This document shows, one piece after another, positions 1 to 64,000 of a DNA stretch of 64,000 bases; positions within the stretch are counted from its first letter, which is position 1; each line of letters starts with the position of its first letter. The notes under the pieces were generated by a model. It ran no database searches. It was not told the DNA's origin and worked only from the letters and a program-made list of their open reading frames with translations. The translations under genes were made by a program, and so were the position numbers. The stretch is taken from positions 51,861,740-51,925,739 of the forward strand of contig NC_092647.1 of the NCBI RefSeq assembly GCF_039555335.1, in the 5' to 3' direction. This DNA is from Amphiura filiformis (Eukaryota).

Positions 1-403
1 TGATCTAGATAATGAAAATCGATTTTTTTTTGGTTGCTTCGACCAACAATACCTCGTCTACCCTTAAACTTGCCCAATGAATAAGTGCAACTTTCAAGGG
101 CTCGTAAAAATGTTGCCCAAAGTAGATTTTAGTCGATTTTTGTTATACAATACTACAATATGCTCTGCATCCATTGGTACAAAAATCATCGACTAAGGAA
201 TTAATTCTACCTAAACTGCCTTCACTCCCGGACTACTGACCACATGACCTTGTTTCCGGGCCTTGTCATTGGCCTTGTTGTTGATTGCTTCCATTTCCTG
301 TATTATGCACTTTCAACCATAAATTGTGAAGAGACTTCACTAACAACCAAATTTGCTAAATGTTTTAAAACTCAAACATGTAGTCATGATATATGTTTCT
401 CAC

Positions 404-405
404 AT

Positions 406-500
<95 letters not shown>

Positions 501-560
501 TTTGTTTATTTATTTATTTATTTATTTATTACTTATTTACTTATTTACTTACTTACTACC
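404..560. repeat. (TTTA)n microsatellite, about 30 units, decaying into (TTAC/TTTAC)n
   Basis: Direct reading. This is the source of the spurious poly-LFIY ORFs at 244-602. Confidence 0.95.
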
Positions 561-2754
561 AAATTTGAGTTCAGCATACCCAAGTTAACAAAAACAATCT
601 AGTTGCCAACTTTTACGCAAACTTGCCGGTTGGAACGCGATTTTTCCAAAATAGAACTAGTCTAAAAACGAATGCCGTATTTAAAACATAGGCCTCCTTG
701 TTCAACCTGCAAAAAACGTTTTATATTCTCATAAATACAATACAATGCTAATTAAATTTCTCTGAATGAATGATTATTGATAACAATAAAATGCACTGGC
801 TACGTACAGGCTAGGAATTGAGAACAATAGAGAAAGGGTTTGTGCTTTGGCAAACACTAAATAAATATATATTTATGAATACCAGTGGATCATTACATGC
901 GAGTTGTTTTATTCAAAGGGACACCTTGCACCATGGCATCGATATTGAAAGAAATGAAATGTATAATATGAAAACACAGCCCAACAAAATGCGATGAAAA
1001 CGTAGAATGTCGGAAATTGGTCACAAAACATGATCCAATGGAGTTTATTTACTTTTAAAATAGAAAGTATCAATTTGTGAGTTTGTCCAATTTGCCAACT
1101 TTAGCCATTACATGCTATATCATACCATAGACTCTAATACCAATGCATCTTACCCCAGAACTTACCTTGATCGAAACCTGCGACCTTCACCACGCACTCT
1201 TAACCTTAAACTGGTTTTTTTGGTCGGACTTTTATCACAAAATAACCAACAATCAAAATATGACGGACCTCCTACATCTTGTATGATTATTGTAAGGTAC
1301 GCGGTGTAGCAATTTTTTACAACGTTCCCAGTACTATCCACAAAATACGCACGTCGCTCTCGTCACACTTTTATGAAAACAGAATACATACAGTACAGAA
1401 CTTGGTTTTATCGCTTTTCAAACTCGGCAACAAAGTGAACTAATTAAATGAACCGGAAGCTACCAGAAACATGGGAAAGCAATACGGATATTAATGCCGA
1501 GCAAACTCACAACTCATATTCCTTTTTTAAATACACTAGTTGTGACTTGAGTTTGCGCAATATGCCAAGTGTAGAATACTATACCGTAAAAACTCGATAG
1601 TTAGCATAATTATGTGCTTACTATCGAGCGCTTTTGAAAACATTATTGTAGCAAAGTCCGACGCTTTTTACCAACTGACACAATGGGGTTGAGACACACA
1701 GTTGCAGGTTTACTTGTTCGTATATAACTATGTGTATCGATGATTTGCTCAAAACCCTTTACATTTTTTTGGATGGGGCTCTTCACGTTTGCATATTTTA
1801 AAAGCGCTCGATAGTAAGCAGATATGCTAACTATTGAGTTTTTACGGCATATATCATACCAATATATATCTATAGGGTAAAAAAATGCTATGTCTCAAAG
1901 CCCATTTTTTTAAAGGTTTTATGTGTGGAGGGAGCGTAACCAAATGGTTTCGTAGGAGACTACGATTTGCGACCTTTCCGACATATTATCATAATTTGAA
2001 AATTATGATAATAATTATGTCAGACCAACAGAAAACCATCCCGTACTACAAATAGGGCGAATTTGACAGTTTCCTCATAGATTTAAGTTGGAACATGTGT
2101 AATTATTACAAATATGCCAAAAAATCGGTTTTGAAAACAATAAAGGTGTGTTCTGATAAAAGACCGTACATTAAGACTTTAACTGGGAGAAGTGCGCGCA
2201 GAAATTTGGCGTTATAGTGCTAAATGGTGGTTGATTTTAGACCAAAAGGGAGAGATGAAAGCGTAAAATTTGTCACAATATTTCTGTTGACTGAGCAGTT
2301 GGTGAAACATACGGCCCCAAGGTGATACATGTGATGCAGGGTTTGGTCATGGTGGTGCGGAGGGGTAATGGGACTCACACATATTTTGTCAATCTTGCAA
2401 AATCGTTCGTTAATTGGGTATTGTATGTTATGTTGCTTGCCAAACTAAAAACAGACCGGTTGATCTCATTGTGCTTCAAGTTGAATTATGTCAACTTCTG
2501 CTTGCAATGAGATAGATACAACTTATCATGATGAAATGGAGATGCTGTAAAAGAAGCGATAAAATCATTATTATGGGAGATTAGAATGGTGATTGGCAAC
2601 ACCTGATCACAGCCAATTAGAAAGTGTTACACCTGGAAACCAGGTAAGAGACTCTGGAAAATACTAACATTAAACCTAGGTCATAATGGATGTGTCAGTG
2701 TAATGAGTTGTAACAAACACTATGGGCTGATGCAAAATAATACAGAGCACAACT

Positions 2755-3116
2755 TGTTAACATGATTCCTTTTGTGCGAATCCAATAGAAATGAAGGTGT
2801 TAAACTCACATTTTAGTGACGTTTCACCACTACACTTGGTTTCATCAGACTGGCAACTCATCACATTAGGAGCCACTATAGAGGGCGTGATGAGTTGATC
2901 AAAGATGTTGTTTAGTGTGTAGGCCCCCTCGTCCTTGTTTACAGTGTCAGAGCCTCTATAGTGGCTCCTAGATCCTGTCGCCAATAAAAAGAAGCGGTCT
3001 GGTGTGGTGAGTTGCCAGTCGGGAGAAACCACTAGTGTAGTGGGTGAAACGTCACTAAAAATGTGAGTTTAACACCTTCATTTCTATTGGATTCGCACAA
3101 AAAGAATCATGTTAAC
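2755..3116. mobile_element. Foldback/MITE with about 80-bp near-perfect inverted arms
   Basis: Arm gttaacatgattcctttt...cactacac at 2756-2835 is reverse-complemented at 3037-3116. Confidence 0.8.
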
Positions 3117-3224
3117 AGTTGAATCTAACAATCCAAATGAACTTGTTCAAAGATTTGTTAGGCAATTGATCCTAATTTGTTCAATCTTTCGAGTTTAAGT
3201 TTCGATCGACCATCGAAGCGATGC

Positions 3225-3440
3225 TTGGTCGATCTTTATTATTGATGAAAATTCAATTTATTTGCTATTGTTAATTGCTTTAACATTTAATCTATGTAGG
3301 TAAGGTACTGGCCAGTAGAATTTTATCACTAATTTTGATTAATTATAGTTGATAGGTCCTAAATTAGGTTTATAACATTAAGCATAAGCAGCATCGACGA
3401 CCGATCCAAAGATCGAATCGATTTGGCTGCGGTGCCTTTT
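3225..3440. repeat. About 200-bp dispersed repeat. The second copy at 31604-31803 sits inside a larger foldback.
   Basis: Both copies share atgcttggtcgatcYttattattNatga...ttaattttgattaatta...agcatcgacgRccgatccaaagatcgaa. Confidence 0.7.
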
Positions 3441-3956
3441 TTATTAGTCGACTCATGATATGCGGAAAGAAGTGGATCAGCCCATGATGCAGTCATGTCA
3501 CGACCTTTGCAGGACTTAAACCCCATTAAAAGCTATTAAACCAAGATAACACTCATTGAAAACAGCTCAACTGATTAAATCAGATCTTCTCTGGTTGTGC
3601 ACATGTGTCTGTTTTATATGTGCGGTATCGCAATGAGCTGGTATTATAGCTTCAGTTGGGTAACCGATTATAAAGGAAACACAAGGAAACAATGGTATGT
3701 GGACCTTTGTTCACGAAATGAGACAATGGTCTGCTTTTTGTTAACCAGCATTCTTGAAAATGAGCAACATAATGATTGTTGACTTAACACGGTTTGGAAA
3801 TAATTTCTTCATATTTTTTGGTGTTATCTGTCGTTTACATATTCTTCCTAAAAGACAAAAGTGCGACTATTTCCAAACACCTAAATTAGCTAAAAATTTA
3901 GGACATGTTACAAAACTATATTTTCTAGAATTTCATAGAATACTTTAAATGTAGCT

Positions 3957-4653
3957 TCCCAGCAAACGCACAAACGTTTTAAAATCGTTTTAAATAAGTT
4001 ATATTTTGGCTTTTGGTTTAGGTAAAAACGTTTTAATAACATTAAAATGTCGGGTTATATAATGGTCATGATAACGTTTTAAAACGTTTTGTATGAAAAC
4101 ACACTACAACAATGTTTTTAAAATGTTTTCAAAAATGTTATTTTAAACTATTTTTGCAAACATTTTTGCCAAATATTTTGTCAATACTTAAATAACATTA
4201 TGTTAAAAAATTTGAACCCAGCAAACACAGAAATGTTCTTAAAATGTTCTTTTCAAACCCTTTTAATAACATTTAAATGTCGGGTTATATAAAGGTCATG
4301 AAAACGTTTTTAAAACGTTATTGCAAATATTTTGGGCAAAACATTTTTCGCAAAATATTTTTTTAACCCCAAAATAACATTCTGTTTAGAATGTTTTGTA
4401 TCAAGTTTTTAAGAATGTTTATGGAATGTTATTAAAACGTTTTTATAGCCTTTATATAACCCGACATTTAAACGTTTTCTGTAAAACATTTTTGTTTGCT
4501 GAGCAGGAGATTATCATAAAATGTTTTTAAGGTAAAGAAAACGTTTTATATACTCTTAATATACCCTTTATATAACCCGACATTTAAACGTTTTCTGACA
4601 ACCTTTTATAACGTTTTGCGAATGATGTCGAAAACGTTTTGTGTTTGCTGGGT
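3957..4653 (+). mobile_element. Composite MITE, family 'CCCAGCAAACAC', copy 1
   Basis: Terminal inverted repeats cccagcaaacRcacaaacgtttt and aaaacgttttgtgtttgctggg. Internal half-unit begins again at 4217. Internal palindromes around gtcgggttatataa. Three same-orientation copies in the window. Flanked by about 95-bp direct repeats at 3858-3950 and 4781-4880. Confidence 0.8.
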
Positions 4654-5685
4654 TGTACCTTCAGAACTGAGCGGTCCGTTACCAATATTTTCGGTCAAAT
4701 CTCCCGGGAAATCTCCATTCAATTGACACGGGGAGTTGGCTAGCTATAAGCTAGCTATGCCTTGCCCTCACTCATATTTTACGAAAGTGCGACTATTTCT
4801 GAACATCTAACCTAGCTGTAATTTTAGGTCATGTTAGAGAAATATATTTGCTAGAAGTTTGGAGAATACTTTAAATATTGGCCGGTTATTTTTCACACAG
4901 TGATGTTAACTAAGCAAATGCATATTACTTCTAACATAGGGTAGCTGCAGGTAATATGGGACAGCAGGTAATATGGGACACCTGTTTTCATTTTAACAAA
5001 AAGTAGCTTAGAGAAGGTACACACTTTAAGTTGATTTGTTAAAGGAGTGTTTCGTGATCCTAGCATCCTCTTTTTATGACATTTTCAGTACATATCCACG
5101 AAAAAGCCTATTCCCAAAATTTCAGTTGATTCCGACTTTGCGTTTGCGAGTTATGCTTGATTATGTGTATTACACTGCTCCATATACAATGCGTTGTAAT
5201 TTCGTTCTGGTGCACCAGAACGAAATTAATATTTCACGATATCTTTGCAAAACGAATTAATCTGCAAGAAATATTTTGTACATAAACATTATGTAGCCAG
5301 AGGTTTCCAGTGATATAAAAATCTCAACTTTTTTTGAGAAAAGTGGGGGATGAGGCTGTGGATCACGAAATACCCCTTTAAGTGTTTAGAGACATCAATT
5401 GTGCTTCTAGAAATGCAGTTTTGGAGTCTGTGTATCAAACTCTTGGAAATCAATGCCAAAAAGAGTGAAATTGCCCAAAAATTTACGTCGTTTTTTTGGC
5501 CTGATATAAAATCAATGACGCCACATTTTATGATTGTGTATCCAAATACTCTGGTACTGAGGGTGCATTTGTCACTTTTTATGATCTTTAGGTGATGGGT
5601 TAAGCTTATCAGCAGGTAAAATTCCACTGAAAAGTGGCACTTTCCTTTATAAATGATTATTTTCTCTGATTTTCAACTGAATGGG

Positions 5686-6070
5686 TGCAGGTAATATGGG
5701 ACACATAGGAAATTGTGTGCATTGTCAATGCGAAAAGCAAAACTATATAGAAAATTGAATTTTCTTGTTGAAATTTGCATTTAACATTCAAAATCATGTA
5801 ACAAAAATGTTTTTAGAACAAAAGAGTGATTTTCTGAACATTTTGATTTTCACCATAGAGATAACACAGTGTCCCATATTACCTGCACATGCAGGTAATA
5901 TGGGACACTTGACGATGACGTCATTTTGACGTCATAGCGTCCAAACAAACATAAAAACAAGATAACATTGCCTGGTTGTTCATCATAACAATCTCTTTTG
6001 GGCATATCTTCTATAGTTTTTATGCACATAAGCTAAACGTCCTTAATGGTCCCATATTACCTGCAGGTAC
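5686..6070. mobile_element. Two adjacent MITEs of about 190 bp sharing the terminal inverted repeat GCAGGTAATATGGGACAC
   Basis: gcaggtaatatgggacac at 5686 and 5886. Reverse complement gtgtcccatattacctgc at 5862 and 6047. Solo copies at 4957 and 4974. The second MITE carries two TGACGTCA palindromes at 5910-5935. Confidence 0.7.
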
Positions 6071-6257
6071 CCTACATTATTTGTAAAAGTGAGAGCATTG
6101 TGTATTGTGTATAGGAAAACGGACAGTAACTGCAGTATGCTGCAGTACAAAAGTGGCGGCGCCAGGAATTATTTGGGGGCATCGGGTTTTTTTAGGCTGA
6201 AATGGACTTCAAAGTGTGGGGACAAAACCGGGAGGGGCAAGACAAATATTTGGGGGA

Positions 6258-6540
6258 TGAAATCGTCGGCAGAGTGCTACACTATCGTAAGTGCAGTAGA
6301 ATGTAATAGCTGCCATTTGCAACATTTCAATAAATGTACTTACTTTTAACCAATAACACTAGAAAAACACCCAACTACATGTAAAGGTGATATCTTGGGT
6401 TAGCTTAGTGGGCATCAGGCAAGTAATACAGAACATCAACACTTTACAATGAGGGGATTGTGCTGCAAACAATAGGTGTTTTACAAAAGGCAGCTATGAC
6501 ATTCTATTGCACTTACGATAGTGTAGCACTCTGCCGACGA
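6258..6540. mobile_element. Foldback element with about 50-bp inverted arms
   Basis: ggcagagtgctacactatcgtaagtgcagtagaatgtaatagctgcc at 6270-6318 is reverse-complemented at 6488-6538. Confidence 0.7.
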
Positions 6541-7029
6541 AATGCGCCCCCCAGTGTCATCGCCCCGATATCTTCATGGCAGAAATCGCCATGGTAGGTT
6601 GAATCCACAGCCACGCATGGCCATTTTGTTCCGACCTTTGAGACGCATAATGAGCCGAGGGACATCCGACTAAGGCTACTGACAATAGCCTGGCCTGGTA
6701 ATTGACCTCTCTGTGTGTGAGTGAGCATGTATACGTCATGATGAGGTCAATGGTCATCTGCTTTTAGACTGATTCCACGAGTGAGTGCAGCTAGCCTATG
6801 CTGCGCTATAGTTCGGCACATATAAAATCAGAATTTTTGTCAGTTTTTGAGTTCAGGACGCACGGTTCTTTCTCAAGCTAACGACTATCATATCCGTTCA
6901 ACACATATATTCAAGTGCAAGGAACAAAATCTGGCTTCTTTAGACTAAATAAATTACGGGAGATATTCATCATTTTCTATCCCGGTATCCAAAGATTTAT
7001 CGTCTGAATATCAAATCGTGCATAGCACA

Positions 7030-7120
7030 TTCACGTGTATCGATCCCGTGTAGTGTCTCTGCTGTATTTAAATGTAATTATTAACCGGGCGATGTCGGTG
7101 TGCGGGGGACGAGAAACATG
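7030..7120 (+). promoter_or_regulatory. Candidate core promoter of the PARP4-like gene, with a TATA-like TATTTAAA at 7063-7070 and an E-box CACGTG at 7031
   Basis: A locally GC-rich segment, cgggcgatgtcggtgtgcgggggacgag, in an otherwise AT-rich window, about 450 bp upstream of the ATG. Followed by two AP-1-like TGAGTCA sites (7232, 7305) and a possible non-coding first exon ending at the GTCAGT donor near 7345. Confidence 0.25.
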
Positions 7121-7539
7121 TTTTATATTTTACTTAGCTTTATTTAAGCAGACATTTTTATACGTTTTGTAATAAACGTAGTTTGTTGCAGGTTTGTTGG
7201 GTTTTACTGAAAGTGCGACTCCAGCGATTATGAGTCAGCACACACGTCAACGCTATGCGTAAGTGGTTAGAGCATCAACCCCACCAAGGGCCTGCAGAGC
7301 ATGCCTGAGTCAGAACCGGGAATCAGAGGGCACTGAGGCGAAGAAGGTCAGTCAGATTTTTAGTTCCTGGTACGGTTGCTAATAAAGTTTGTCATTACAA
7401 AGTAGATACACACGTACAGCTTTACACGTACCGTATTTACGTGAGTGCAGCTATCTGAAAAACGAAGTATAGGGTTTGCATGTCATTACCAAGGCTGACG
7501 TTGTCAGGCCTGTTACAGGTGGTTTAACACTCAGTTGCT

Positions 7540-7665
7540 ATGTTCAACGGGTTGGAGTTCGTGGTAGAACCTGGCGCAACAGGTGATTTAGAAAATAAGG
7601 CAGCAGAAGTGAAGAAAAACATCACAAATAATGCAGGGGTGCTATCCCGTATTGTCACGGAAGAG
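7540..7665 (+). CDS. PARP4: PARP4-like exon 1, start of BRCT domain. The exon proper may begin at 7519, after the AG at 7517-7518.
   Basis: ATG at 7540. Translates MFNGLEFVVEPGATGDLENKAAEVKKNITNNAGVLSRIVTEE. Donor GTAAGA at 7666, phase 0. Matches the N-terminal BRCT of vertebrate PARP4. Confidence 0.7.
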
Positions 7666-8418
7666 GTAAGACTTTTAAACAAATTCAAAAAGATTAAAAT
7701 AAAAGTCAATTTTAGAAACTGACGGTCATTTTGATCTTGACTTTTATAGGGACCATCCAATACTTTACACGGGGGGGGGGAGGTTTTAATGAAACAGATT
7801 TGTTAGATTTTGAGGGGGGAATCCTAATGTTAAGTTTGAAATGGAAAACAAGGGGGGCAATCTGAAAATTTGGTGTGACGTACATGAGCCCTTTTCACCG
7901 CAAATGGCATTTTCCCAGCAAGCATATTGTTCATTCTCAAAAAGTCCAAAAAGGTTGACAGAAAATATGTCCCCCCTTGCCACCCCCCCCCCCCTTCGTA
8001 GCGCCGCCACTTGGAGTCAATTTTTGGCAATATGACCCATTTTTGTTCTTTTCAGCCACATTTTGACAATTTAGGTTGAATGCCTCCTCCCCCCTCGCAT
8101 TTCAAGCCGGATTGGCGCTAATGTTTTCCACCATATTTTATATCTTTTTTGTGGAAAACGGTGTTTTCACTGTTTTGAACTCCTAAATCATACATCATGT
8201 TATGTGAGTGGGTATGGGAAGGGAGTTACTTGCTTTAATTGATTTCAATAAATACTTCTTTTCACTCATTTGTTTTTGAGTTGTTTGTTTATTTGTGTGT
8301 TTTTAGTTTGTTTTTGGTTTTCTTTAAATTACCATTTTGGATCCCCCTGGCTAGGGATATTTATATGCCATTCAGAAATTGATTTTCATCATTACAATCA
8401 TTGTTTGTTTTTCTGCAG

Positions 8419-8620
8419 ACATCATTTGTCGTTGTATGTGACATTGTCAACATTGACCACTCAAGTCCACCGCTGGTCAAAGCTCAACAACACAACATCC
8501 CAGTGCTAAGTTCAGTGTACATTGACACATGTGTGAGATTAACACAGAAGCTTCCTCATGATGATTTTGTTGTGATTATCAAGACTGTTCAAGTAGAAGA
8601 GCATGCAGCACTACCTTCCA
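8419..8620 (+). CDS. PARP4: PARP4-like exon 2, BRCT domain
   Basis: Acceptor AG at 8417-8418, donor GTAAGT at 8621. TSFVVVCDIVNIDHSSPPLVKAQQHNIPVLSSVYIDTCVRLTQKL aligns to human PARP4 THIILDNADVL...HIANPDFIWKSIREKRLL. Ends in phase 1. Confidence 0.85.
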
Positions 8621-10023
8621 GTAAGTATATTTGACTTGTTTTTGACCTATACCATTAGTAAATACCCAGCAATGGCAAAACCTTTTGTACAGAAAACTTT
8701 TTTTTTAAATGGCAGGTTATAAAAGGGGGTCATTGATATACCAAAAGACCAAAAATGTTACCCATATTTTGCAGCATGTCCACATATGGTCATTTGTACT
8801 GAGAAAAAGATATCTGTGAAAAGTGGACTTTCTTCCCCAACTTCAGACCTTTTTTGACCAAAAAACCTTTTAAAAATCATTTTTTTGGTAAATTCTTACA
8901 TTTTTGGAACTTTTGTATACTTTTGCAAATTTAAGGTAAAAATTGCTGAGAGATCTAAAAGCACTATTTTGATTGGTTACTCAGAATTTAAGCTGTTGCG
9001 ATGTTCAAAAAACATTGAAAACGTCAAGTACATTGAATATTGTGACCCGCTCTAACATAATGAGCACAAAGTTTACAAATGACTTTTTGAGGTATGTCAT
9101 ATTTGAAATCTTAACTTCAAAGTTTTAAAATCATGTACCTGGTTGTAATTGTGTCCCCTTTATCTGTTAATTAATCAAGAAAGCAGGCGGCGGATGACAT
9201 GATCGAGCCGGCAACTTGTGAAACCGCCCGGCTGTATGGCATTTTCCATATACACAGTTAGTTTTGTGGGGTTCATTATCGAACCCCAACGGTTTTAGCT
9301 TGTATTTATATTATTTCTCAACATAGGCATACTTGTTTGTGATATTTCAAGCGGTTTAAAATTTATAAATCATCCCATTTAATGACACGGTTGACGATGA
9401 AAATTTACTGAATTTAGAGAATGCAATGCGGCCACCACCTGCAAGAAAGTATAAAGTGTTAGAACATTACTATTTAATTTTCAAATAGTGCAAGTTCTAA
9501 GCAGTGGCATGTGCAAGGGGGGCACATGCCCCCCCCCCACTTCTGATGTCACTTCCGAAACAAATGAATTCTTTTGATACCTGCCTGTAAAATGTTTTAA
9601 TCAGATAGTTGTATTTCATAGAATTGCAGTGACTCATGAATGATGACAATTAATAACTAAGGAAATATTCAATATATTGAGATATCTTGCCAAGTGTTTG
9701 TTAGAGTTTAACATACCTTTCAGACCTTTTGCAAAAATATAGATATTTTATTTTACAATAGCTGTTTGGAGTATGAAAAGTTAAAATATACTCTTTTATG
9801 TAAGTTTTTTATGTACAAATATTTTCAACAGCTGCCTTTTGTTGTTAAACTTTGTGGAATTTAAGATGTAAAATGTGTGCAGTATTCCTTTTCTTTATAA
9901 TGAATTGCGGCTTTATTTTGCACAGAAAAATATCCAGGTTGAATTTCATAATGCAGTGAATAAATAAAGTACAAATAAAGCCCCTTGAAAATGACTTAAA
10001 TGCTATAAAGTGCTGGTGGAGTG

Positions 10024-10306
10024 CTAAGGGACCGTTCACAAACACTTGTTAGGGGGCCTGATGCAAAAAGGGGGGCCCTGACAATTTCTGACCCTCCTGG
10101 GGGGGGGTTGAAAAAAATGACCACATATTTTCCTGGAAAAATTGAGTTTATATGCTTTTCTATGGGGTTGACCCATAATTTTCATGTTAAAAAGGGGGCC
10201 CTGAAATTTTTGAGGTCTGTAAAGGGTGGTGGCTCCAAAAAATTTCCATGATGAAAATATTTTGCATCAGGCCCCCCTTACAAGTGTTTGTGAACGGTCC
10301 CTAATT
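10024..10306. mobile_element. MITE with about 42-bp terminal inverted repeats
   Basis: agggaccgttcacaaacacttgttagggggcctgatgcaaaa at 10026-10067 is reverse-complemented at 10262-10304. Explains the ORFs at 9845-10251. Confidence 0.8.
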
Positions 10307-10495
10307 ACATGTGTAGGTTAAATATGTACAGTAACAGTATTGGTGTTACCGTTATATTTTGCAAAGGATCTTTTATAGTCCCCCCAAAAAGTTGTTTGAT
10401 TGTCATCCAACCGACCCTAATCTGAAAAATTTCTGGGAAAAGTTTTTTTTTCTTTTGGTCTTAGCATCATACTTATCTCAACTGCTTTGATACAG

Positions 10496-10550
10496 GTGAA
10501 TTGACTGATACCAAACCTCAGAAAACAGATTTACATCCAAGCAGAGTACA
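10496..10550 (+). CDS. PARP4: PARP4-like exon 3, a 55-bp micro-exon in the linker after BRCT
   Basis: Long polypyrimidine tract then CAG at 10493-10495. Perfect GTAAGT donor at 10551. Open in the single frame that joins the phase-1 end of exon 2 to the phase-2 start of exon 4. Encodes (S)ELTDTKPQKTDLHPSRV(Q), resembling human KPLDITPPPDQK. Confidence 0.6.
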
Positions 10551-11363
10551 GTAAGTAAATACTTAGGTTTCATAATTGGATGATCAAGTGTCAGCCCCAA
10601 ATGAGCTGGGGCGGTGAAGGGGATGAGAGCTGATCCATATGAACATTTAATCCACCCCCCTAGCAAAATTGGGACATAACGACATTATGGGAACTTTCAT
10701 GCAATCACTCAATCAGTGGCATAGCGTGAGTCATCATATTGGGGGGCCATGATTGGGGGGCACCAGGTCTGATTGGGGAGGGGCACAAGCTGTTTTTTGG
10801 CCATTTTACTATGGGATTTTTTTAATTTTGCAATTATTGTAAAATATGCTGAAAATAAAAATATTCATATGAATATTTACAATGTGTGGTTTTCACTACC
10901 CACATGTGTTTCACCCTGCACTATAAGCAGCTAGCAGAGGCTCCAGAATATTTTAAATATTGGGGGGAATGGTTGCATGGTTCAAATTACTGGCCTAATG
11001 GTATTTTTCCATAGCCACAAAATTATTAAGGGGCCACCCCCAACCTGGTTCCAAAGTCACATGTTACATGTGTATGACTACAATCATAATTGAATACAAT
11101 ACCGCGGTTTTTTTCAAAGAAACTAATCTTACAGGTGTGAGTGATCAGCATGATATGAATATTCTATAGAATTACGATCCAGGTCCTTATCCCTGTTTGT
11201 TGATAATCTATGTGCAATACAGTGGAACATCGTAACATCTAGTGCAGGGCGATACATTCAAAGATAGTGTGCACCCATTGCTATGGTAATTAATCTGATT
11301 ACATAACTACTTTTATGGCAAATTATTACCATGTGCTTATGTAATATTTATTCTTTGCAACAG

Positions 11364-11463
11364 AGTGTGGACCTGGGGTGATCCAAATTCACCACCATTT
11401 GCATTTAGTGAGACAAGTGAGACCTCCACAGGCTATGAACTGGTCAAAGGTGTTTTGCTCCAG
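11364..11463 (+). CDS. PARP4: PARP4-like exon 4
   Basis: Acceptor CAG at 11361-11363, donor GTAAGT at 11464. Encodes VWTWGDPNSPPFAFSETSETSTGYELVKGVLLQ, compare human DFEVAKYNTLEKVG. Ends in phase 0. Confidence 0.65.
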
Positions 11464-11477
11464 GTAAGTTGAATCAA

Positions 11478-11645
11478 CAGGTTGACTCACCACGGCCAGT
11501 GTGTTGCATCCTTGACCAAGGTAGCTTAATTCCCAATTGCTTCACTCCACCCAGGTGTAAAATGGGGAGCTGCTGGGGGTAATCACAATCTAAGTCGCTG
11601 AGAGTACCTGCTCATCAGTTGCGGACTTGGTGAAGCGGAAATGAT
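11478..11645 (+). mobile_element. 5'-truncated tRNA-derived SINE with a Deu-domain-like core
   Basis: Homologous to the body of the SINE at 28433-28680 (inverted). Contains ctaagtcgctgagagtacctgctcatcag, which resembles the Deu-domain consensus CTAAGTCGCTCTGGATAAGAGCGTCTGC. Confidence 0.6.
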
Positions 11646-13209
11646 TCTGATATATGCTAATGGCAGTGGAATAATTGTTGAAGTGTGCTGATAACTACAA
11701 CCTTGGCATGCTTAGATGAAGTGCACATTAAATCACCAGCATTTATTTTTGTATTTATAATGGTTGAATGAAATTTGCTGAAATAAGAGAATTTGAAAGT
11801 TTCTGCATTATTTTATGCATTTTGATGATAAAATTTTAGAAAAAAAAGGTATCATTGGGGAGCCAAACCTTTAAAAAAAAGTCATTCAGGTATATTCTTC
11901 AAAGGGAACTTAATGACAGGCACATTCCTGTCACCTCTCAAGTTGAGTATCCACCAGTAAGACAACACCCTCCTAGGCTTATGAAGCGGGGCTCGGGGGC
12001 TCAGCCCCCCTCAATAATTTTTGTGTGCGGGGGGGGCTCAAATACCCACTTGAGTTTCAGAAAAACCACATGAAAGGTTATCTTTTCCAACAACGGAATG
12101 GTGCCCCATTTTGTGTACTGCGGTGTCAATATGGTCTGTCTCATACATGTCTGTTTGTAAACATTTGTATAGTTGGAAACATTTATCAGATGTACTGTGA
12201 TTTTGAGCAAATGATGTTTTCCATCCTAGAACATGTAGCGATTTTAAGAAAGGCGGCAAATTTGAAATTGACATAAAGGCAAAATATGGAGCAAAAAACA
12301 ATAAAATACATAAGAAAATAGACATCACAAAACTTCATAACTTTAGAACTACAATGCTAGCCAAAATAGGTTGGAATGAAAAATAGAATGTGCACCTTGT
12401 AATGACCATATTTTCGTTATTTCTAGAGTGATGAAATGGCACTTTCTTGAGTGTCAAGTCTAAACATTACCCTCACCCCAATACCTCCCCTGCCCCACCA
12501 ATCAATGTTGGGTACTACTGAGCGCACATGAACAAAATGTCAGGATTCAACATTGATCGGGGGAACGGGGCTCATTTACAATACCGTACTAATTTCATTC
12601 CAACCCTTTTGTCCAGGGTTGTCTCTAAAACTACCGAAATTACATAATGACACATGTTTTATAGCTATAGTTTTTTATTCTTTGTCCGATTTACATGAAA
12701 ATTTACATCAAAATAAAAAATTAATTGTCTTTTCCTCAATGACAAAACCAAAATTGTAATAGTGTCACTAGTGTAAGGGAGCGGTCAATTTATGTACATG
12801 CAGCCTTTAATTTGAAGTTCATGCAATTCAACTAAAGTAGCTCATATAACGTCATATATTGCATTATAAGTGTTATACTTTCAAGAAATGTTCATTTTAC
12901 CTTTTACATGTAAATGAAATATCATAAATGTAATTCATGAAAGTATAATCTTAGAAACAGAAGATGAAAAACTGAAATAAATGTTTTTAAAAAAAAAAAA
13001 ATATACAAAATACATAGAAAATCATTATTTCGTCTTCAGTAGATAGTTAACATGTGTAGTATATTTTACAGGTTTTATAGCTATATTGTTCTTATTGTAA
13101 GTCTGTAGAAAGGAAAATTAAAATCAAATGTTCAGTACAAAAACGAAGCATTTAATTTAATTTTTATTCATAGGCAAAAGCAAATTAAAACAAAAGAAAT
13201 TTTAAAAAT

Positions 13210-13272
13210 GCGGAATTGAACCCAAGCCCTTCCGTTAACTGGCAGTCGCCTTATCCACTGAGCTATTGAGGC
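13210..13272 (-). other. tRNA-like sequence, non-canonical, probably a tRNA-derived repeat or pseudo-tRNA. Duplicate at 14576-14640.
   Basis: The reverse complement has TAGCTCAGTGG (A-box-like) and GGTTCAATTCC (B-box-like). The stems do not close into a canonical cloverleaf. Confidence 0.4.
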
Positions 13273-13567
13273 GTTGTAATTCTAAGTGCACTTTTGTACT
13301 AGAGATTCTTTATAAATGAATAAAAAGTGTTTTAAACTAATCCACTTGTTTTATGCAACAATAATTGGCTTATTGAATAGAGAACCACGGTATTCAGACC
13401 TTTTCTTCACAAATTAGATTCCAAAACTTGACATAAATAGAAAAATGCACGGTATGCAAGCCTGTAAACAGTATATGACATAGTATTAAAATCTTTATTG
13501 TGTCTGCATACCGTAAAACTCATACATTGATATGGTCTAAATTATCGCAAACAAATCGAGTAACATT

Positions 13568-13644
13568 AAATAGCTCCATTGGTAGAGCGCGTACCAGTTA
13601 AACGAGCAGATTTGACAGCGCGGGTTCGAATCCTGTATGGTCGC
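13568..13644 (+). other. tRNA-like sequence, non-canonical, homologous and inverted relative to 13210-13272. Duplicate at 14930-15005.
   Basis: TAGCTCCATTGGTAGAGCG D-arm and GGGTTCGAATCC T-arm. Shares the core ccagttaaMcg with its partner. The T-stem is not complementary. Confidence 0.4.
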
Positions 13645-15920
13645 TTTTTATTTTTATCTCGATATTTTATTTTTCCTTAGTATTTATTTATACAGAATAG
13701 ATTTCAGATTTGTGTTGATCTAAATAATGTTTTACAAGTTTGTAGACTTATTTTTTTGGCATTTAAAGTGATCAATTGTGTTTCTAAACAGGGCCAAAAA
13801 TAGGATATTAGGAATTTTAGTGACCAGTCCCTAAATATGACGGATTAGCTATTGTTACTTTTTGTGGTAAAGGATAATGATAAGAGCTGCTTAGCCTCCA
13901 AATTGCAGGTCCATATCTTATTTACTTTTCATTTTATGGCCAAAAACCAAAATTAGATGATTTTTTTCAACTTTTCAAATACATGTCTCTAAGGCTACCG
14001 AAATTACATAATGACACATGTTTTATAGCTATAGTTTTTTTATTCTTTGTCCGATTTACATGAAAATTTACATCAAAATAAAAAAATTAATTGTCTTTTC
14101 CTCAATGACAAAACCAAAATTGTAATAGTGTCACTAGTGTAAGGGAGCGGTCAATTTATGTACATGCAGCCTTTAATTTGAAGTTCATGCAATTCAACTA
14201 AAGTAGCTCATATAACGTCATATATTGCATTATAAGTGTTGTACGTCCAAGAAATGTTCATTTTACCCTTTACATGTAAATGAAATATCATAAATGTAAT
14301 TCATGAAAGTATAATCTTAGAAACAGAACATGAAAACTGAAATAAATGTTTTTTGAAGTTAAAAATATACAAAATACATAGAAAATCATTATTTAAGTCT
14401 TCAGTAGATAGTTAACATGTGTAGTATAGTTTACAGGTTTTATGGCTATGTTGTTCGTATCGTTAGGCTGTAGAAAGGAAAATTAAATTGTAGTGTTTAG
14501 TACAAAAACGAAACATTTAATTTAATTTTTATTCATAGGCAAAAGCAAATTAAAACAAAAGAAATTTTAAAAATGCCGGAATTGAACCCAAGCCCTTCCG
14601 TTAACTGGCAGTCGCCTTATCCACTGAGCTATTGAGGCGTTGTAATTCTCGTGCACTTTTGTACTAGAGATTCTTTATAAATGAATAAAAGTGTTTTAAA
14701 CTAATCCACTTGTTTTATGCAACAATAATTGGCTTATTGAATAGAGAACCACGGTATTCAGACCTTTTCTTCACAAATTAGATTCCAAAACTTGACATAA
14801 ATAGAAAAATGCACGGTATGCAAGCCTGTAAACAGTATATGACATAGTATTAAAATCTTTATTGTGTCTGCATACCGTAAAACTCATACATTGATATGGT
14901 CTAAATTATCGCAAACAAATCGAGTAACATTAAATAGCTCCATTGGTAGAGCGTACCAGTTAAACGAGCAGATTTGACAGCGGGTTCGAATCCTGTATGG
15001 TCGCTTTTTATTTTGATCTCGATATTTTATTTTTCCTTAGTATTTATTTATACAGAATAGATTTCAGATTTTGTTGATCTAAATAATGTTTTACAAGTTT
15101 GTAGACTTATTTTTTGGCATTTAAAGTGATCAATTGTGTTTCTAAACAGGGCCAAAAATAGGATATTAGGAATTTTAGTGACCAGTCCCTAAATATGACG
15201 GATTAGCTATTGTTACTTTTTGTGGTAAAGGATAATGATAAGAGCTGCTTAGCCTCCAAATTGCAGGTCCATATCTTATTTACTTTTCATTTTATGGCCA
15301 AAAAACCAAAATTAGATGATTTTTTTTCAACTTTTCAAATACAATGCTAGCCAAAATAGGTTGGAATGAAAAATAGAATGTGCACCTTGTAATGACCATA
15401 TTTTCGTTATTTCTAGAGTGATGAAATGGCACTTTCTTGAGTGTCAAGTCTAAACATTACCCTCACCCCAATACCTCCCCTGCCCCACCAATCAATGTTG
15501 GGTACTACTGAGCGCACATGAACAAAATGTCAGGATTCAACATTGATCGGGGGGAACGGGGGCTTATTTTGCAATACCGTACTAATTTCATTCCAACCCT
15601 TTTGTCCAGGGTTGTAGATATGCTAGACATTTGATGTTTTCAGTATACGATAGCTTAATGTTAATATAAAGTAATAACCAAAGTAACTTAGTTTTTAAAA
15701 ATGCCTCCTTTGGCCCCCATATTGCAGATTGTGTCACAATTTAATATACTTTAAAGTCAAATTGAATTGGACCGACAATCATCGTAAAATTTGGCCTGTT
15801 TGAAGGGGAAGTACAGTCTGAAAAGTGCTTATTAAATACTATTTTTTATTGACAATAACCTCATTAGACATCCAGTCAATATCCTAAGTGGTTAATCACT
15901 TCCATTTTTTTGATTCACAG

Positions 15921-16067
15921 AAACTAACTGCAGATATCCAGGAGTATTGTGTACTAGAGATTCACACATCAAGGTTGATAGGTCAAACCATACAGGAAAC
16001 CCACAAGGATGAGCCGCTATTGGCTTATAGGGTGTTCACACATCATGGAGTACTACAGGATGTTAAG
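15921..16067 (+). CDS. PARP4: PARP4-like exon 5
   Basis: Acceptor CAG at 15918-15920, donor GTATGT at 16068. KLTADIQEYCVLEIHTSRLIGQTIQETHKDEPLLAYRVFTHHGVLQDVK aligns to human VVVELQCSRDSRDCPFLISSHFLLDDG. Confidence 0.8.
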
Positions 16068-16934
16068 GTATGTGTAATGTGTTGCTATCGCAGGGTTGCT
16101 ATGCAGGGAATGATGATGCAAACAAGATAATGGGAAGCCTTAAAGTGACATTCACAGATTGTTATGCATAAATGTTATTTTATGTTGGCCCTACATGTAT
16201 ATCAAACATTTTAGGTTTCCTTAAACTTAAAAAATTAAGGACAAATCATTATAGCATTATGAAGTAAAAGTTAAAATATTCTAAAAGTTCCATCCCCCAA
16301 AATCAGTGCAAATTTAAGTAACCAATATTAAAAGTTCCTCTTATTCTGAAATGACAAAATAAACCTTCACTAGTTACTAGTCTAGTAGCATAAATGAATT
16401 CTTTACACACAATCTTTAGGATACTGGTTATACTTTCAGAGCGTTTCTACCCCAGGTTTCTACTGAGAGGGAGTATGAATGGCAGCTCCATTTGAATTTC
16501 ATACACCCTCTGAGAGAGATTCAACTTGAATCTTTCACAGAGTTTCAAATGGAGCTGCCTAATGTGCTCATTCCATTTGAAAATCATGGATTATTTTCCG
16601 ACGGGGGTGTGCGACTCCAGCTCTCGAACCCTTACCCATTTCCAAGGGTAATTTTACCAAAAATAGGGACTTATACCTAAGGATTTTCAGTTTCAGAATA
16701 TAAGGACCCATCTTAGCTTGAAAATAGTAAAAGCAACATGTTTTTCACACATAGCAAAGAAAATTTAAAAAGGAGACCCATGTCTAAGGATTATTTTCTT
16801 CAAAACATAGACATTTGTCTCAGGATTTTTCGTGGAAAACCTACCCATTTGGGCGGCACATAGGAAAGGGTTTGTACATGAGGTCCCGGGAGAAAGACAC
16901 TCACTATTTGCTTTTTTTCCATTCCATACCTCAG

Positions 16935-17090
16935 GATATCCATTGTGGCACCAAGGAATGTCGGTATACATCAACAGGTGCAGAAGCTGAACAGGTGTAT
17001 AGTTACCTGTATAACAGGTGTATCAATCAAGGATATCAAAGAACCACTGAGCACATGTCACGATGGATTGGTTCTCCTGTCTACAGAAAG
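16935..17090 (+). CDS. PARP4: PARP4-like exon 6
   Basis: Strong pyrimidine tract then AG at 16933-16934. Donor GTATGT at 17091. ...AEAEQVYSYLYNRCINQGYQRTTEHMSRWIGSPVYRK aligns to human ASEYFENYIEELKKQGFLLREH. Phase 0 at both ends. Confidence 0.8.
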
Positions 17091-18166
17091 GTATGTGTAT
17101 TGTCTATTGTAGTAGAGTGCCGTCTCCCAAGAGAGCCTTCACTGGGCTGGTCATGCAGTTCCATCTACAAGGCAGAAATCTACCAGAAATGCCCTGAGAT
17201 GAATCTTCATTTTAGCCTGGTCAATACCTTGATTTTGGGCTAAAATAGTGTACATTTGTAAATTGGCTTGGTAGAGACAAGATTTGAACTTGATTTTGGG
17301 TTAAGATTGCGTAAAATTTCACATTTTGTGAGTTTCACATGCAATTGTCCTGGTCAAACCAGGCATGATGCGGCCTATTAGAAAAGTTTTGTTTGCCTCT
17401 CACTGATAATTTACTGACACTGATATGCCATGCACTGATTGTCTCGAATTTATTTATTATTTACTGTGAGCAGATTATATTAGAACTGAATCTTTTATGA
17501 CTCACTAATTTTGCTGACAAAAAAAAAAATATGTGTAAAAAAGGTACGGTGTGATAGCAGACATTTTGAGAATGAATAGTTGAATTGTTTACTGAAAAGG
17601 GCATATTACTATCATCAAATTGATATTTTTGTTAATTTTGTAATTTATTGATCAACTTGTTGAGCAGTTTGAAATGATCTTGTAGCCATGTTTGGTTGTT
17701 TCTTTTCATACTTTCATGTTCAACTAACTTCTACAGGGCCCCAATCGCAACCGTTCTCTTAAACTTATTCTGTCAGAATCTCCCCAAATCGTATCAATTC
17801 TGTACATGGTAAATTATGATAATCGATGATCAGTGAATTCTCACTTATTACTCATGTGAGTTGGTGAGAATCAGTTTTGATTCATGTAAAGTGCAACAAA
17901 ATTGATTTCTGGCCTTGTTCTAGTTTTATGAATTTATTCAAAGTCAATTTTGTAGCAGGAAGTGGCATGGTTAATATGAGGTTGGATATCCTTGTTTGTG
18001 GATGCAACACAACATGTATGAGGTCGCATATCCTTGGAGAATGTTGCAATTGCAAGACTTAGGCCCAATTCACACTTTTTATTCAACATTGAATATATTT
18101 GATGCAATTATGTATAATTTGTTAATCAAAAGAGTGAAGTTCACTCTAAGAGTGAAATGTCCACTC

Positions 18167-18385
18167 TTTAACCCCCTGAGCACTACCTGCCGATTTAACA
18201 TTGCCTCTGATTGGTCAATTACATGATATCTTCACTTTAATCACCAATCAGAATGGAGCTTTGCAAATAATTCACCCCAATTTATTTGTGTGGTGAAATT
18301 ACTCCAACAATGTTGCTGATTGGTCCAATTGATAATGAAAACTTCTTTTTGGCCAATGGGCAGGTAGTTCTCATGGGGTTAAGTT
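18167..18385. mobile_element. MITE of about 215 bp with terminal inverted repeats. The second copy at 23145-23354 ends 36 bp before the exon 9 acceptor.
   Basis: ttaaccccctgagcactacctgccgat ... atYggcaggtagttctcatggggttaa. Both copies are about 90% identical. Confidence 0.8.
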
Positions 18386-18920
18386 ATTATCTAAGAGACA
18401 ACTCTTCTTGGAGTGGTCCTTTTTCTGGCTTTTTGAAGAGTAGGAGTGAAATTCACTCTTTTGGAATTAAAATTGCACTCTTTTTTGGAGTGCATAAATA
18501 CTCAATATGGGTGAACAGCCAGGAGTCCAGGCCTTTAACTGTTTTGACTTGGAAAAATAAATTAATGCTAGTGTCAGAGTGGTCCAGTTTTAATGACAGT
18601 GTATTGCACGATTCCAAACTTTGTTGTGAGAAAAAGAAAACTGTATTCTCTGTGTAAACTAAACACTTAAAAGTAATCAAAATTGATTGTCCCGGGGTTT
18701 TGTCAATATATTGACCAGGCCTATCACTAGTCAAGTATGATGATATAAAATTGGATGGTTTGAACCCAATACACAAATTTATTGGTCGAGCTATGAGTTT
18801 TAAAATATTGGACGAGGCGAAGTCCAATATTTTTAAACTCATAGTGAGACTCAATAAATTTTGCATTAGTGAAAAAACCATCAATTTTATCATTATTATG
18901 TTTTCAGAATCTTTTCTTGG

Positions 18921-19025
18921 TCAAAACATGACTTTTGGTCAAAAATGTGATATTTTTGGTCAAAAATGTGATTTTCGGTCAAAAATGTGATTTTCGGTCA
19001 AAAATGTGATTTTGGTCAAAAATGA
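18921..19025. repeat. Minisatellite (GGTCAAAAATGTGATTTTY)n, about 6 units
   Basis: Direct reading. Confidence 0.9.
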
Positions 19026-20648
19026 GAAAAAGTGTAAAAAACAAAATTTGGGGGGAAAAAGTGAGCCTATCCAACACAGTCCAAGTTTTGAGTCCAAGTG
19101 TTGATTATATTGGACTCTTCAACTCTGTACAAAGTATAGGAAAGAAGATTCTGAGAACATAATAATGATTATTGTTGGAATATAAGTTTGATAAAAATTC
19201 CCTTTAAAAGGGAAGGCCAGCGTCAATGCAGAAGAGGTCTTGTAAATAGTTTGGGTCACCGTGAAAGGCATTTTTAGGATCACGCTTACATCCATGTTAC
19301 ATGACAGTTCACCAAACCATCAATGGTGAGAACATGCACACTGAAACAGCAAAACACATTAACTCCTATAACTCCTGTCAACTCTTTAATTCATTACTCC
19401 AAATTGTTCTGTATTTTTGTCTTTACTGCTTTTTACCCATGCTTATTATAAAAATCAAGAAATACACTGCAGTTGTTAGTTAATTCGCTATGTTAACTCA
19501 ACTTACATGCACATTTTATTTTAAAATAATTTTATATTATTTCGCAATGTATAGTTTACTATAAAGTAGATAGTGGCAAGCACATGATAAAGGACTGATC
19601 ATTCACTACAATCTTCACTTTTAAACTGTATTTTTTGAATGTGTTGATTGTTAGTCCGAAACTCCTGCAAAGCTATGGACATGGCATCTTACCTACTCCA
19701 TTCTGTAGTCTGCATTGTGTGTTTTCTCAGTCTTCAATCATTTTGTTGAATGTAATTTTATGAATCAAATAAAAAGATAGAAATTGGCCTCACTTTAGTT
19801 ATGTGTCATTTTACAGTATTTATCATTTATAAAGTAAGACAATAATTTATTTATTTTCTATAAGTGCATGTCAAAATATGGGATATATTGTTCAATATTA
19901 TAGCTAGCCCTAAAAACTTTATTTTCAATCGGATTTTTCCGTTGAAAAGACAAAACTGATGTTAAAGATAGCAATAATATCATCAATAACATTTTGAGTC
20001 AATTTTATCCATAAAACGATACAGGATAGGATAGATAATTACTTTGACTTCAATGTGGTCCATATAATGAAGATTTTGATTCCACAACATTATTAGATCT
20101 GTTATCAACATATCAATTAACTGCACTCACAGGCAACCAAACATCATGCTATGCTCAATAGTCCACTGATATGACCTCGTGATCATTCCCCGCTTTGACC
20201 ATGTCATTTTTTTTGATATGCTGATTGCTGAACAAGTTTATGTTTATATGTGTAGGCCTAACCTATGATAACTTTTTAAGTCATAATTAATTCAAACATA
20301 ACTTTGGCAATACTCAATCGTTTTCGTTCGTTGAAGCGGCAAAACATACTTTCTTTTCCTTGCAAATCGAATTAGCAGACATCAAAAACATTTCCACCAC
20401 GAGAAGTAAAAAAATAATTCATACCAATAGAAGAAGGCTATAATCTTAGCTAATCTTTAGTGTACACAAACCCCATCTCAGAATTAGGTACCAGCGCCCT
20501 ATGCGCTGGCGAAAAGCTTTTAAATTATAACGGTTCAACTGTGTACACTTGTCACTCACATCATTTCAAATGTTAGAATTCTGCTTTCATCATCCTTTTT
20601 TCGATTTTTATGCTGATGGAAGATTACTTGTTATTTATTTGATAACAG

Positions 20649-20786
20649 AGGATGCTGCAGTCACATACTCAGACTCTGGACTTATTGGAGGAAGTGGAAT
20701 ACTTAGTTGATTATGTGTGGAGAGAAGCTATGGGAACACTGTCAGCAATACTGAGTGTTCCTATAAGATCTGTATCACTAGAAAAG
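20649..20786 (+). CDS. PARP4: PARP4-like exon 7, start of PARP helical regulatory domain
   Basis: Acceptor AG at 20647-20648, donor GTAGCA at 20787. RMLQSHTQTLDLLEEVEYLVDYVWREAMGTLSAILSVPIRSVSLEK aligns to human LQALLLEEV...DLVEMIWAEALGHLEHMLLKPVNRISLNDVSK. Confidence 0.85.
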
Positions 20787-21117
20787 GTAGCAACTTTTAT
20801 CTCTTCAATGTACAATTCAGGACATGTATAGCTCGGGGGCACTCCCACTTTGGAGGTGATGCGTATGTAGGGTCGCTCTCACCCAAAGACCCCATATTTT
20901 TTACGAACACATGTTCTGTCACCCGAAGACCCCCTATTTTTCCATTTGATCTGTCACCCAAAGACTCTTATTTTTCAATTTGAACAGCAACTTTCATTTA
21001 TCACTGATTTTGTTTCCTATTTTTAAAACAACAAAGAAATTTGAAGCCTTTTTGAACTACTTTGATTTTCGAGGTTTTTTGACGCTGTTTCGGCTCTCAC
21101 CCAAAGGTTCCATTAAA

Positions 21118-21300
21118 AAAAAGGTCATGTTCTCACCCAATGACCCCATATTTTGTACATTTTGCTCTCACCAAATGCCAAAAACCATGTTCTCACCCAA
21201 TGACCCCATATTTTTTACATTTTGCTCTCACCGAATGCCAAAAATCATGCTCTCACCCAATGACCGCATATTTTTTACATTTTGCTCTCACCGAATGCCC
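21118..21300. repeat. Tandem repeat of about 60 bp, 3 units (catgttctcacccaatgaccccatatttt.tacattttgctctcaccRaatgccaaaaa)
   Basis: Direct reading. Generates the ORFs at 20980-21454. Confidence 0.9.
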
Positions 21301-21691
21301 CTTACTTCGAAAGTGTCAGCCCTACACCTATATCCATTTCATATTGAAGTGCCCCCCCCCCTGCATAGCTATACAACATTTATACATTAATTACTGTATA
21401 CTACTTGTTGAGAGTGAAATAGTACAAAATAATACATGCGTACTGAGATGTTGATGCGTCTTATGCACAAGATACAAACCCCACGGACGAGAGGGGGGAA
21501 TGGTGGGGACAAATGTCCCCTGTCAAATGCAAATGCCCCGTCAGAAAAAGTGGACTTTTTTCCCAAATTTGGACCTTTTTTTGACCAAAAAGGCATAAAA
21601 AACCCTATTTTTTTGCTCACAACACTCGCAAATTTGCCTTTTGGGTAAAAACATTGGTAGGATAATTTCTTTTTTTCGCTTTAATTTCTAG

Positions 21692-21868
21692 GTAGAGAAA
21701 GCAGAGGCCATTTTGCTAGAAATCAGGAGAGCCATTGACAGCAACTGTAATGAGGACTTTATCAAGAGTAAATCAGACAAATTCTTTGATATTATTCCTC
21801 ATAAAGCAGGACATGAAGAACCTATTATGACCAAAAAGATCATAGCTAGGAAGCAGGATATATGCCAG
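21692..21868 (+). CDS. PARP4: PARP4-like exon 8, PARP regulatory domain
   Basis: Acceptor AG at 21690-21691, donor GTAAGC at 21869. VEKAEAILLEIRRAIDSN...FFDIIPHKAGHEEPIMTKKIIARKQDICQ aligns to human AEGILLLVKAALKNG...FYRLIPHK...LLAKKADLCQ. Confidence 0.9.
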
Positions 21869-21954
21869 GTAAGCACTTGTGTGGGGGGCCATGTGTGTCT
21901 GTGAGGGGGCACATGCTTTGTAAAGACCTGCAAAGGGGACAGATCCAGAGCAAC

Positions 21955-22600
21955 CAGCATGTTGCAAACAACATAAAAATGTCTTGTTTGGTGGTGTAGG
22001 GTAGCTTAGGGTCATATCAGTTAGATAGTGTATAAAGTCTGATGGGACAATAGCCAAGGTCCTAGTTGTAGGTCCTAGTTTGCAGGGGTGTGTTGAGGTA
22101 TAAAGGTGTGTACATAAGGTGTGTACATAATGTGTGTTACATTGATGGGGATGATGGTGATTGGTGAAGGTGACAGTACGTGATAGCAAAGTACACCCAG
22201 CAACTAATACATCCACCTACTAGCATATTGCAAACAACATAAACTGCCCCGCTTGCCAGTGGAGGGTAGCTCAGTATGAAGTCTGATGGGTCCACGGTTT
22301 AGAGCTAAGCTTTGGGTGTGTAAGGTTTGTTGTATGTAGGTCTTAGTTTGCAAGCCTTTACAAGTAGGGGTATGTTTGAGTGTAGAGGTGTGTACATAAT
22401 ATGTGTTACAATGACTGGATGGTGGTAAAGGTGACATTGATGAAAGTAGGTTAAATGAGGACACCAAGCAACCGAGGACATCCACTGTTCCTTCTACCTA
22501 CCAGCATATTGCAAACATGATGATGGTGATGATGATGGATGATGGTGATGGTGACACAGTGATGATGATGACAAAGATGAAGATGACAATGAGGATAAGA
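21955..22600. repeat. Tandem duplication of about 260 bp, 2 units, followed by the (GATGATGGT)n-like minisatellite at 22516-22600
   Basis: catattgcaaacaacataaa...gtgtgtacataaKRtgtgttaca...ggtgacaK appears twice. Explains the minus-strand ORFs at 21773-22797. Confidence 0.85.
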
Positions 22601-22814
22601 TAAGAGGTTAATGGCTGCATATAACTGTGAGAATAAGAACAGTAAGTTGATGGAGGATGGGGATAAGTATGACTAGTGTGATGATCTTGATGAAAATAGC
22701 ATGGAAAGATCATTGGCTTAACAATCATCGTTTTATAGAATTGAAGATTATAGTAGTGGTAGTAAAATGAAAATAATCTTAAATTAGACGACAGCACTAT
22801 TTTTTTTTACCGGG

Positions 22815-23075
22815 AATGCTTCTTGGAACTTATATTCATCAGCCGATGTTGTTGACCAACCTGATCAGATGACGTTAAATTAGGTGACGTCATGGAAGTT
22901 TAGAAATTCCTGCCCTAGGTCCTGTGTGGGACAACCTGATCAAACCAAGTAGAACCAGGGGCAGGAATTTTCCAATTTTGGTGATGTCATCTGATTTGGT
23001 TGGTCTCTAGCCATTTCCAAGAAAAATATCAGACCTAACAACATCAGCTGACAATGAGGAAGTTCCTAAAAAGCG
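22815..23075. mobile_element. Foldback/MITE
   Basis: tcatcagccgatgttgtt...ggaagtttagaaattcctgccc pairs with gggcaggaattttcc...aacaacatcagctgacaatga. Confidence 0.65.
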
Positions 23076-23390
23076 CTCCCGGTAAGCGAAATAATAGTGT
23101 TGATGTCCAAGTTTAAATCATTCTTAACTTCTTTTATGTTAACCCCCTGACTACTACCTGCCGATCTAACATTGCCTCTGATTGGTCAATTACATGATAT
23201 CTTCACTTTAATCACGAATCAGATTGGAGCTTTGCAAATAATTCACCCCAATTTTTTTGTGCGGTGAAATTATTCTAACAATGTTGCTGATTGGTCCAAT
23301 TGATACGAAAACTTCTTTTTGGCCAATCGGCAGGTAGTTCTCATGGGGTTAAGCTATTTTACCTGATCATCTTATTTTACTATTTCACAG

Positions 23391-23551
23391 CTAATAAAAG
23401 ACATTGTCAATGCCAATGAGTCTACCGGCTGGTCCCAGTTATCGGATGCTGTATCCAAATATAGAGCTCTGAATTGTATGATAGATTGGTTGAAACCCGG
23501 CCATGTGGAGAGAGATGAGGTGGAGAAACTTGTCATATCAACTCAAGAGGA
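23391..23551 (+). CDS. PARP4: PARP4-like exon 9, PARP regulatory domain
   Basis: Acceptor CAG at 23388-23390, donor GTAAGT at 23552. LIKDIVNANESTGWSQLSDAVSKYRALNCMIDWLKPGHVERDEVEKLVISTQEE aligns to human LIRDMVNVCETNLSKPNPPSLAKYRALRCKIEHVEQNTEEFLRVRKEVLQNHH. Ends in phase 2. Confidence 0.9.
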
Positions 23552-24169
23552 GTAAGTAAAAGCTAGGGAAGTGATTTAAAAGTAACGATTCAATCAGTTG
23601 GAACTATATCCATGTGACCAAACACATTGAAAACAGGCAGTTGTTGGAAGACAAAGATAACTATAGAAATGTTAAATTACTATTTTACATCTAGCATCAA
23701 TGGGTGAGGTGTCATTTTAAAGAATGGAAGAATGTCATGGTTAAGAAATCCTAATGTTTGTGACACATGTTAAGCTTAGATGAGACTAGGGTAGACTTGT
23801 TCATTAAACTGGTTACAGGTTGATAGCCCAGAGGGTCATCTGACACCCCAATAACTTAGTTATCAACCCCAATCCTTACCATAACACCAAACTCGGGTGT
23901 TAAAAGTAGCACCAATTGGATTCAACGGAGGACCGCACCTAGGGGGGTTATTTCTTAACACTTTTGGGTGTTATTTTTATACTCTTCATGTCATTTTTGA
24001 CAACAAAAGTGTTAAAACACAACACCCCTGGGTGCAGTCCCCTGTTGACTCCAATTAGTGTTACTTTTAACCCCCAAGTTTTTGCAGTGTTAACCTAAGC
24101 TCTAAGCCTAATCCTAAATGTAACCCTAACCCTTAAACATAACCCTAGCTGTGGTACTTGCTCCAGCTC

Positions 24170-26720
24170 CTTTGATAGTTTCCATTCAGTATCTGAAGAG
24201 GAAGTTTTGAAGATTATTAAGTCTTCTCATATTACATCTTGCAAGTTGGACCCTCTGCCTGTTTCCATCACGAAGGAATGTATTGACGAGATGTTGCCTG
24301 GAATGACGGCAATTGTGAATCAGTCGTTACTATCTGGCTCTTTTCCATCAAGCCTGAAACATGCAATCGTCACTCCGCTTCTTAAGAAGCCCAAGCTTGA
24401 TGCTGATGAACTTGCAAACTACCGTCCGATATCTAACCTGACCTACTTAGGCAAGTTGATTGAGCGCGTCGCAATTTCTCAACTTCAGTCCTATCTGCAT
24501 GATAATGACCTCAACGCCTCCAAACAATCAGCGTATCGTGCACATCACATAACAGTACTGAGTCTGCATTGCTCCGTGTTCAGTCAGACATTCTTTGTGC
24601 ACTTGATAAAGGTAATGAGGCCATTCTTGTCCTCCTTGATTTTTTCGTCGGCTCTCGACACAATAGACCATCAGTTATTGCTTCAGAGATTAGCTGACAG
24701 ATATGGCGTGTCTGGTACTGCCCATATGTGGATTAAATCATATCTTGAGAATAGAAGACAATCTGTCGTCGTGAAAGATGCAGTTTCAACCAGTGTTTCT
24801 CTCAGCTGCGGAGTACCACAGGGATCGGTCGCTGGGCCGTTACTTTTCACCATGTACAGTGCCCCTATGCAAGATCTTATAACATCACATGGTGTGCATA
24901 CTATGGTGTACGCAGACGATACACAACTATATATGTGTTTCCACCCTGATGATCGAGCTCAGGCTATTGAAGTGATGGAAAACTGCATTGCGGATGTGAG
25001 ATCATGGGCAGTTGCAAATAAATTGGTCCTTAACGATGCCAAGACCGAACTCATCCATGTCACTTCCCACTACACGAACAGACCTGCGACAAAAATATCG
25101 CTTGTAATCGGGGATTCCGTGATCAATTCTTCAAGTGGTGCGCGCAATCTAGGCGCTGTAATGGATTCTCACTTTTGTATGAAAGAGCACATCGACAGCA
25201 TCTGTAAATCTGCCCTAGTTGCAATTCGTAGAATTGGTCAAATCAGATATTATCTTGACGAGGTCAACACAGCGAGATTAGTTCACGCATTTGTTACTTC
25301 AAGGATTGATTCCTGCAACTCTTTGTTATACGTCCTACCGGATAGCTATATCTCCAAGTTGCAGCGAGTTCAAAACACTGCAGCCCGGCTCGTCACTCAC
25401 ACCTCCAAGTATCAACACATCACTCCTATTCTTCAGGCACTTCACTGGCTCCCTGTACAACAGCGGATAATCTATAAGATTCTTCTCATGACCTTCAAGG
25501 CTCAAAATCAACTTTCTCCTCTGTACATCTCACAGTTCATCTCGCACTACAATCCTAGTCGCAAACTTCGTTCTTCTTCTAAATCACTTCTCTCAGTCAC
25601 ATGTCGTCCATCTACCAAGTATTATGGGGAAAGATCATTCGCGTTAGCTGCACCTTTTCTTTGGAACAACCTGCCACATAACATTCGTTCTGCTGACTCA
25701 CTGCACTCTTTCAAGCGACTTCTGAAGACGCATCTTTTCATTGTTTGATTCATCTGTGATTTTGTTGTTATATAATTTATTATGTTTCAATTTTGCTGAG
25801 GGTGATGTGCTAGAAACCTCTCCCCTCAGCAGGGTGTTGTGCCACCCCATTTTCGTGTTTTATTTATCGCCAGATAGTTATCGCTGTTTTTCGTCAAATA
25901 TATCTTGTAAAAATACTTCTGTGTTGTTCTTGCTGAGGGTGGCGTGCTGGTAACCTCTCCCCTCAGCAGGGTGCTGTGTCACCCCATATTGCGTTTTAAT
26001 AATCGGCATAATGTTGTTCTCGCCGCTGGTCTCGCCTACGCCTTAATTTTAATTGTATTATCATGTTTGTTCTCGCTGAGGGTGACGTGCTGGTAACCTC
26101 TCCCCTCAGCAGGGTGTTGTGCCACCCCATATTTCGCGTTTTATTTATTATGTTTCTAGCTGAGGGTGACGTGCTGGCAACCTCTCCCCTCAGCAGGGTG
26201 ATGTGCCACCATCATATTGCTGTTTTTCCAAGCTGAAATATTTCTCGCTTCTGTCTGATTTGATCTTATTCGCCATTTAATAATTATTATGTTTTTATAT
26301 TGATCATGTTGAACTTGGTTTTTGCTATAATGAGTATAATGGCCTGTAAATATAATATGGTCATTGTTTTATTGCTTACTGTATGTATATGCTGTGCTAC
26401 CATGCGTCTTTCACTTGGTTGGGACCCTTTGCTCGTTCTTATTTTCTCCTTTCCTTGTGAGGGATGCTTGGTGTAGCCTAATTAATCTTGTTATTGTAGA
26501 TTGTATTTTAAGGTGTATTATTTAAGGATTTTTGTACATTTATTTAGTTTTTACTTTTATGTATATGTGCTCTGTAAAGCGCATCGAGACTTCTGTATGA
26601 TGCGCTATATAAATCTCTTTTATTATTATTATTATTAATCCCAGCCCTAACCCTAACCAACCCCTATCCTGAACCCTAATGCTAAACCTTATTCCTAACC
26701 CTAAGCCTAACCTGAAATGC
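24170..26720 (+). mobile_element. 5'-truncated non-LTR retrotransposon (LINE) with a reverse-transcriptase ORF, 3' tandem repeats and a microsatellite tail
   Basis: ORF 24207-25748 has reverse-transcriptase motifs FSSALDTIDHQLL, GVPQGSVAGPLLF and YADDTQLY. The C-terminal QRVQNTAARLV...LHWLPV motif is typical of LINE ORF2. Four copies of an about 115-bp unit with hairpin gctgagggtgRcgtgctRgWaacctctcccctcagc at 25790-26230. (TTA)n plus degenerate (CCCTAA)n at 26620-26720. Confidence 0.85.
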
Positions 26721-27289
26721 CCAACTAACCCTTTTTAGACTAATGACCCTTCGAACTAATTGGCTGTTCCTGTGCATACTGACTGGAATATTGGAAGTGA
26801 GAGTTCCATGGCCCTGTCAAAATTGGTTGATCCATGATTTATTTTATCAAGCTTGTGAAAATGAAAGACCTGTAGGAAATACAAAAAGGTTGCATCAAAT
26901 CAGATTCAGGGTGTGATTTGTCTGGATTTTTCCAGATTTTCTGTGGCCAAAATTTACGCAATTTTGTTGATTTTCAGCCTGTTTTAGGGTATTTTTGCCC
27001 AATTTCACACTGTTTTTCTGGATTTTTTACTTTTTATCTGGATATTTCACAAGCTTTGACTCACATCCCTGCAGATTTTAAAATCAACTTCAACATTTTT
27101 TTTAATTTCTTCAACTTCATATTTTTTACTGCATGGCCCAAACAGCCCTATGCCCCAACCAGTGTAGGACATCATCGCCAATCAGGAAATATCTTGGAGT
27201 TTATATGGCTAGTTTAATTTTACTTAAAACTGCTCACAACCTTGTAATTGTGAATTGAATCAAAATACTGCTCACAACTTTTATTTCAG

Positions 27290-27427
27290 AGACAATCCTG
27301 TGACAATTCACAATGTATTTGCTGTGAGCCGTAGCATAGAGGAGGCTGGTTATAACCATTCTGTAGGCAATGATAAGCTGCTACTACACTGCTCAAAACC
27401 GGCTAACTTCCTTGGCATTCTCTCAAG
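27290..27427 (+). CDS. PARP4: PARP4-like exon 10, start of PARP catalytic domain with the H of the H-Y-E triad
   Basis: Acceptor CAG at 27287-27289, donor GTAATA at 27428. (E)DNPVTIHNVFAVSRSIEEAGYNHSVGNDKLLLHCSKPANFLGILS(R) aligns to human LQIFRVGRVNETTEFLSKLGNVRPLLHGSPVQNIVGILCR. Confidence 0.9.
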
Positions 27428-27723
27428 GTAATATGTGCCCATCCACCATAAACTGGTCGTAAAGTCAGCATTTTCCATTTTGAGATACAATCAAAAACAG
27501 TAAATGGATTTCTATGTAAAATATATTAGGAATTTGGCCTTTAATGAACCATAACTTCACTTCCAGCTGGTTGAGGTATCATTTTAAAGCTGAAAGTGCA
27601 TTCTTTCAAAATCTGCAATAACCAGAAAATCTAGACTTTACTACCACTTCGTGGTGGATGGTCACATATTTTGTTTGTGTTATTCCGCTGGGGTTGGGGG
27701 TTATGATTCACTATGTGAGTCAT

Positions 27724-28356
27724 CCCAGCAAACACAAAAACGTTTTTAAAACATTTTTAATAAGTTATATTTTGGCTTTTGGTTTACATAAAAACATTTT
27801 AATAACATTAAAATGTCGGGTTATATAAAGGTCATGAAAACATTTTAAAACGTTTTGTTTGAAAACACACTACAACAATATTTTTCAAATGTTTTCAAAA
27901 ATGTTATTGTAAACTATTTTTGCAAAAGTTTTTTGCCAAATATTTTGTCAACACTTAAATAACATTATGTTATAATATTTGCACCCCGCAAACACAGAAA
28001 TGTTCTTAAAATGTTTTTTTCAAAACGTTTTAATAACATTTAAATGTCGAGTTATATAAAGGTCATGAAAACGTTTTTAAAACGTTATTGAAAATATTTT
28101 GGGCAAACATTTTTCACAAAATATTTTTTCAACCCCAAAATAACATTCTGTTTAGAATGTTTTGTATCAAGTTTTCAAAAATGTTTTTGGAATGTTATTA
28201 AAACATTTTTATACCCTTTATATAACCCGACATTTAAACGTTTTCTGTAAAACATTAATGTTTGCTGAGCAGTAGATTATCAAAATAATGATGTTTTCTG
28301 ACAACCTTTTATAACCTTTTGCGAATGATGTCAAAAACGTTTTGTGTTTGCTGGGA
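27724..28356 (+). mobile_element. Composite MITE, family 'CCCAGCAAACAC', copy 2, in a PARP4 intron
   Basis: About 90% identical to 3957-4653 over its full length, with the same terminal inverted repeats. Confidence 0.8.
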
Positions 28357-28432
28357 TAGCACTGACATGACTGAGGAGGCTGGTTATAAGCATTCTGTAC
28401 CCTTCAACACTTCAACAATCATTCCACTGCCA

Positions 28433-28680
28433 TTAGGATATATTAGATTCATTTCCGCTTCCACAAGTCTGCAACTGATGCGCAGGTACTCTCAGCAGAC
28501 TTAGATTGTGATTACCCCCAGCAGCTCCCCATTTAAACCTTGGTGGAATGAAGCAATTGGGAATTAAGACGTCTTGCCCAAGAACGCAACACACTGGCCG
28601 TGGTGGGGCTCGAACCTGCAACCTTTCGATTATGAAGCTTGCACCCTAACCAATAGGCCATCGTGCTCCCTGCAGCTATT
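28433..28680 (-). mobile_element. tRNA-derived SINE with a Deu-domain-like core, full-length with head
   Basis: The reverse complement gives an A-box-like TGGCCTATTGG and a B-box GGTTCGAGCCC about 35 nt apart. These are followed by a body matching 11478-11645. Confidence 0.65.
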
Positions 28681-29025
28681 TACCAGACCAGCTATTTACC
28701 TTGGCATGGTCATTCACAAGGAGATGGCCCCATGCAGATTGCAAGACTATCATGGTTTAGAAGCAATTTTTTTTTACAAAATGGAAACTATTTTGATTTC
28801 AAAATGCTTTTTTGAAAGATATTTGCTTAGGGCAGGGACAGCTAACCCCTAGAGTTGGTATTTGGTAACCCATGTCATGCCACACAGGACCAAACTCTAG
28901 GAGAATTTTTAAAAAAAATCATATTCAAGGGGGTTAAAAATAAGCCACCTGGTACTCATTCAGTACAGGCTAATAAACCATGATCATCAGCAGCTTAAAT
29001 CACAGATTTCAATTTTTCTTTCCAG

Positions 29026-29124
29026 AGGTTTACTCCTTCCTAAAATCGTTGTCAGTGAGCTTGGCATTATGCGTCGTGATGCTGGATTACTGGGAAGTGG
29101 CTTGTACTTTGGTGATAGATTGAG
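29026..29124 (+). CDS. PARP4: PARP4-like exon 11, catalytic domain with the Y of the H-Y-E triad
   Basis: Acceptor CAG at 29023-29025, donor GTAAGA at 29125. (R)GLLLPKIVVSELGIMRRDAGLLGSGLYFGDRL(S) aligns to human RGLLLPKVVEDRGVQRTDVGNLGSGIYFSDSLS. Confidence 0.9.
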
Positions 29125-29589
29125 GTAAGAAATTCTACTCAATTTGTTCCCATATCATAATATGCTGATGGTTTCAGCAGTTTTGTAAGTTTGCGCCCTC
29201 TAAATTTTGCCAAGTGTAACTGCTGTTCACAAATGTGAACCTCCTATCCCTAGTAATTTGTAATTTGCTATGATGAACCCAAACAATATATTTCACTATA
29301 TTATTTTAGTGGTTCTTAAAGCCATAATGTGTGATTTGCTTCACAGCGACACCCTCAATTTGACTCGGATTTCTACTTTTTGCATAATTATAATGCCCAG
29401 TGGTATACTAAAATACCACTTAAAAGACTAAGCCTGAAACGCTTTAATAACAGTAAAATTTAACTTTTTGTATTAAAATCGGGTTGACCCGGTTTTATTC
29501 AGAGTTCAGCGATCGAGTACTTGCTAACATGTACCGTGGATGTCAGCTTGAATGTACACATGTCGAGCGCGATACTCCGTGCAGTTACA

Positions 29590-29905
29590 TCCCAGGGGGG
29601 TCACTCCCATTGTGGCCTGTACACCATCCGCGATAATCAACTTTTGAAAAGCACCCTTAACAAGGATTTAACCCTTGGCTAAAACAATACCCTAAACAGG
29701 GATTTTATTCCTTGCATCAAATTTCATACCCTAAATTTCATTTCGTATTAGCAATTGCAATTTTGCTACCCTTTTTCCAATATTTCATGTTTTTGACACC
29801 CTAAACGCGTTACTGGCGATCGTGCTTACCCACGAAAAACTACCCGTTTTACGCGTTTTCATTCGCGCCGATCGTGTACAGGCCACAATGGGAGTGACCC
29901 CCCCG
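29590..29905. repeat. Inverted repeat with about 34-bp arms separated by about 245 bp
   Basis: ccaggggggtcactcccattgtggcctgtacac pairs with gtgtacaggccacaatgggagtgacccccccggg. Confidence 0.7.
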
Positions 29906-30074
29906 GGAGTTACATGTAATACAATCGGCGAGCGTAGTACACACATCATTTGTTTGGCTCGAAATTAAAAGGGGATAAAGTGATCAGTGAAAACAAACAT
30001 TTAAATAAGAATCTATTCTTTATGCAAATCACACATTATTGCTTTAATTCTATGTTTTTCTATTGACCCCATAG

Positions 30075-30258
30075 CACAGCTAGCCTGTATTCCTCCCCAA
30101 GTGAATTGACTGGTACCAGATTGATGGTTGTTACTAAAGTTGCCCTGGGTAACATCAAGGAGATCTTTGAACATGATATGACTATCGAGACACCACCTGC
30201 AGGATATAACAGCACACATGGAGTTGCAGATGGTGATGGGGTTCAGTCACAATTCACA
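30075..30258 (+). CDS. PARP4: PARP4-like exon 12, catalytic domain
   Basis: Acceptor AG at 30073-30074, donor GTAAGT at 30259. (S)TASLYSSPSELTGTRLMVVTKVALGNIKEIFEHDMTIETPPAGYNSTHGVADGDGVQSQFT aligns to human TSIKYSHPGETDGTRLLLICDVALGKCMDLHEKDFSLTEAPPGYDSVHGVSQTASVTTDF. Confidence 0.9.
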
Positions 30259-31222
30259 GTAAGTAATTTTGTGTAAGTGAAGCTTCACCAAATGTGTTGC
30301 TAAGTTGCCTGGATTACATCAAAAGCAAGGAGATTTTTGAGCATGATTCTACTATCGATTATACAAGGGTTCATGGTCAGAGGTATATTCCAGAGGGCCC
30401 TTCCACAAATGAGGTATTTTAGTGCCCTAGGTGGAAGGAGTTCTGTGAGCATGATACTACTATTGAGGCACTTCCTGAAGGATATAACCACAGACTGTCT
30501 CTCTTTACAGTCTGTGGTGTAACATTGCATATGAAATAGCAAGAGTGGATGGTGGTATTTTATGGGGGTCCTTTACCGAATGAGGTATTTACTTGCCCTG
30601 GATAGCATGAAGGAGATGTTTCAGAATGATATGGGTATTGCTGCACCTCCGAAGGTTTTAAACAGCACACATGGTGATGGGAGAGGGGTGCATTCAGATT
30701 GAAAACAGGTGGTATGTCCAAGGGGGGTCTTTACCAAGTTAAGTTCTACACTGTCGCCTTAAAATGATTAATTATATGCATCCGCACAATAATTTACAGT
30801 TTTCAGGTGATGATCAGAGATGCCACTTTTCAGGTTGTAACCTGAATTCAGGTTTTTTGTGAGTCCAAAGTCCCACCTTTTTATTTATTTTCGGGCCCCT
30901 TTGGGGCTTTTTGGCCTGCATTTTTAGGTTTTACTCACCAATTGTTTGAGTGAAACTGCATGAGTGGCATCTTGGGATAACAGCATTTAGATAAAAATGA
31001 TCTTTTCAGTTTAAGGGCCCTGTTTTAACACACTTTTAGCATGATAAAGTGTAAATTAGTTATATTACATCAAAATCATCTTGGCATATACATTCATATA
31101 TAAAATACAGTACTATTATACAATATAAACAAAATAACATTAGAGTTGTAATAACTGTGCCCCCATTGTAACTTTGAGGTGTACTGTATAACACAGGTAC
31201 CAAACTTTTTATCGTACTATAG

Positions 31223-31382
31223 GAAGATGAGTTTGTGGTGTATTCTGCAGACCAGCAATGCATCCAGTATGTGGTAGAGTTTACATTTCCTGAGGACACA
31301 GTGGAGTCATTTCAACGTCAGGTGTCTGTTGAAGAGACGGATTCATATCATCAAAGTATTGAGAAGCCAATAAGCAAGATAG
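31223..31382 (+). CDS. PARP4: PARP4-like exon 13, end of catalytic domain with the E of the H-Y-E triad
   Basis: Acceptor AG at 31221-31222, donor AG|GTGAGT at 31383. EDEFVVYSADQQCIQYVVEFTFPEDTVESFQRQ... aligns to human EDDEFVVYKTNQVKMKYIIKFSMPGDQIKDF. Confidence 0.9.
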
Positions 31383-31479
31383 GTGAGTGTGAACCTTCTA
31401 TGTCTGCTGATTATTAATTCATAACCTCAAATTTATAGGGGTTTGAGGTGATATTTCTTAAACTTCGTCAGCAACTGGC

Positions 31480-31990
31480 ATTCATCACAGCTGAAATACA
31501 TTTAAGTTTTTGAACAGGGGAGGAGCTTAAAAATAGGGCTCTTAAAAGCTGTATGCACTCAGAAAATTTGAATGGTCCCCTGGGAAATGTTATAAGGCAT
31601 TGGAAACAAAATGCTTGGTCGATCCTTATTATTTATGACAACAGTTAATTAACTATTGCTAATTGTTATAGCTTATGAATATTTGCCTGTATTGATATTG
31701 ACCACTATAAATTTAGCATTAATTTTGATTAATTAGGTGTTAGTTCATTAATAACGAGCATCGACGGTCGATCCAAAGATCGAACCAATTTGTTTCTGGT
31801 GCCTAAACTTACCGTACAAAAACAACTGTGCAGATTCCTGGTTGTCCAATGAACTCACACTGTTTCTTTATGTACAGTAAGTTTATAACATTTGGCCCCA
31901 GGGAACCATTCAAATTTTCTGAGTGCATACCTCTTGCACTTTATAGAGCCATATTTTTTAAAGCTCCTCCTACTTTCAAAACTGGTAGAT
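31480..31990. mobile_element. Composite foldback element with about 110-bp inverted arms flanking the repeat copy at 31604-31803
   Basis: The arm at 31480-31600 is reverse-complemented at 31870-31990 (ttataacatttggccccagggaaccattcaaattttctgagtgcata...). Confidence 0.65.
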
Positions 31991-32414
31991 CACAGATGCA
32001 TTTGAGTTCTGACGAACACTTATTGGTATTTAGGTTCAATAAAGTTGCCTCCAACCTCAATAAATTTGATAATATCAGAATAATGTTGCTCAAATTCAGA
32101 AATTTTACCCCCACAAAATTCAAATTCAGTCTCCTTAAATCCCCCATTTTAGGCTAATTTACTACATTATGAGCGCCATAATATAAACTAATGGAAAGCA
32201 CATTTTCTGCCAAACAATTATTTTGCACCATAACCTGACACACCCCAATTAATATTTACCCCGTGTCGTTTATGTAGACCTCTACCAGACCAGTCTTGGA
32301 ATTTTGCGAAAAAGTATTCCATATTAAATGTCAAGTCTGACGTAGGTGGTGTAAAGTTATTATTGTCTAAGTACTAGTTCATGCTTTGTTTTCGCCATTT
32401 TTTTACTATTCAAG

Positions 32415-32554
32415 ATGTATCCGATGTGCAATGTGCATTCAATCCTGCCGCTAATGTCCAGTCTGGTTTGATAGCTGCTAGGGATGACAACCATCCTACA
32501 GTGGAGTTACAAGCTGTTCATGTTAGAGCACAGATTCAGGATTTAGCTTCACAA
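32415..32554 (+). CDS. PARP4: PARP4-like exon 14, linker before VIT
   Basis: Acceptor AG at 32413-32414, donor GTAAGT at 32555. (D)VSDVQCAFNPAANVQSGLIAARDDNHPTVELQAVHVRAQIQDLASQ aligns to human DASGNLVPLEDVHIKGRIIDTVAQ. Confidence 0.85.
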
Positions 32555-33611
32555 GTAAGTAGGCAAGATTAGGAATCCACAAATATTAAAGTTGGTGTGC
32601 CAAAACTAATTGGAATTTGTTTCATTCATCTCATCAAAGGACATGGTCAAATTGGTCATCTGAATAATATGTGTTCTAGGAGAAAACTGATTTATGGGTA
32701 TGCCTGAGTGCTATATGTGTCTCATTTCACATAATAGCTAGGAATAAATACCAGACTCATCTCAAGTGGAGGTTACTTCCAAGTCACATAGTTAAAGAAT
32801 GTTCTCTGTATTCCTTAACCATGTGACTTGGGGATAATTTGAAGCGACCTCCACTTGAGATGAGTCTGGCATTTATTCCTAGTTAGTATGTGAAATGAGG
32901 CACATGTAGCAGCTGACAAGTGCATTGTTTTGATATGGATTGTACACATATGATAGAATATCAGTACATGTGCCCTTGTCTCTCGCAGAAGAGTATAGTA
33001 GGATGTGTCTCTAGCCACAGATGCAGTGAATTCCTGTAATGTGTGCAGAGGCGTGTGGGTCTATGGCTGTGCATAACAAATTAAAATCACTGGCCTTCTT
33101 TTTGTTAAATTATTTCTCTCTTTTCTTACGTATTTTATAATGGTGGCAATTTGAACCATTTTGGTGTGACACTCTGTGTAAATTGCCAACATTGCAAGTC
33201 TGCATAAGATATGTACATTATTTTGTATCTGTACCTATCTGTACAAATCTCTGGTCATCCTATCAGAAAAAGGACTGGTCAATATAGGTCTGTGGATCAG
33301 AAGTTGCCAAAAATTGACACTAGCTATGAACTCAATCGAACAAACCACAGTCGCTAGGAAGGACTGAATCAATATGTCTTTTGATTGCTGTGACTGCAAT
33401 AGCACAGGCTCTGTGGTGAACTCTGATACCTATGATGATCCAAGATATCCTCGCTACGCTCAGTGCTCGCTTCGCTCGCTCTTCGAGAGGTGCCGCGGTT
33501 TGTGCTTGCTTCACTCGCTATCGACAGGCTATACTATGACTGCAAGTATGATATGGGCATTTCTATACTATTTCTGCCTTTATGATGTGGATTTGTTTGT
33601 TTTCTTACCAG

Positions 33612-33830
33612 GTAATAGTATTTCAATCATACAAGAATCATAGTAACACCACTATAGAAGCTAAGTATGTGTTTCCACTTGATGATGAAGCAGCGGTGTG
33701 TGGCTTTGAAGCATACATCAATGACAAACATGTCATTGGTGTCGTCAAGGAGAAAGAAGAAGCTAAGCGTGAATACAGACAAGCCATTGCAGAAGGACAT
33801 GGGGCTTACCTCATGGATGAGGAATCTCCA
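33612..33830 (+). CDS. PARP4: PARP4-like exon 15, VIT domain
   Basis: Acceptor CAG at 33609-33611, donor GTAAGT at 33831. VIVFQSYKNHSNTTIEAKYVFPLDDEAAVCGFEAYINDKHVIGVVKEKEEAKREYRQAIAEGHGAYLMDEESP is near-identical to human VIVFQTYTNKSHVPIEAKYIFPLDDKAAVCGFEAFINGKHIVGEIKEKEEAQQEYLEAVTQGHGAYLM. Confidence 0.95.
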
Positions 33831-34364
33831 GTAAGTATGATAAAAATGATTACCCTGTGAGTACTCCCTGTGAGTACTACCTGCTGATTGGTTACAAGAA
33901 CACTATTGGGATTTATTAAGCCAATCAGCTAGTGACATGGTAAGAATTGGGGTAGGACTGAAGAGGCTTAACCCCATGCGCACTACCTGCTGATTGGTTG
34001 CAAGAACACTTTTAGGATTTATTCAACCAATCAGTAACATGGGAAGAATGGTGGTGGTAGACTAAAGAGGTTTGAGCTTTACTTTTTAGAAGCTATATTG
34101 TAATTGGTCACTCAGAACTGCCCTGGGCATGCTGGGTGCAGTCCTAGTGCGGAATCAACCAATTCAGCACCCCAAATATGGTGTGTGGTTTGTGTGTATT
34201 TCAACATAAAGAGTCATTTGAAAGACCATTTTAATTGAACTTGATTATAACCAAATTAGTGGTATTAGTGCAAATTTTTGCTATTGTGTCAGGAATTTGG
34301 GGGAGCCATTTTATATCCTTGCCCCTGGGCACCTCAACCCCTTGCTAGGCTGTTATACACTCTT

Positions 34365-34505
34365 AAAACAATGTGGTCAAAATTGACCACATAGTAGTCA
34401 ACTATGCACCTTACCCTTAAATTGTGGTCAAAATTTAACCACAATAATGGTCAAAATTTGACTACAATTTAGGGGTAAGGTGCATAGGAACATGTTGTTT
34501 TAAGT
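34365..34505. mobile_element. Small foldback/MITE about 115 bp upstream of exon 16
   Basis: cttaaaacaatgtggtc...gcaccttacccttaaattgtgg pairs with ctacaatttaggggtaaggtgcataggaacatgttgttttaag. Confidence 0.6.
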
Positions 34506-34620
34506 GTGTACATGAGATGAAGTTGGGTCATCCTCCTGTATGCTATATAAAAGGGTAAATTGAATCTCTTATGGAATGCTTTGTTTGCTTATTTTACATT
34601 TTTTCTTCATTTTTCCGCAG

Positions 34621-34832
34621 AATGTGTTCTCAGTGAGTGTTGGAAATCTACCGCCAAATGCCAACGTACTCATCAAAATCACATATGTCACAGAATTGGC
34701 TGTAGAGGGTGGCAGGCTAGCGTTCACTCTTTTAGGAAGTGTTGCACCATGGAAACGGAAGCAAATCCAAGCTAAAGATAATGCAGATAGTGATGCAGCA
34801 GGTGTCCATGTTGATGCCAGCACACACACAAG
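34621..34832 (+). CDS. PARP4: PARP4-like exon 16, VIT domain
   Basis: Acceptor CAG at 34618-34620, donor GTACAT at 34833. NVFSVSVGNLPPNANVLIKITYVTELAVEGGRLAFTLLGSVAPWKRKQ... aligns to human DVFTVSVGNLPPKAKVLIKITYITELSILG...ATVAPWQQ. Confidence 0.95.
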
Positions 34833-35254
34833 GTACATTATTGAAAACATTTTATATGCAATAAACACAATGCTCTATCTGCTGCCTTGTGGTCTTTAAC
34901 ATGGACTGCTAAAAACATGAAGACTTCATGTGCAAAACATGATAGGCTATAATGGCTATTCCAGTTTAAATCCATACAACCCCTGTGGAAGACAATGACT
35001 TTAATCTTCCACACTAGGAGTGTGAATTTCTAATCGGGTTACCTAAACATGCTAAATTGGGCGACTACATTTGAAATTTACACCCCCTGTGTGGGAGATT
35101 AAGGTCATGTCTTCTTTATCAATATTGTTATTGATAGATTAACAGTTATTTGCTCAGATTAGTATTACAAAATTATACTGCATAAAAGCAAAATGAATAA
35201 AACAACATCAGACCACATTCATGAACATTTCAATGTTGTATGGATTACTTCCAG

Positions 35255-35336
35255 GGAGGAATCTCTTCAGGTCTCATTACACATGGCCAGTGATATCCGC
35301 AGTGTTGAATCACCCACTCATTGTATCAAAACAAAG
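35255..35336 (+). CDS. PARP4: PARP4-like exon 17
   Basis: Acceptor CAG at 35252-35254, donor GTACGG at 35337. (R)EESLQVSLHMASDIRSVESPTHCIKTK aligns to human KQSFSLTMSIEMPYVIEFIFSDTHELKQK. Confidence 0.8.
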
Positions 35337-35732
35337 GTACGGTTAATCACATAAACTTAATATATTTTTTTTATTAAAACTGTCTCGAATGAGAGCTAGA
35401 CTTATCCCCCCCCAGTTTACCCCATCAAAATGCAGATTTATTTCTCATACCATCACTCAGTGATTTATCCCACTACCCTTTTCATGAGAATGGCATATTT
35501 TACCCCTAAATGTGTCACAAATTAGTAACATGCCTGATCATAAAACCTTTTACACATTTTTTAGTTATTATGTATATATCACCCCTCTCGATCCTGCCCA
35601 ATACCTCGATTTCCACTTGTTTTTGTCTTTATTCACTTGAAAAAAGTATATGATGTAGATATATCCTTATCTCTGTGTTTTGTTTTGTTACCCATTTTAA
35701 CATTATTCTCCATTCTAATTATATGATTTTAG

Positions 35733-35867
35733 TATCAAAACAGCCAAGGTTGTGTGAAGCTATCAGGGGGTGCAGGACTTGGTGACAGTTTCCAACTTTT
35801 CATTGGATTAGCAGAGATTCATTCACCAAGACTATGGCTTGAAACTAATCCAGAACGGAATCAACAG
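35733..35867 (+). CDS. PARP4: PARP4-like exon 18
   Basis: Acceptor AG at 35731-35732, donor GTGAGT at 35868. YQNSQGCVKLSGGAGLGDSFQLFIGLAEIHSPRLWLETNPERNQQ aligns to human TDCKAVISTMEGSSLDSSGFSLHIGLSAAYLPRMWVEKHPEKESE. Confidence 0.85.
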
Positions 35868-36639
35868 GTGAGTGTGCCTTATTATTGGTTAGGTTTTACT
35901 CAAGTTGACCCTTGACATAAAATCATGATGTTTATATTTTTATTGGAGGTGGGCAAAGTGAATTTCAAGGGGGAGCAAAATAAACAAATTTTGCACAAAA
36001 TTGATGCAGAAATTTTTGTAATTTTGGTGTTTTTTTAAGGTGTATCTGGTTTTTAAAAAAAATTTTGGCAACTAAAATATAAACCCAGTCTAACTAATAG
36101 ATTGGTATAGCTTTGGCGATAGTAAAGAAATCACTTATGAAAACAAAATTGTTTATCACGAGCCCACAACAAAATATTTTTCAATTGGAGAAATACAACA
36201 ATTTGTTTACAAGCACAATTACTGTAACCTTGAATATGATGCAGTAGCTAGTCCAAATAAGGACTGGCCTAAATACGGACTGCCCTAATTTAGACATACC
36301 ACCCGGGCATACCACACATAATATTTAAAAAAAATCAAATTCAATGTGCCAAGTTTTTATTGTTATCATCATAGAGGAATGCATGTTTCACACATTAAAT
36401 ATGCAATTCCAAGTATTTTGTTTATTTATACACTGTTCTTACTGTTTTTTATCATCAGAGTAAACACTTTTCTACCATGTATCTATCTATTATTTTGCTC
36501 TCTTTTCTGTTGAAAGATAATGAAAAGCGATGTAAAAAAGTGGGCTCATCATCGAGATGATGATGGATAAAAAGAATAATCCCATATTACACAATTTGGT
36601 ACTTTTTTCTATTCATTATAAGGTAAAGGTAAAGGTAAA

Positions 36640-36905
36640 AGATGCGAACCTGTATATAAACAGTGAACGGAGTGCCCATCTCTCTTTCATTGGCGATTGG
36701 GCCAGACTCCTCCATGTAATTTTGTTGTAGGGGGGTCGCTACACCTCCTCCACAGCGAGTCTGTTACCTTCCCAGCATTAAAGAATGCCGGTACCCATTT
36801 ATATACACCTGGGTGGAGAGGAGTAATCGAGATAAAGTACCTTACTCAAGGGCACAACACGATGGCGTCGCCGGGACTCGAACCCGCAGTAATGGTTGCT
36901 TGTAA
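36640..36905 (-). mobile_element. tRNA-derived SINE, related family, just upstream of exon 19
   Basis: The reverse complement begins with a tRNA-like GCGGGTTCGAGTCCCGGCGACGCCA. Then ccacccaggtgtatataaatggg, shared with the 11478 and 28433 copies. (GTAAAG)n-like tail at 36626-36650. Confidence 0.55.
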
Positions 36906-36941
36906 CATGAGTGCTACTTTTATTATTTTATATCATTTCAG

Positions 36942-37128
36942 GCAGTCATGCTGGTATTCTACCCAGATTTTGTCACCCATGTTATCAATGATCCCGAGAT
37001 CATCCTCATGGTGGATCTGTCCAATTCTATGCAAGGAAACAACCTACAAGAAGCTAAGACACTCTCACAGCTCATACTCAGACAACTACCTGCTGCATGC
37101 ACATTCAATGTGATCATCTTTGGCACAG
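36942..37128 (+). CDS. PARP4: PARP4-like exon 19, start of vWA domain with a DxSxS metal-binding motif
   Basis: Acceptor CAG at 36939-36941, donor GTTAGA at 37129. AVMLVFYPDFVTHVINDPEIILMVDLSNSMQGNNLQEAKTLSQLILRQLPAACTFNVIIFGT aligns to human ACMLVFQPDLDVDLPDLASESEVIICLDCSSSMEGVTFLQAKQIALHALSLVGEKQKVNIIQFGT. Confidence 0.9.
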
Positions 37129-37314
37129 GTTAGATTGAGTGGTTGATTAATTGATTGAGTCAGTGAGTGAGTGAGTTTGTGATTGATTGGGGAATGAGTC
37201 AGTCGGTGCATGGGGTGGGTAGGTGTGTGTGTGTTGGGGGATGAGAGAGAGAGAGTAAGCTTATGAGTAATACAGCAATAAAAACTACAATTATTATTTC
37301 TCTTCTACTTTTAG

Positions 37315-37579
37315 AATATGAAGAACTTTTCCCATCTAGCCAAACCAAATCAAAGCCAACCTTAGACAAAGCCTTGAGATTCATCCAGGAAGCTGAAGCC
37401 AACCGAGGCAGCACAGAGGCCTGGAATCCTATGCATGCATACTTCCTACTCAAACAAGGCAATACTAAGCCTTGTAATATCTTCTTGGTTAGTGATGGTC
37501 ATGTGTCTAATGAGACAGCTACACTGATGGCTATTAGTCAGAATAGGGAGACATCAAGAATCTTTACATTTGGGATGAG
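37315..37579 (+). CDS. PARP4: PARP4-like exon 20, vWA domain
   Basis: Acceptor AG at 37313-37314, donor GTAAGA at 37580. (E)YEELFPSSQ...NIFLVSDGHVSNETATLMAISQNRETSRIFTFGM aligns to human YKELFSYPK...NILLVSDGHLQDESLTLQLVKRSRPHTRLFACGI. Confidence 0.9.
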
Positions 37580-38274
37580 GTAAGATAAGGCAAAAAAATA
37601 AACCACTTTTGGAGCAAACTTGCTGCTCAGTGCTGGTGACAAGAATTTTCACAGCACATGTGTCAAAGTTCACTTTTCAAACTCTGAAATGTAGTTAGGG
37701 TAACAAAAACTACTGGTTAAGAAAGTCTACTAGATGACCTCAAAAGGTCATCTGTGAAAATAGAAATGGGGACAAATTGTCATGAATTTGGCCCTTATAT
37801 TTAATAGCCAATGTTGACATGGGGTCATCATCGTAATATTTTGGACTAACACCTCGGCTAAATAGTACTTTAGAATATGACAGTAATGACATCATGAATG
37901 TGAACACCAAGCCAAAATATGTCAAAATCACTGGGCCTATGCCGTGATGGGTCTAGATATATATGTGAGATGTGTATGCTTTTGATATATGGGTTGTTCG
38001 GTCTATAAAAGGATGTTTTCTTTTCTTTTTGTACCCAAATGTTACCAGCATGCCAACATTCATCTCAAATACACAATTCAAAGTTGAGGTCTGTTGCAAA
38101 ATGAAGGGATTTGACTCTGCAGTTACATTCTAATTGGTATGAGCTTCATGATTTTAAGACACAGAAATAACTTTTTGGGGCTTATTCATGTATTTTAATC
38201 TTTCCATATAATGTTCTTTCATTCTCATGACAAATTATGAAATTGAAATTTATACATTGCATTAACACATACAG

Positions 38275-38374
38275 CTCTACAGCTGATCACCACACCTTGC
38301 GTTCAATGAGTCGTCTGGGCGGTGGCGATTTTGAATTTTTTGATGTCAAAGCCAAGTCGACATGGGAAAAGAAG
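38275..38374 (+). CDS. PARP4: PARP4-like exon 21, end of vWA domain
   Basis: Acceptor CAG at 38272-38274, donor GTAAGT at 38375. (S)STADHHTLRSMSRLGGGDFEFFDVKAKSTWEKK aligns to human GSTANRHVLRILSQCGAGVFEYFNAKSKHSWRKQ. Confidence 0.9.
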
Positions 38375-39243
38375 GTAAGTGACTTGGGCTCTTAAGCTGA
38401 ATTTATACTCAATCGCTTTTGCAGAAAAGCGATTTTCACGCATGCTCAATGTTTACTTACATTTCCAGAGCGTCAAGCCGATCAATCGATTCAAATCGCG
38501 GAGGCAAAAACAGCGTCGCTTTTGCAAGTTGAAGAAATCTCAACTTCCCAGCGATATCGCTTGACACGTGAATGCGTCAACCAATCATATACAACCAACT
38601 GGATCTATTATTTTACTAATTAATTTATCTTTCTCGATTTTTAACTTTTGATGATGAATTAATTCAAAGCAATAATTATTGACAGCAACTGATGTTTTAA
38701 AATGTATTTTGTGGCATTTAGAATATTTTAATTGTCGTCTGCAATCGCTATCGCTGCGTGATAAGTATAAATGCAAAAGCGACGGGCGATGCATCGCAAA
38801 ATTGGCGATTGCAAATCGCTTTTTCAAAAGCGATTAATCGCATCGCTCGGCGATCGAGTATAAATTCAGCTTTACTGTCACCACCACACAAATATAAATA
38901 CTGGATTTTTCAGTTTAATATAGAAATACCAACCTTTTTAGACATACCTTTTCAAAAAGTAGTTGTAAATGGGTTTTTTTTTCATAAAGTTAAAGATGTG
39001 CTCTACCATGTCTACTGGCCATTATTTTATGATATCTACACCACCAGAGCAATTTCACTCAAAATTTGATTATAGACCTCAAAACAAAAATGTTTTCATG
39101 ACCTTTATATAAATGTTGAGATTAAAAATATATTTTTTAGGTTTTCTATTTCCTGGAAGTCATTCCCAATAATATAATACTCTGAAGAAATCGCACAGAA
39201 CAAAGTGTCGCACCAAAATGGTTCAAATTGCCACCAACTTTAC

Positions 39244-39947
39244 CCAGCAAACACAAAAACGTTTTAAAAACGTTTTAAATAAGTTATATTTTGGCTTTTG
39301 GTTTAGGTAAAAACGTTTTAATAACATTAAAATGTCGGGTTATATAAAGGTCATGATAACGTTTTAAAAGCGTTTTGTATGAAAACACACTACAACAATA
39401 TTTTTAAATGTTTTCAAACAATGTTATTGTAAACTATTTTTGCAAACTTTTTTGCCAAATATTGTGTCAATACTTAAATAACATTATGTTAAAATATTTG
39501 AACCCAGCAAACACACAAATGTTCTTAAAATGGTTTTTTCAAAACCTTTTAATAACATTTAAATGTCGGGTTATATAAAGGTCATGAAAACGTTTTTAAA
39601 ACGTTATTGAAAATATTTTGGGCAAACATTTTTCGCAAAATATTTTTTCAACCCCAAAGTAACATTCTCTTTAGAATGTTTTGTATCAAGTTTTCAAGAA
39701 TGTTTTTGGAATGTTATTAAAACGTTTTTATACCCTTTATATAACCCGATATTTAAACGTTTTCTGTAAAACATTTTTGTTTGCTGAGCAGTAGATTATC
39801 AAAAAATATTTTTTAAGGTTGTGAAAACGTTTTATACTCTTAATATACCCTTTATATAACCCGACATTTAAACGTTTTCTGACAACCTTTTATAACCTTT
39901 TGCGAATGATGTCGAAAACGTTTTGTGTTTGCTGGGTATACCATTGT
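39244..39947 (+). mobile_element. Composite MITE, family 'CCCAGCAAACAC', copy 3, in a PARP4 intron
   Basis: Full-length match to copies 1 and 2, same orientation and terminal inverted repeats. Confidence 0.8.
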
Positions 39948-40119
39948 TAGGCGTATGTAAGAAAAGGCAGAGGTAATTTTTGTGGAATATAATTTTCATC
40001 CAATTTCCAAACTTTAAATGATAGAGGCACAGTAAAGAGACAACAGCTTTTTAACAATACTTCTGTAAAATAAGGGGGGGGAGCTAATTTGATTTGACTT
40101 TTTGTTTGCCTAATATGAC

Positions 40120-40420
40120 TACCTCTTAAACACGCCCAAGTACTACAAAATACTGCTTGATATATGTGCTGTTCGTGCATGCATCCCACATGGTGTGATG
40201 ACGTAATCGCCCTAAGTGATATATAGGCATGGTTAGCTGGCCAGCGAAGCCCAAGACCCGTGGCAAAGTGTTGCCAACCATCTGCTTGGCATGCGAGGGG
40301 TCTCGGGTTCGAATCCCACCCAGAGCAAACAACTTCTCTCTTTATTCCTTCCTTCTTTCCCTTCCCGTCGCCAAAAAGCCCCTGGCGGGTTAGGGTTAAC
40401 GTCACTGTAACATTGCTTTT
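40120..40420 (+). mobile_element. SINE-like repeat, family 2, with a B-box GGTTCGAATCC. It ends 18 bp before the exon 22 acceptor.
   Basis: About 90% identical to 43760-44045. Contains tggccagcgaagcccaagacccgtggcaa...gcgaggggtctcgggttcgaatcccacccagagca plus a CT-rich tail. Confidence 0.75.
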
Positions 40421-40437
40421 GATGCATTTTATTGAAG

Positions 40438-40617
40438 CTGAAACATCAAATCAGTCGATGTTGTCAACCAGCTGTGAGTAACATTGGCATAGAATGGGGA
40501 AATGAAGACAAACCCTCATCTGAAGACAGGGATCCATTGCAAGCTCCAGCACAGATCACTACGGTATTCAGTGGCTCCCGTCTTGTGGTCTATGCACTTG
40601 TCAACTCATGTTCACAG
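40438..40617 (+). CDS. PARP4: PARP4-like exon 22
   Basis: Acceptor AG at 40436-40437, donor GTGAGT at 40618. LKHQISRCCQPAVSNIGIEWGNEDKPSSEDRDPLQAPAQITTVFSGSRLVVYALVNSCSQ aligns to human IEDQMTRLCSPSCHSVSVKWQQLNPDVPEALQAPAQVPSLFLNDRLLVYGFIPHCTQ. Confidence 0.9.
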
Positions 40618-41415
40618 GTGAGTATCTGGTAGTGTGTTAGGTGAGAGTAAGGGGATAGAAGAGTGTCTCTTACCAGGCAGGTGGCCAGTGGTCCATCCAT
40701 CATGTAAGCAGTCTCAAAATTGGCCTATTCGCCGATCGTGCGTGTTACGGGATCTGATACCCCTGGGTACGTAATAATAAATCACGCCCTCATTGGGTTC
40801 GGGGAGTCTCCATCATGGCAGAATAGCAAATAAACCATGTCATCTTTACCTCCTGATTTATTGTAGTTTTATGAAGCGTTACATCACGCAACAGTGCGGT
40901 CATCTCAAAACTAGATTCTACCTGCAAAATGCTTGTTGTGTGTGCCTACGCTTGTCAAACGTGTGCTTTAATTGCTGCAAATGCTTTGCAAAAGCCTTCT
41001 GACACGTTGCTAATGAGGGCGAAAAACAAAAATGCACTTTTTGCGCATGTGTTTGCAAGGAAAACTTTGTTTTGATAGCAAGATGGCAGATCTGTGCAAA
41101 GGTTGAATTGTCAAGACTTCATTGAGGGTTCAGCCTGCTTTATTGCGCCACTAAGGAGGAAAGTGGGGCATTTACCCCCCCCCCCATATTTTTCTTGCCC
41201 CCTGCACAATAAAAACCCCAAATTACAAAAATTCCTGGCACTGTATGCTTACATGAAGGTAATACCTGGCCTGGGTTGCATTTCTAGTCAGTGTGTGAAA
41301 TTGAAATCAGTTTTCTAAACATTTGTCAGTTTTTACTTTTAAAAATTGACATTGAATACCTACCTAAATGAAAGCTGAGTGTTCTACTGATACTTCTGTC
41401 AATATTTTCTTCCAG

Positions 41416-41511
41416 GTTGTTTTGAAAGCTGATGTTCCTACTGTGCCATATGGCAGCAAGGAGGTCATCACCAAATTTGCAGCTGAAGATATCAAGAACT
41501 CACAAGGAATG
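41416..41511 (+). CDS. PARP4: PARP4-like exon 23. Its downstream intron appears to be GC-AG.
   Basis: Acceptor CAG at 41413-41415. Encodes VVLKADVPTVPYGSKEVITKFAAEDIKNSQGM, compare human ATLCALIQEKEFRTMVSTTELQKTTGTM. The only in-phase junction to exon 24 (ILHQLAARAI, human MIHKLAARAL) uses ATG|GCAAGT at 41512. No GT donor gives phase 0. Confidence 0.7.
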
Positions 41512-42194
41512 GCAAGTCATTTTATTTTGTTCTGTTCGAAAAGCCATTTGAACGTTTATTTGATCAGCATGTCGTTGTGTATCTACACATGCTGCACAAG
41601 AACATACAATGTGGAATGATTGCTTGCTACAATAACAGTCGTCTTAGGGCATTTAAATAAAGGCACTTAATTTAATGCCCATGTGACCAGATGGGCACTG
41701 ACATTACAGCTAGACAGGAAGGCTGGAAAAGTGACCTTTGGCACAGCGAGCGGTCTTCATGTGTATTTCAATTGGAAACACGGCATGAATGTCCAAATTT
41801 TCTAGAAAATTTGTCATGTTTTTTGCACCTTTGTAGTATTATTTCAAGAGTTTCTGTCAATAACCTTTTTTTTTTTCTGTCTTTAAAAACTTCCAAAATT
41901 TAGTTCTTCAAAACATACTAAAAAAGTAGTATCTCCCAATGTGTAATGAATTACCTTATACAATTTTGAGTAATTTCGATGATATTTTGTCTGAAAAGTT
42001 CCTATCTCTTAGCATTGTAGCACATCTACTGATCACTTGATGGTCTTGGTATGGCAGCGCCCATGGGTCATGTGGGCATTAAATTATGGGCCTTTATTTA
42101 AATACCCTATTATGACTGAAGAGGTAACTGGAAATCATTTTGGGAAAGAAGGACCCAAAATGTTACATTAAACTAAGCAAAACAAAATGGTGAT

Positions 42195-42500
42195 TTGATC
42201 CTGGATGACCCCAAAATGACATTGACATTTGTTGTGTCACTTCGGTGGTCGTTCCCACCAAATTTTTGAACCTACGACAATCTATGGCGATTTTACCCCG
42301 AATGACTCTAAATTGGCCTTGACATTTTGTCTCGTTTCGGAACCTGCGACAATATATGGCGATATGACCCTGAATGGACCTTGACATTTTTTGTCTTGTT
42401 TGGTGGCCGCTCCCACTAAATTTCATGAACCTGCGACAATCTATGGTGATTTGACCATGGATGACACTGAATGATCCAAAATTGGCCTTGACATTGGTGT
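42195..42500. repeat. Tandem repeat of about 85 bp, about 3.5 units
   Basis: gaccYtgaMtgaccttgacatttt.gtctcgtttcggWRcctgcgacaatctatggcgatttgacc repeats. Explains the minus ORF at 42163-42426. Confidence 0.85.
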
Positions 42501-42923
42501 CTCATTTCGGTGCTCCTTCTTTTAGTTACACCCACCCACGCCACTGTTCTTTTAGTTACACCAGCCAAGCATATTAATTATGTTGGTTACTTAGAGATAA
42601 TATTGAGAGACTGGCCATGGCAACCTATGGGGAGTAAGAGGGAAGACCCCATTTGCAACAAATGCAAACTTGCTCTGGCTTGGACCAAGTCCACCTATCC
42701 ACCAAGTTTGAGGGCCATGATGCGACCTGTCTGTTCCGAGAATAAGGGTGGACAGACAGACACACACCCCGACACACAGCTAGACGCCAAGACGGACAGA
42801 CTACCAGTATTATTATATAGATATAAGAAAGAAAGAATAAAAGTAATTGTGGAAGGTGTATGATAAAGTAAAATTTGTTGTTGTTTTTTTGTTTGTTTGT
42901 TTTGTTATTTGACAAATGTACAG

Positions 42924-43106
42924 ATACTCCATCAACTTGCAGCAAGAGCCATTGTACAAGACTGGGAAGAGGGCGCTCTTCATTCCGATCGCTTACATCA
43001 TGAAGCCAAGAAGATGGAGATTCAGTCCTCCATTGTTCCTCTTAGCATGGAGTACAACATCATTACTCCTTACACCAGCTTTATTGCAGTCGAAGAAAGA
43101 CGAGAG
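42924..43106 (+). CDS. PARP4: PARP4-like exon 24
   Basis: Acceptor CAG at 42921-42923, donor GTAGGC at 43107. ILHQLAARAIVQDWEEGALHSDRLHHEAKKMEIQSSIVPLSMEYNIITPYTSFIAVEERRE aligns to human IHKLAARALIRDYEDGILHENETSHEMKKQTLKSLIIKLSKENSLITQFTSFVAVEKRDE. Confidence 0.9.
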
Positions 43107-43759
43107 GTAGGCCCACAATATTCATTAGGCCTAAAAAATTGTTTGATTGGCGTAATTAACATACAAAAAAAATTAGGTAATTTTTTTTTTTTTTTTTTTC
43201 AATTTTAAAAAAATTTGCAAAAGAATAAGAAAAAAGTCCAGGGTCGGGCCTATTTTTAAGGTCGGTCGGGTTACGCCAATCAAACAATTTTGTTAGGCCT
43301 TATGAAATTAAATAAAAATTAGGGATAGCTTAATGACTAAAAGCTTTATCTATTATTATACCGATATTATTGTACCGTAACATCAGTGAAAATCAGACTC
43401 TTCAAAGCCTGAAGCTGTTGAAAGTATTCTGTAAATGTATTGTCAGAAACTTGAACCATTACTAAGAAAATGGAAGCTAATAGAGGACTGACTCGATGGA
43501 TACTACACACCAACTGTTGGATCGGGTATTAATTATGTCTGCTAGTGAGACCACATTCCAAACACTGATCTCTATGGCATTATTCTCCTTGTGTCATCAC
43601 TAATCAGACAACATTAGTGCTGGTCACTGCATTCTCCCAATTGACCAACCTGTCTGCTGACTGATTTTCTGGACTCCTCCTGATAGGTAACTAAATAGAG
43701 GCAGAATGCCTCTTCAATACCCTGACACCATCAAGAGTGGTATATTAACCCTAACAGCC

Positions 43760-44045
43760 CTGAATACTACAAAATACTACTTGATATATGCGCTGTTCGT
43801 GCATGCATCCCACGTGGTGTGATGACGCAATCGCCCTAAGTGATATATAGGCACGGTTTCGCTGGCCAGCGAAGCCCAAGACCCGTGGCAAGGTGTCGCC
43901 GACCGAGTGCTTGGCATGCGAGGGGTCTCGGGTTCGAATCCCACCCAGAGCAAACAACTTCTTTCCTTCTTTTCTCTCTTTATTCTTTCCTTCTTTCCCT
44001 TCCCGTCGCCAAAAAGCCCCTAGGCGGTTAGGGTTAACCTGCAAC
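43760..44045 (+). mobile_element. SINE-like repeat, family 2, second copy
   Basis: Matches 40120-40420. Confidence 0.75.
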
Positions 44046-44346
44046 CACCAGAGATTCAACAACTGATGAAAGCAGAAGAGTTTGGGCCAGCATACTTCTG
44101 ATGCTTCCTTCATTCCATCCACAAACAACTGATGATGATGAATACACCCTATGAGATAAAAAGATATTCTGTTGTTTAGTTACATTATGTGATGTGTGTG
44201 TGGGAATGTAAGATTGAATTAAAATTATTTACTTTGGATCAAATTCAAACCCATATTTCAACCTTTGATTTTTCAGATGGTACTCCATACACCCTTCTTC
44301 AGCAAGAGTAGACTGCATCAGGTCGTGGTTCTGATACAGACTTGCT

Positions 44347-44793
44347 CTACATGATGAAATAAACTCCTCAACAAAAGTTTGGACAGTTTTTTCAAGCATC
44401 TGTATCTCAAATTGTTTGTGACATATTCATATCGTGTTGCATATCAATGGATAGCTACAATACTCCGCTTTACAATGACACCCCATTTGAAACAATAACA
44501 TTTTTCACGGCTGACTACACGCCTTGTGGTTTTTCCACCCACTATTGAGGTTAGTGGCTGGCGTTGTTTGAGCACAGAATAATGGTCAATTTGGCAAATT
44601 CTGTGTGAGACCCCACTACATTCACAAGGCGTGTACTCAGCTGTGAAAAATGTTATGGTTTCAAATGGGGTGTCATTGTAAAGCGGAGTATTGTAGCTAT
44701 CCATTGATATGCAATACGATATGAATATGTCACAAATAATTTGAGATACAGATGCTTGCAAAAACTTTCCAAACTTTTGTTGAGGAGTTTATG
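44347..44793. mobile_element. MITE derived from a Tc1/mariner-like element with about 200-bp terminal inverted repeats and no internal region
   Basis: Near-perfect palindrome. The terminal inverted repeat taaactcctcaacaaaagtttggaMagttttttcaagcatct...catatcgtgttgcatatcaatggatagctacaatactcc is shared with 58131-58891. Confidence 0.8.
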
Positions 44794-44884
44794 TGCACCA
44801 TCTGAAAGTTGTGTGGTAGGAATATAAATTTTGTGTTTGGATCAAATTTATCACATGGATATAATTTTATTTATTGTTTTTAAG

Positions 44885-44998
44885 GGAGAAGATTTGTCTA
44901 CAAATACAGGACCAAGTGTATCTGATTTAGTAGCAATGGCAGGTGTTGATGATATGCCATCTTTGGATTGGCAAGATGAAGTTACTCCTCAAGTAGAG
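44885..44998 (+). CDS. PARP4: PARP4-like exon 25
   Basis: Acceptor AG at 44883-44884, donor GTAGGT at 44999. GEDLSTNTGPSVSDLVAMAGVDDMPSLDWQDEVTPQVE aligns to human NESPFPDIPKVSELIAKEDVDFLPYMSWQGEPQEAV. Confidence 0.8.
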
Positions 44999-45339
44999 GT
45001 AGGTATCCTCCTCCGCTAACTCCTCTTTTTTCATTTGCATCTCTTCCTCCTCCTGTCTTAACCATCAGAATTACTGATACCATCACCACCGCTGTATTTA
45101 AGGATTAATTTTAAAGATAGGATTTAGGGCTGTGCAATAATCGCCAAAAGTTGCCTCTTTTGGCCTGCTAAAATTGTTACCCCCCCGGGCCTGCCAAACA
45201 GCCCCCCCCCCCCGCACATATCCCAATTTGGAAACCTAATGGTCTTGATATAAGATGAACCTTCAGAACCTTCAGAATGCTTATCCTGCACGAAAACGCC
45301 TGGTGTGGCTATCTAAACATGCAGCGTTGTCATGCATGC

Positions 45340-47700
45340 AGCTGACTAATTAAAGTGAGCCTTCCTAGAGAGTTCTTTGAGGTCAATGTTGTCAAGTTGA
45401 GATCTGAAATACTTCAGGTTTTCTGTTGTCTTCACGTCAGCGGGTAAGAGGTTCCATTCCGGAATGGTGTATGGGTAGAGTGCATGTTTATAACAGTCTT
45501 TGTTGACATTGATTCTCTTGAGATTATTTGGGTGATTGTTTCTGGTTGATCTGCCAATTTGGTCTTTAGGTGTGAACTTGCGGTTGGTAATATTTGATGG
45601 TGCCAATGAGTTGAATTCTTTGAAGATGATGGTGAGACGAGCTTTTTGGCGTCTTGTAGCCAGGTTTTCCCATTTTAGTTCATGGAGGAGATGAGTAACA
45701 CTGGTTTCACGCTTGTAGGCATTACAGACAAAGCGTGCCGCTCTGCGCTGTACCTTTTCAACTGTTTCAATGTGGGTGTGTTTGGGGGTCCCAAATACTG
45801 CTGCAGTACTCAAGTTTGGGACGAACTAATGTCTTATAGGCAGTGGCTTTGGTCTTTTCGTCAGCAGCATCTCAGGTTTCTCTTCAGAAGGCCAAGGATC
45901 TTATTTGCCCGGCAGTAACTTGATTGATGTGCTTGGACCAAGAAAGATCTTTTGACAATTCCACTCCTAAGTAAGGATGGTGATCAGTTTCTTGTAAGAT
46001 GGAATTTCCCATTTTGTATTGTTGGATGACTGGTTTCTTCTTGTGTGACATATGCATGGTGAAGCATTTTGAAGTATTGAAGCTCATTTGCCAAGTTTGT
46101 TCCCAGTTGCACAATGAATCAATATCTTTTGTAAAATGTCACAATCACTTTGGGATGAAACTTGCGATAGAGTATGCAATCATCCGCAAATAAGCGTACT
46201 TGAGAGTTTACAGAGTCTGGGAGGTCGTTAATGTACATGAGGAACAATAACGGGCCTAATACTGTTCCTTGGGGAACTCCAGAAGTAACGGGGGAATTGG
46301 CAGACTTTTCACCATCTATGATGACTGTCTGCTGACGTTGTGTGAGGAAACTATCAATCCAGTCTTTAATGTTATTTCTGATGCCGATATGATGTAACTT
46401 AGCGAGTAAGCGTTTGTGAGGGACCATGTCGAACGCTTTGCTGAAATCCATTATGATGAGATCAACTTGACTTCTTCTATCAAGAATTTGCGCAAGGTCT
46501 TCAGTCAACGCTGCCAGCTGAGTCTCGCATGATCTTTCTTTGCGGAAACCGTGTTGGAGGTCAGTAAGCAGATGGTACTTGTCGACATGGTCCATAATAT
46601 GACGATGAATAATGTGTTCTAACAATTTGCAGGATATACAGGTCAACGAGACTGGCCTGTAATTTGAAGGACAGGACCTGTCTCCCTTCTTATAAATGGG
46701 GGACACGTTTGCGTTGAGCCAATCCGTTGGTAACATACCGCAGTCGATAGACTTTTGAAAAATCTTCTGAAGTATCGGAGCAATAGATACTGCGCACTCC
46801 TTCAAAACTCTCGCGGGTATATTATCTGGTCCTGAAGCTTTGTTTGTCTTGAGGTTCAGGAGAAGTTTCTCAACTCCAGGCGTAGTAATATTTACAGGGG
46901 GCAAATCAGGAACTGAGCCATTGCTCATATCAGGAATACTTGACAGATCTTCCTTTGTAAAGACGGAACAGAATTGTTTATTTAATGCATCAGCTTTGTC
47001 CTTGGCACTAGAGATGGTACGCCCAGCGACCTCTAGGCCAGAGATACCAAACACCTCTTGTTTCTTAGTCTTTATAAAATTCCAGAATGGCTTTGTGTTC
47101 TCGGATTGAAGGCTAGCACCTATCACCTCCCTGACATAAGACTTATACTGCTTTCTGATCTTGCGGTCAGTACGACGCCTAATTCGCTTAAACTTTTCCC
47201 AAAGAGCTTTGCTACTTCTTTTACGAGCTTTGTTATAAAGTCGTTGTTTCTTACGAATTTCTCTCTTGGTTCCATCTGTGATCCAAGGCTGACTTAGTCT
47301 AGATGAACTCAGTTTGGAAGGAATATGCTGGTTTATGGCTGATTGCAGAGAATCTTTAAAGGATATCCACAGAGAATCAATGTCTAATTCTGCTACTAAC
47401 TCATCTGAGAGCTGGTCATTGAAAGCTTCCATCTCTTTAATGATTTCAGCATAATCGCCCTTGTTAAAGAGAAAAATCTTTCTCCTTGGGCGCTTGACAA
47501 ATTTGGGCTTAATACTTGCGTCGATGACAACGACATCATGGTCACTAATACCAGCTTGCACACTAACTTTGTTCACAAAAGATGGGCAATTTGTAAAACA
47601 GAGGTCCAAGATGCTGTTGTTCCTAGTTGGTTTGTCAACAATTTGCGCAAGATGCAAATGTAGTGAGCAGAAAATTTTGCAATTTTAAACATTTCTGGTT
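45340..47700 (-). mobile_element. Degenerate, 5'-truncated LINE ORF2 (end of endonuclease, reverse transcriptase, C-terminal region) in intron 25, nested inside another repeat
   Basis: Minus ORF 46119-47657 has GISDHDVV (end of endonuclease) and reverse-transcriptase motifs up to SGVPQGTVLGPLLF...FADD. ORFs 45884-46114 and 45346-45813 continue the reverse transcriptase and C-terminal region in other frames, so it is frameshifted. Flanking sequences 45100-45340 and 47690-47850 are related direct repeats (gccaaaaRttgc...cctgccaaaattg.t.cccc). Confidence 0.8.
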
Positions 47701-48017
47701 TTCCTAAGCCTCTTTAGAGCTTTTTAGAAGTGTCACATCAATGTGTGCCAAAAATTGCTTGACCCCCCCCTCTACCTGCCAAAATTGCTTCCCGTCCTCT
47801 CGGCCAGCCAAAAATATTTGCCCCGTTACACATAGGCAGCAAGTTTACTCTGGGCAATGCGCAAATATCTCAATTTTGCCTCCATTCCTGACTTAAGATG
47901 GCATGATTCCTGCATCGAGATAAAAATTTAAAATAAATTAAAACATTTATCTCAATGATTCCTGCTTCTGCCTCTCATGTGGTGATTTGAATTGATTTCC
48001 TATTTGTTTTCTTGTAG

Positions 48018-48167
48018 GTGAACCCAGAGAAGCAGATAGCCAATCTTTTGCGTACAGCTAATACAGCTACTGAGACTCTGTCATTTGATGCAGCAGAGAG
48101 GTATTATGAGGATGCACACAAAGTGGCAGAGGAGAAACTCAAACCAGACAGCTCACTTGTACTAGAG
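48018..48167 (+). CDS. PARP4: PARP4-like exon 26, poorly conserved linker region
   Basis: Acceptor AG at 48016-48017, donor GTAAGT at 48168. Phase 0 to phase 0. A 50-codon ORF, VNPEKQIANLLRTANTATETLSFDAAERYYEDAHKVAEEKLKPDSSLVLE. Phase-compatible with flanking exons but lacks clear homology. Confidence 0.55.
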
Positions 48168-48649
48168 GTAAGTCACATATTTGAGCAGGATTTTAAAAAA
48201 AATTCTCATGACCATATTTGGAATAAGCATGAAAAATGTATTAAAATAAGTACAAACAAGCCTAGAAATGGTGTAGTTGTTCTTAAGATAGCTCTTGATA
48301 TTTTGAGGAAACATCTCAAAAATGTTTGTGTTTGAAGACTATGACTGGCATGCAGAGCATTAAAGTTTGGAAGAGTGGACAGGCTTTACCATTTACAGGG
48401 TGGCCCGAAAATGAGAGAGGAAGACTAAATATTAATTCTGCATAATGGTATGTCAAAATATATTACAGCAGGATTTTCTTTGTTTCAAAATGAGAATTGC
48501 TTTGAAAAACAAAAGGCATTCCTGTAAATGAATAACAAAATGAATAACAAAATAAAGTTTTGTGTACATGGCAAAATTCATTAAAAGTTATGGTTTACAA
48601 TTTACTTCACTTTTCCATTTTCAACATTTTGTGTGACTTTTGATCGCAG

Positions 48650-48773
48650 GTAGCTGACAAGCTATCCAAGTTTTACTTCCGGGTCAGACGCAGTGCCAAG
48701 AAAGCATTTTCTGTCATTGATAAGGTCTATAAAAAGCAACAAGAAACTCCCAGACCAGTACCGTCACAGCAAG
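48650..48773 (+). CDS. PARP4: PARP4-like exon 27
   Basis: Acceptor CAG at 48647-48649, donor AG|GTAAGT at 48774. Only open frame from the acceptor. Encodes VADKLSKFYFRVRRSAKKAFSVIDKVYKKQQETPRPVPSQQ. Phase consistent. Confidence 0.55.
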
Positions 48774-49107
48774 GTAAGTCGCTTTTGTTGCTTTTCACAT
48801 AAATTTGTCAAGTTGGCTGTAATCAGTAACATTTATGTGTTGTGGGTGGGGGTGTGTTGGTATCGTGTACTACTTGGAGATGTTACTTTTTCTGAAAAAG
48901 ATGACATGCAGAGGAGCCCTGGCCTAAGTTTGTTTAATCGCTAATTCTTTCTCCTGGTATATAGCATATGAGATTATTCGCTGCAATTCTAATTGTAATT
49001 GGCTGTTGCTCGAAAATCACAATGTGAGTTCTTTCAAACAAAGTTGGCCATCCTTATGCTCCCAGCTTGAACTTGAAGTCATTTTCGATTTTATTTCAAT
49101 CTTTTAG

Positions 49108-49171
49108 TGTACAAATCAGAGGAGCTAGAGCACTTGGATCAATTGGAAAAGGCAGCTGAGTGGGCTCAACT
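49108..49171 (+). CDS. PARP4: PARP4-like exon 28
   Basis: Acceptor AG at 49106-49107, donor GTAAGT at 49172. Encodes (V)YKSEELEHLDQLEKAAEWAQ(L). Phase 1 in, phase 2 out, consistent with neighbours. Confidence 0.55.
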
Positions 49172-50135
49172 GTAAGTATCACTATGAACCTCATCCCAAT
49201 GGCATTGTTCAATAACCTCAATTAAACAATCATAGTGCAAAATTTGACCTCAAGTTGCAGAGCATGAGTTTTTGTACCCAAATTTTCAAAGGTCATTCAA
49301 TGAATGTGTAATTGTATTGGGGTTAAAGAACTGCACACTGATGGGTGAGCTTTTCGTGGACCCGAGTGTATGCAGCTGCAAAACGTACATGATAAACACC
49401 ATGTGCTTACAAGATATTCTTCTAATCAGATAAAAAAATTTATTGTTTAAGATTAGTGTAGGCCTACATATTTCTTTTTTAATCGAATGAGCAGTGGCTT
49501 TCAATTTAAATCAAAATATATGTAAATAACACCATCAAATTTGGTGGGTATGTTCCCCCAGAATTTTGAGGTGGTGGGTCTTTGGGAGCTGATGCGTACC
49601 GGTAAAAGGGGGTCTTTTGGAGCTGCGAACCGGGGTGCAAACAAGTAAAATGGGGACTTTCATAGCTGCTAACAGTAAAATCAAGGGTCTTTCTTGCTTT
49701 TTGGTTGAAAATCGTCAGGAAAAAAATAGAAATATGAGGAATGAGCAATTTGGGGGTCTTTTAGAGCTGAAATTATCAAAATCAAGGGTCTTTTGGTGCT
49801 CTATTTTGGTCAAGTATAGGGGGTCTTTCGAAGCTGCGAAATCTAAAAAGGGGGGTCTTTCCGGGGGAGCATACCCGTATGGTCATTTGTGTTAAGTGCC
49901 ACCCCGGGCTCAATTTACACACAAATGTATATTTTATAGAATAAAATTGCGACAAAAAAAGCAGAAAAAAATAAATAATTTGACATAGAAATGAAAATCC
50001 ATGTTAAAAATAACTGAAAAAAATTCAATAGTTGATTTGCAACATTATCATTATTTATTTTTTTATCTTTTCAATGATAGTGCCTTGAAATAATTTGTAG
50101 TATAATCGTAATGGTGATTTGTTGACATTTTACAG

Positions 50136-50233
50136 GTGTAAATCTCTTGAAGAAAGCTTTCAACCCATTGACATTGGACCGCCTGTAAGAGATGAATCAA
50201 CAACTCCTTATGAAGAAGAAATACATGAAGAAG
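50136..50233 (+). CDS. PARP4: PARP4-like exon 29. Its downstream intron appears to be GC-AG.
   Basis: Acceptor CAG at 50133-50135. Encodes (L)CKSLEESFQPIDIGPPVRDESTTPYEEEIHEE(G). Only the GAAG|GCAAGT donor at 50234 leaves the phase-1 overhang needed by the strong acceptor at 50615-50617 of exon 30. The alternative GT donor at 50238 breaks phase. Confidence 0.55.
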
Positions 50234-50617
50234 GCAAGTATTTGGTTTAGCACACCCCAAAATCACGTCTCCCATTTTTTGGGTTTTTGTTGAAAAAGGG
50301 GTCCATTCATAGATGGCTCCAAGAAATCTGGGTTATTATGTGTAAATACTAAATATTGGGTGTCATTGACCATGAAAAATAACTTTTGGGCATAAATGTG
50401 CAAAAATTTGCCATTTTGGAGCTAAAATTGCTACAGAAATGTTACTTTTGTTCAAAATGGGCTCGAATTGTGCAACAAATGTGCAGATTTGGTGAGTTCT
50501 AAAAAATGGGGGTCATTGGGTGTGAACTGATGAAAAAAGGGGGTCATTGGGCAGTAGAGAAACCCTGGATCCACGTATTCAAAATATTTTATACCAAGTT
50601 ATATTTCTTTGATACAG

Positions 50618-52272
50618 GTGATGAAAGTGCAGAGGTCTTACTACCTGTCCTTGAGCTTGAATATGATAACCAACCACTTGACAGGATAGTGGATTTGCCA
50701 CCAATGAGACTGAGTGCACAAATGCGTGCAGATAGCATTGCAGAAGAGCGCATAGAGGTCTTGAAAGAAGATATGTTAGAAGGAGATGACCTTGAATATG
50801 ACACAGTCGAGCTTGTTCCCATCATGCCTTGTTTAGGTTCAGCGCGTGCAGAGAGCCCTGAAACAGTGGAAGAAATTCATTATGCAGATTATGAAGAAGA
50901 TGTTAAGCCGGTTACTGTGATTGCAAAAAGTGCACGTGCAGAGTCTCCAAAAATGAGGAAGAGATATGAAGGAGATAGCGATGAGGATACCTATGCTTAT
51001 GGAGATTTACCACCGAGCTTGCCGTTTTTGTCAAGACAGATGACTATGGGATCTGAAGATGATTATGAGGAGCTGGCTGGATCAGTACCACCATCCACTA
51101 TTGAAAGAGACATAGGGGGCATCGCAGGTGGTAGTGGTGATAGTTTTGATGATTATGAAGCACTACCAATAGGCCCAAAATCCTCTGCTGAAAGAAGTAT
51201 CGGTGGTATCGCAGGAGGGGGTGATGATGATGGATTCATCCCCTATGAGGACTTACCCCCAAGCTCGCCAGTATTGATGAGACAAAGTACAATGGAATCT
51301 GAGGATGATTATGAGTGGGTGGCAGGTGTATCACCACCACCACCCTCTGCTAAAGAAAGGATGGGTGGCATTGCAGGTGGTTCCTATGATGATTATGAAG
51401 CACTACCAATAGGCCTACCAAAGGCAGCAGGACTACCACCTCCTGCACCTGCGGCACCCCCGCCAGTTGCACTTGGTGCTGCAGCACCCCCACCAGTACC
51501 TGGTGCAGCACCACCACTCCCCTCACCACCTGCACCTGTTGCACGAGCACCCCAGCAATCACCAGGTGCAGTACCACCACCCCCACCACCTGCACCTGAT
51601 GCAGCAGTACCACCACCACCACCACCACCACCATCATCTCGTAGAGCACCACCTGCACCTGGTGGACCACCATTTCACAAAATGGCAAACATGCCGTCAT
51701 TACCTGCATCTGAAAAATCAAAACCCACCCTCCTGAGTGAAATAAGACAAGGTGCTGCACTTAAGTCAGTTGAATTGAAAATTCCTTCTAAACAAGCTGT
51801 GGCGGAATTACCATTGAATAGCATATTACTACGCCATCAATTTTCTGTTGATGCAGATGAAGATGATTATGAAGATGATGAATGGGATGATGATTGGAGA
51901 GAAGTGCCTGAAAAAGAAAGATCAGAGAGAGAATCAGATGAAAAACAGATCAGTGATGATGCTATTGAAAACGCTGAAGAACGAACTCGCTCTCTTGATG
52001 ATCTGCTACAAAAATCAGAAGAACTGTCAAAGAAGGGTAGTGTGGCATTTTCCAGCAAAGCCAAGTTGAAAAAGAAACGTGTAGCCCTGGGAATTCGTTT
52101 TCCTGCTCATGATGGGAAGCATGAGAAAGAAGAAAAGAAGAAGAAAGCTGTAAAAGAGAAGATGAAAGTAGCAGAGCCAGTGGAACCACTGACAGATATA
52201 CCAAGTGCTAGGAGGAGTAAGCCACAACTGAATGCATCAAACATTGAGAAGCTACTGAAACTGAGAGAACAG
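50618..52272 (+). CDS. PARP4: PARP4-like exon 30, a giant exon with acidic tandem repeats, a polyproline tract and a WH2-like motif
   Basis: Acceptor CAG at 50615-50617 with a long pyrimidine tract. Uninterrupted 551-codon frame (part of the 605-aa ORF 50506..52323). Donor CAG|GTGAGT at 52273. Strong codon and composition structure. Phase matches exon 31, which has clear PARP4 C-terminal homology. Confidence 0.7.
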
Positions 52273-53236
52273 GTGAGTAGGAGACCTTGTACGGGTACAC
52301 GCTCAGAAAAAAGTGCAACTTAGAACCTTTTTTGTCTCGTATACAGCACCTTAAGTAATGATTATGTGATACAAAGAACTATTTTCTTGAATAAAGAACT
52401 TTTTTGATTCTACAAAGAACCCCGTGGAAAACCAATGGATTTCCAAAAAAAGTACTTTAGCCAAGAAAATAGTTCTTTGTAAAACCTTAAGCTTCAAGAA
52501 CCTTTAAGAAACCATTCAGAAAGAATCCTCAAAAAGGGTTCTAAGTTTAACAGAAAATAGGTTCTTTAGCCAAGAAAATTATTTTTAGAACCAAAAAGGG
52601 TTAATGCTTCTTATTTTCACTTTTTTACTTTGTTATGGGTCCCTGAATTATTGAATTAGAAAGTTTCTATGCTTATATAAATCTTCAATGTTCTTTAAAG
52701 AACTTTCCAAAGTTATTTATAGATCTTAAACATTAATTGCTTAGGGTACTGTATAGTTGCACCTTTATTCTAAGAGTGTCTATGTGTCGGGGGGGCACTC
52801 ACATGTGAAGGTGGTACAGGTATGTGCGGCGGTCAAGGGTCCCTTTTTCAGGCTCTAGCAGTTCCTTAAGACCCACATTTGGATATGCTCTAGTTCTTTG
52901 AGCCTCAAACTCGGACAATTGTTGTAGCTCTTTAAGCTCAAATTTGGAACAATTTGGAAATTTTTTAGCTCCACAGCCTATAATTTGACCCTAATTTCAG
53001 TTCATCAAGCCCCTATTTTCCCCGAAAATCAGTTCTTTGTTGCCAACATTTGGTGCTCTGCGCCGCACACCACTACCAAAATTCAAGTTGAGCCCCCACC
53101 CGAGATTATGCATACATTTTGCCATATCTCATGAAATGTTATGCAAGTTATCAGAAACTGTTACAGGTAGCCAACAAAAATTACTGTAATTATAGGTTAA
53201 TGAGCGCATTACATTTGTTGGGAGAGAAATTAGACA

Positions 53237-53340
53237 AAATAATGCATGCACGCTGATGTTGATGCGTCTAATGCACGAGCCCCGAGGGGGGAGTGCATTA
53301 GACGCATCAACATCAGCGCAAGTGTATTATTTTGTCTAAT
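53237..53340. repeat. Near-perfect 44-bp-stem hairpin. A related half-site sits at 21425-21490.
   Basis: gacaaaataatgcatgcacgctgatgttgatgcgtctaatgcac, loop gagccccgagggggga, then the reverse complement. Confidence 0.8.
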
Positions 53341-53644
53341 TTCTCGAGCAGTAAGTAATACACATTTATTAACCTATTTCATACACAAGAAAAAAGATAA
53401 ATGCATAATTTTTCTGTTTTTATGACAAATTATCACTATAGAAAGAAATATAAATGCATCAACCCGCCCGAAAAATGAATCAATCATATGCGATGCGAAC
53501 GTGCGCGAAACACTGCGCGTAGTACGCGGAGTGCACAATATACACAATCATTGCATGTTTCACATTTTCTAATGCTTGCTCTGATTGGTTCTCGCTATCA
53601 TAGAGTGTATTAATTTGTAATTGATTTGCCTTTTGTACATGCAG

Positions 53645-53741
53645 GGTTACAAATGGCGCTTTTCAAAAGATTTTGACAAGATCTTAGGCATCAACAGCCA
53701 GATTTGTACTGCTACTATCCAGGATACTAAGCTTGCATGGG
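53645..53741 (+). CDS. PARP4: PARP4-like exon 31, start of the major-vault-protein-interaction-like C-terminal region
   Basis: Acceptor CAG at 53642-53644, donor G|GTAAGT at 53742. GYKWRFSKDFDKILGINSQICTATIQDTKLAW aligns to human DGFWKLTPELGLILNLNTNGLHSFLKQKGI. Confidence 0.75.
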
Positions 53742-54184
53742 GTAAGTACTAGAGTACCGAAGTGTGACGTCATAAAATTTTCTTTTTTTGCATTTCAGCA
53801 TTTTCATGACCATATTTCAGTAGAACATGATGAAACATCCATGGTCCAAATGACTGTTTGGAACCAGGCCAATTTACACTGATTTCAATGGGGTTAATTA
53901 GGTATTCATGCGGCCATATCTCGGGGCCCTCATGATCCGATTCCCACCAAATTTGGACTGTGGATGTTTTTCATCATGCTCCACCGATACATGGTATTCA
54001 AAACGCTGAAAAAAGTTTTCTGTGACGTCATCACTTCGGTACTCTATTTAGCTTTTCATCTCTCTGCAATCAGTGACAGAGTTGGAATTTTTTTCAGGGG
54101 GCCTCAATAAGCTGAAATTTGGCAATTTTTGCTAAAAATGTTGGAATTTTCTGTTATTTTTGTTCTGACTGGGCAACCAAGGGG

Positions 54185-55262
54185 TGTCAAACCAAGATTT
54201 GGGGACTGATACACACTTAAAACTACGGGGTCAAAAATGACCCAAACGGGGTCATTTTTGACCCCAGCATAGTTATCAACTAAACACCATACCACTAACG
54301 GGGTCATTTTGACCCCATTGGTCGGGATCATTGCAATGACTACGTATTTGGGTCAAATAGTAACCCCATTGGGGTCAAAATATTACCACATTTCGGGGTC
54401 AAATGAAATGACCCCTTCAAAAGGGTTGCCTTATTGGGTTACTTAATGACCTCATTTCGGGGTCAAATGAAATGACCCATTTGAAAGGGTTGTTTTATAG
54501 GGTTACTCAATAACCACATTTAGGGGTTGTTTGGATTTTTTTAGTAGGCCTATGATCATGCTGGTCCCACCAGGACATAAGTGTGTTTCTGCACAGAGAA
54601 AGCATTACATAAACAGCAAACTGCGTCTGTGTATCACCCTCACACACAGTCAGTCATCGCCTCTCACCGCTGACGTATTATAAGCTTACATGATATAAGC
54701 TTATAACAACTGCAGCCAAGACACCAGCCACGACAGCATGAAATTGGAATGAATCTGCGTGCATAGACAAGGGTCTATCGGCATCCTTGCAGTCTCACTT
54801 TTCAACTAACTTTTCATATTCCATCATGCAGACAAGCACACGACAATCCGCTGAGCTGCACAATCAGAACAAATATGGCGCTGATGTGACCACGTGAGCC
54901 GATGCACACCGTGTGTGCAAATAGTTCCGAAATGCAAGTCATTATAAAGTTGACAAATTGGGTAACTTCGGTCAAAAAATTAGTTTTATTTATTAATCAA
55001 TAAACATTAATTGCAGCTCATGTTTAAACTCATTTATGAATTGAGATTTTCAAAGCGGAAGATTGAAACTGATATCAATGCGCGACGGTATCGGCAAAAT
55101 GACCACTAAGTTTTTGACCACGTTCGTCGTGGCTAAAATGACCTCGTGAGTGTGGTCAAATTAAAACAGTACAACCCCCTTGAAGGGTCAAAACAACCCC
55201 AAACGTGGTCAATTCAAAATGACCACGGAAAATATAACCCCGTAGTTTTTAGTGTGTAGTCA
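54185..55262. mobile_element. Foldback element of about 1.1 kb with terminal inverted repeats and palindromic sub-repeats GGGGTCA(A)nTGACCCC
   Basis: cacacttaaaactacgggg at 54218 is reverse-complemented as ccccgtagtttttagtgtgtag at 55240. Tandem sub-units of about 68 bp at 54393-54530. Confidence 0.65.
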
Positions 55263-56071
55263 TAAAGATGAAGGTGGGGTCATTTGGTGAAAAATTGTAT
55301 AGACCAAAGACTGGCGAGAGCTGGCCAGGGGATGGGGGTAAACTCAAATTCAGCATTAATTAAAATGCCTCACCCTGTTAAAACAATTTGAAACTAGTGA
55401 AGAAAAGTGGACACAACATTTTAAAAAGCTTCAGTGCCATGGTTTCCTCTCTTGATCCAAAGGCTAGCAGTAAATGTGTTCTCTTGATTTATTGGGAGAG
55501 GTCTTCATTTCCCTGATCTTCAGTGAAATCTTTCTCTTTTTTTTCTTTCTACATAGACCAGCATGTCTATGCTTTTTAGCTTGGCTTGAACATTTTGTTT
55601 GCGCCTGGTCGCATCAGGACACAAGTACTATGTGATTATTAAAGAAACATACAAAGAACAAGTTATATAGCAAAACCTCCTAACTAGGGTCTTAGCTAGA
55701 AATTGAGGGTTGCCCATCATTTGAATAAAATTGCCTGTCCGAATTTGACCTTTAAAACATTTACCAGATGTCTATAGCCCATTTGGGGTTCAAAGAGTTC
55801 AAATATGTGCTGATATGGCCTTCTCCTACAAATCTGGTCTACTAAAAAAGTCAGTTAGCTTCTCAAAATTTATAATATAGCATCTGTCAAAGGCATTAAT
55901 TTTGCCCGTCTCAGGAGCAAACTGGCCGTCTTAAATGACGGCCAGACGGGTGGCTAGCTAAGACCCTGCTCCTAACTCATTTTCGTGTATTTATGTTGTT
56001 ATGATTGGGTTTTTTTACAAAATGTCAAATTCTTTAATTTAACATCTTTTTCTTTGTATATCGATGAACAG

Positions 56072-56329
56072 AGGCGTCACAAGGACAACTTGATGATATC
56101 CACATACTTATTGCTGTGATGCTAGCTGTGTTGCATCTGAGAACGTTCTTGGCTTCACAACCTAAGAAGAAATCTAAGAAACAAACAACACTCTGTGAGC
56201 ATGTACAGAAAGCAATCGATGCAGCAATGGAAATGCTTGAGCATTTTATGCAAGATCTTGATTTGAGAAATATGCCAGAAAAATCTGGTTTGGGTGTGGA
56301 TTGGTGGGAGATAGGAAACAAGCTATTTG
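56072..56329 (+). CDS. PARP4: PARP4-like exon 32, C-terminal region. The terminal exon and stop codon were not located.
   Basis: Acceptor CAG at 56069-56071, donor G|GTAATG at 56330. ...QLDDIHILIAVMLAVLHLRTFLASQ...CEHVQKAIDAAMEML...KSGLGVDWWEIGNKLF aligns to human LLDLIATMLVLQFIRTRLEKEG...IPWAFEAIKQASEWV...PRLELGNDWDSATKQLLG. Ends in phase 1, so at least one more coding exon follows. Confidence 0.8.
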
Positions 56330-58130
56330 GTAATGTAATATAAGCGTGGTCAATTTTGGAAATAAGGGCCAAAAACATTTTAGAGCTTTTTTCATATGAT
56401 GTGACAATCAAGCTGAAAGACTTGTACAAAGACTAATTTCAAGTTATGCATTCTAATTTTTGGCAAACATATTTTCTAATCTTTTTCATAATCAATTATC
56501 GAAAATTTCATTTAATAGTAAAATTATGAGCTCGTAGCTTATACTCAATATTTTGATGCTTAGACTTGTGCCAAGTCTAAGAATTATGTGACTACAATTG
56601 TAAGAAAATAAACAAAATTGTATTTGGTCTTGAAATATTGCAATTAAAATATATCTTTAAGAAAAAAACCAATTCTAGTAGAAACATTCTTTACATTTAA
56701 AACGCTATACCGATATGGGCGATTTTTCAATGGAAAAGATGAGACCTAAGATACAGTGATAAGATTTAAGTGCATTACGTTTTACTACCTGAAGAAAATT
56801 TATCAAAAATTGAATTCTCTCCTGAGGTTAGTATCTGTCAATGAATTGACCAGATCACCAGGCTGTCATTATAGCTAGAGGCATTATATGACACACATGG
56901 GTCAATGTGTTACATTAAAATGACCTTGTGTGGTATTTAGCTCCCAGGAAGTTAGTTTCGCCTGAGGCAATTACCGTCGATTTGGTTGAAAAAGGAGGTG
57001 AGACATGGTCAATTCTGTTCAGGCAGTGAAACCTAATGGCAAATGCAGGCACAAAAACAGGTAAAGTTCGATGGCCAAATTGCCAATTCCAGAGCCCACA
57101 GAAGGGCAGGAAAACAAAAGTACACTGGAAGTGATGAAAATCACTGTGGACATAGCAGACAAATAAAACCAAACAGACAATTTTCTGTTTTTATCTTTCC
57201 CCCACCCCCCGGTTCAGTTTTAGAAAAGATTAGGTATTCATCCCTCGTGCTTTTGGTACAAACAATACTTGCGTTGAAAGGATGCTGCTTGGCAGTGGCA
57301 TGCGCAAAGGGGGGGGGGGCAGGGGGGCACCGCACCTTACACACCTAAATCAGACTCCATTAGGGTGAACTGAACAACCTGGCCCCCCACTTTCAATGTG
57401 CTGTGCACGCCACTGCTGCTTGGCGAAAGCGATCCTATTCTGATATTCAAAACTGTGCTTTGTAGAGCGCCATATAATGCTTAATTGTGATAAATAAATA
57501 CATAAATGAATAAAATCACAGATATTGATCCAATATCTGTGATAGAATGAAATGAAAAAAATATGTCTTTGCCTAATGTTGTGTGGGTGTGTGAAGAGGG
57601 TGGCAGGTGTGAGTGGTGATGGGGTGTGATTGGTGATGGGGTGTGTGGGGTTCAAGCTGTTGGTGTTTGAGTGGTGCGGGGGTGAGTAGGAGTTTGTGTA
57701 TTTTTTAAACAAGTGGGAATATTCTATAAAATGTTAATGGTAGTGCGGAAAGTGCATAGGCTTAGATCAGGGGGATGGTGATAAATCCCCCCTCCCCATA
57801 TTTTGCTAGGGGATGGGTCCATACAATCATCCCCCAATGTTGATGCCAGTATGTGGGTAACCACATATTTGACCATTTTGGCCCCACTTTTGCACCATAT
57901 TTCACCAGTTTAGCTTCAGTAAATGGCAACATTTTCCGTGCACATTTGTACCTTTACCTTTATATAATCTGTGGCCAAAAGGTTCTGGATTCATTATACT
58001 TCAATATATTTTTTCCAATCCCATCCCTCCCAATGTAAAAAAGTAATCTACTCCACTGGTAAAATGAAAAAATTACCTCTTGAGATGTAGGCCTAGTAGT
58101 CTTGAAGTACCATTGTGAATTTGCACGTGT

Positions 58131-58891
58131 ATAAACTCCTCAACAAAAGTTTGGAAAGTTTTTTCAAGCATCTATATCTCCCAATTATTTGTGACATATT
58201 CATATCGTGTTGCATATCAATGGATAGCTACAATACTCCCCTTTACAATAACACCCCATTTGAAACAATAGCATTTTCACGGCTGAGTACAGGCCTTGTG
58301 AATGTAGTGGGGTCTCGAACAGAATTTGCCAAATTGACCATTATTCTGTGAACAACGCTCGCCACTAACCTGAACAGCGGGTGGAAAAACCACAGGCAGC
58401 CACAATAATCACCTCATGCTGCTCACTGACCTGGTTACACCTTACTGTGGGATGGCATTCCATTCTTCAAAAAGGATTCGTCGCAGGTCATTCAATGTGG
58501 TTGCATATGGGCTTCTCTGGCACGCACAGAACGATCAAGCTGGTCCCACAAGTGTTCAATCGGGTTGAGGTCTGTCCCCAGGTCTGGCCTGATGGCAGAC
58601 CATTTTGTCTCTACTCCCATATCCTGTAGGTAGTCGTTGACTACCGTGACAATGTGGGGCGAGCGGTGTCATCTTGGAGGATTGCATTAGGTCCCAGATT
58701 GTGAAGATATGCGATTGCAGCTTGCTGCATGCACAGAATAATGGTCGATTTGGCAAATTCTTTTCGAGACCCAGAATGTTATTGTTTCAAATCAGCTATC
58801 CATTGATATGCAACACGATATGAATATGTCACAAGTAATTGGAGTTACAGATGCTTGAAAAAACTTTCCAAACTTTTGTTGAGGAGTTTAT
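58131..58891 (-). mobile_element. Internally deleted Tc1/mariner-like transposon with a transposase C-terminal remnant
   Basis: About 200-bp terminal inverted repeats as at 44347. The minus strand of 58430-58740 translates to ...ILQDDTARPHIVTVVNDYLQDMGVETKWSAIRPDLGTDLNPIEHLWDQLDRSVRAR. This matches the Tc1 DDE C-terminal region (QDNA.PH...SPDLNPIEHLW). Confidence 0.8.
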
Positions 58892-60119
58892 ATTAAAATG
58901 CGCATGATGCTCAGCTGCAGTCCACACAAAAGTGTGAAATTTGATTGTTGCCTAGAGCCTCCTTTCCGTGAATTGTTACATCAACACATGGTATCTAATT
59001 ATAATTATTCGTTTTATTAAGGACACACCAGGCCTAATTATGACAAACAACGACGTTAATTACATGTTTCAACTAAAATTCAATTTGATCAGTGACAATG
59101 TACATGCATACATATAGCCTATTATATCTAATTAAAATTAATATTATACATGTTATAAGACACACCAGGCCTAATAATGACTAGCAACGTTAATTACATT
59201 TCATCAAAAATTCAAATTGATCAATGCCAACCGGTGTGAATTGTGCTAATAAGGCCATATTTTTTTTATAGATTTTTCAAAACATTTTAGACTTTGGAAT
59301 ACCTAAGGGCTGTATGAACGTTTCGATAGTATTTTTGTGGGACATGAGAGCATATCAGACATATCGAATTGAATTCTGAATACGAAGAATGTCCTTCTGA
59401 TATCAAATAATTTAGATTTTTTGAAATTCGCGATATAGTACACATTTTATGACAAATTATTAAGATTTCAGGAATATTTTTTTTAATTTTGATATAATTT
59501 AGCAGTCCTTGAAGTAAACTTTCTAAATCGAATGATATGTACTTAAAGTGTATGTAGCTGACAAGCCAACGATCAATTGAAAATTGTTACCTTTCATATT
59601 GAAGATATACATTTTATCCCCAAATTAAAACAAAAAGACCAAATTTTTTAGGTGTTTTGGGGGGAAAATCCAAATCTTCAATATGAAAGGTCAAAATTTT
59701 CAATTGATTGTCAGCTTTTCATCCCAGCACCAAATACTTTAAGTACATATCATTAGATTTATCAAGTTTACTTCGAGGACTGTTAAATATCAAAAATATC
59801 AATTTTTAATCATTTGCTATATGGGGTGGTGTGCAACGCACTGAATGGTCTATTGTTCTATTGTGTCCGATTTGAGCGCTGACATATTGGAAAATGTTGC
59901 CAATCAATATTCATGAGAGTGTACATTCAACGTCCAATTTTCGAAATTGGGTGACTTGTGCTTGGCAGGTGTAAAATACATCTGACTGGGCGTTTTAAAT
60001 ACGTAACGCATAAAGGCATTGACATCATCGAATGGCTGCCTAAAGTGCTGTTAGTGTTAGGCCTATGTGTGTGTGTGGGGGGGGCTGTGTTTAGTTTCTA
60101 TAATAATTATTATAAGGCC

Positions 60120-60400
60120 TACATTTATTTGTCATTCCTTTCTTTTCCTTTCTCTGTACTTATTCTTTCCTTGCTAAAGTATCACTCCCTCATCTCCCTT
60201 CCCTTCTCCATCCCCTCTTACGTTTTGTCCCCTCTCATTCCTATCATTTTCTATTTATTTACGTCTATTTATTTATTTCTCTTTTATTTCTTCCTCTTTC
60301 TCTCTTCCTCCAGTCCCCTCTCATTCTTCATATCCCCTCCTCCACCCTCATCCCCTCCCAAGACCTCTCACAGAAGAACTGCCCCCTCAGTACCCCACTG
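60120..60400. repeat. Pyrimidine-rich (CT/CTT) low-complexity tract
   Basis: Direct reading. Source of the spurious ORF at 59958-60407. Confidence 0.85.
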
Positions 60401-62039
60401 TTTATGACATTCTCCTTCTTAAAATAAAATACGATAAAATGTCAATTTGTGAAACAACTTTTATATAGGCCTATACCGGTATACTTATTATATGTTACAT
60501 GTATAGGCATACGTAGCTATTACCATTATACAGTACTATAGACATGCAGACATGGCAGCCTTGATGTGTAATCATCAGCAAGCGCATTCAGTGGGGTGAC
60601 AACGAACTATACATCAGCGGCTAATGTGTGCCTTTTGTGCTTACGGCTACTCAATCACACCCTTGTGTGTTATGGTAACAAAAGGTACTTTTCGTTCCAG
60701 TAAGCGCTTTCTCGCGACTTTCATTTGATCACTTATTAACAGTAGCCTGCTAGGTAAAGCGTTAATACACTGTCGGGTCAGCTTACCGATTTAATAGCGG
60801 AAGCCCTTTGTCCCAAACAAAAGGTGGTACCTTTCGATGAATAGCTTGTCAGATTTCAAATCGGCACAAGGTTTCAATGCGTTACGTAATCTATTTCCTA
60901 TCCATCTTTAATAGCTCCATGGTGGTGTGCGACAACGCCTGGCGATCGCAACAAAAAGGCACTGACAGGCTTAGATCGAGGGACGGGGGTGTGATCTACC
61001 CAATATTTTATATGGGGATGGTCCACGATGATTAAACTTTTGATATCAAATTTGGTGTCAAGCTTCGAAGGAAAGTGTATAGAAAATTATTATATAAATT
61101 ATTTTGCCATAAACTCATCAGACTCTGATTAAATGGGGATGGAACTACCCAGCTAACAATTTTACGTTGTTACAACGTCGTCTTAAAGTTATATAAAGTC
61201 GTATAAACGTAATATATGGACGCTGTAAGTACGTAAATCTGTGAACTCGTATTCGTGTTGTGACAACATTATTCCCGAACGTTAATGTAACGTCATTATT
61301 ACGTTGTTTCGACGTCAAGTTGTGAACGTCGAAACAACGTCACTATGACGTAAAATCAACGTCCGAAAATTAATATTAATTTTTTTTGTTCCTACAATTA
61401 TAATTCACTCTTGTCAATGTTCCTCCATATACATGATATATGTTCAATATGGAGGGGAGGAAGCTTGCTGGATACACAATTAAATGGTTGGGCAAACCTC
61501 ATACTCTTTGGTATTCCTGTTGCGATGATGGTTGCAGTTAATACGGACTCTTTTATATTGGTATTGTTTGGGAAATATGCAAATCAAGATATGACAATAG
61601 AAGAGTGACGTCATCTGACGATGCCGAAGTCACCAATACAGTCCGTCAGAAGGAACGTGCAAGGACGTCGTTGAAGTATCTCATCATATATATGAAGGTA
61701 AACATTTGTTATTGTTATTGGAATTAGTGAAAAAGGAAAAAAAGGAAAAAAGAAGAGCGGGCATTGAATTAAGAATTATTGCTATTGTATTTCTCTTTGT
61801 TAATGATGTGCGTTTTCCACTTTCTGCATGTCCAATTACCTAGGAGCATTTCCAACCATTTTTGATTGAAATAACAGCTATATTAACAATAAAAATTCCT
61901 TTAAAAGGAATAGGGTGGGCAAATGAAAAATTGTCAAGAGAAATGAAAGAATGAGTAAGTCAAGTTCACAATAAATAAAAATTCCTTTAAAAGGAATAGG
62001 GCGAGCAAATGAATTGTCAAGATAAAGGTGTAGTTCCAT

Positions 62040-62400
62040 ATTGATAAGTCCAAGTAAAATAAAAAACATGTTTCACGTCCAGGTTTTTGAAAAAAAGGAG
62101 TAGGAGGGGCCTTTTTATTTTGTATCGCAGAATCGATGTAAATACCCATATTTAGAGCTATTTTAGCGTGCACAATAATGCCTGCAAAAAGGAGGAGGCC
62201 TCTTTTTATTTGTTGTTCTGAGGGGTAGGCCCCTCTAATGATCTCGAAACCTTCCAAATTGTTTCTTGTATATTGAGAAGGCTATAGAAAGCATCTCAAC
62301 TCCCTAGACATAATTTTTTAAAGTTATAACTGAATTGCAAAATATAAAAATATAATTGAAGAAACCTCCAAAAAGGATGGAGGGGACGTGAAACATGTTT
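62040..62400. mobile_element. Foldback element. Terminal aaacatgtttcacgtcc pairs with ggacgtgaaacatgttt. Contains internal duplicated units of about 37 bp.
   Basis: Inverted repeats at 62056 and 62384. aataaaaattcctttaaaaggaatagggYgRgcaaatgaa appears twice (61900, 61973). aaaaaggagKaggaggggcctttttatttgt appears twice. Confidence 0.55.
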
Positions 62401-62479
62401 ATTTTTGTATTTGGCCTAATGCAGTATTACTTCGATTATCACTTGTCATCATTAGCAGAGGAGTGAAATTTTGATTGAA

Positions 62480-62668
62480 AGAATTAAACTAAGGGACGCA
62501 CCATTTGATACTGAGAGGGGGGTAGGAAGTTGGGGTCGGGGAAAGTTTTTTATTTTTTATAGTTGGTGGGGAAAGTTGTTTTTTTTGCTCATGAAGTGGG
62601 TGAATTTTTTTTTTTTTTTGAAAAACTTCCTACCCCACCCTGAGAATCTAATGGTGCATCCCTAAGAA
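62480..62668. mobile_element. MITE-like foldback of about 190 bp
   Basis: taagggacgcaccattt...ggggggtaggaagtt pairs with aacttcctaccccacc...taatggtgcatccctaag. Confidence 0.6.
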
Positions 62669-64000
62669 GGTTTGTGTTTGAAGTTATATAAATAACGAAC
62701 TAAGAGCAATCGAATTAGGACAACAAAATAAAAAAATAAAACCCACACCATAGGACTGTACGGTAAAACATGTACCAACAGGCTACTTTTTAGTCACCCA
62801 CCTTTGTAGGACTACACAACAAAATAGCCCTCCACCATAGGACTTTGCGGTAAAATATTTAGAGGAGTATGCCAATTAAGGCCAAGTAAAAAAAATGTCC
62901 GGACTTTTTCAAAAATTGGTGAGGGAGGTCCTTATTATTTGTTATCGTGTTATTGTTTTACCATTCATTTCTGTGTTAAATTGCAATGGCAAATGTTTGT
63001 CAACACATCATAAAATCGGGGAGGCCCCTAATATTTTTGTTATTTCCCCAAAGCCCTACCCCTAGCTTGAAGAAAGTGTTTGCAATGTGTTTATAAATGA
63101 TAACCAAGAACTTCTAAACATGTCATTTCATCACAACAATTTTATAAACAAAGTAAGGAAGCAAATAGGAAAAATAACTAAAATATTTGAAAATCTCCAA
63201 ATATCGGAGAGGGCGGGGACGATATACACGTTATTTATTTTACTTGGCCTAAACAATGAATCACCACTCATGACTCGAGGTCAAACCATTATGTAAATAA
63301 GATAATGTTTGCATGCGATGTCAAACAAGGAAATGTTGACATAAATTAATTGACTGTTTGGTTTTCACGATGCTATTAATTTAGCCCAAAGATTAGGAAA
63401 ACTAGCAAAACTGGTGAACTGGTACTGTTCAAATAAAAACATCTGCAAATCTTGCTGCAATTTCCAAATAGTATTTCTATTACTTAAATAATTATTTTTG
63501 TTATTTCTTTTAATACAAACACATTACTGCCTATGACGACTTTATCGTATTACTTACATATCAAAATCAAGTAATAATGACAAAACTCGCCGTAAACTAT
63601 CACCTCTGTGGGTGTTTGGGATATAACCGGCACGAATATTTTCTCAACACTGCGGCATGTGAAAAAGTAGGTCAATAGTCAGAGAATACAGGGTGGGTGC
63701 GGCACGCCGCACCCACCCAAAAAAAAGCTTCTGTTATAGGTATTTTAAAAACAACAAATGTGGCATGCTTTTGTTGTTTTCCGGGTACAGCTATTCTGGA
63801 ACTGATATACCCACGCCTGTGTATACCATCCATGTGACTCAAACTAGGGTGGCACTACCAGAAATCCACTAATAGTGGCTGTTAATTTCTAGAACAGGCA
63901 GCACATCGAGCGTAGCATTATGCTGAAAATGTAATATCTGTATAACAGTTTTGACATACGTGCCTACCAATACACAATATTTTTGGTTCGGTTATTGACG

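Follow-up and report, generated by a model that had tools for sequence, protein, structure and literature searches.

Gene structure

The 64,000-nucleotide stretch of the Amphiura filiformis genome analysed here ('the window'; contig NC_092647.1, positions 51,861,740 to 51,925,739) raises two questions: whether it carries a single intact gene for an orthologue of human PARP4, the vault PARP (UniProt Q9UKK3; PDB 8sx1, 9bw6 and 11jf), and whether the vault name suits the product. We rebuilt the gene independently of the original prediction by combining tblastn searches with 60 homologues, scores for the junctions, and a model of codons and splice sites whose training set was the exons that had homology support. 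The model was made from genomic sequence alone, so its junctions are predicted rather than taken from transcript reads.

The reconstruction yielded a single PARP4-type gene on the forward strand, comprising 32 exons and 31 introns and running from an ATG at 7540 to a TAA at 56341–56343 (a span of ∼48.8 kb). Its 6219-nt coding sequence encodes a protein of 2072 residues with neither frameshifts nor internal stops, all 31 intron phases are mutually consistent, and the splice sites are AG/GT throughout except for two GC donors (exons 23 and 29). The count of at least 32 exons and 31 introns with consistent phases, proposed originally, was reproduced exactly and in one open frame. The proposed interval (7540–56329) has the correct start and ends 14 nt short of the stop codon; similarly, the claim that one PARP4 gene of ∼49 kb fills the window was right as to the gene and overstated as to the filling, as the gene takes up 76% of the window and no other host genes were seen in the flanks. 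Eighteen colinear exons were mapped by tblastn with homologues. At the 5′ end, an in-frame TAA lies four codons before the start ATG, and the N-terminus is colinear with those of homologues; an AATAAA is located at 56607, 3′ of the stop codon.

Fragments of reverse transcriptase lie in the introns, together with a tandem duplication and copies of exon 12 that have decayed, and one donor (that of exon 2) is weak. These features might point to a decaying pseudogene, or to a mosaic in which the assembly has joined transposable elements with PARP-like and ITIH-like fragments. We consider such an origin extremely improbable: all 32 exons are in frame with canonical splice sites, the catalytic and MIDAS residues are kept, and even the fast-evolving exons of the tail are under purifying constraint, because a relative with diverged introns keeps their lengths and phases identical, at 54–79% identity. 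We are highly confident that a single intact gene lies in the window, that it belongs to the PARP4 clade (clade 5 PARPs) and that its 32 exons, spread over ∼48.8 kb, encode ∼2072 residues.

BRCT, regulatory and catalytic domains

The N-terminal third of the protein is a PARP1-homology module that comprises a BRCT domain, a WGR-like region, a helical regulatory domain (HD) and an ADP-ribosyltransferase (ART) fold. Exon 1 (7540–7665; donor GAG/GTAAGA, the slash marking the exon boundary here and below) contains the start codon and the first half of the BRCT domain and was matched by a purpose-built BRCT HMM; exon 2 (8419–8592; acceptor TTTTTCTGCAG/), with the second half, was the best match of that HMM (E 0.003). 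The exon 2 donor at 8593 (CAA/GTAGAA) scores 3.5 and an alternative at 8621 is stronger (7.8), but a phase-consistent chain was obtained only with exon 2 ending at 8592. We accordingly place this weak donor with low confidence, on splice and phase logic only. Exon 3 (10465–10550), a linker, is likewise a low-confidence assignment made from splice scores and phase compatibility only (coding score 1.5 bits). In view of these two weak assignments, the linker between the BRCT and WGR-like regions may be wrong in detail.

Exon 4 (11364–11463; GTAAGT donor, 12.6) encodes further linker and the first strand of the WGR-like region, and when it was added, the alignment to a PARP4 inter-domain HMM gained 16 positions and 5 bits (YELVKGVLLQK versus fevaKysvlqk). 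The WGR-like region continues through exon 5 (15921–16067), which gave tblastn and HMM matches to Oculina and vertebrate PARP4 between BRCT and HD, and exon 6 (16935–17090), which was found by a purpose-built HMM on its ORF alone (E 3.4e-4). In the spliced protein, the WGR-like region and the start of the HD together reached 92 bits with an HMM built from PARP4 homologues. The HD (Pfam PARP_reg) begins in exon 7 (20649–20786; tblastn matches from 13 homologues, junction scored), continues in exon 8 (21692–21868; tblastn E 2.4e-11), which contains FFDIIPH, and ends in exon 9 (23391–23551; matches from 29 homologues, junction scored).

Exons 10–13 encode the ART fold. Exon 10 (27290–27427; tblastn) supplies the catalytic His455 (LLLHCS, aligned with llHgs of human PARP4 in 8sx1), exon 11 (29026–29124; tblastn, 65–72% identity) supplies Tyr495 (GSGLYFGD, aligned with human gsgiYfsd), and exon 13 (31223–31382) supplies Glu565 (EDEFVVY, aligned with human ddEfvvy), with exon 12 (30075–30258; tblastn E 1e-13, junctions scored) lying between the latter two. 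All three residues of the predicted NAD+-binding His-Tyr-Glu triad thus align with those of human PARP4. Each of the protein strings quoted in the original prediction was found: FFDIIPH at residues 340–346, LLLHCS at 452–457, GSGLYFGD at 491–498, EDEFVVY at 563–569 and DLSNS at 903–907. One difference from the human enzyme is that the glycine of its His-Gly-Ser motif is a cysteine here (His-Cys-Ser); many homologues have a serine at this position.

It is reasonable to predict that the enzyme is active as an ADP-ribosyltransferase. Human PARP4 has the H-Y-E triad, yet it only mono-ADP-ribosylates (PMC10711553), and for that reason we would expect the Amphiura enzyme most likely to mono-ADP-ribosylate itself and its partners. 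The BRCT domain of human PARP4 binds RNA (PMC10711553), and that of the window protein is probably a nucleic-acid binding surface.

VIT-vWA module and relationship to PARP4

The middle of the protein is an ITIH-like module, consisting of a VIT domain, a vWA domain with a complete MIDAS (D-x-S-x-S, Thr and Asp) and a post-vWA region. Exon 14 (32415–32554; tblastn, junction scored) carries a linker and the start of VIT, which extends through exon 15 (33612–33830; tblastn E 5e-33) and ends in exon 16 (34621–34832; tblastn E 8e-18, junction re-scored). Two ITIH-like exons follow: exon 17 (35255–35336; tblastn matches from 23 homologues; acceptor TTACTTCCAG/) and exon 18 (35733–35867; tblastn, junction scored). 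The vWA domain occupies exon 19 (36942–37128; tblastn E 1e-13), exon 20 (37315–37579; E 7e-18) and exon 21 (38275–38374; E 2e-8); the metal-binding DLSNS motif anticipated there is present in exon 19, accompanied by the remaining MIDAS residues, Thr (GSTEAW) and Asp (VSDGH), in exon 20. The VIT-vWA block is probably a metal-dependent protein-binding surface. Identity in VIT, which had been put at ∼80%, was measured as 65% to primate PARP4 and 72–75% to fish and invertebrate homologues.

The post-vWA region is encoded by exon 22 (40438–40617; ITIH-like, tblastn E 2e-11) and exon 23 (41416–41511; junction scoring, GC donor ATG/GCAAGT), both of which align with human PARP4, by exon 24 (42924–43106; tblastn E 6e-17), and by exon 25 (44885–44998), which contains an EDVDFLPYMSW motif and matched Acropora by tblastn (E 0.019). 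Exon 25 is the last exon homologous to human PARP4 (human residues up to 1219).

The Pfam searches suggested with the original prediction recovered BRCT, PARP_reg, PARP, VIT and vWA in that order on the spliced protein, each above its gathering score (GA): 24.4 bits for BRCT (GA 21.3; a call made from Pfam profiles only a few bits over threshold), 35.2 for PARP_reg (GA 26.8), 90.8 for PARP, 129.7 for VIT, 73.9 for VWA_3 and 38.9 for VWA. Among solved structures, human PARP4 was the best match by phmmer, at a level far beyond chance (E 2.2e-68 for the catalytic region; E 7.5e-143 from VIT to the post-vWA region, an alignment that includes exon 25), whereas PARP1, PARP2 and PARP3 reached only ∼1e-16. 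The two proteins have in common the order BRCT, WGR-like, HD, ART, VIT, vWA and post-vWA as well as the triad, and their alignment is colinear, starting at the HD and running as far as human residue 1219; the BRCT and WGR regions are too diverged for a pairwise match, and none was found for the N-terminal 238 residues against human PARP4.

The best protein database matches were PARP4 or PARP4-like proteins of molluscs, cnidarians and fish. Invertebrate PARP4-like proteins (Lottia LOTGIDRAFT_119348, Candidula, Saccostrea cucullata, Acropora digitifera and Oculina) are 44–51% identical overall and 72–75% in VIT, and none is closer than ∼50% overall. The Oculina protein has the same BRCT and WGR-like N-terminus, and that of Saccostrea cucullata has a long acidic, Pro-rich tail with a SNARE-like segment, as in the window protein, although the invertebrate tails do not align with its own. 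Because the PARP4-type family is already known from nearly all animals, the identification is correct but ordinary, and the window gene adds one member.

C-terminal tail

Beyond exon 25 the protein carries a lineage-specific tail of ∼800–820 residues, located where vertebrate PARP4 has a disordered linker and the MINT domain. It opens with a degenerate 14-3-3-like piece, passes through one long exon that is disordered and carries short linear motifs, and closes with a helical end domain. Exon 26 (48018–48167; coding 23.3, acceptor 11.1, donor 12.3) and exon 27 (48650–48773; splice, codon and phase model) encode partial 14-3-3-like helices, which together match profile positions 135–204 of 223 of Pfam 14-3-3 (E 6.1e-5; 23.1 bits, below the GA of 33.2). 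Exon 28 (49108–49171) came from the splice and phase chain, and its orthologue in the relative L003 (1957–2022) is 64% identical, with 64 nt and the same splice sites; exon 29 (50136–50233; GC donor AAG/GCAAGT) retains its acceptor and GC donor there.

Exon 30 (50618–52272; 1655 nt; acceptor GATACAG/, donor CAG/GTGAGT) is disordered and contains acidic repeats, poly-Pro, a WH2-like motif, an R-SNARE-like motif and a lysine-rich stretch; like the 14-3-3-like piece, the WH2-like and SNARE-like segments are sub-threshold. Its codon preferences match those of the core exons (coding score 201 bits), and orthologous long ORFs are found in P0122 (42% identity, E 4.6e-18) and L003 (6843–8546), with the donor position conserved. 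Exon 31 (53645–53741), found de novo, begins the conserved C-terminal helical domain, and its L003 orthologue is also 97 nt long, 54% identical, with phase and AG/GT sites kept. Exon 32 (56072–56343) completes that domain (∼130 residues, conserved in a related species) and contains the stop; it is 59% identical to P0121 (E 2.9e-19), and its acceptor is conserved in L003. A stop three codons earlier in the relative's ORF supports the terminal exon and its stop at 56341–56343. The last five exons are real, judging by a related species (L003) that keeps their order, lengths, phases and splice sites, the GC donor included. The joins from exon 25 through 26 and 27 to 28 are predicted only from the shared strand, matching phases, the strength of the splice sites and codon usage, the comparison with the relative's contig having covered exons 28–32.

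Exons 26–32 have no sequence homology to any PARP4, and a transcript left unspliced at the 44999 donor would reach a stop codon at 45017, with an ATTAAA at 45349, 3′ of it. The Lottia and Candidula models also stop near the exon 25 equivalent, and in the relative's contigs it is only exons 28–32 that are seen together. These observations would fit a short PARP4 that ends soon after exon 25, followed by a separate gene (exons 26–32, or starting at an in-frame ATG at 50506 that opens a 605-residue ORF) for a disordered WH2-like, SNARE-like protein that has a helical end domain of its own. We regard this division as quite unlikely, since exons 26–29 are all internal and each has a strong acceptor and a strong donor, their phases link exon 25 (phase 0) to exon 30 without a mismatch, and no ATG opens any of them or the spliced start of exon 30. 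Exon 30 is not a first exon either: the best chain enters it through the 50617 acceptor, and in L003 the orthologous exons 28 and 29, with both their acceptors and their donors conserved, precede the big exon. Moreover, Acropora and oyster PARP4-like proteins run well past the EDVD motif (the oyster tail being acidic and Pro-rich with a SNARE-like segment), and a C-terminal 14-3-3 domain has been described in PARP4-like proteins (PMC4245714). We therefore treat the tail as part of a single PARP4-type product, in which it presumably sets the localisation of the protein.

Relationship to vault PARP

The tail resembles its human counterpart in general layout, in that a long disordered stretch precedes a small all-helical C-terminal domain. 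It differs in length (∼820 residues versus ∼500) and in its 14-3-3-like, poly-Pro/WH2-like and SNARE-like segments, and human residues 1220–1724, including the MINT/MVPID domain, have no detectable counterpart. The domain order originally described (BRCT, PARP, VIT and vWA) was borne out by Pfam up to this point; the accompanying statement that the C-terminus resembles the MVP-interaction region was not, such resemblance being undetectable by sequence, profile or fold tests. Searching the tail against full-length human PARP4 with phmmer gave no match at E ≤ 10, purpose-built HMM and shuffle tests were negative, and hhalign gave a probability of 0.7%. Fold searches with the tail also detected no MINT/MVPID likeness, and are uninformative because the structural models were poor. 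The label 'vault PARP' is for this reason an extrapolation. The fast-evolving tail without a detectable vault-docking domain is the only unusual feature of the gene, and a mildly unusual one.

The absence of a detectable MINT domain and the partial 14-3-3 match after the ITIH-like region raise a possible, though less favoured, reading, in which the gene is a PARP4-like paralogue of the '14-3-3-appended' type (lancelet, sea urchin and unicellular relatives) and neither a strict orthologue of vault PARP nor a vault component. Independent PARP4 duplications have been reported in some invertebrates (PMC4245714), and conservation of the PARP4-contacting residues of MVP is limited to vertebrates (PMC12280208). 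However, all domains from BRCT to vWA are present and colinear with human PARP4 as far as residue 1219, and most animals have a single PARP4 (PMC4245714); our scope was one window, where a second PARP4 gene elsewhere would not show. Perina et al. (2014, PMC4245714) described PARP4-like proteins to which a 14-3-3 domain is appended, or which carry actin or actin-binding domains, and the window protein recalls them in its 14-3-3-like stretch after VIT-vWA and its WH2-like (actin-monomer-binding type) motif; but its 14-3-3 match is partial and below the Pfam cut-off, and its WH2 match is a short motif rather than a domain.

After human PARP4, the next PDB matches were ITIH4 and ITIH1. VWA5A and the ITIH heavy chains share the VIT and vWA (ITIH-like) core with the window protein, which differs from them in having the BRCT-WGR-HD-ART module; a helical end domain resembling MVPID has been reported for VWA5A (PMC10450202).

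A complete PARP4 gene of 32 exons

A concatenate of the obvious forward-strand coding pieces of the window matched 186 proteins (E ≤ 1e-10). The top matches, at 44–51% identity, are annotated as PARP4 or PARP4-like and come from Lottia, Candidula, Saccostrea, Acropora, Oculina and many fish. Molluscs headed the list and no database protein exceeded about 50% identity to the gene, which is a member of the already known PARP4 family. When these homologues were aligned to the window with tblastn, they gave strictly colinear forward-strand matches from 20646 to 43118 and a weak one at 44882–44989.

Introns were resolved by enumerating donor/acceptor pairs and scoring the peptide made by each join against those of twelve homologues. 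All introns treated in this way settled by a clear margin on a canonical AG...GT pair, the sole exception being a GC donor (ATG|GCAAGT) at 41512. The ATG at 7540 is preceded by an in-frame stop, and the peptide that it opens lines up with homologues at their N-termini. The donor of exon 1 is GAG|GTAAGA, while exon 2 begins after TTTTTCTGCAG; the ORFs of these two exons are the two best matches in the window, in the right order, to a hidden Markov model (HMM) of eleven PARP4 BRCT regions. An HMM of the stretch that separates BRCT from the catalytic domain matches ORFs at 15888–16127 and 16788–17240. The linker between BRCT and WGR-like regions forms a phase-consistent chain (8592 > 10465–10550 > 11364–11463 > 15921), in which the exon at 11364–11463 adds 16 positions and 5 bits to the alignment with the PARP4 inter-domain HMM. 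A look-alike of the WGR first strand at 8648, just past exon 2, was dropped; its use would require a 29-nt intron.

For the 3′ end, a codon-usage and splice-site model was trained on the homology-supported exons and phase-consistent exon chains were searched. This search returned exons at 44885–44998, 48018–48167, 48650–48773, 50618–52272 (1655 nt, with a coding score of 201 bits), 53645–53741 and 56072–56343. Permitting GC donors added exons 28 and 29, at 49108–49171 and 50136–50233 (donor AAG|GCAAGT). The gene has two GC-AG introns (donors at 41512 and 50234), the second of which is kept in a related species.

The final model comprises 32 exons and 31 introns, with a 6219-nt coding sequence for 2072 amino acids and a single, terminal stop. 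It reproduces the exon count and start coordinate of the original prediction and nearly matches its end, lying 14 nt further because reading was continued to the TAA at 56341–56343. The gene is intact, and its protein has the PARP4 domain set, the NAD+-binding triad and the MIDAS residues. The result is of modest value, as a clean and complete invertebrate gene model.

The catalytic and ITIH-like halves of the protein

A Pfam search of the translation recovered the predicted BRCT, PARP_reg, PARP, VIT and VWA domains in order, all above their gathering scores (GA). The BRCT domain is the weakest of these (24.4 bits, GA 21.3); the related BRCT_2 model scores 29.5 bits with a long form of exon 2, passing its GA of 27.3, and 23.7 bits with a short form. 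The N-terminal 238 amino acids, BRCT included, gave no pairwise match to human PARP4, and support for the BRCT and WGR-like regions comes from profiles and a cnidarian homologue rather than from human similarity. The spliced WGR-like region, taken with the start of the helical domain (HD), scores 92 bits against an HMM built from PARP4 homologues, and exon 6 by itself reaches an E-value of 3.4e-4 against such a model.

The regulatory domain (PARP_reg, 35.2 bits, GA 26.8) aligns to the human PARP4 HD and lies directly before the ADP-ribosyltransferase domain (ART; Pfam PARP, 90.8 bits, GA 26.7). Together they match human PARP4 (PDB 8sx1) at an E-value of 2.2e-68, as against only about 1e-16 for PARP1, PARP2 and PARP3. 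The His-Tyr-Glu triad is intact as proposed, each residue aligning with its counterpart in 8sx1 (llHcs with llHgs, gsglYfgd with gsgiYfsd, and edEfvvy with ddEfvvy). From established family knowledge, the product would be an ADP-ribosyltransferase. Human PARP4, despite the same H-Y-E triad, is without a functional acceptor site and only mono-ADP-ribosylates (PMC10711553). The safest prediction for the product of this gene is therefore mono-ADP-ribosylation as well. By the same family analogy, the BRCT domain may bind RNA or DNA, and the VIT-vWA unit would mediate protein contacts.

The protein from the end of the ART domain to exon 25 aligns with residues 582–1219 of human PARP4 (E 7.5e-143), and Pfam scores are 129.7 bits for VIT (GA 26.5), 73.9 bits for VWA_3 (GA 27) and 38.9 bits for VWA (GA 23.8). 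The vWA domain carries a complete MIDAS, with DLSNS followed by the Thr of GSTEAW and the Asp of VSDGH. A claimed identity of about 80% for the VIT domain proved too high: we find 65% to a primate PARP4 and 72–75% to fish and invertebrate proteins. Both the catalytic and the ITIH-like modules are conserved in this gene.

Support for the tail exons and their joining to the core

The tail (exons 26–32) gave no BLASTP match among 120 homologues, and its concatenated translation found none in a protein search at E ≤ 0.01. Exact look-ups of the 605-amino-acid ORF gave no match, and a protein search with vWA exon 20 by itself yielded no candidate. Searched exhaustively with HMMER, with the last 322 amino acids as query, 1.84 billion representative proteins contained two relatives only: P0121, a protein of 73 amino acids that is 59% identical (E 2.9e-19), and P0122, an ORF of 834 amino acids that is 42% identical (E 4.6e-18). 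These tail relatives come from metagenome assemblies, on contigs L001/L002 (ENA ERZ23486772; GCA_013332995.1 JAAUXV010000423.1) and L003 (ENA ERZ25070167 ctg362643). The contigs are evidently animal host DNA, and their exons are listed as separate 'proteins' because a prokaryotic gene finder was used.

The 11-kb locus L003 contains orthologues of exons 28, 29, 30, 31 and 32 in the same order and on one strand. Conserved with them are the sizes of the 64-nt and 97-nt exons, every phase, the positions of acceptors and donors, the GC donor of exon 29 and the position of the stop codon, though this falls three codons earlier. Such comparative evidence argues strongly that exons 28–32 are real. A candidate orthologue of exon 27 in L003 (549–575) proved spurious.

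The splice sites and coding scores of exons 26 and 27 are strong; support for the joins 25>26>27>28 is confined to strand, phase and codon usage. In a two-gene arrangement, a short PARP4 would end soon after exon 25 and a separate downstream gene would be made of exons 26–32. The tail's failure to match PARP4 homologues speaks for such an arrangement, and the common strand and the unbroken phase across all three joins speak against it; we consider two genes very improbable.

Motifs within the tail

A three-species alignment of exon 30 reveals islands of conservation within divergent, acidic and proline-rich sequence. One island (51740–51800) consists of a poly-proline tract followed by KPTLLSEIRQGAALKSV, which is WH2-like; a second (51880–52010), some 90 amino acids past that motif, is an R-SNARE-like heptad segment, ERTRSLDDLLQKSEELSKKGSVAFSSKAKLKKK, the two together occupying approximately residues 1740–1880. 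The end of the exon, with the pattern IPxARRSKxxLxxSxIEKLLxL, is also strongly conserved.

The WH2-like motif, sought as a helix-plus-LKKV of the LLxxIxxGxxLKxV type, is partly conserved in the three species. The WH2 model fails its cut-off in the window (12.3 bits, GA 23.1, E 0.15) and scores 15.2 bits (E 0.017) in the orthologue P0122. The WH2 repeats of N-WASP are the best PDB match, yet at an E-value of only 0.26. The Synaptobrevin model likewise fails its cut-off in the window (13.5 bits, GA 26.4, E 0.064) and gives an E-value of 0.037 in P0122. In a shuffle test of the SNARE-like segment against VAMP2, 15 of 2000 shuffles reached the observed score; a transmembrane anchor is absent. Upstream, exons 26 and 27 (48018–48167 and 48650–48773) encode a partial 14-3-3-like stretch (Pfam 14-3-3, E 6.1e-5) that scores 23.1 bits, under the GA of 33.2, and covers only positions 135–204 of the 223 in the profile; 14-3-3 gamma is a weak PDB match (E 0.3). 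Since these matches fall below family thresholds, we do not assign the motifs to the respective families.

The sub-threshold motifs of the tail echo published architectures in which a PARP4-like protein carries an added 14-3-3, actin or actin-binding domain; the 14-3-3 type is reported for lancelet, for sea urchin and for unicellular relatives (PMC4245714). They also echo an oyster PARP4-like model, whose own tail gives Synaptobrevin and Actin matches above threshold. In that protein (P0004, Saccostrea cucullata, partial), residues 682–771 match Synaptobrevin at 38 bits and the first ~50 residues of Actin at 34 bits; this extension reflects either a chimeric gene model or genuine accretion of domains.

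If the tail motifs work, they would direct an ADP-ribosyltransferase to actin or to the membrane-trafficking machinery. That the tail has this targeting role, and that PARP4 in this lineage is not vault-docked, is a speculative reading that we think unlikely; if true, it would fit vault residence of PARP4 as a vertebrate acquisition.

The C-terminal domain and the vault

The gene bears on the question of whether PARP4 belonged to the vault before vertebrates arose. In human PARP4 the C-terminal MVP-interaction domain (MINT, or MVPID) spans residues 1562/1570–1724. The C-terminal end domain of the present protein occupies the MINT position, is predicted to be helical and is conserved; its KKSKK loop, which separates the fourth and fifth predicted helices, is invariant in the relative, and the corresponding region of human MINT forms a basic surface that contacts MVP (PMC12280208). 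AlphaFold2 models of the domain (n = 2) are of low confidence.

Comparisons of the window sequence with MINT were negative. Phmmer searches of the PDB with the 803-amino-acid tail or with its last 130 amino acids did not return human PARP4 at E ≤ 10; the PDB includes the full-length human protein. HMM searches with fish and mammalian MINT were negative, with an E-value of 39 for fish MINT, and profile-profile comparison with MINT (hhalign) gave a probability of 0.7%. In local and global shuffle tests against MINT, z did not exceed 1.2 for the window and was approximately 3 for the relative's sequence. Two further Pfam families, PF26156 and PF26166, are precomputed matches on PARP4 homologues; in fish homologues, PF26156 is the one that denotes the MVP-interaction domain. 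The Pfam copy that we scanned is without both, since the scan misses them on the homologues themselves; the control P0006 gives no match to PF26156.

The phmmer, HMM, shuffle and profile-profile tests consequently lend no support to the suggested resemblance between the C-terminus and the MVP-interaction region. Apart from this point and the VIT identity figure, the original interpretation of the gene as a PARP4 stands, and the observation behind it is confirmed. Unlike vertebrate PARP4, the gene lacks a recognizable MINT, in agreement with a report that, in MVP, conservation of the residues that touch PARP4 is confined to vertebrates (PMC12280208).

Repeats and surrounding sequence

The window is AT-rich eukaryotic DNA (GC 0.32–0.43), with no long bacterial-type ORFs other than a few that are transposon-like. 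Scans of the whole window with Rfam and for tRNA (ARAGORN) were empty. Three ORFs in introns 9 and 25, at 24207–25748 (forward strand), 46119–47657 and 45346–45813 (both reverse strand), match Pfam RVT_1 (79 and 103 bits) and are inserted fragments of non-LTR retrotransposons. Downstream of the gene, at 58495–58650, a short reverse-strand ORF shows a Tc1/mariner transposase signature (...DLNPIEHLWDQL...).

Intron 4 contains a tandem duplication of ~1.36 kb (12339–15560; two copies, 89–100% identity), bordered by a 232-nt direct repeat at 12339–12570 and 15329–15560. Within it, a tRNA-like GGTTCGAATCC box occurs at 13620–13711 and 14980–15071. An interspersed repeat of ~240 nt is present at 40129–40365 and 43753–43990 (two copies, 86–91% identity) and translates to WHARGLGFESHPEQTTS-type peptides; this repeat and the intron-4 repeat elements may be SINE-like.

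In intron 12 (30259–31222) the 3′ half of exon 12 recurs as three partial tandem copies, all decayed, at 30321–30358, 30418–30504 and 30593–30679 (61–82% identity, spaced by ~170 bp). Their use as mutually exclusive exons was ruled out by negative acceptor scores and broken frames. With broken frames and no usable acceptor, the copies are therefore pseudo-exons rather than alternative exons. Simple repeats in the 5′ flank and introns (404–555, 21126–21299 and 18917–19041) comprise several minisatellites, whose units measure 19–60 bp, and an (ATTT)38 microsatellite.

Follow-up and report, generated by a model that had tools for sequence, protein, structure and literature searches.

An ophiuroid PARP4 exon encodes a candidate WH2-connector-acidic (VCA) module in the linker before the C-terminal domain

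The roles of the VCA region and the sequence in front of it are established in the WASP family: the proline-rich sequence docks profilin-actin and SH3 domains, the WH2 motif (V) holds an actin monomer, and the connector (C) and acidic (A) elements bind Arp2/3. To our knowledge, no cellular function has yet been established for vaults or for PARP4. Several observations place vaults at actin-rich sites, such as lamellipodia, actin filament tips and neurite tips, without a known molecular link (PMC2169495, PMC2150576). In human PARP4, the linker between the ITIHL and MVPID regions is intrinsically disordered and positively selected (PMC10450202), and the protein docks within the vault lumen through its C-terminal domain (PMC12280208). 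The MVP residues that contact PARP4 were reported to be conserved in vertebrates only (PMC12280208). Our literature search for PARP4 together with WH2 or VCA found no paper linking them, and none describing either in human PARP4.

Here we describe an exon of a PARP4 gene of Amphiura filiformis, exon E, which has the order of elements of the WASP-family VCA (N-WASP/WASL, WASP, WAVE1-3) with similar spacing. It differs from the WASP family in that the module is in the middle of PARP4, has a single WH2 and is accompanied by no WH1, GBD, SHD or other regulatory domain. In position it corresponds to the linker of human PARP4 (VPARP), which likewise lies between the VIT/VWA region and a helical C-terminal domain of about 150 amino acids. 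Disorder is common to the two, predicted by AF2 for exon E and described for the human linker, which is fast-evolving (PMC10450202). The two are positional counterparts with different content, and no sequence similarity was detected between them. Human PARP4 was present at full length in the set of PDB sequences and was matched neither by exon E nor by its profiles. The original prediction that this exon has no counterpart in human PARP4 is thus right for the sequence but not for the position, where the disordered linker is the counterpart. Judged from its sequence, the module is of a known kind and its presence inside PARP4 is a new architecture.

The window, that is, the whole stretch of 64,000 nucleotides analysed, is eukaryotic DNA of 37.5% G+C and contains a PARP4 gene on the forward strand, the strand of all features described below. 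Exons for the PARP catalytic domain (29018-31306) and for the VIT/VWA region (33600-43106) are upstream of exon E on the same strand, which places exon E inside the gene, as had been proposed. They match PARP4 proteins with PF00644, PF08487 and PF00092, the best being A. filiformis PARP4-like. A PARP catalytic domain and a VIT and VWA (ITIH-like) region are thus together in one gene, the combination by which PARP4 is recognized. When a composite of the candidate exons was used as a protein query, PARP4 and VIT-VWA proteins were retrieved, and distant PARP4 proteins aligned to both the PARP exons (29-31 kb) and the VIT/VWA exons (33.6-43.1 kb). The closest relatives in the database were two 'PARP4-like' fragments of A. 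filiformis, P0003 and P0020, which aligned by tblastn to successive exons of the window between 34.6 and 48.2 kb. Where exons aligned cleanly, identity to A. filiformis PARP4-like was 77-97%; alignments that overran an exon boundary gave 50-61%. P0020 stops after exon A, and the A. filiformis annotation consists of several short 'PARP4-like' models across the locus. The N-terminal regulatory domains of the WASP family (WH1/EVH1, SHD, WAHD1) are absent, the upstream exons being those of the PARP catalytic, VIT and VWA regions. By this domain content, the gene carrying exon E is not a WASP-family gene.

Exon E (50618-52272) is 1655 nt long, with 551 codons plus 2 nt, and is open throughout. It belongs to an open frame at 50503-52320 of 606 codons, a length with a probability of about 1e-16 to 1e-19 according to whether the local or the window stop-codon frequency is used. 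The acceptor is ...gatacag|GT, with the AG at 50616-17, and the donor is CAG|gtgagt, with the GT at 52273-74. The exon is entered in phase 1 and left in phase 0. It has no start context of its own and no stop, and takes one nucleotide from exon D. These phases and splice sites are compatible with in-frame joining to the PARP4 exons. The 1.65-kb PARP4 exon of the original prediction is therefore borne out as an open, AG/GT-bounded exon in phase with its neighbours.

The neighbouring exons could be placed on both sides. Exon A (48018-48167) is 80% identical to residues 229-284 of P0020 by tblastn and is the last exon that P0020 matches; it has the splice sites tag|GTG and GAG|gtaagt and ends in phase 0. 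Exon B (48650-48773), with AG/GT sites, is in frame with exon A, ends in phase 1 and resembles the C-terminus of an Acropora PARP4-like protein. Exon C (49108-49171; tag|TG...CT|gtaagtat) ends in phase 2, and exon D (50136-50233), with a GC donor (AAG|gcaagt), ends in phase 1, matching the entry of exon E. Downstream, exon F (53645-53741) is entered in phase 0 and left in phase 1, and the terminal exon (56072-56343) encodes the C-terminal helical domain in frame to a TAA stop codon. The chain A-B-C-D-E-F-terminal is 2460 nt long and in frame to this stop codon. From the exon phases, skipping of the 1655-nt exon E alone would put the C-terminal domain out of frame.

Of 1.84 billion representatives searched exhaustively with HMMER, exactly two proved to be related, P0121 (E = 2.3e-17) and P0122 (7.6e-4). 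These are open frames on the contigs L001/L002 (3.3 kb, from GCA_013332995.1) and L003 (15.6 kb, from ERZ25070167). The orthologous exons are about 40% identical overall. In all three the acceptor is ag|GTGAT, and a gt donor stands one codon beyond their ends, at the homologous position; the exon thus recurs in two other assemblies with identical boundaries. In L003, exons C, D and F and the terminal exon are found in collinear order and with unchanged phases. Exon C is 81% identical to L003 323-370, with a common donor; exon F matches L003 6557-6667 by tblastx; and the terminal exon is 52% identical to L003 7282-7539. The L003 homolog of exon D (2407-2451) likewise has a GC donor (CAG|gcaagt). 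A rare GC-AG intron kept at about 40-50% protein identity is good evidence of real and used splice sites. Its conservation indicates that exon E would be translated together with the C-terminal domain.

No other relatives were found in two further searches. A scan of JGI metagenomes with the alignment returned none. A word-indexed protein search with the C-terminal 200 amino acids and with the three-species alignment also returned nothing; all PARP4 matches in that database were shorter than 900 amino acids, so long models may be missing from it and the absence says little.

The N-terminal half of exon E, in which D and E make up 23% of the residues, is rich in repeats. Short repeats of the ARAESP type (QMRADSIA, SARAESPE, SARAESPK) occupy 50719-50952, and the strict pattern occurs in 2 copies in the window, 7 in P0121 and 5 in P0122. 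They are followed at 50998-51414 by acidic units of the form DLPPS...SEDDYE...ER.IGGIAGG...DDYEALPIG, which correspond to the direct repeat families D3, D4 and D6. Unit 1 (50998-51174) has 59 amino acids and unit 2 (51244-51414) has 57, with a partial copy of 23 amino acids between them (51175-51243). An earlier count of about three copies was therefore slightly generous, with two full copies and a third that is partial. The sub-unit ER.IGGIAGG occurs three times in exon E. The repeat DNA is 72-88% identical with a spacing of 240-246 nt. Duplication of the DDYE unit is seen in the window only, each ortholog having a single copy, and its SEDDYE core is invariant. These N-terminal acidic repeats had no relatives among the PDB sequences and matched no Pfam family.

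The proline-rich tract follows at 51430-51672 and ends 12 residues before the WH2 segment. It is 81 amino acids long, with 48% Pro and 78% P+A+G, and its longest runs are P8 and P6. The 75-residue polyproline tract of the original prediction is thus real, but it is proline-rich and not pure polyproline. Its xPPPPPP motifs are of the kind that binds profilin and SH3 domains, suggesting that the tract may bind such partners. Both orthologs keep the tract, and in P0122 prolines occur in five runs of six or seven, mostly in the form G[AV]PPPPPP.

Behind the proline-rich tract we found three elements in succession. The WH2 (V) motif, SEKSKPTLLSEIRQGAALKSVE, is at 51709-51774, a few bases off the 51714-51776 given for it earlier. 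In the sequence PTLLSEIRQGAALKSV, a short amphipathic helix is followed by LKKV-type residues, as in WH2 motifs, and 11 of the 18 core residues are identical to those of the first WH2 of N-WASP. The WH2 is followed by IPSKQAVAELPLNSILLRHQFSV and then by DADEDDYEDDEWDDDW. The first of these stretches includes, at 51796-51849, a connector-like amphipathic helix, AVAELPLNSILLRHQFSV, placed by alignment with N-WASP and WAVE1. Its LNSILLRHQF, with the conserved Arg, aligns to GALMEVMQKR of N-WASP and VATILSRRIAV of WAVE1. The second, DADEDDYEDDEWDDDW at 51850-51897, is an acidic (A) segment with a Trp, aligned to the acidic tail of N-WASP. The order is therefore proline-rich tract, WH2, C with Arg and A with Trp. 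When compared with the spacings in the WAVE1 and N-WASP sequences within the profile alignments, the distance from LKxV to the C helix was 15 amino acids here versus 17 in WAVE1 and 19 in N-WASP, and that from Arg to Trp was about 19 versus 20 in WAVE1.

The residues kept among the species support this assignment. In this comparison, which comprises three sequences only, the S, L, I, G and LK of the WH2 (S..L..I..G..LK) and the D, W and D of the acidic segment (D..W..D) are invariant. The C element is conserved as L...R..[FI]SVD, and the other islands kept are SEDDYE, the proline tract, IPS and the [FI]SVD that ends the C element. The invariant L, I, G and LK of the WH2, the SVD after the C helix and the Trp of the acidic segment are functionally critical residues, which argues for VCA identity. 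In P0122 the C helix is shortened and the acidic stretch is weak. AF2 run on the three-sequence alignment gave an essentially unfolded chain (pTM 0.20), with short helices exactly on LLSEIR of the WH2 and NSILLR of the C element, and then a long charged helix.

Database comparisons pointed in the same direction. A single 84-aa segment searched against the PDB with E values up to 10 matched four N-WASP constructs only, including the WASL acidic tail. When an alignment of the VCA region from the three species (profile A4) was searched against 177,635 PDB sequences, the best 12 matches were all WH2 or VCA proteins. N-WASP was matched at E values of 1.5e-12, 5.2e-8 and 9.9e-8, Spire at 3.6e-6 (single-WH2 Spire constructs at 0.23 and 0.27), WAVE1 at 1.2e-3 to 1.7e-3, WAVE2 at 0.24, a WASL-CA chimera at 0.018 and VopL at 0.032. 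The alignments to full-length N-WASP and WAVE1 cover the WH2 and the connector and run into the acidic region, and the WH2 part contributes most of the profile score. A longer profile, A2, gave results that agree. Spire and VopL/VopF, nucleators and effectors with tandem WH2 motifs that were matched through these repeats (3.6e-6 for Spire, 0.032 for VopL), differ from exon E, which has one WH2 plus C and A elements that those proteins are without.

The Pfam WH2 model gave only 12-15 bits (E = 0.13, 0.016 and 0.017), below its gathering score of 23.1. It ranked first or second among the few Pfam matches listed for the window segments and P0121, and gave no detection in P0122. The WH2 profile search was thus sub-threshold with the Pfam model, and the three-ortholog profile matches N-WASP, Spire and WAVE1. 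Because of the sub-threshold Pfam score, assignment to the family is based on the ortholog profile and the three-element architecture. The WH2-like motif of the original prediction is upheld by the N-WASP matches in the PDB, by the ortholog profile and by the invariant L, I, G and LK. The reading as polyproline followed by WH2 was correct but understated, as C and A elements follow the WH2 and complete a VCA. The presence of C and A elements points to Arp2/3 and not to actin monomers alone.

The explanation that we consider probable is that exon E is a constitutive exon of ophiuroid PARP4 and that it supplies the disordered linker with a class-I nucleation-promoting module, which would recruit G-actin and Arp2/3. 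Exon E would encode most of the disordered linker from the ITIH-like (VIT/VWA) body to the C-terminal helical domain. The proline-rich tract may dock profilin-actin and SH3 domains, and the WH2 may bind one actin monomer in its barbed-end cleft. The connector helix, through its conserved Arg, and the acidic stretch, through its conserved Trp, may bind Arp2/3. In the most likely mechanism, PARP4 with this module would promote the nucleation of branched actin at any site where it is concentrated. We infer transcription, binding, Arp2/3 activation and any vault connection only from the sequence. Some features speak against a VCA. One is the internal position: about 125 more residues of exon E and about 120 amino acids from exon F and the terminal exon follow in frame, so that some 250 residues would come after the module, and the VCA of WASP-family proteins is C-terminal. 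Another is the degeneration of the C and A elements in P0122. If the C-terminal domain docks in the vault lumen, as that of human PARP4 does (PMC12280208), Arp2/3 would have no access to the VCA.

The exon might contribute only a WH2. In such a case, PARP4 would resemble verprolin or WIP, binding profilin and actin monomers and sequestering or delivering them without Arp2/3, and the acidic stretch would reflect the general acidity of the linker. The dominance of the WH2 part in the profile score is consistent with this, as are the acidic residues found throughout the exon, its N-terminal half included, and the degenerate C helix of P0122. However, the alignments to N-WASP and WAVE1 run through C and A, the C element has a predicted helix, and the order and spacing are as in a VCA. 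Moreover, the Trp and the acidic residues next to it do not vary among three species that are only about 40% identical overall. We therefore regard an activity restricted to actin monomers as unlikely. A different possibility is that the likeness has no relation to actin at all. In sequence that is disordered, acidic or rich in proline, short linear motifs can come to look like a VCA by convergence, and the conserved islands would then be linker motifs for phospho-regulation, packaging or docking of partners. The sub-threshold Pfam WH2 score fits such an origin, and the weak R-SNARE-like matches of the same linker (see below) show that its helical and charged segments attract matches at the motif level; the equivalent human linker is, moreover, fast-evolving (PMC10450202). 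Chance or convergence would nevertheless have to account for the best 12 PDB matches all being WH2 or VCA proteins, with E values down to 1e-12, for three independent elements that follow a proline-rich tract in the right order, and for the conserved residues being exactly those critical for the motifs. It appears rather improbable to us.

These alternatives accept that exon E is a part of PARP4. The exon could instead be that of a distinct gene, or of an alternative transcript, nested in the PARP4 locus. One example would be a WASP-like gene fragment that never becomes linked to the catalytic part of PARP4 in the mature protein. The split of the A. filiformis annotation into short models, with P0020 ending after exon A, would be in agreement with this. 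A nested gene is hard to reconcile with an exon that lacks a start context and a stop of its own, borrows one nucleotide from exon D and passes to exon F in phase 0. L003 shares these phases and the GC donor of exon D, and skipping of exon E alone leads to a frameshift. On the grounds of this conservation of phase and splice sites we rejected the idea, which we hold to be very improbable.

The conserved proline-rich, WH2, C and A module in a PARP4 ortholog provides a testable hypothesis that an ADP-ribosyltransferase, and possibly the vault, is tied to actin assembly by Arp2/3. If the preferred reading of exon E as a VCA-bearing PARP4 exon is correct, an unrelated host protein would be added to the few factors that carry a VCA, and it would become apparent how the disordered linker of PARP4, which evolves fast, can gain functional linear motifs. 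A more speculative possibility, which we think doubtful, is a nucleation-promoting factor of a new kind, coupled to an ADP-ribosyltransferase. For example, many copies clustered on or in a vault might make it an Arp2/3-activating particle that is propelled by actin or anchored to it. The description of the locus as that of a vault component is, for an echinoderm PARP4, an assumption. Even if the module is inactive, it would be a clean example of motif-level convergence or of exon shuffling in a disordered region.

The part of exon E downstream of the acidic segment is a charged helical linker (51898-52173), for which AF2 predicted a long helix. At 51979-52080 it has a half motif that resembles the C-terminal half of an R-SNARE motif and has a polybasic stretch behind it. 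This region aligns with ERGERLDELQDKSESLSDNATAFSNRSKQ of VAMP4. A profile (A5) matched VAMP4 with an E value of 0.0045 and VAMP2/3 with 0.06-0.2, and the Pfam Synaptobrevin model was sub-threshold in two species. Compared with the R-SNAREs VAMP4 and VAMP2, only half of the motif is present, without a transmembrane anchor and with weak E values (0.0045 to 0.2), and we treat the resemblance as a lead only.

The helical C-terminal domain, of about 150 amino acids, is present in the window. Searches of the PDB by HMMER with one and with two sequences of the domain gave no PARP4 match, and its AF2 model, too poor for a fold search (pLDDT 54.6), gave no meaningful match in Foldseek. Similarity to human MINT was weak, with an E value of 0.2 in hhalign and a Smith-Waterman z of 2.8 for the window sequence, and nothing for L003. 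The Smith-Waterman alignment was collinear, pairing GYKWRF with GFWKL and LIAVML..RTFL with LIATML..RTRL. Conservation among the three species is highest in the tail of exon E, EPVEPLTDIPSARRSKPQLNASNIEKLLKLREQ (52174-52272), where IP.AR.K..L..S.IEK.L.L is kept. AF2 predicted a helix on this tail with a pLDDT of about 90, and the C-terminal helical domain probably begins with it.

Within the large PARP4 exon at 50618-52272 (exon E), the proline-rich, WH2, connector and acidic (VCA) module is followed on its 3′ side by an R-SNARE-like segment, EERTRSLDDLLQKSEELSKKGSVAFSSKAKLKKKR (51979-52080). When a three-species profile of this segment was compared with PDB sequences, VAMP4 was matched with an E-value of 0.0045 and VAMP2/3 with E-values of 0.06-0.2, and 11 of the 20 best matches were VAMPs. 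The Pfam Synaptobrevin family was sub-threshold in both the window and its relative P0121. The segment is similar to the C-terminal half of the R-SNARE motif together with the polybasic juxtamembrane stretch. No transmembrane segment was found after it.

The N-terminal half of the exon E protein carries short ARAESP(V/E)M repeats (50719-50952), which are also present in the N-terminal halves of the relatives P0121 and P0122. Their copy number differs strongly across species, with two strict matches in the window, seven in P0121 and five in P0122. In sequence, these repeats have the appearance of S-P phosphorylation sites. The acidic DDYE unit, with YE[EAD]L-type motifs, was duplicated only in the window species among the three compared. 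No relatives of the ARAESP or DDYE repeats were found in a search of PDB sequences.

The intron directly 5′ of exon E is of the GC-AG type, with a GC donor at the end of exon D (AAG/gcaagt, 50234). This intron type is kept in the distant ortholog contig L003 (CAG/gcaagt, at ~2468).

Further upstream, the translation of exons A and B (48018-48773) matched the Pfam 14-3-3 family (E-value 2.8e-5; score 24 bits, cutoff 33) as well as TPR repeats, both sub-threshold. These matches suggest that exons A and B encode a segment of helical repeats, placed after the ITIH-like region and before the disordered linker.

In the public Amphiura filiformis annotation, the PARP4 locus is divided among several short 'PARP4-like' models (P0003, P0020). 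The end of P0020, ...EVSEGYEKGCGT, is a read-through into the intron 3′ of exon A; therefore, exon E may be unannotated in the public gene models of this species.

Two long open frames for reverse transcriptase (PF00078) lie within PARP4 introns, at 24099-25745 on the plus strand (E-value 4e-22) and at 46122-47684 on the minus strand (E-value 2e-29). They are LINE-type retroelement insertions. The extreme 5′ part of the window holds a long simple-sequence array (205-600), read as (FIYL)n in all three plus-strand frames.
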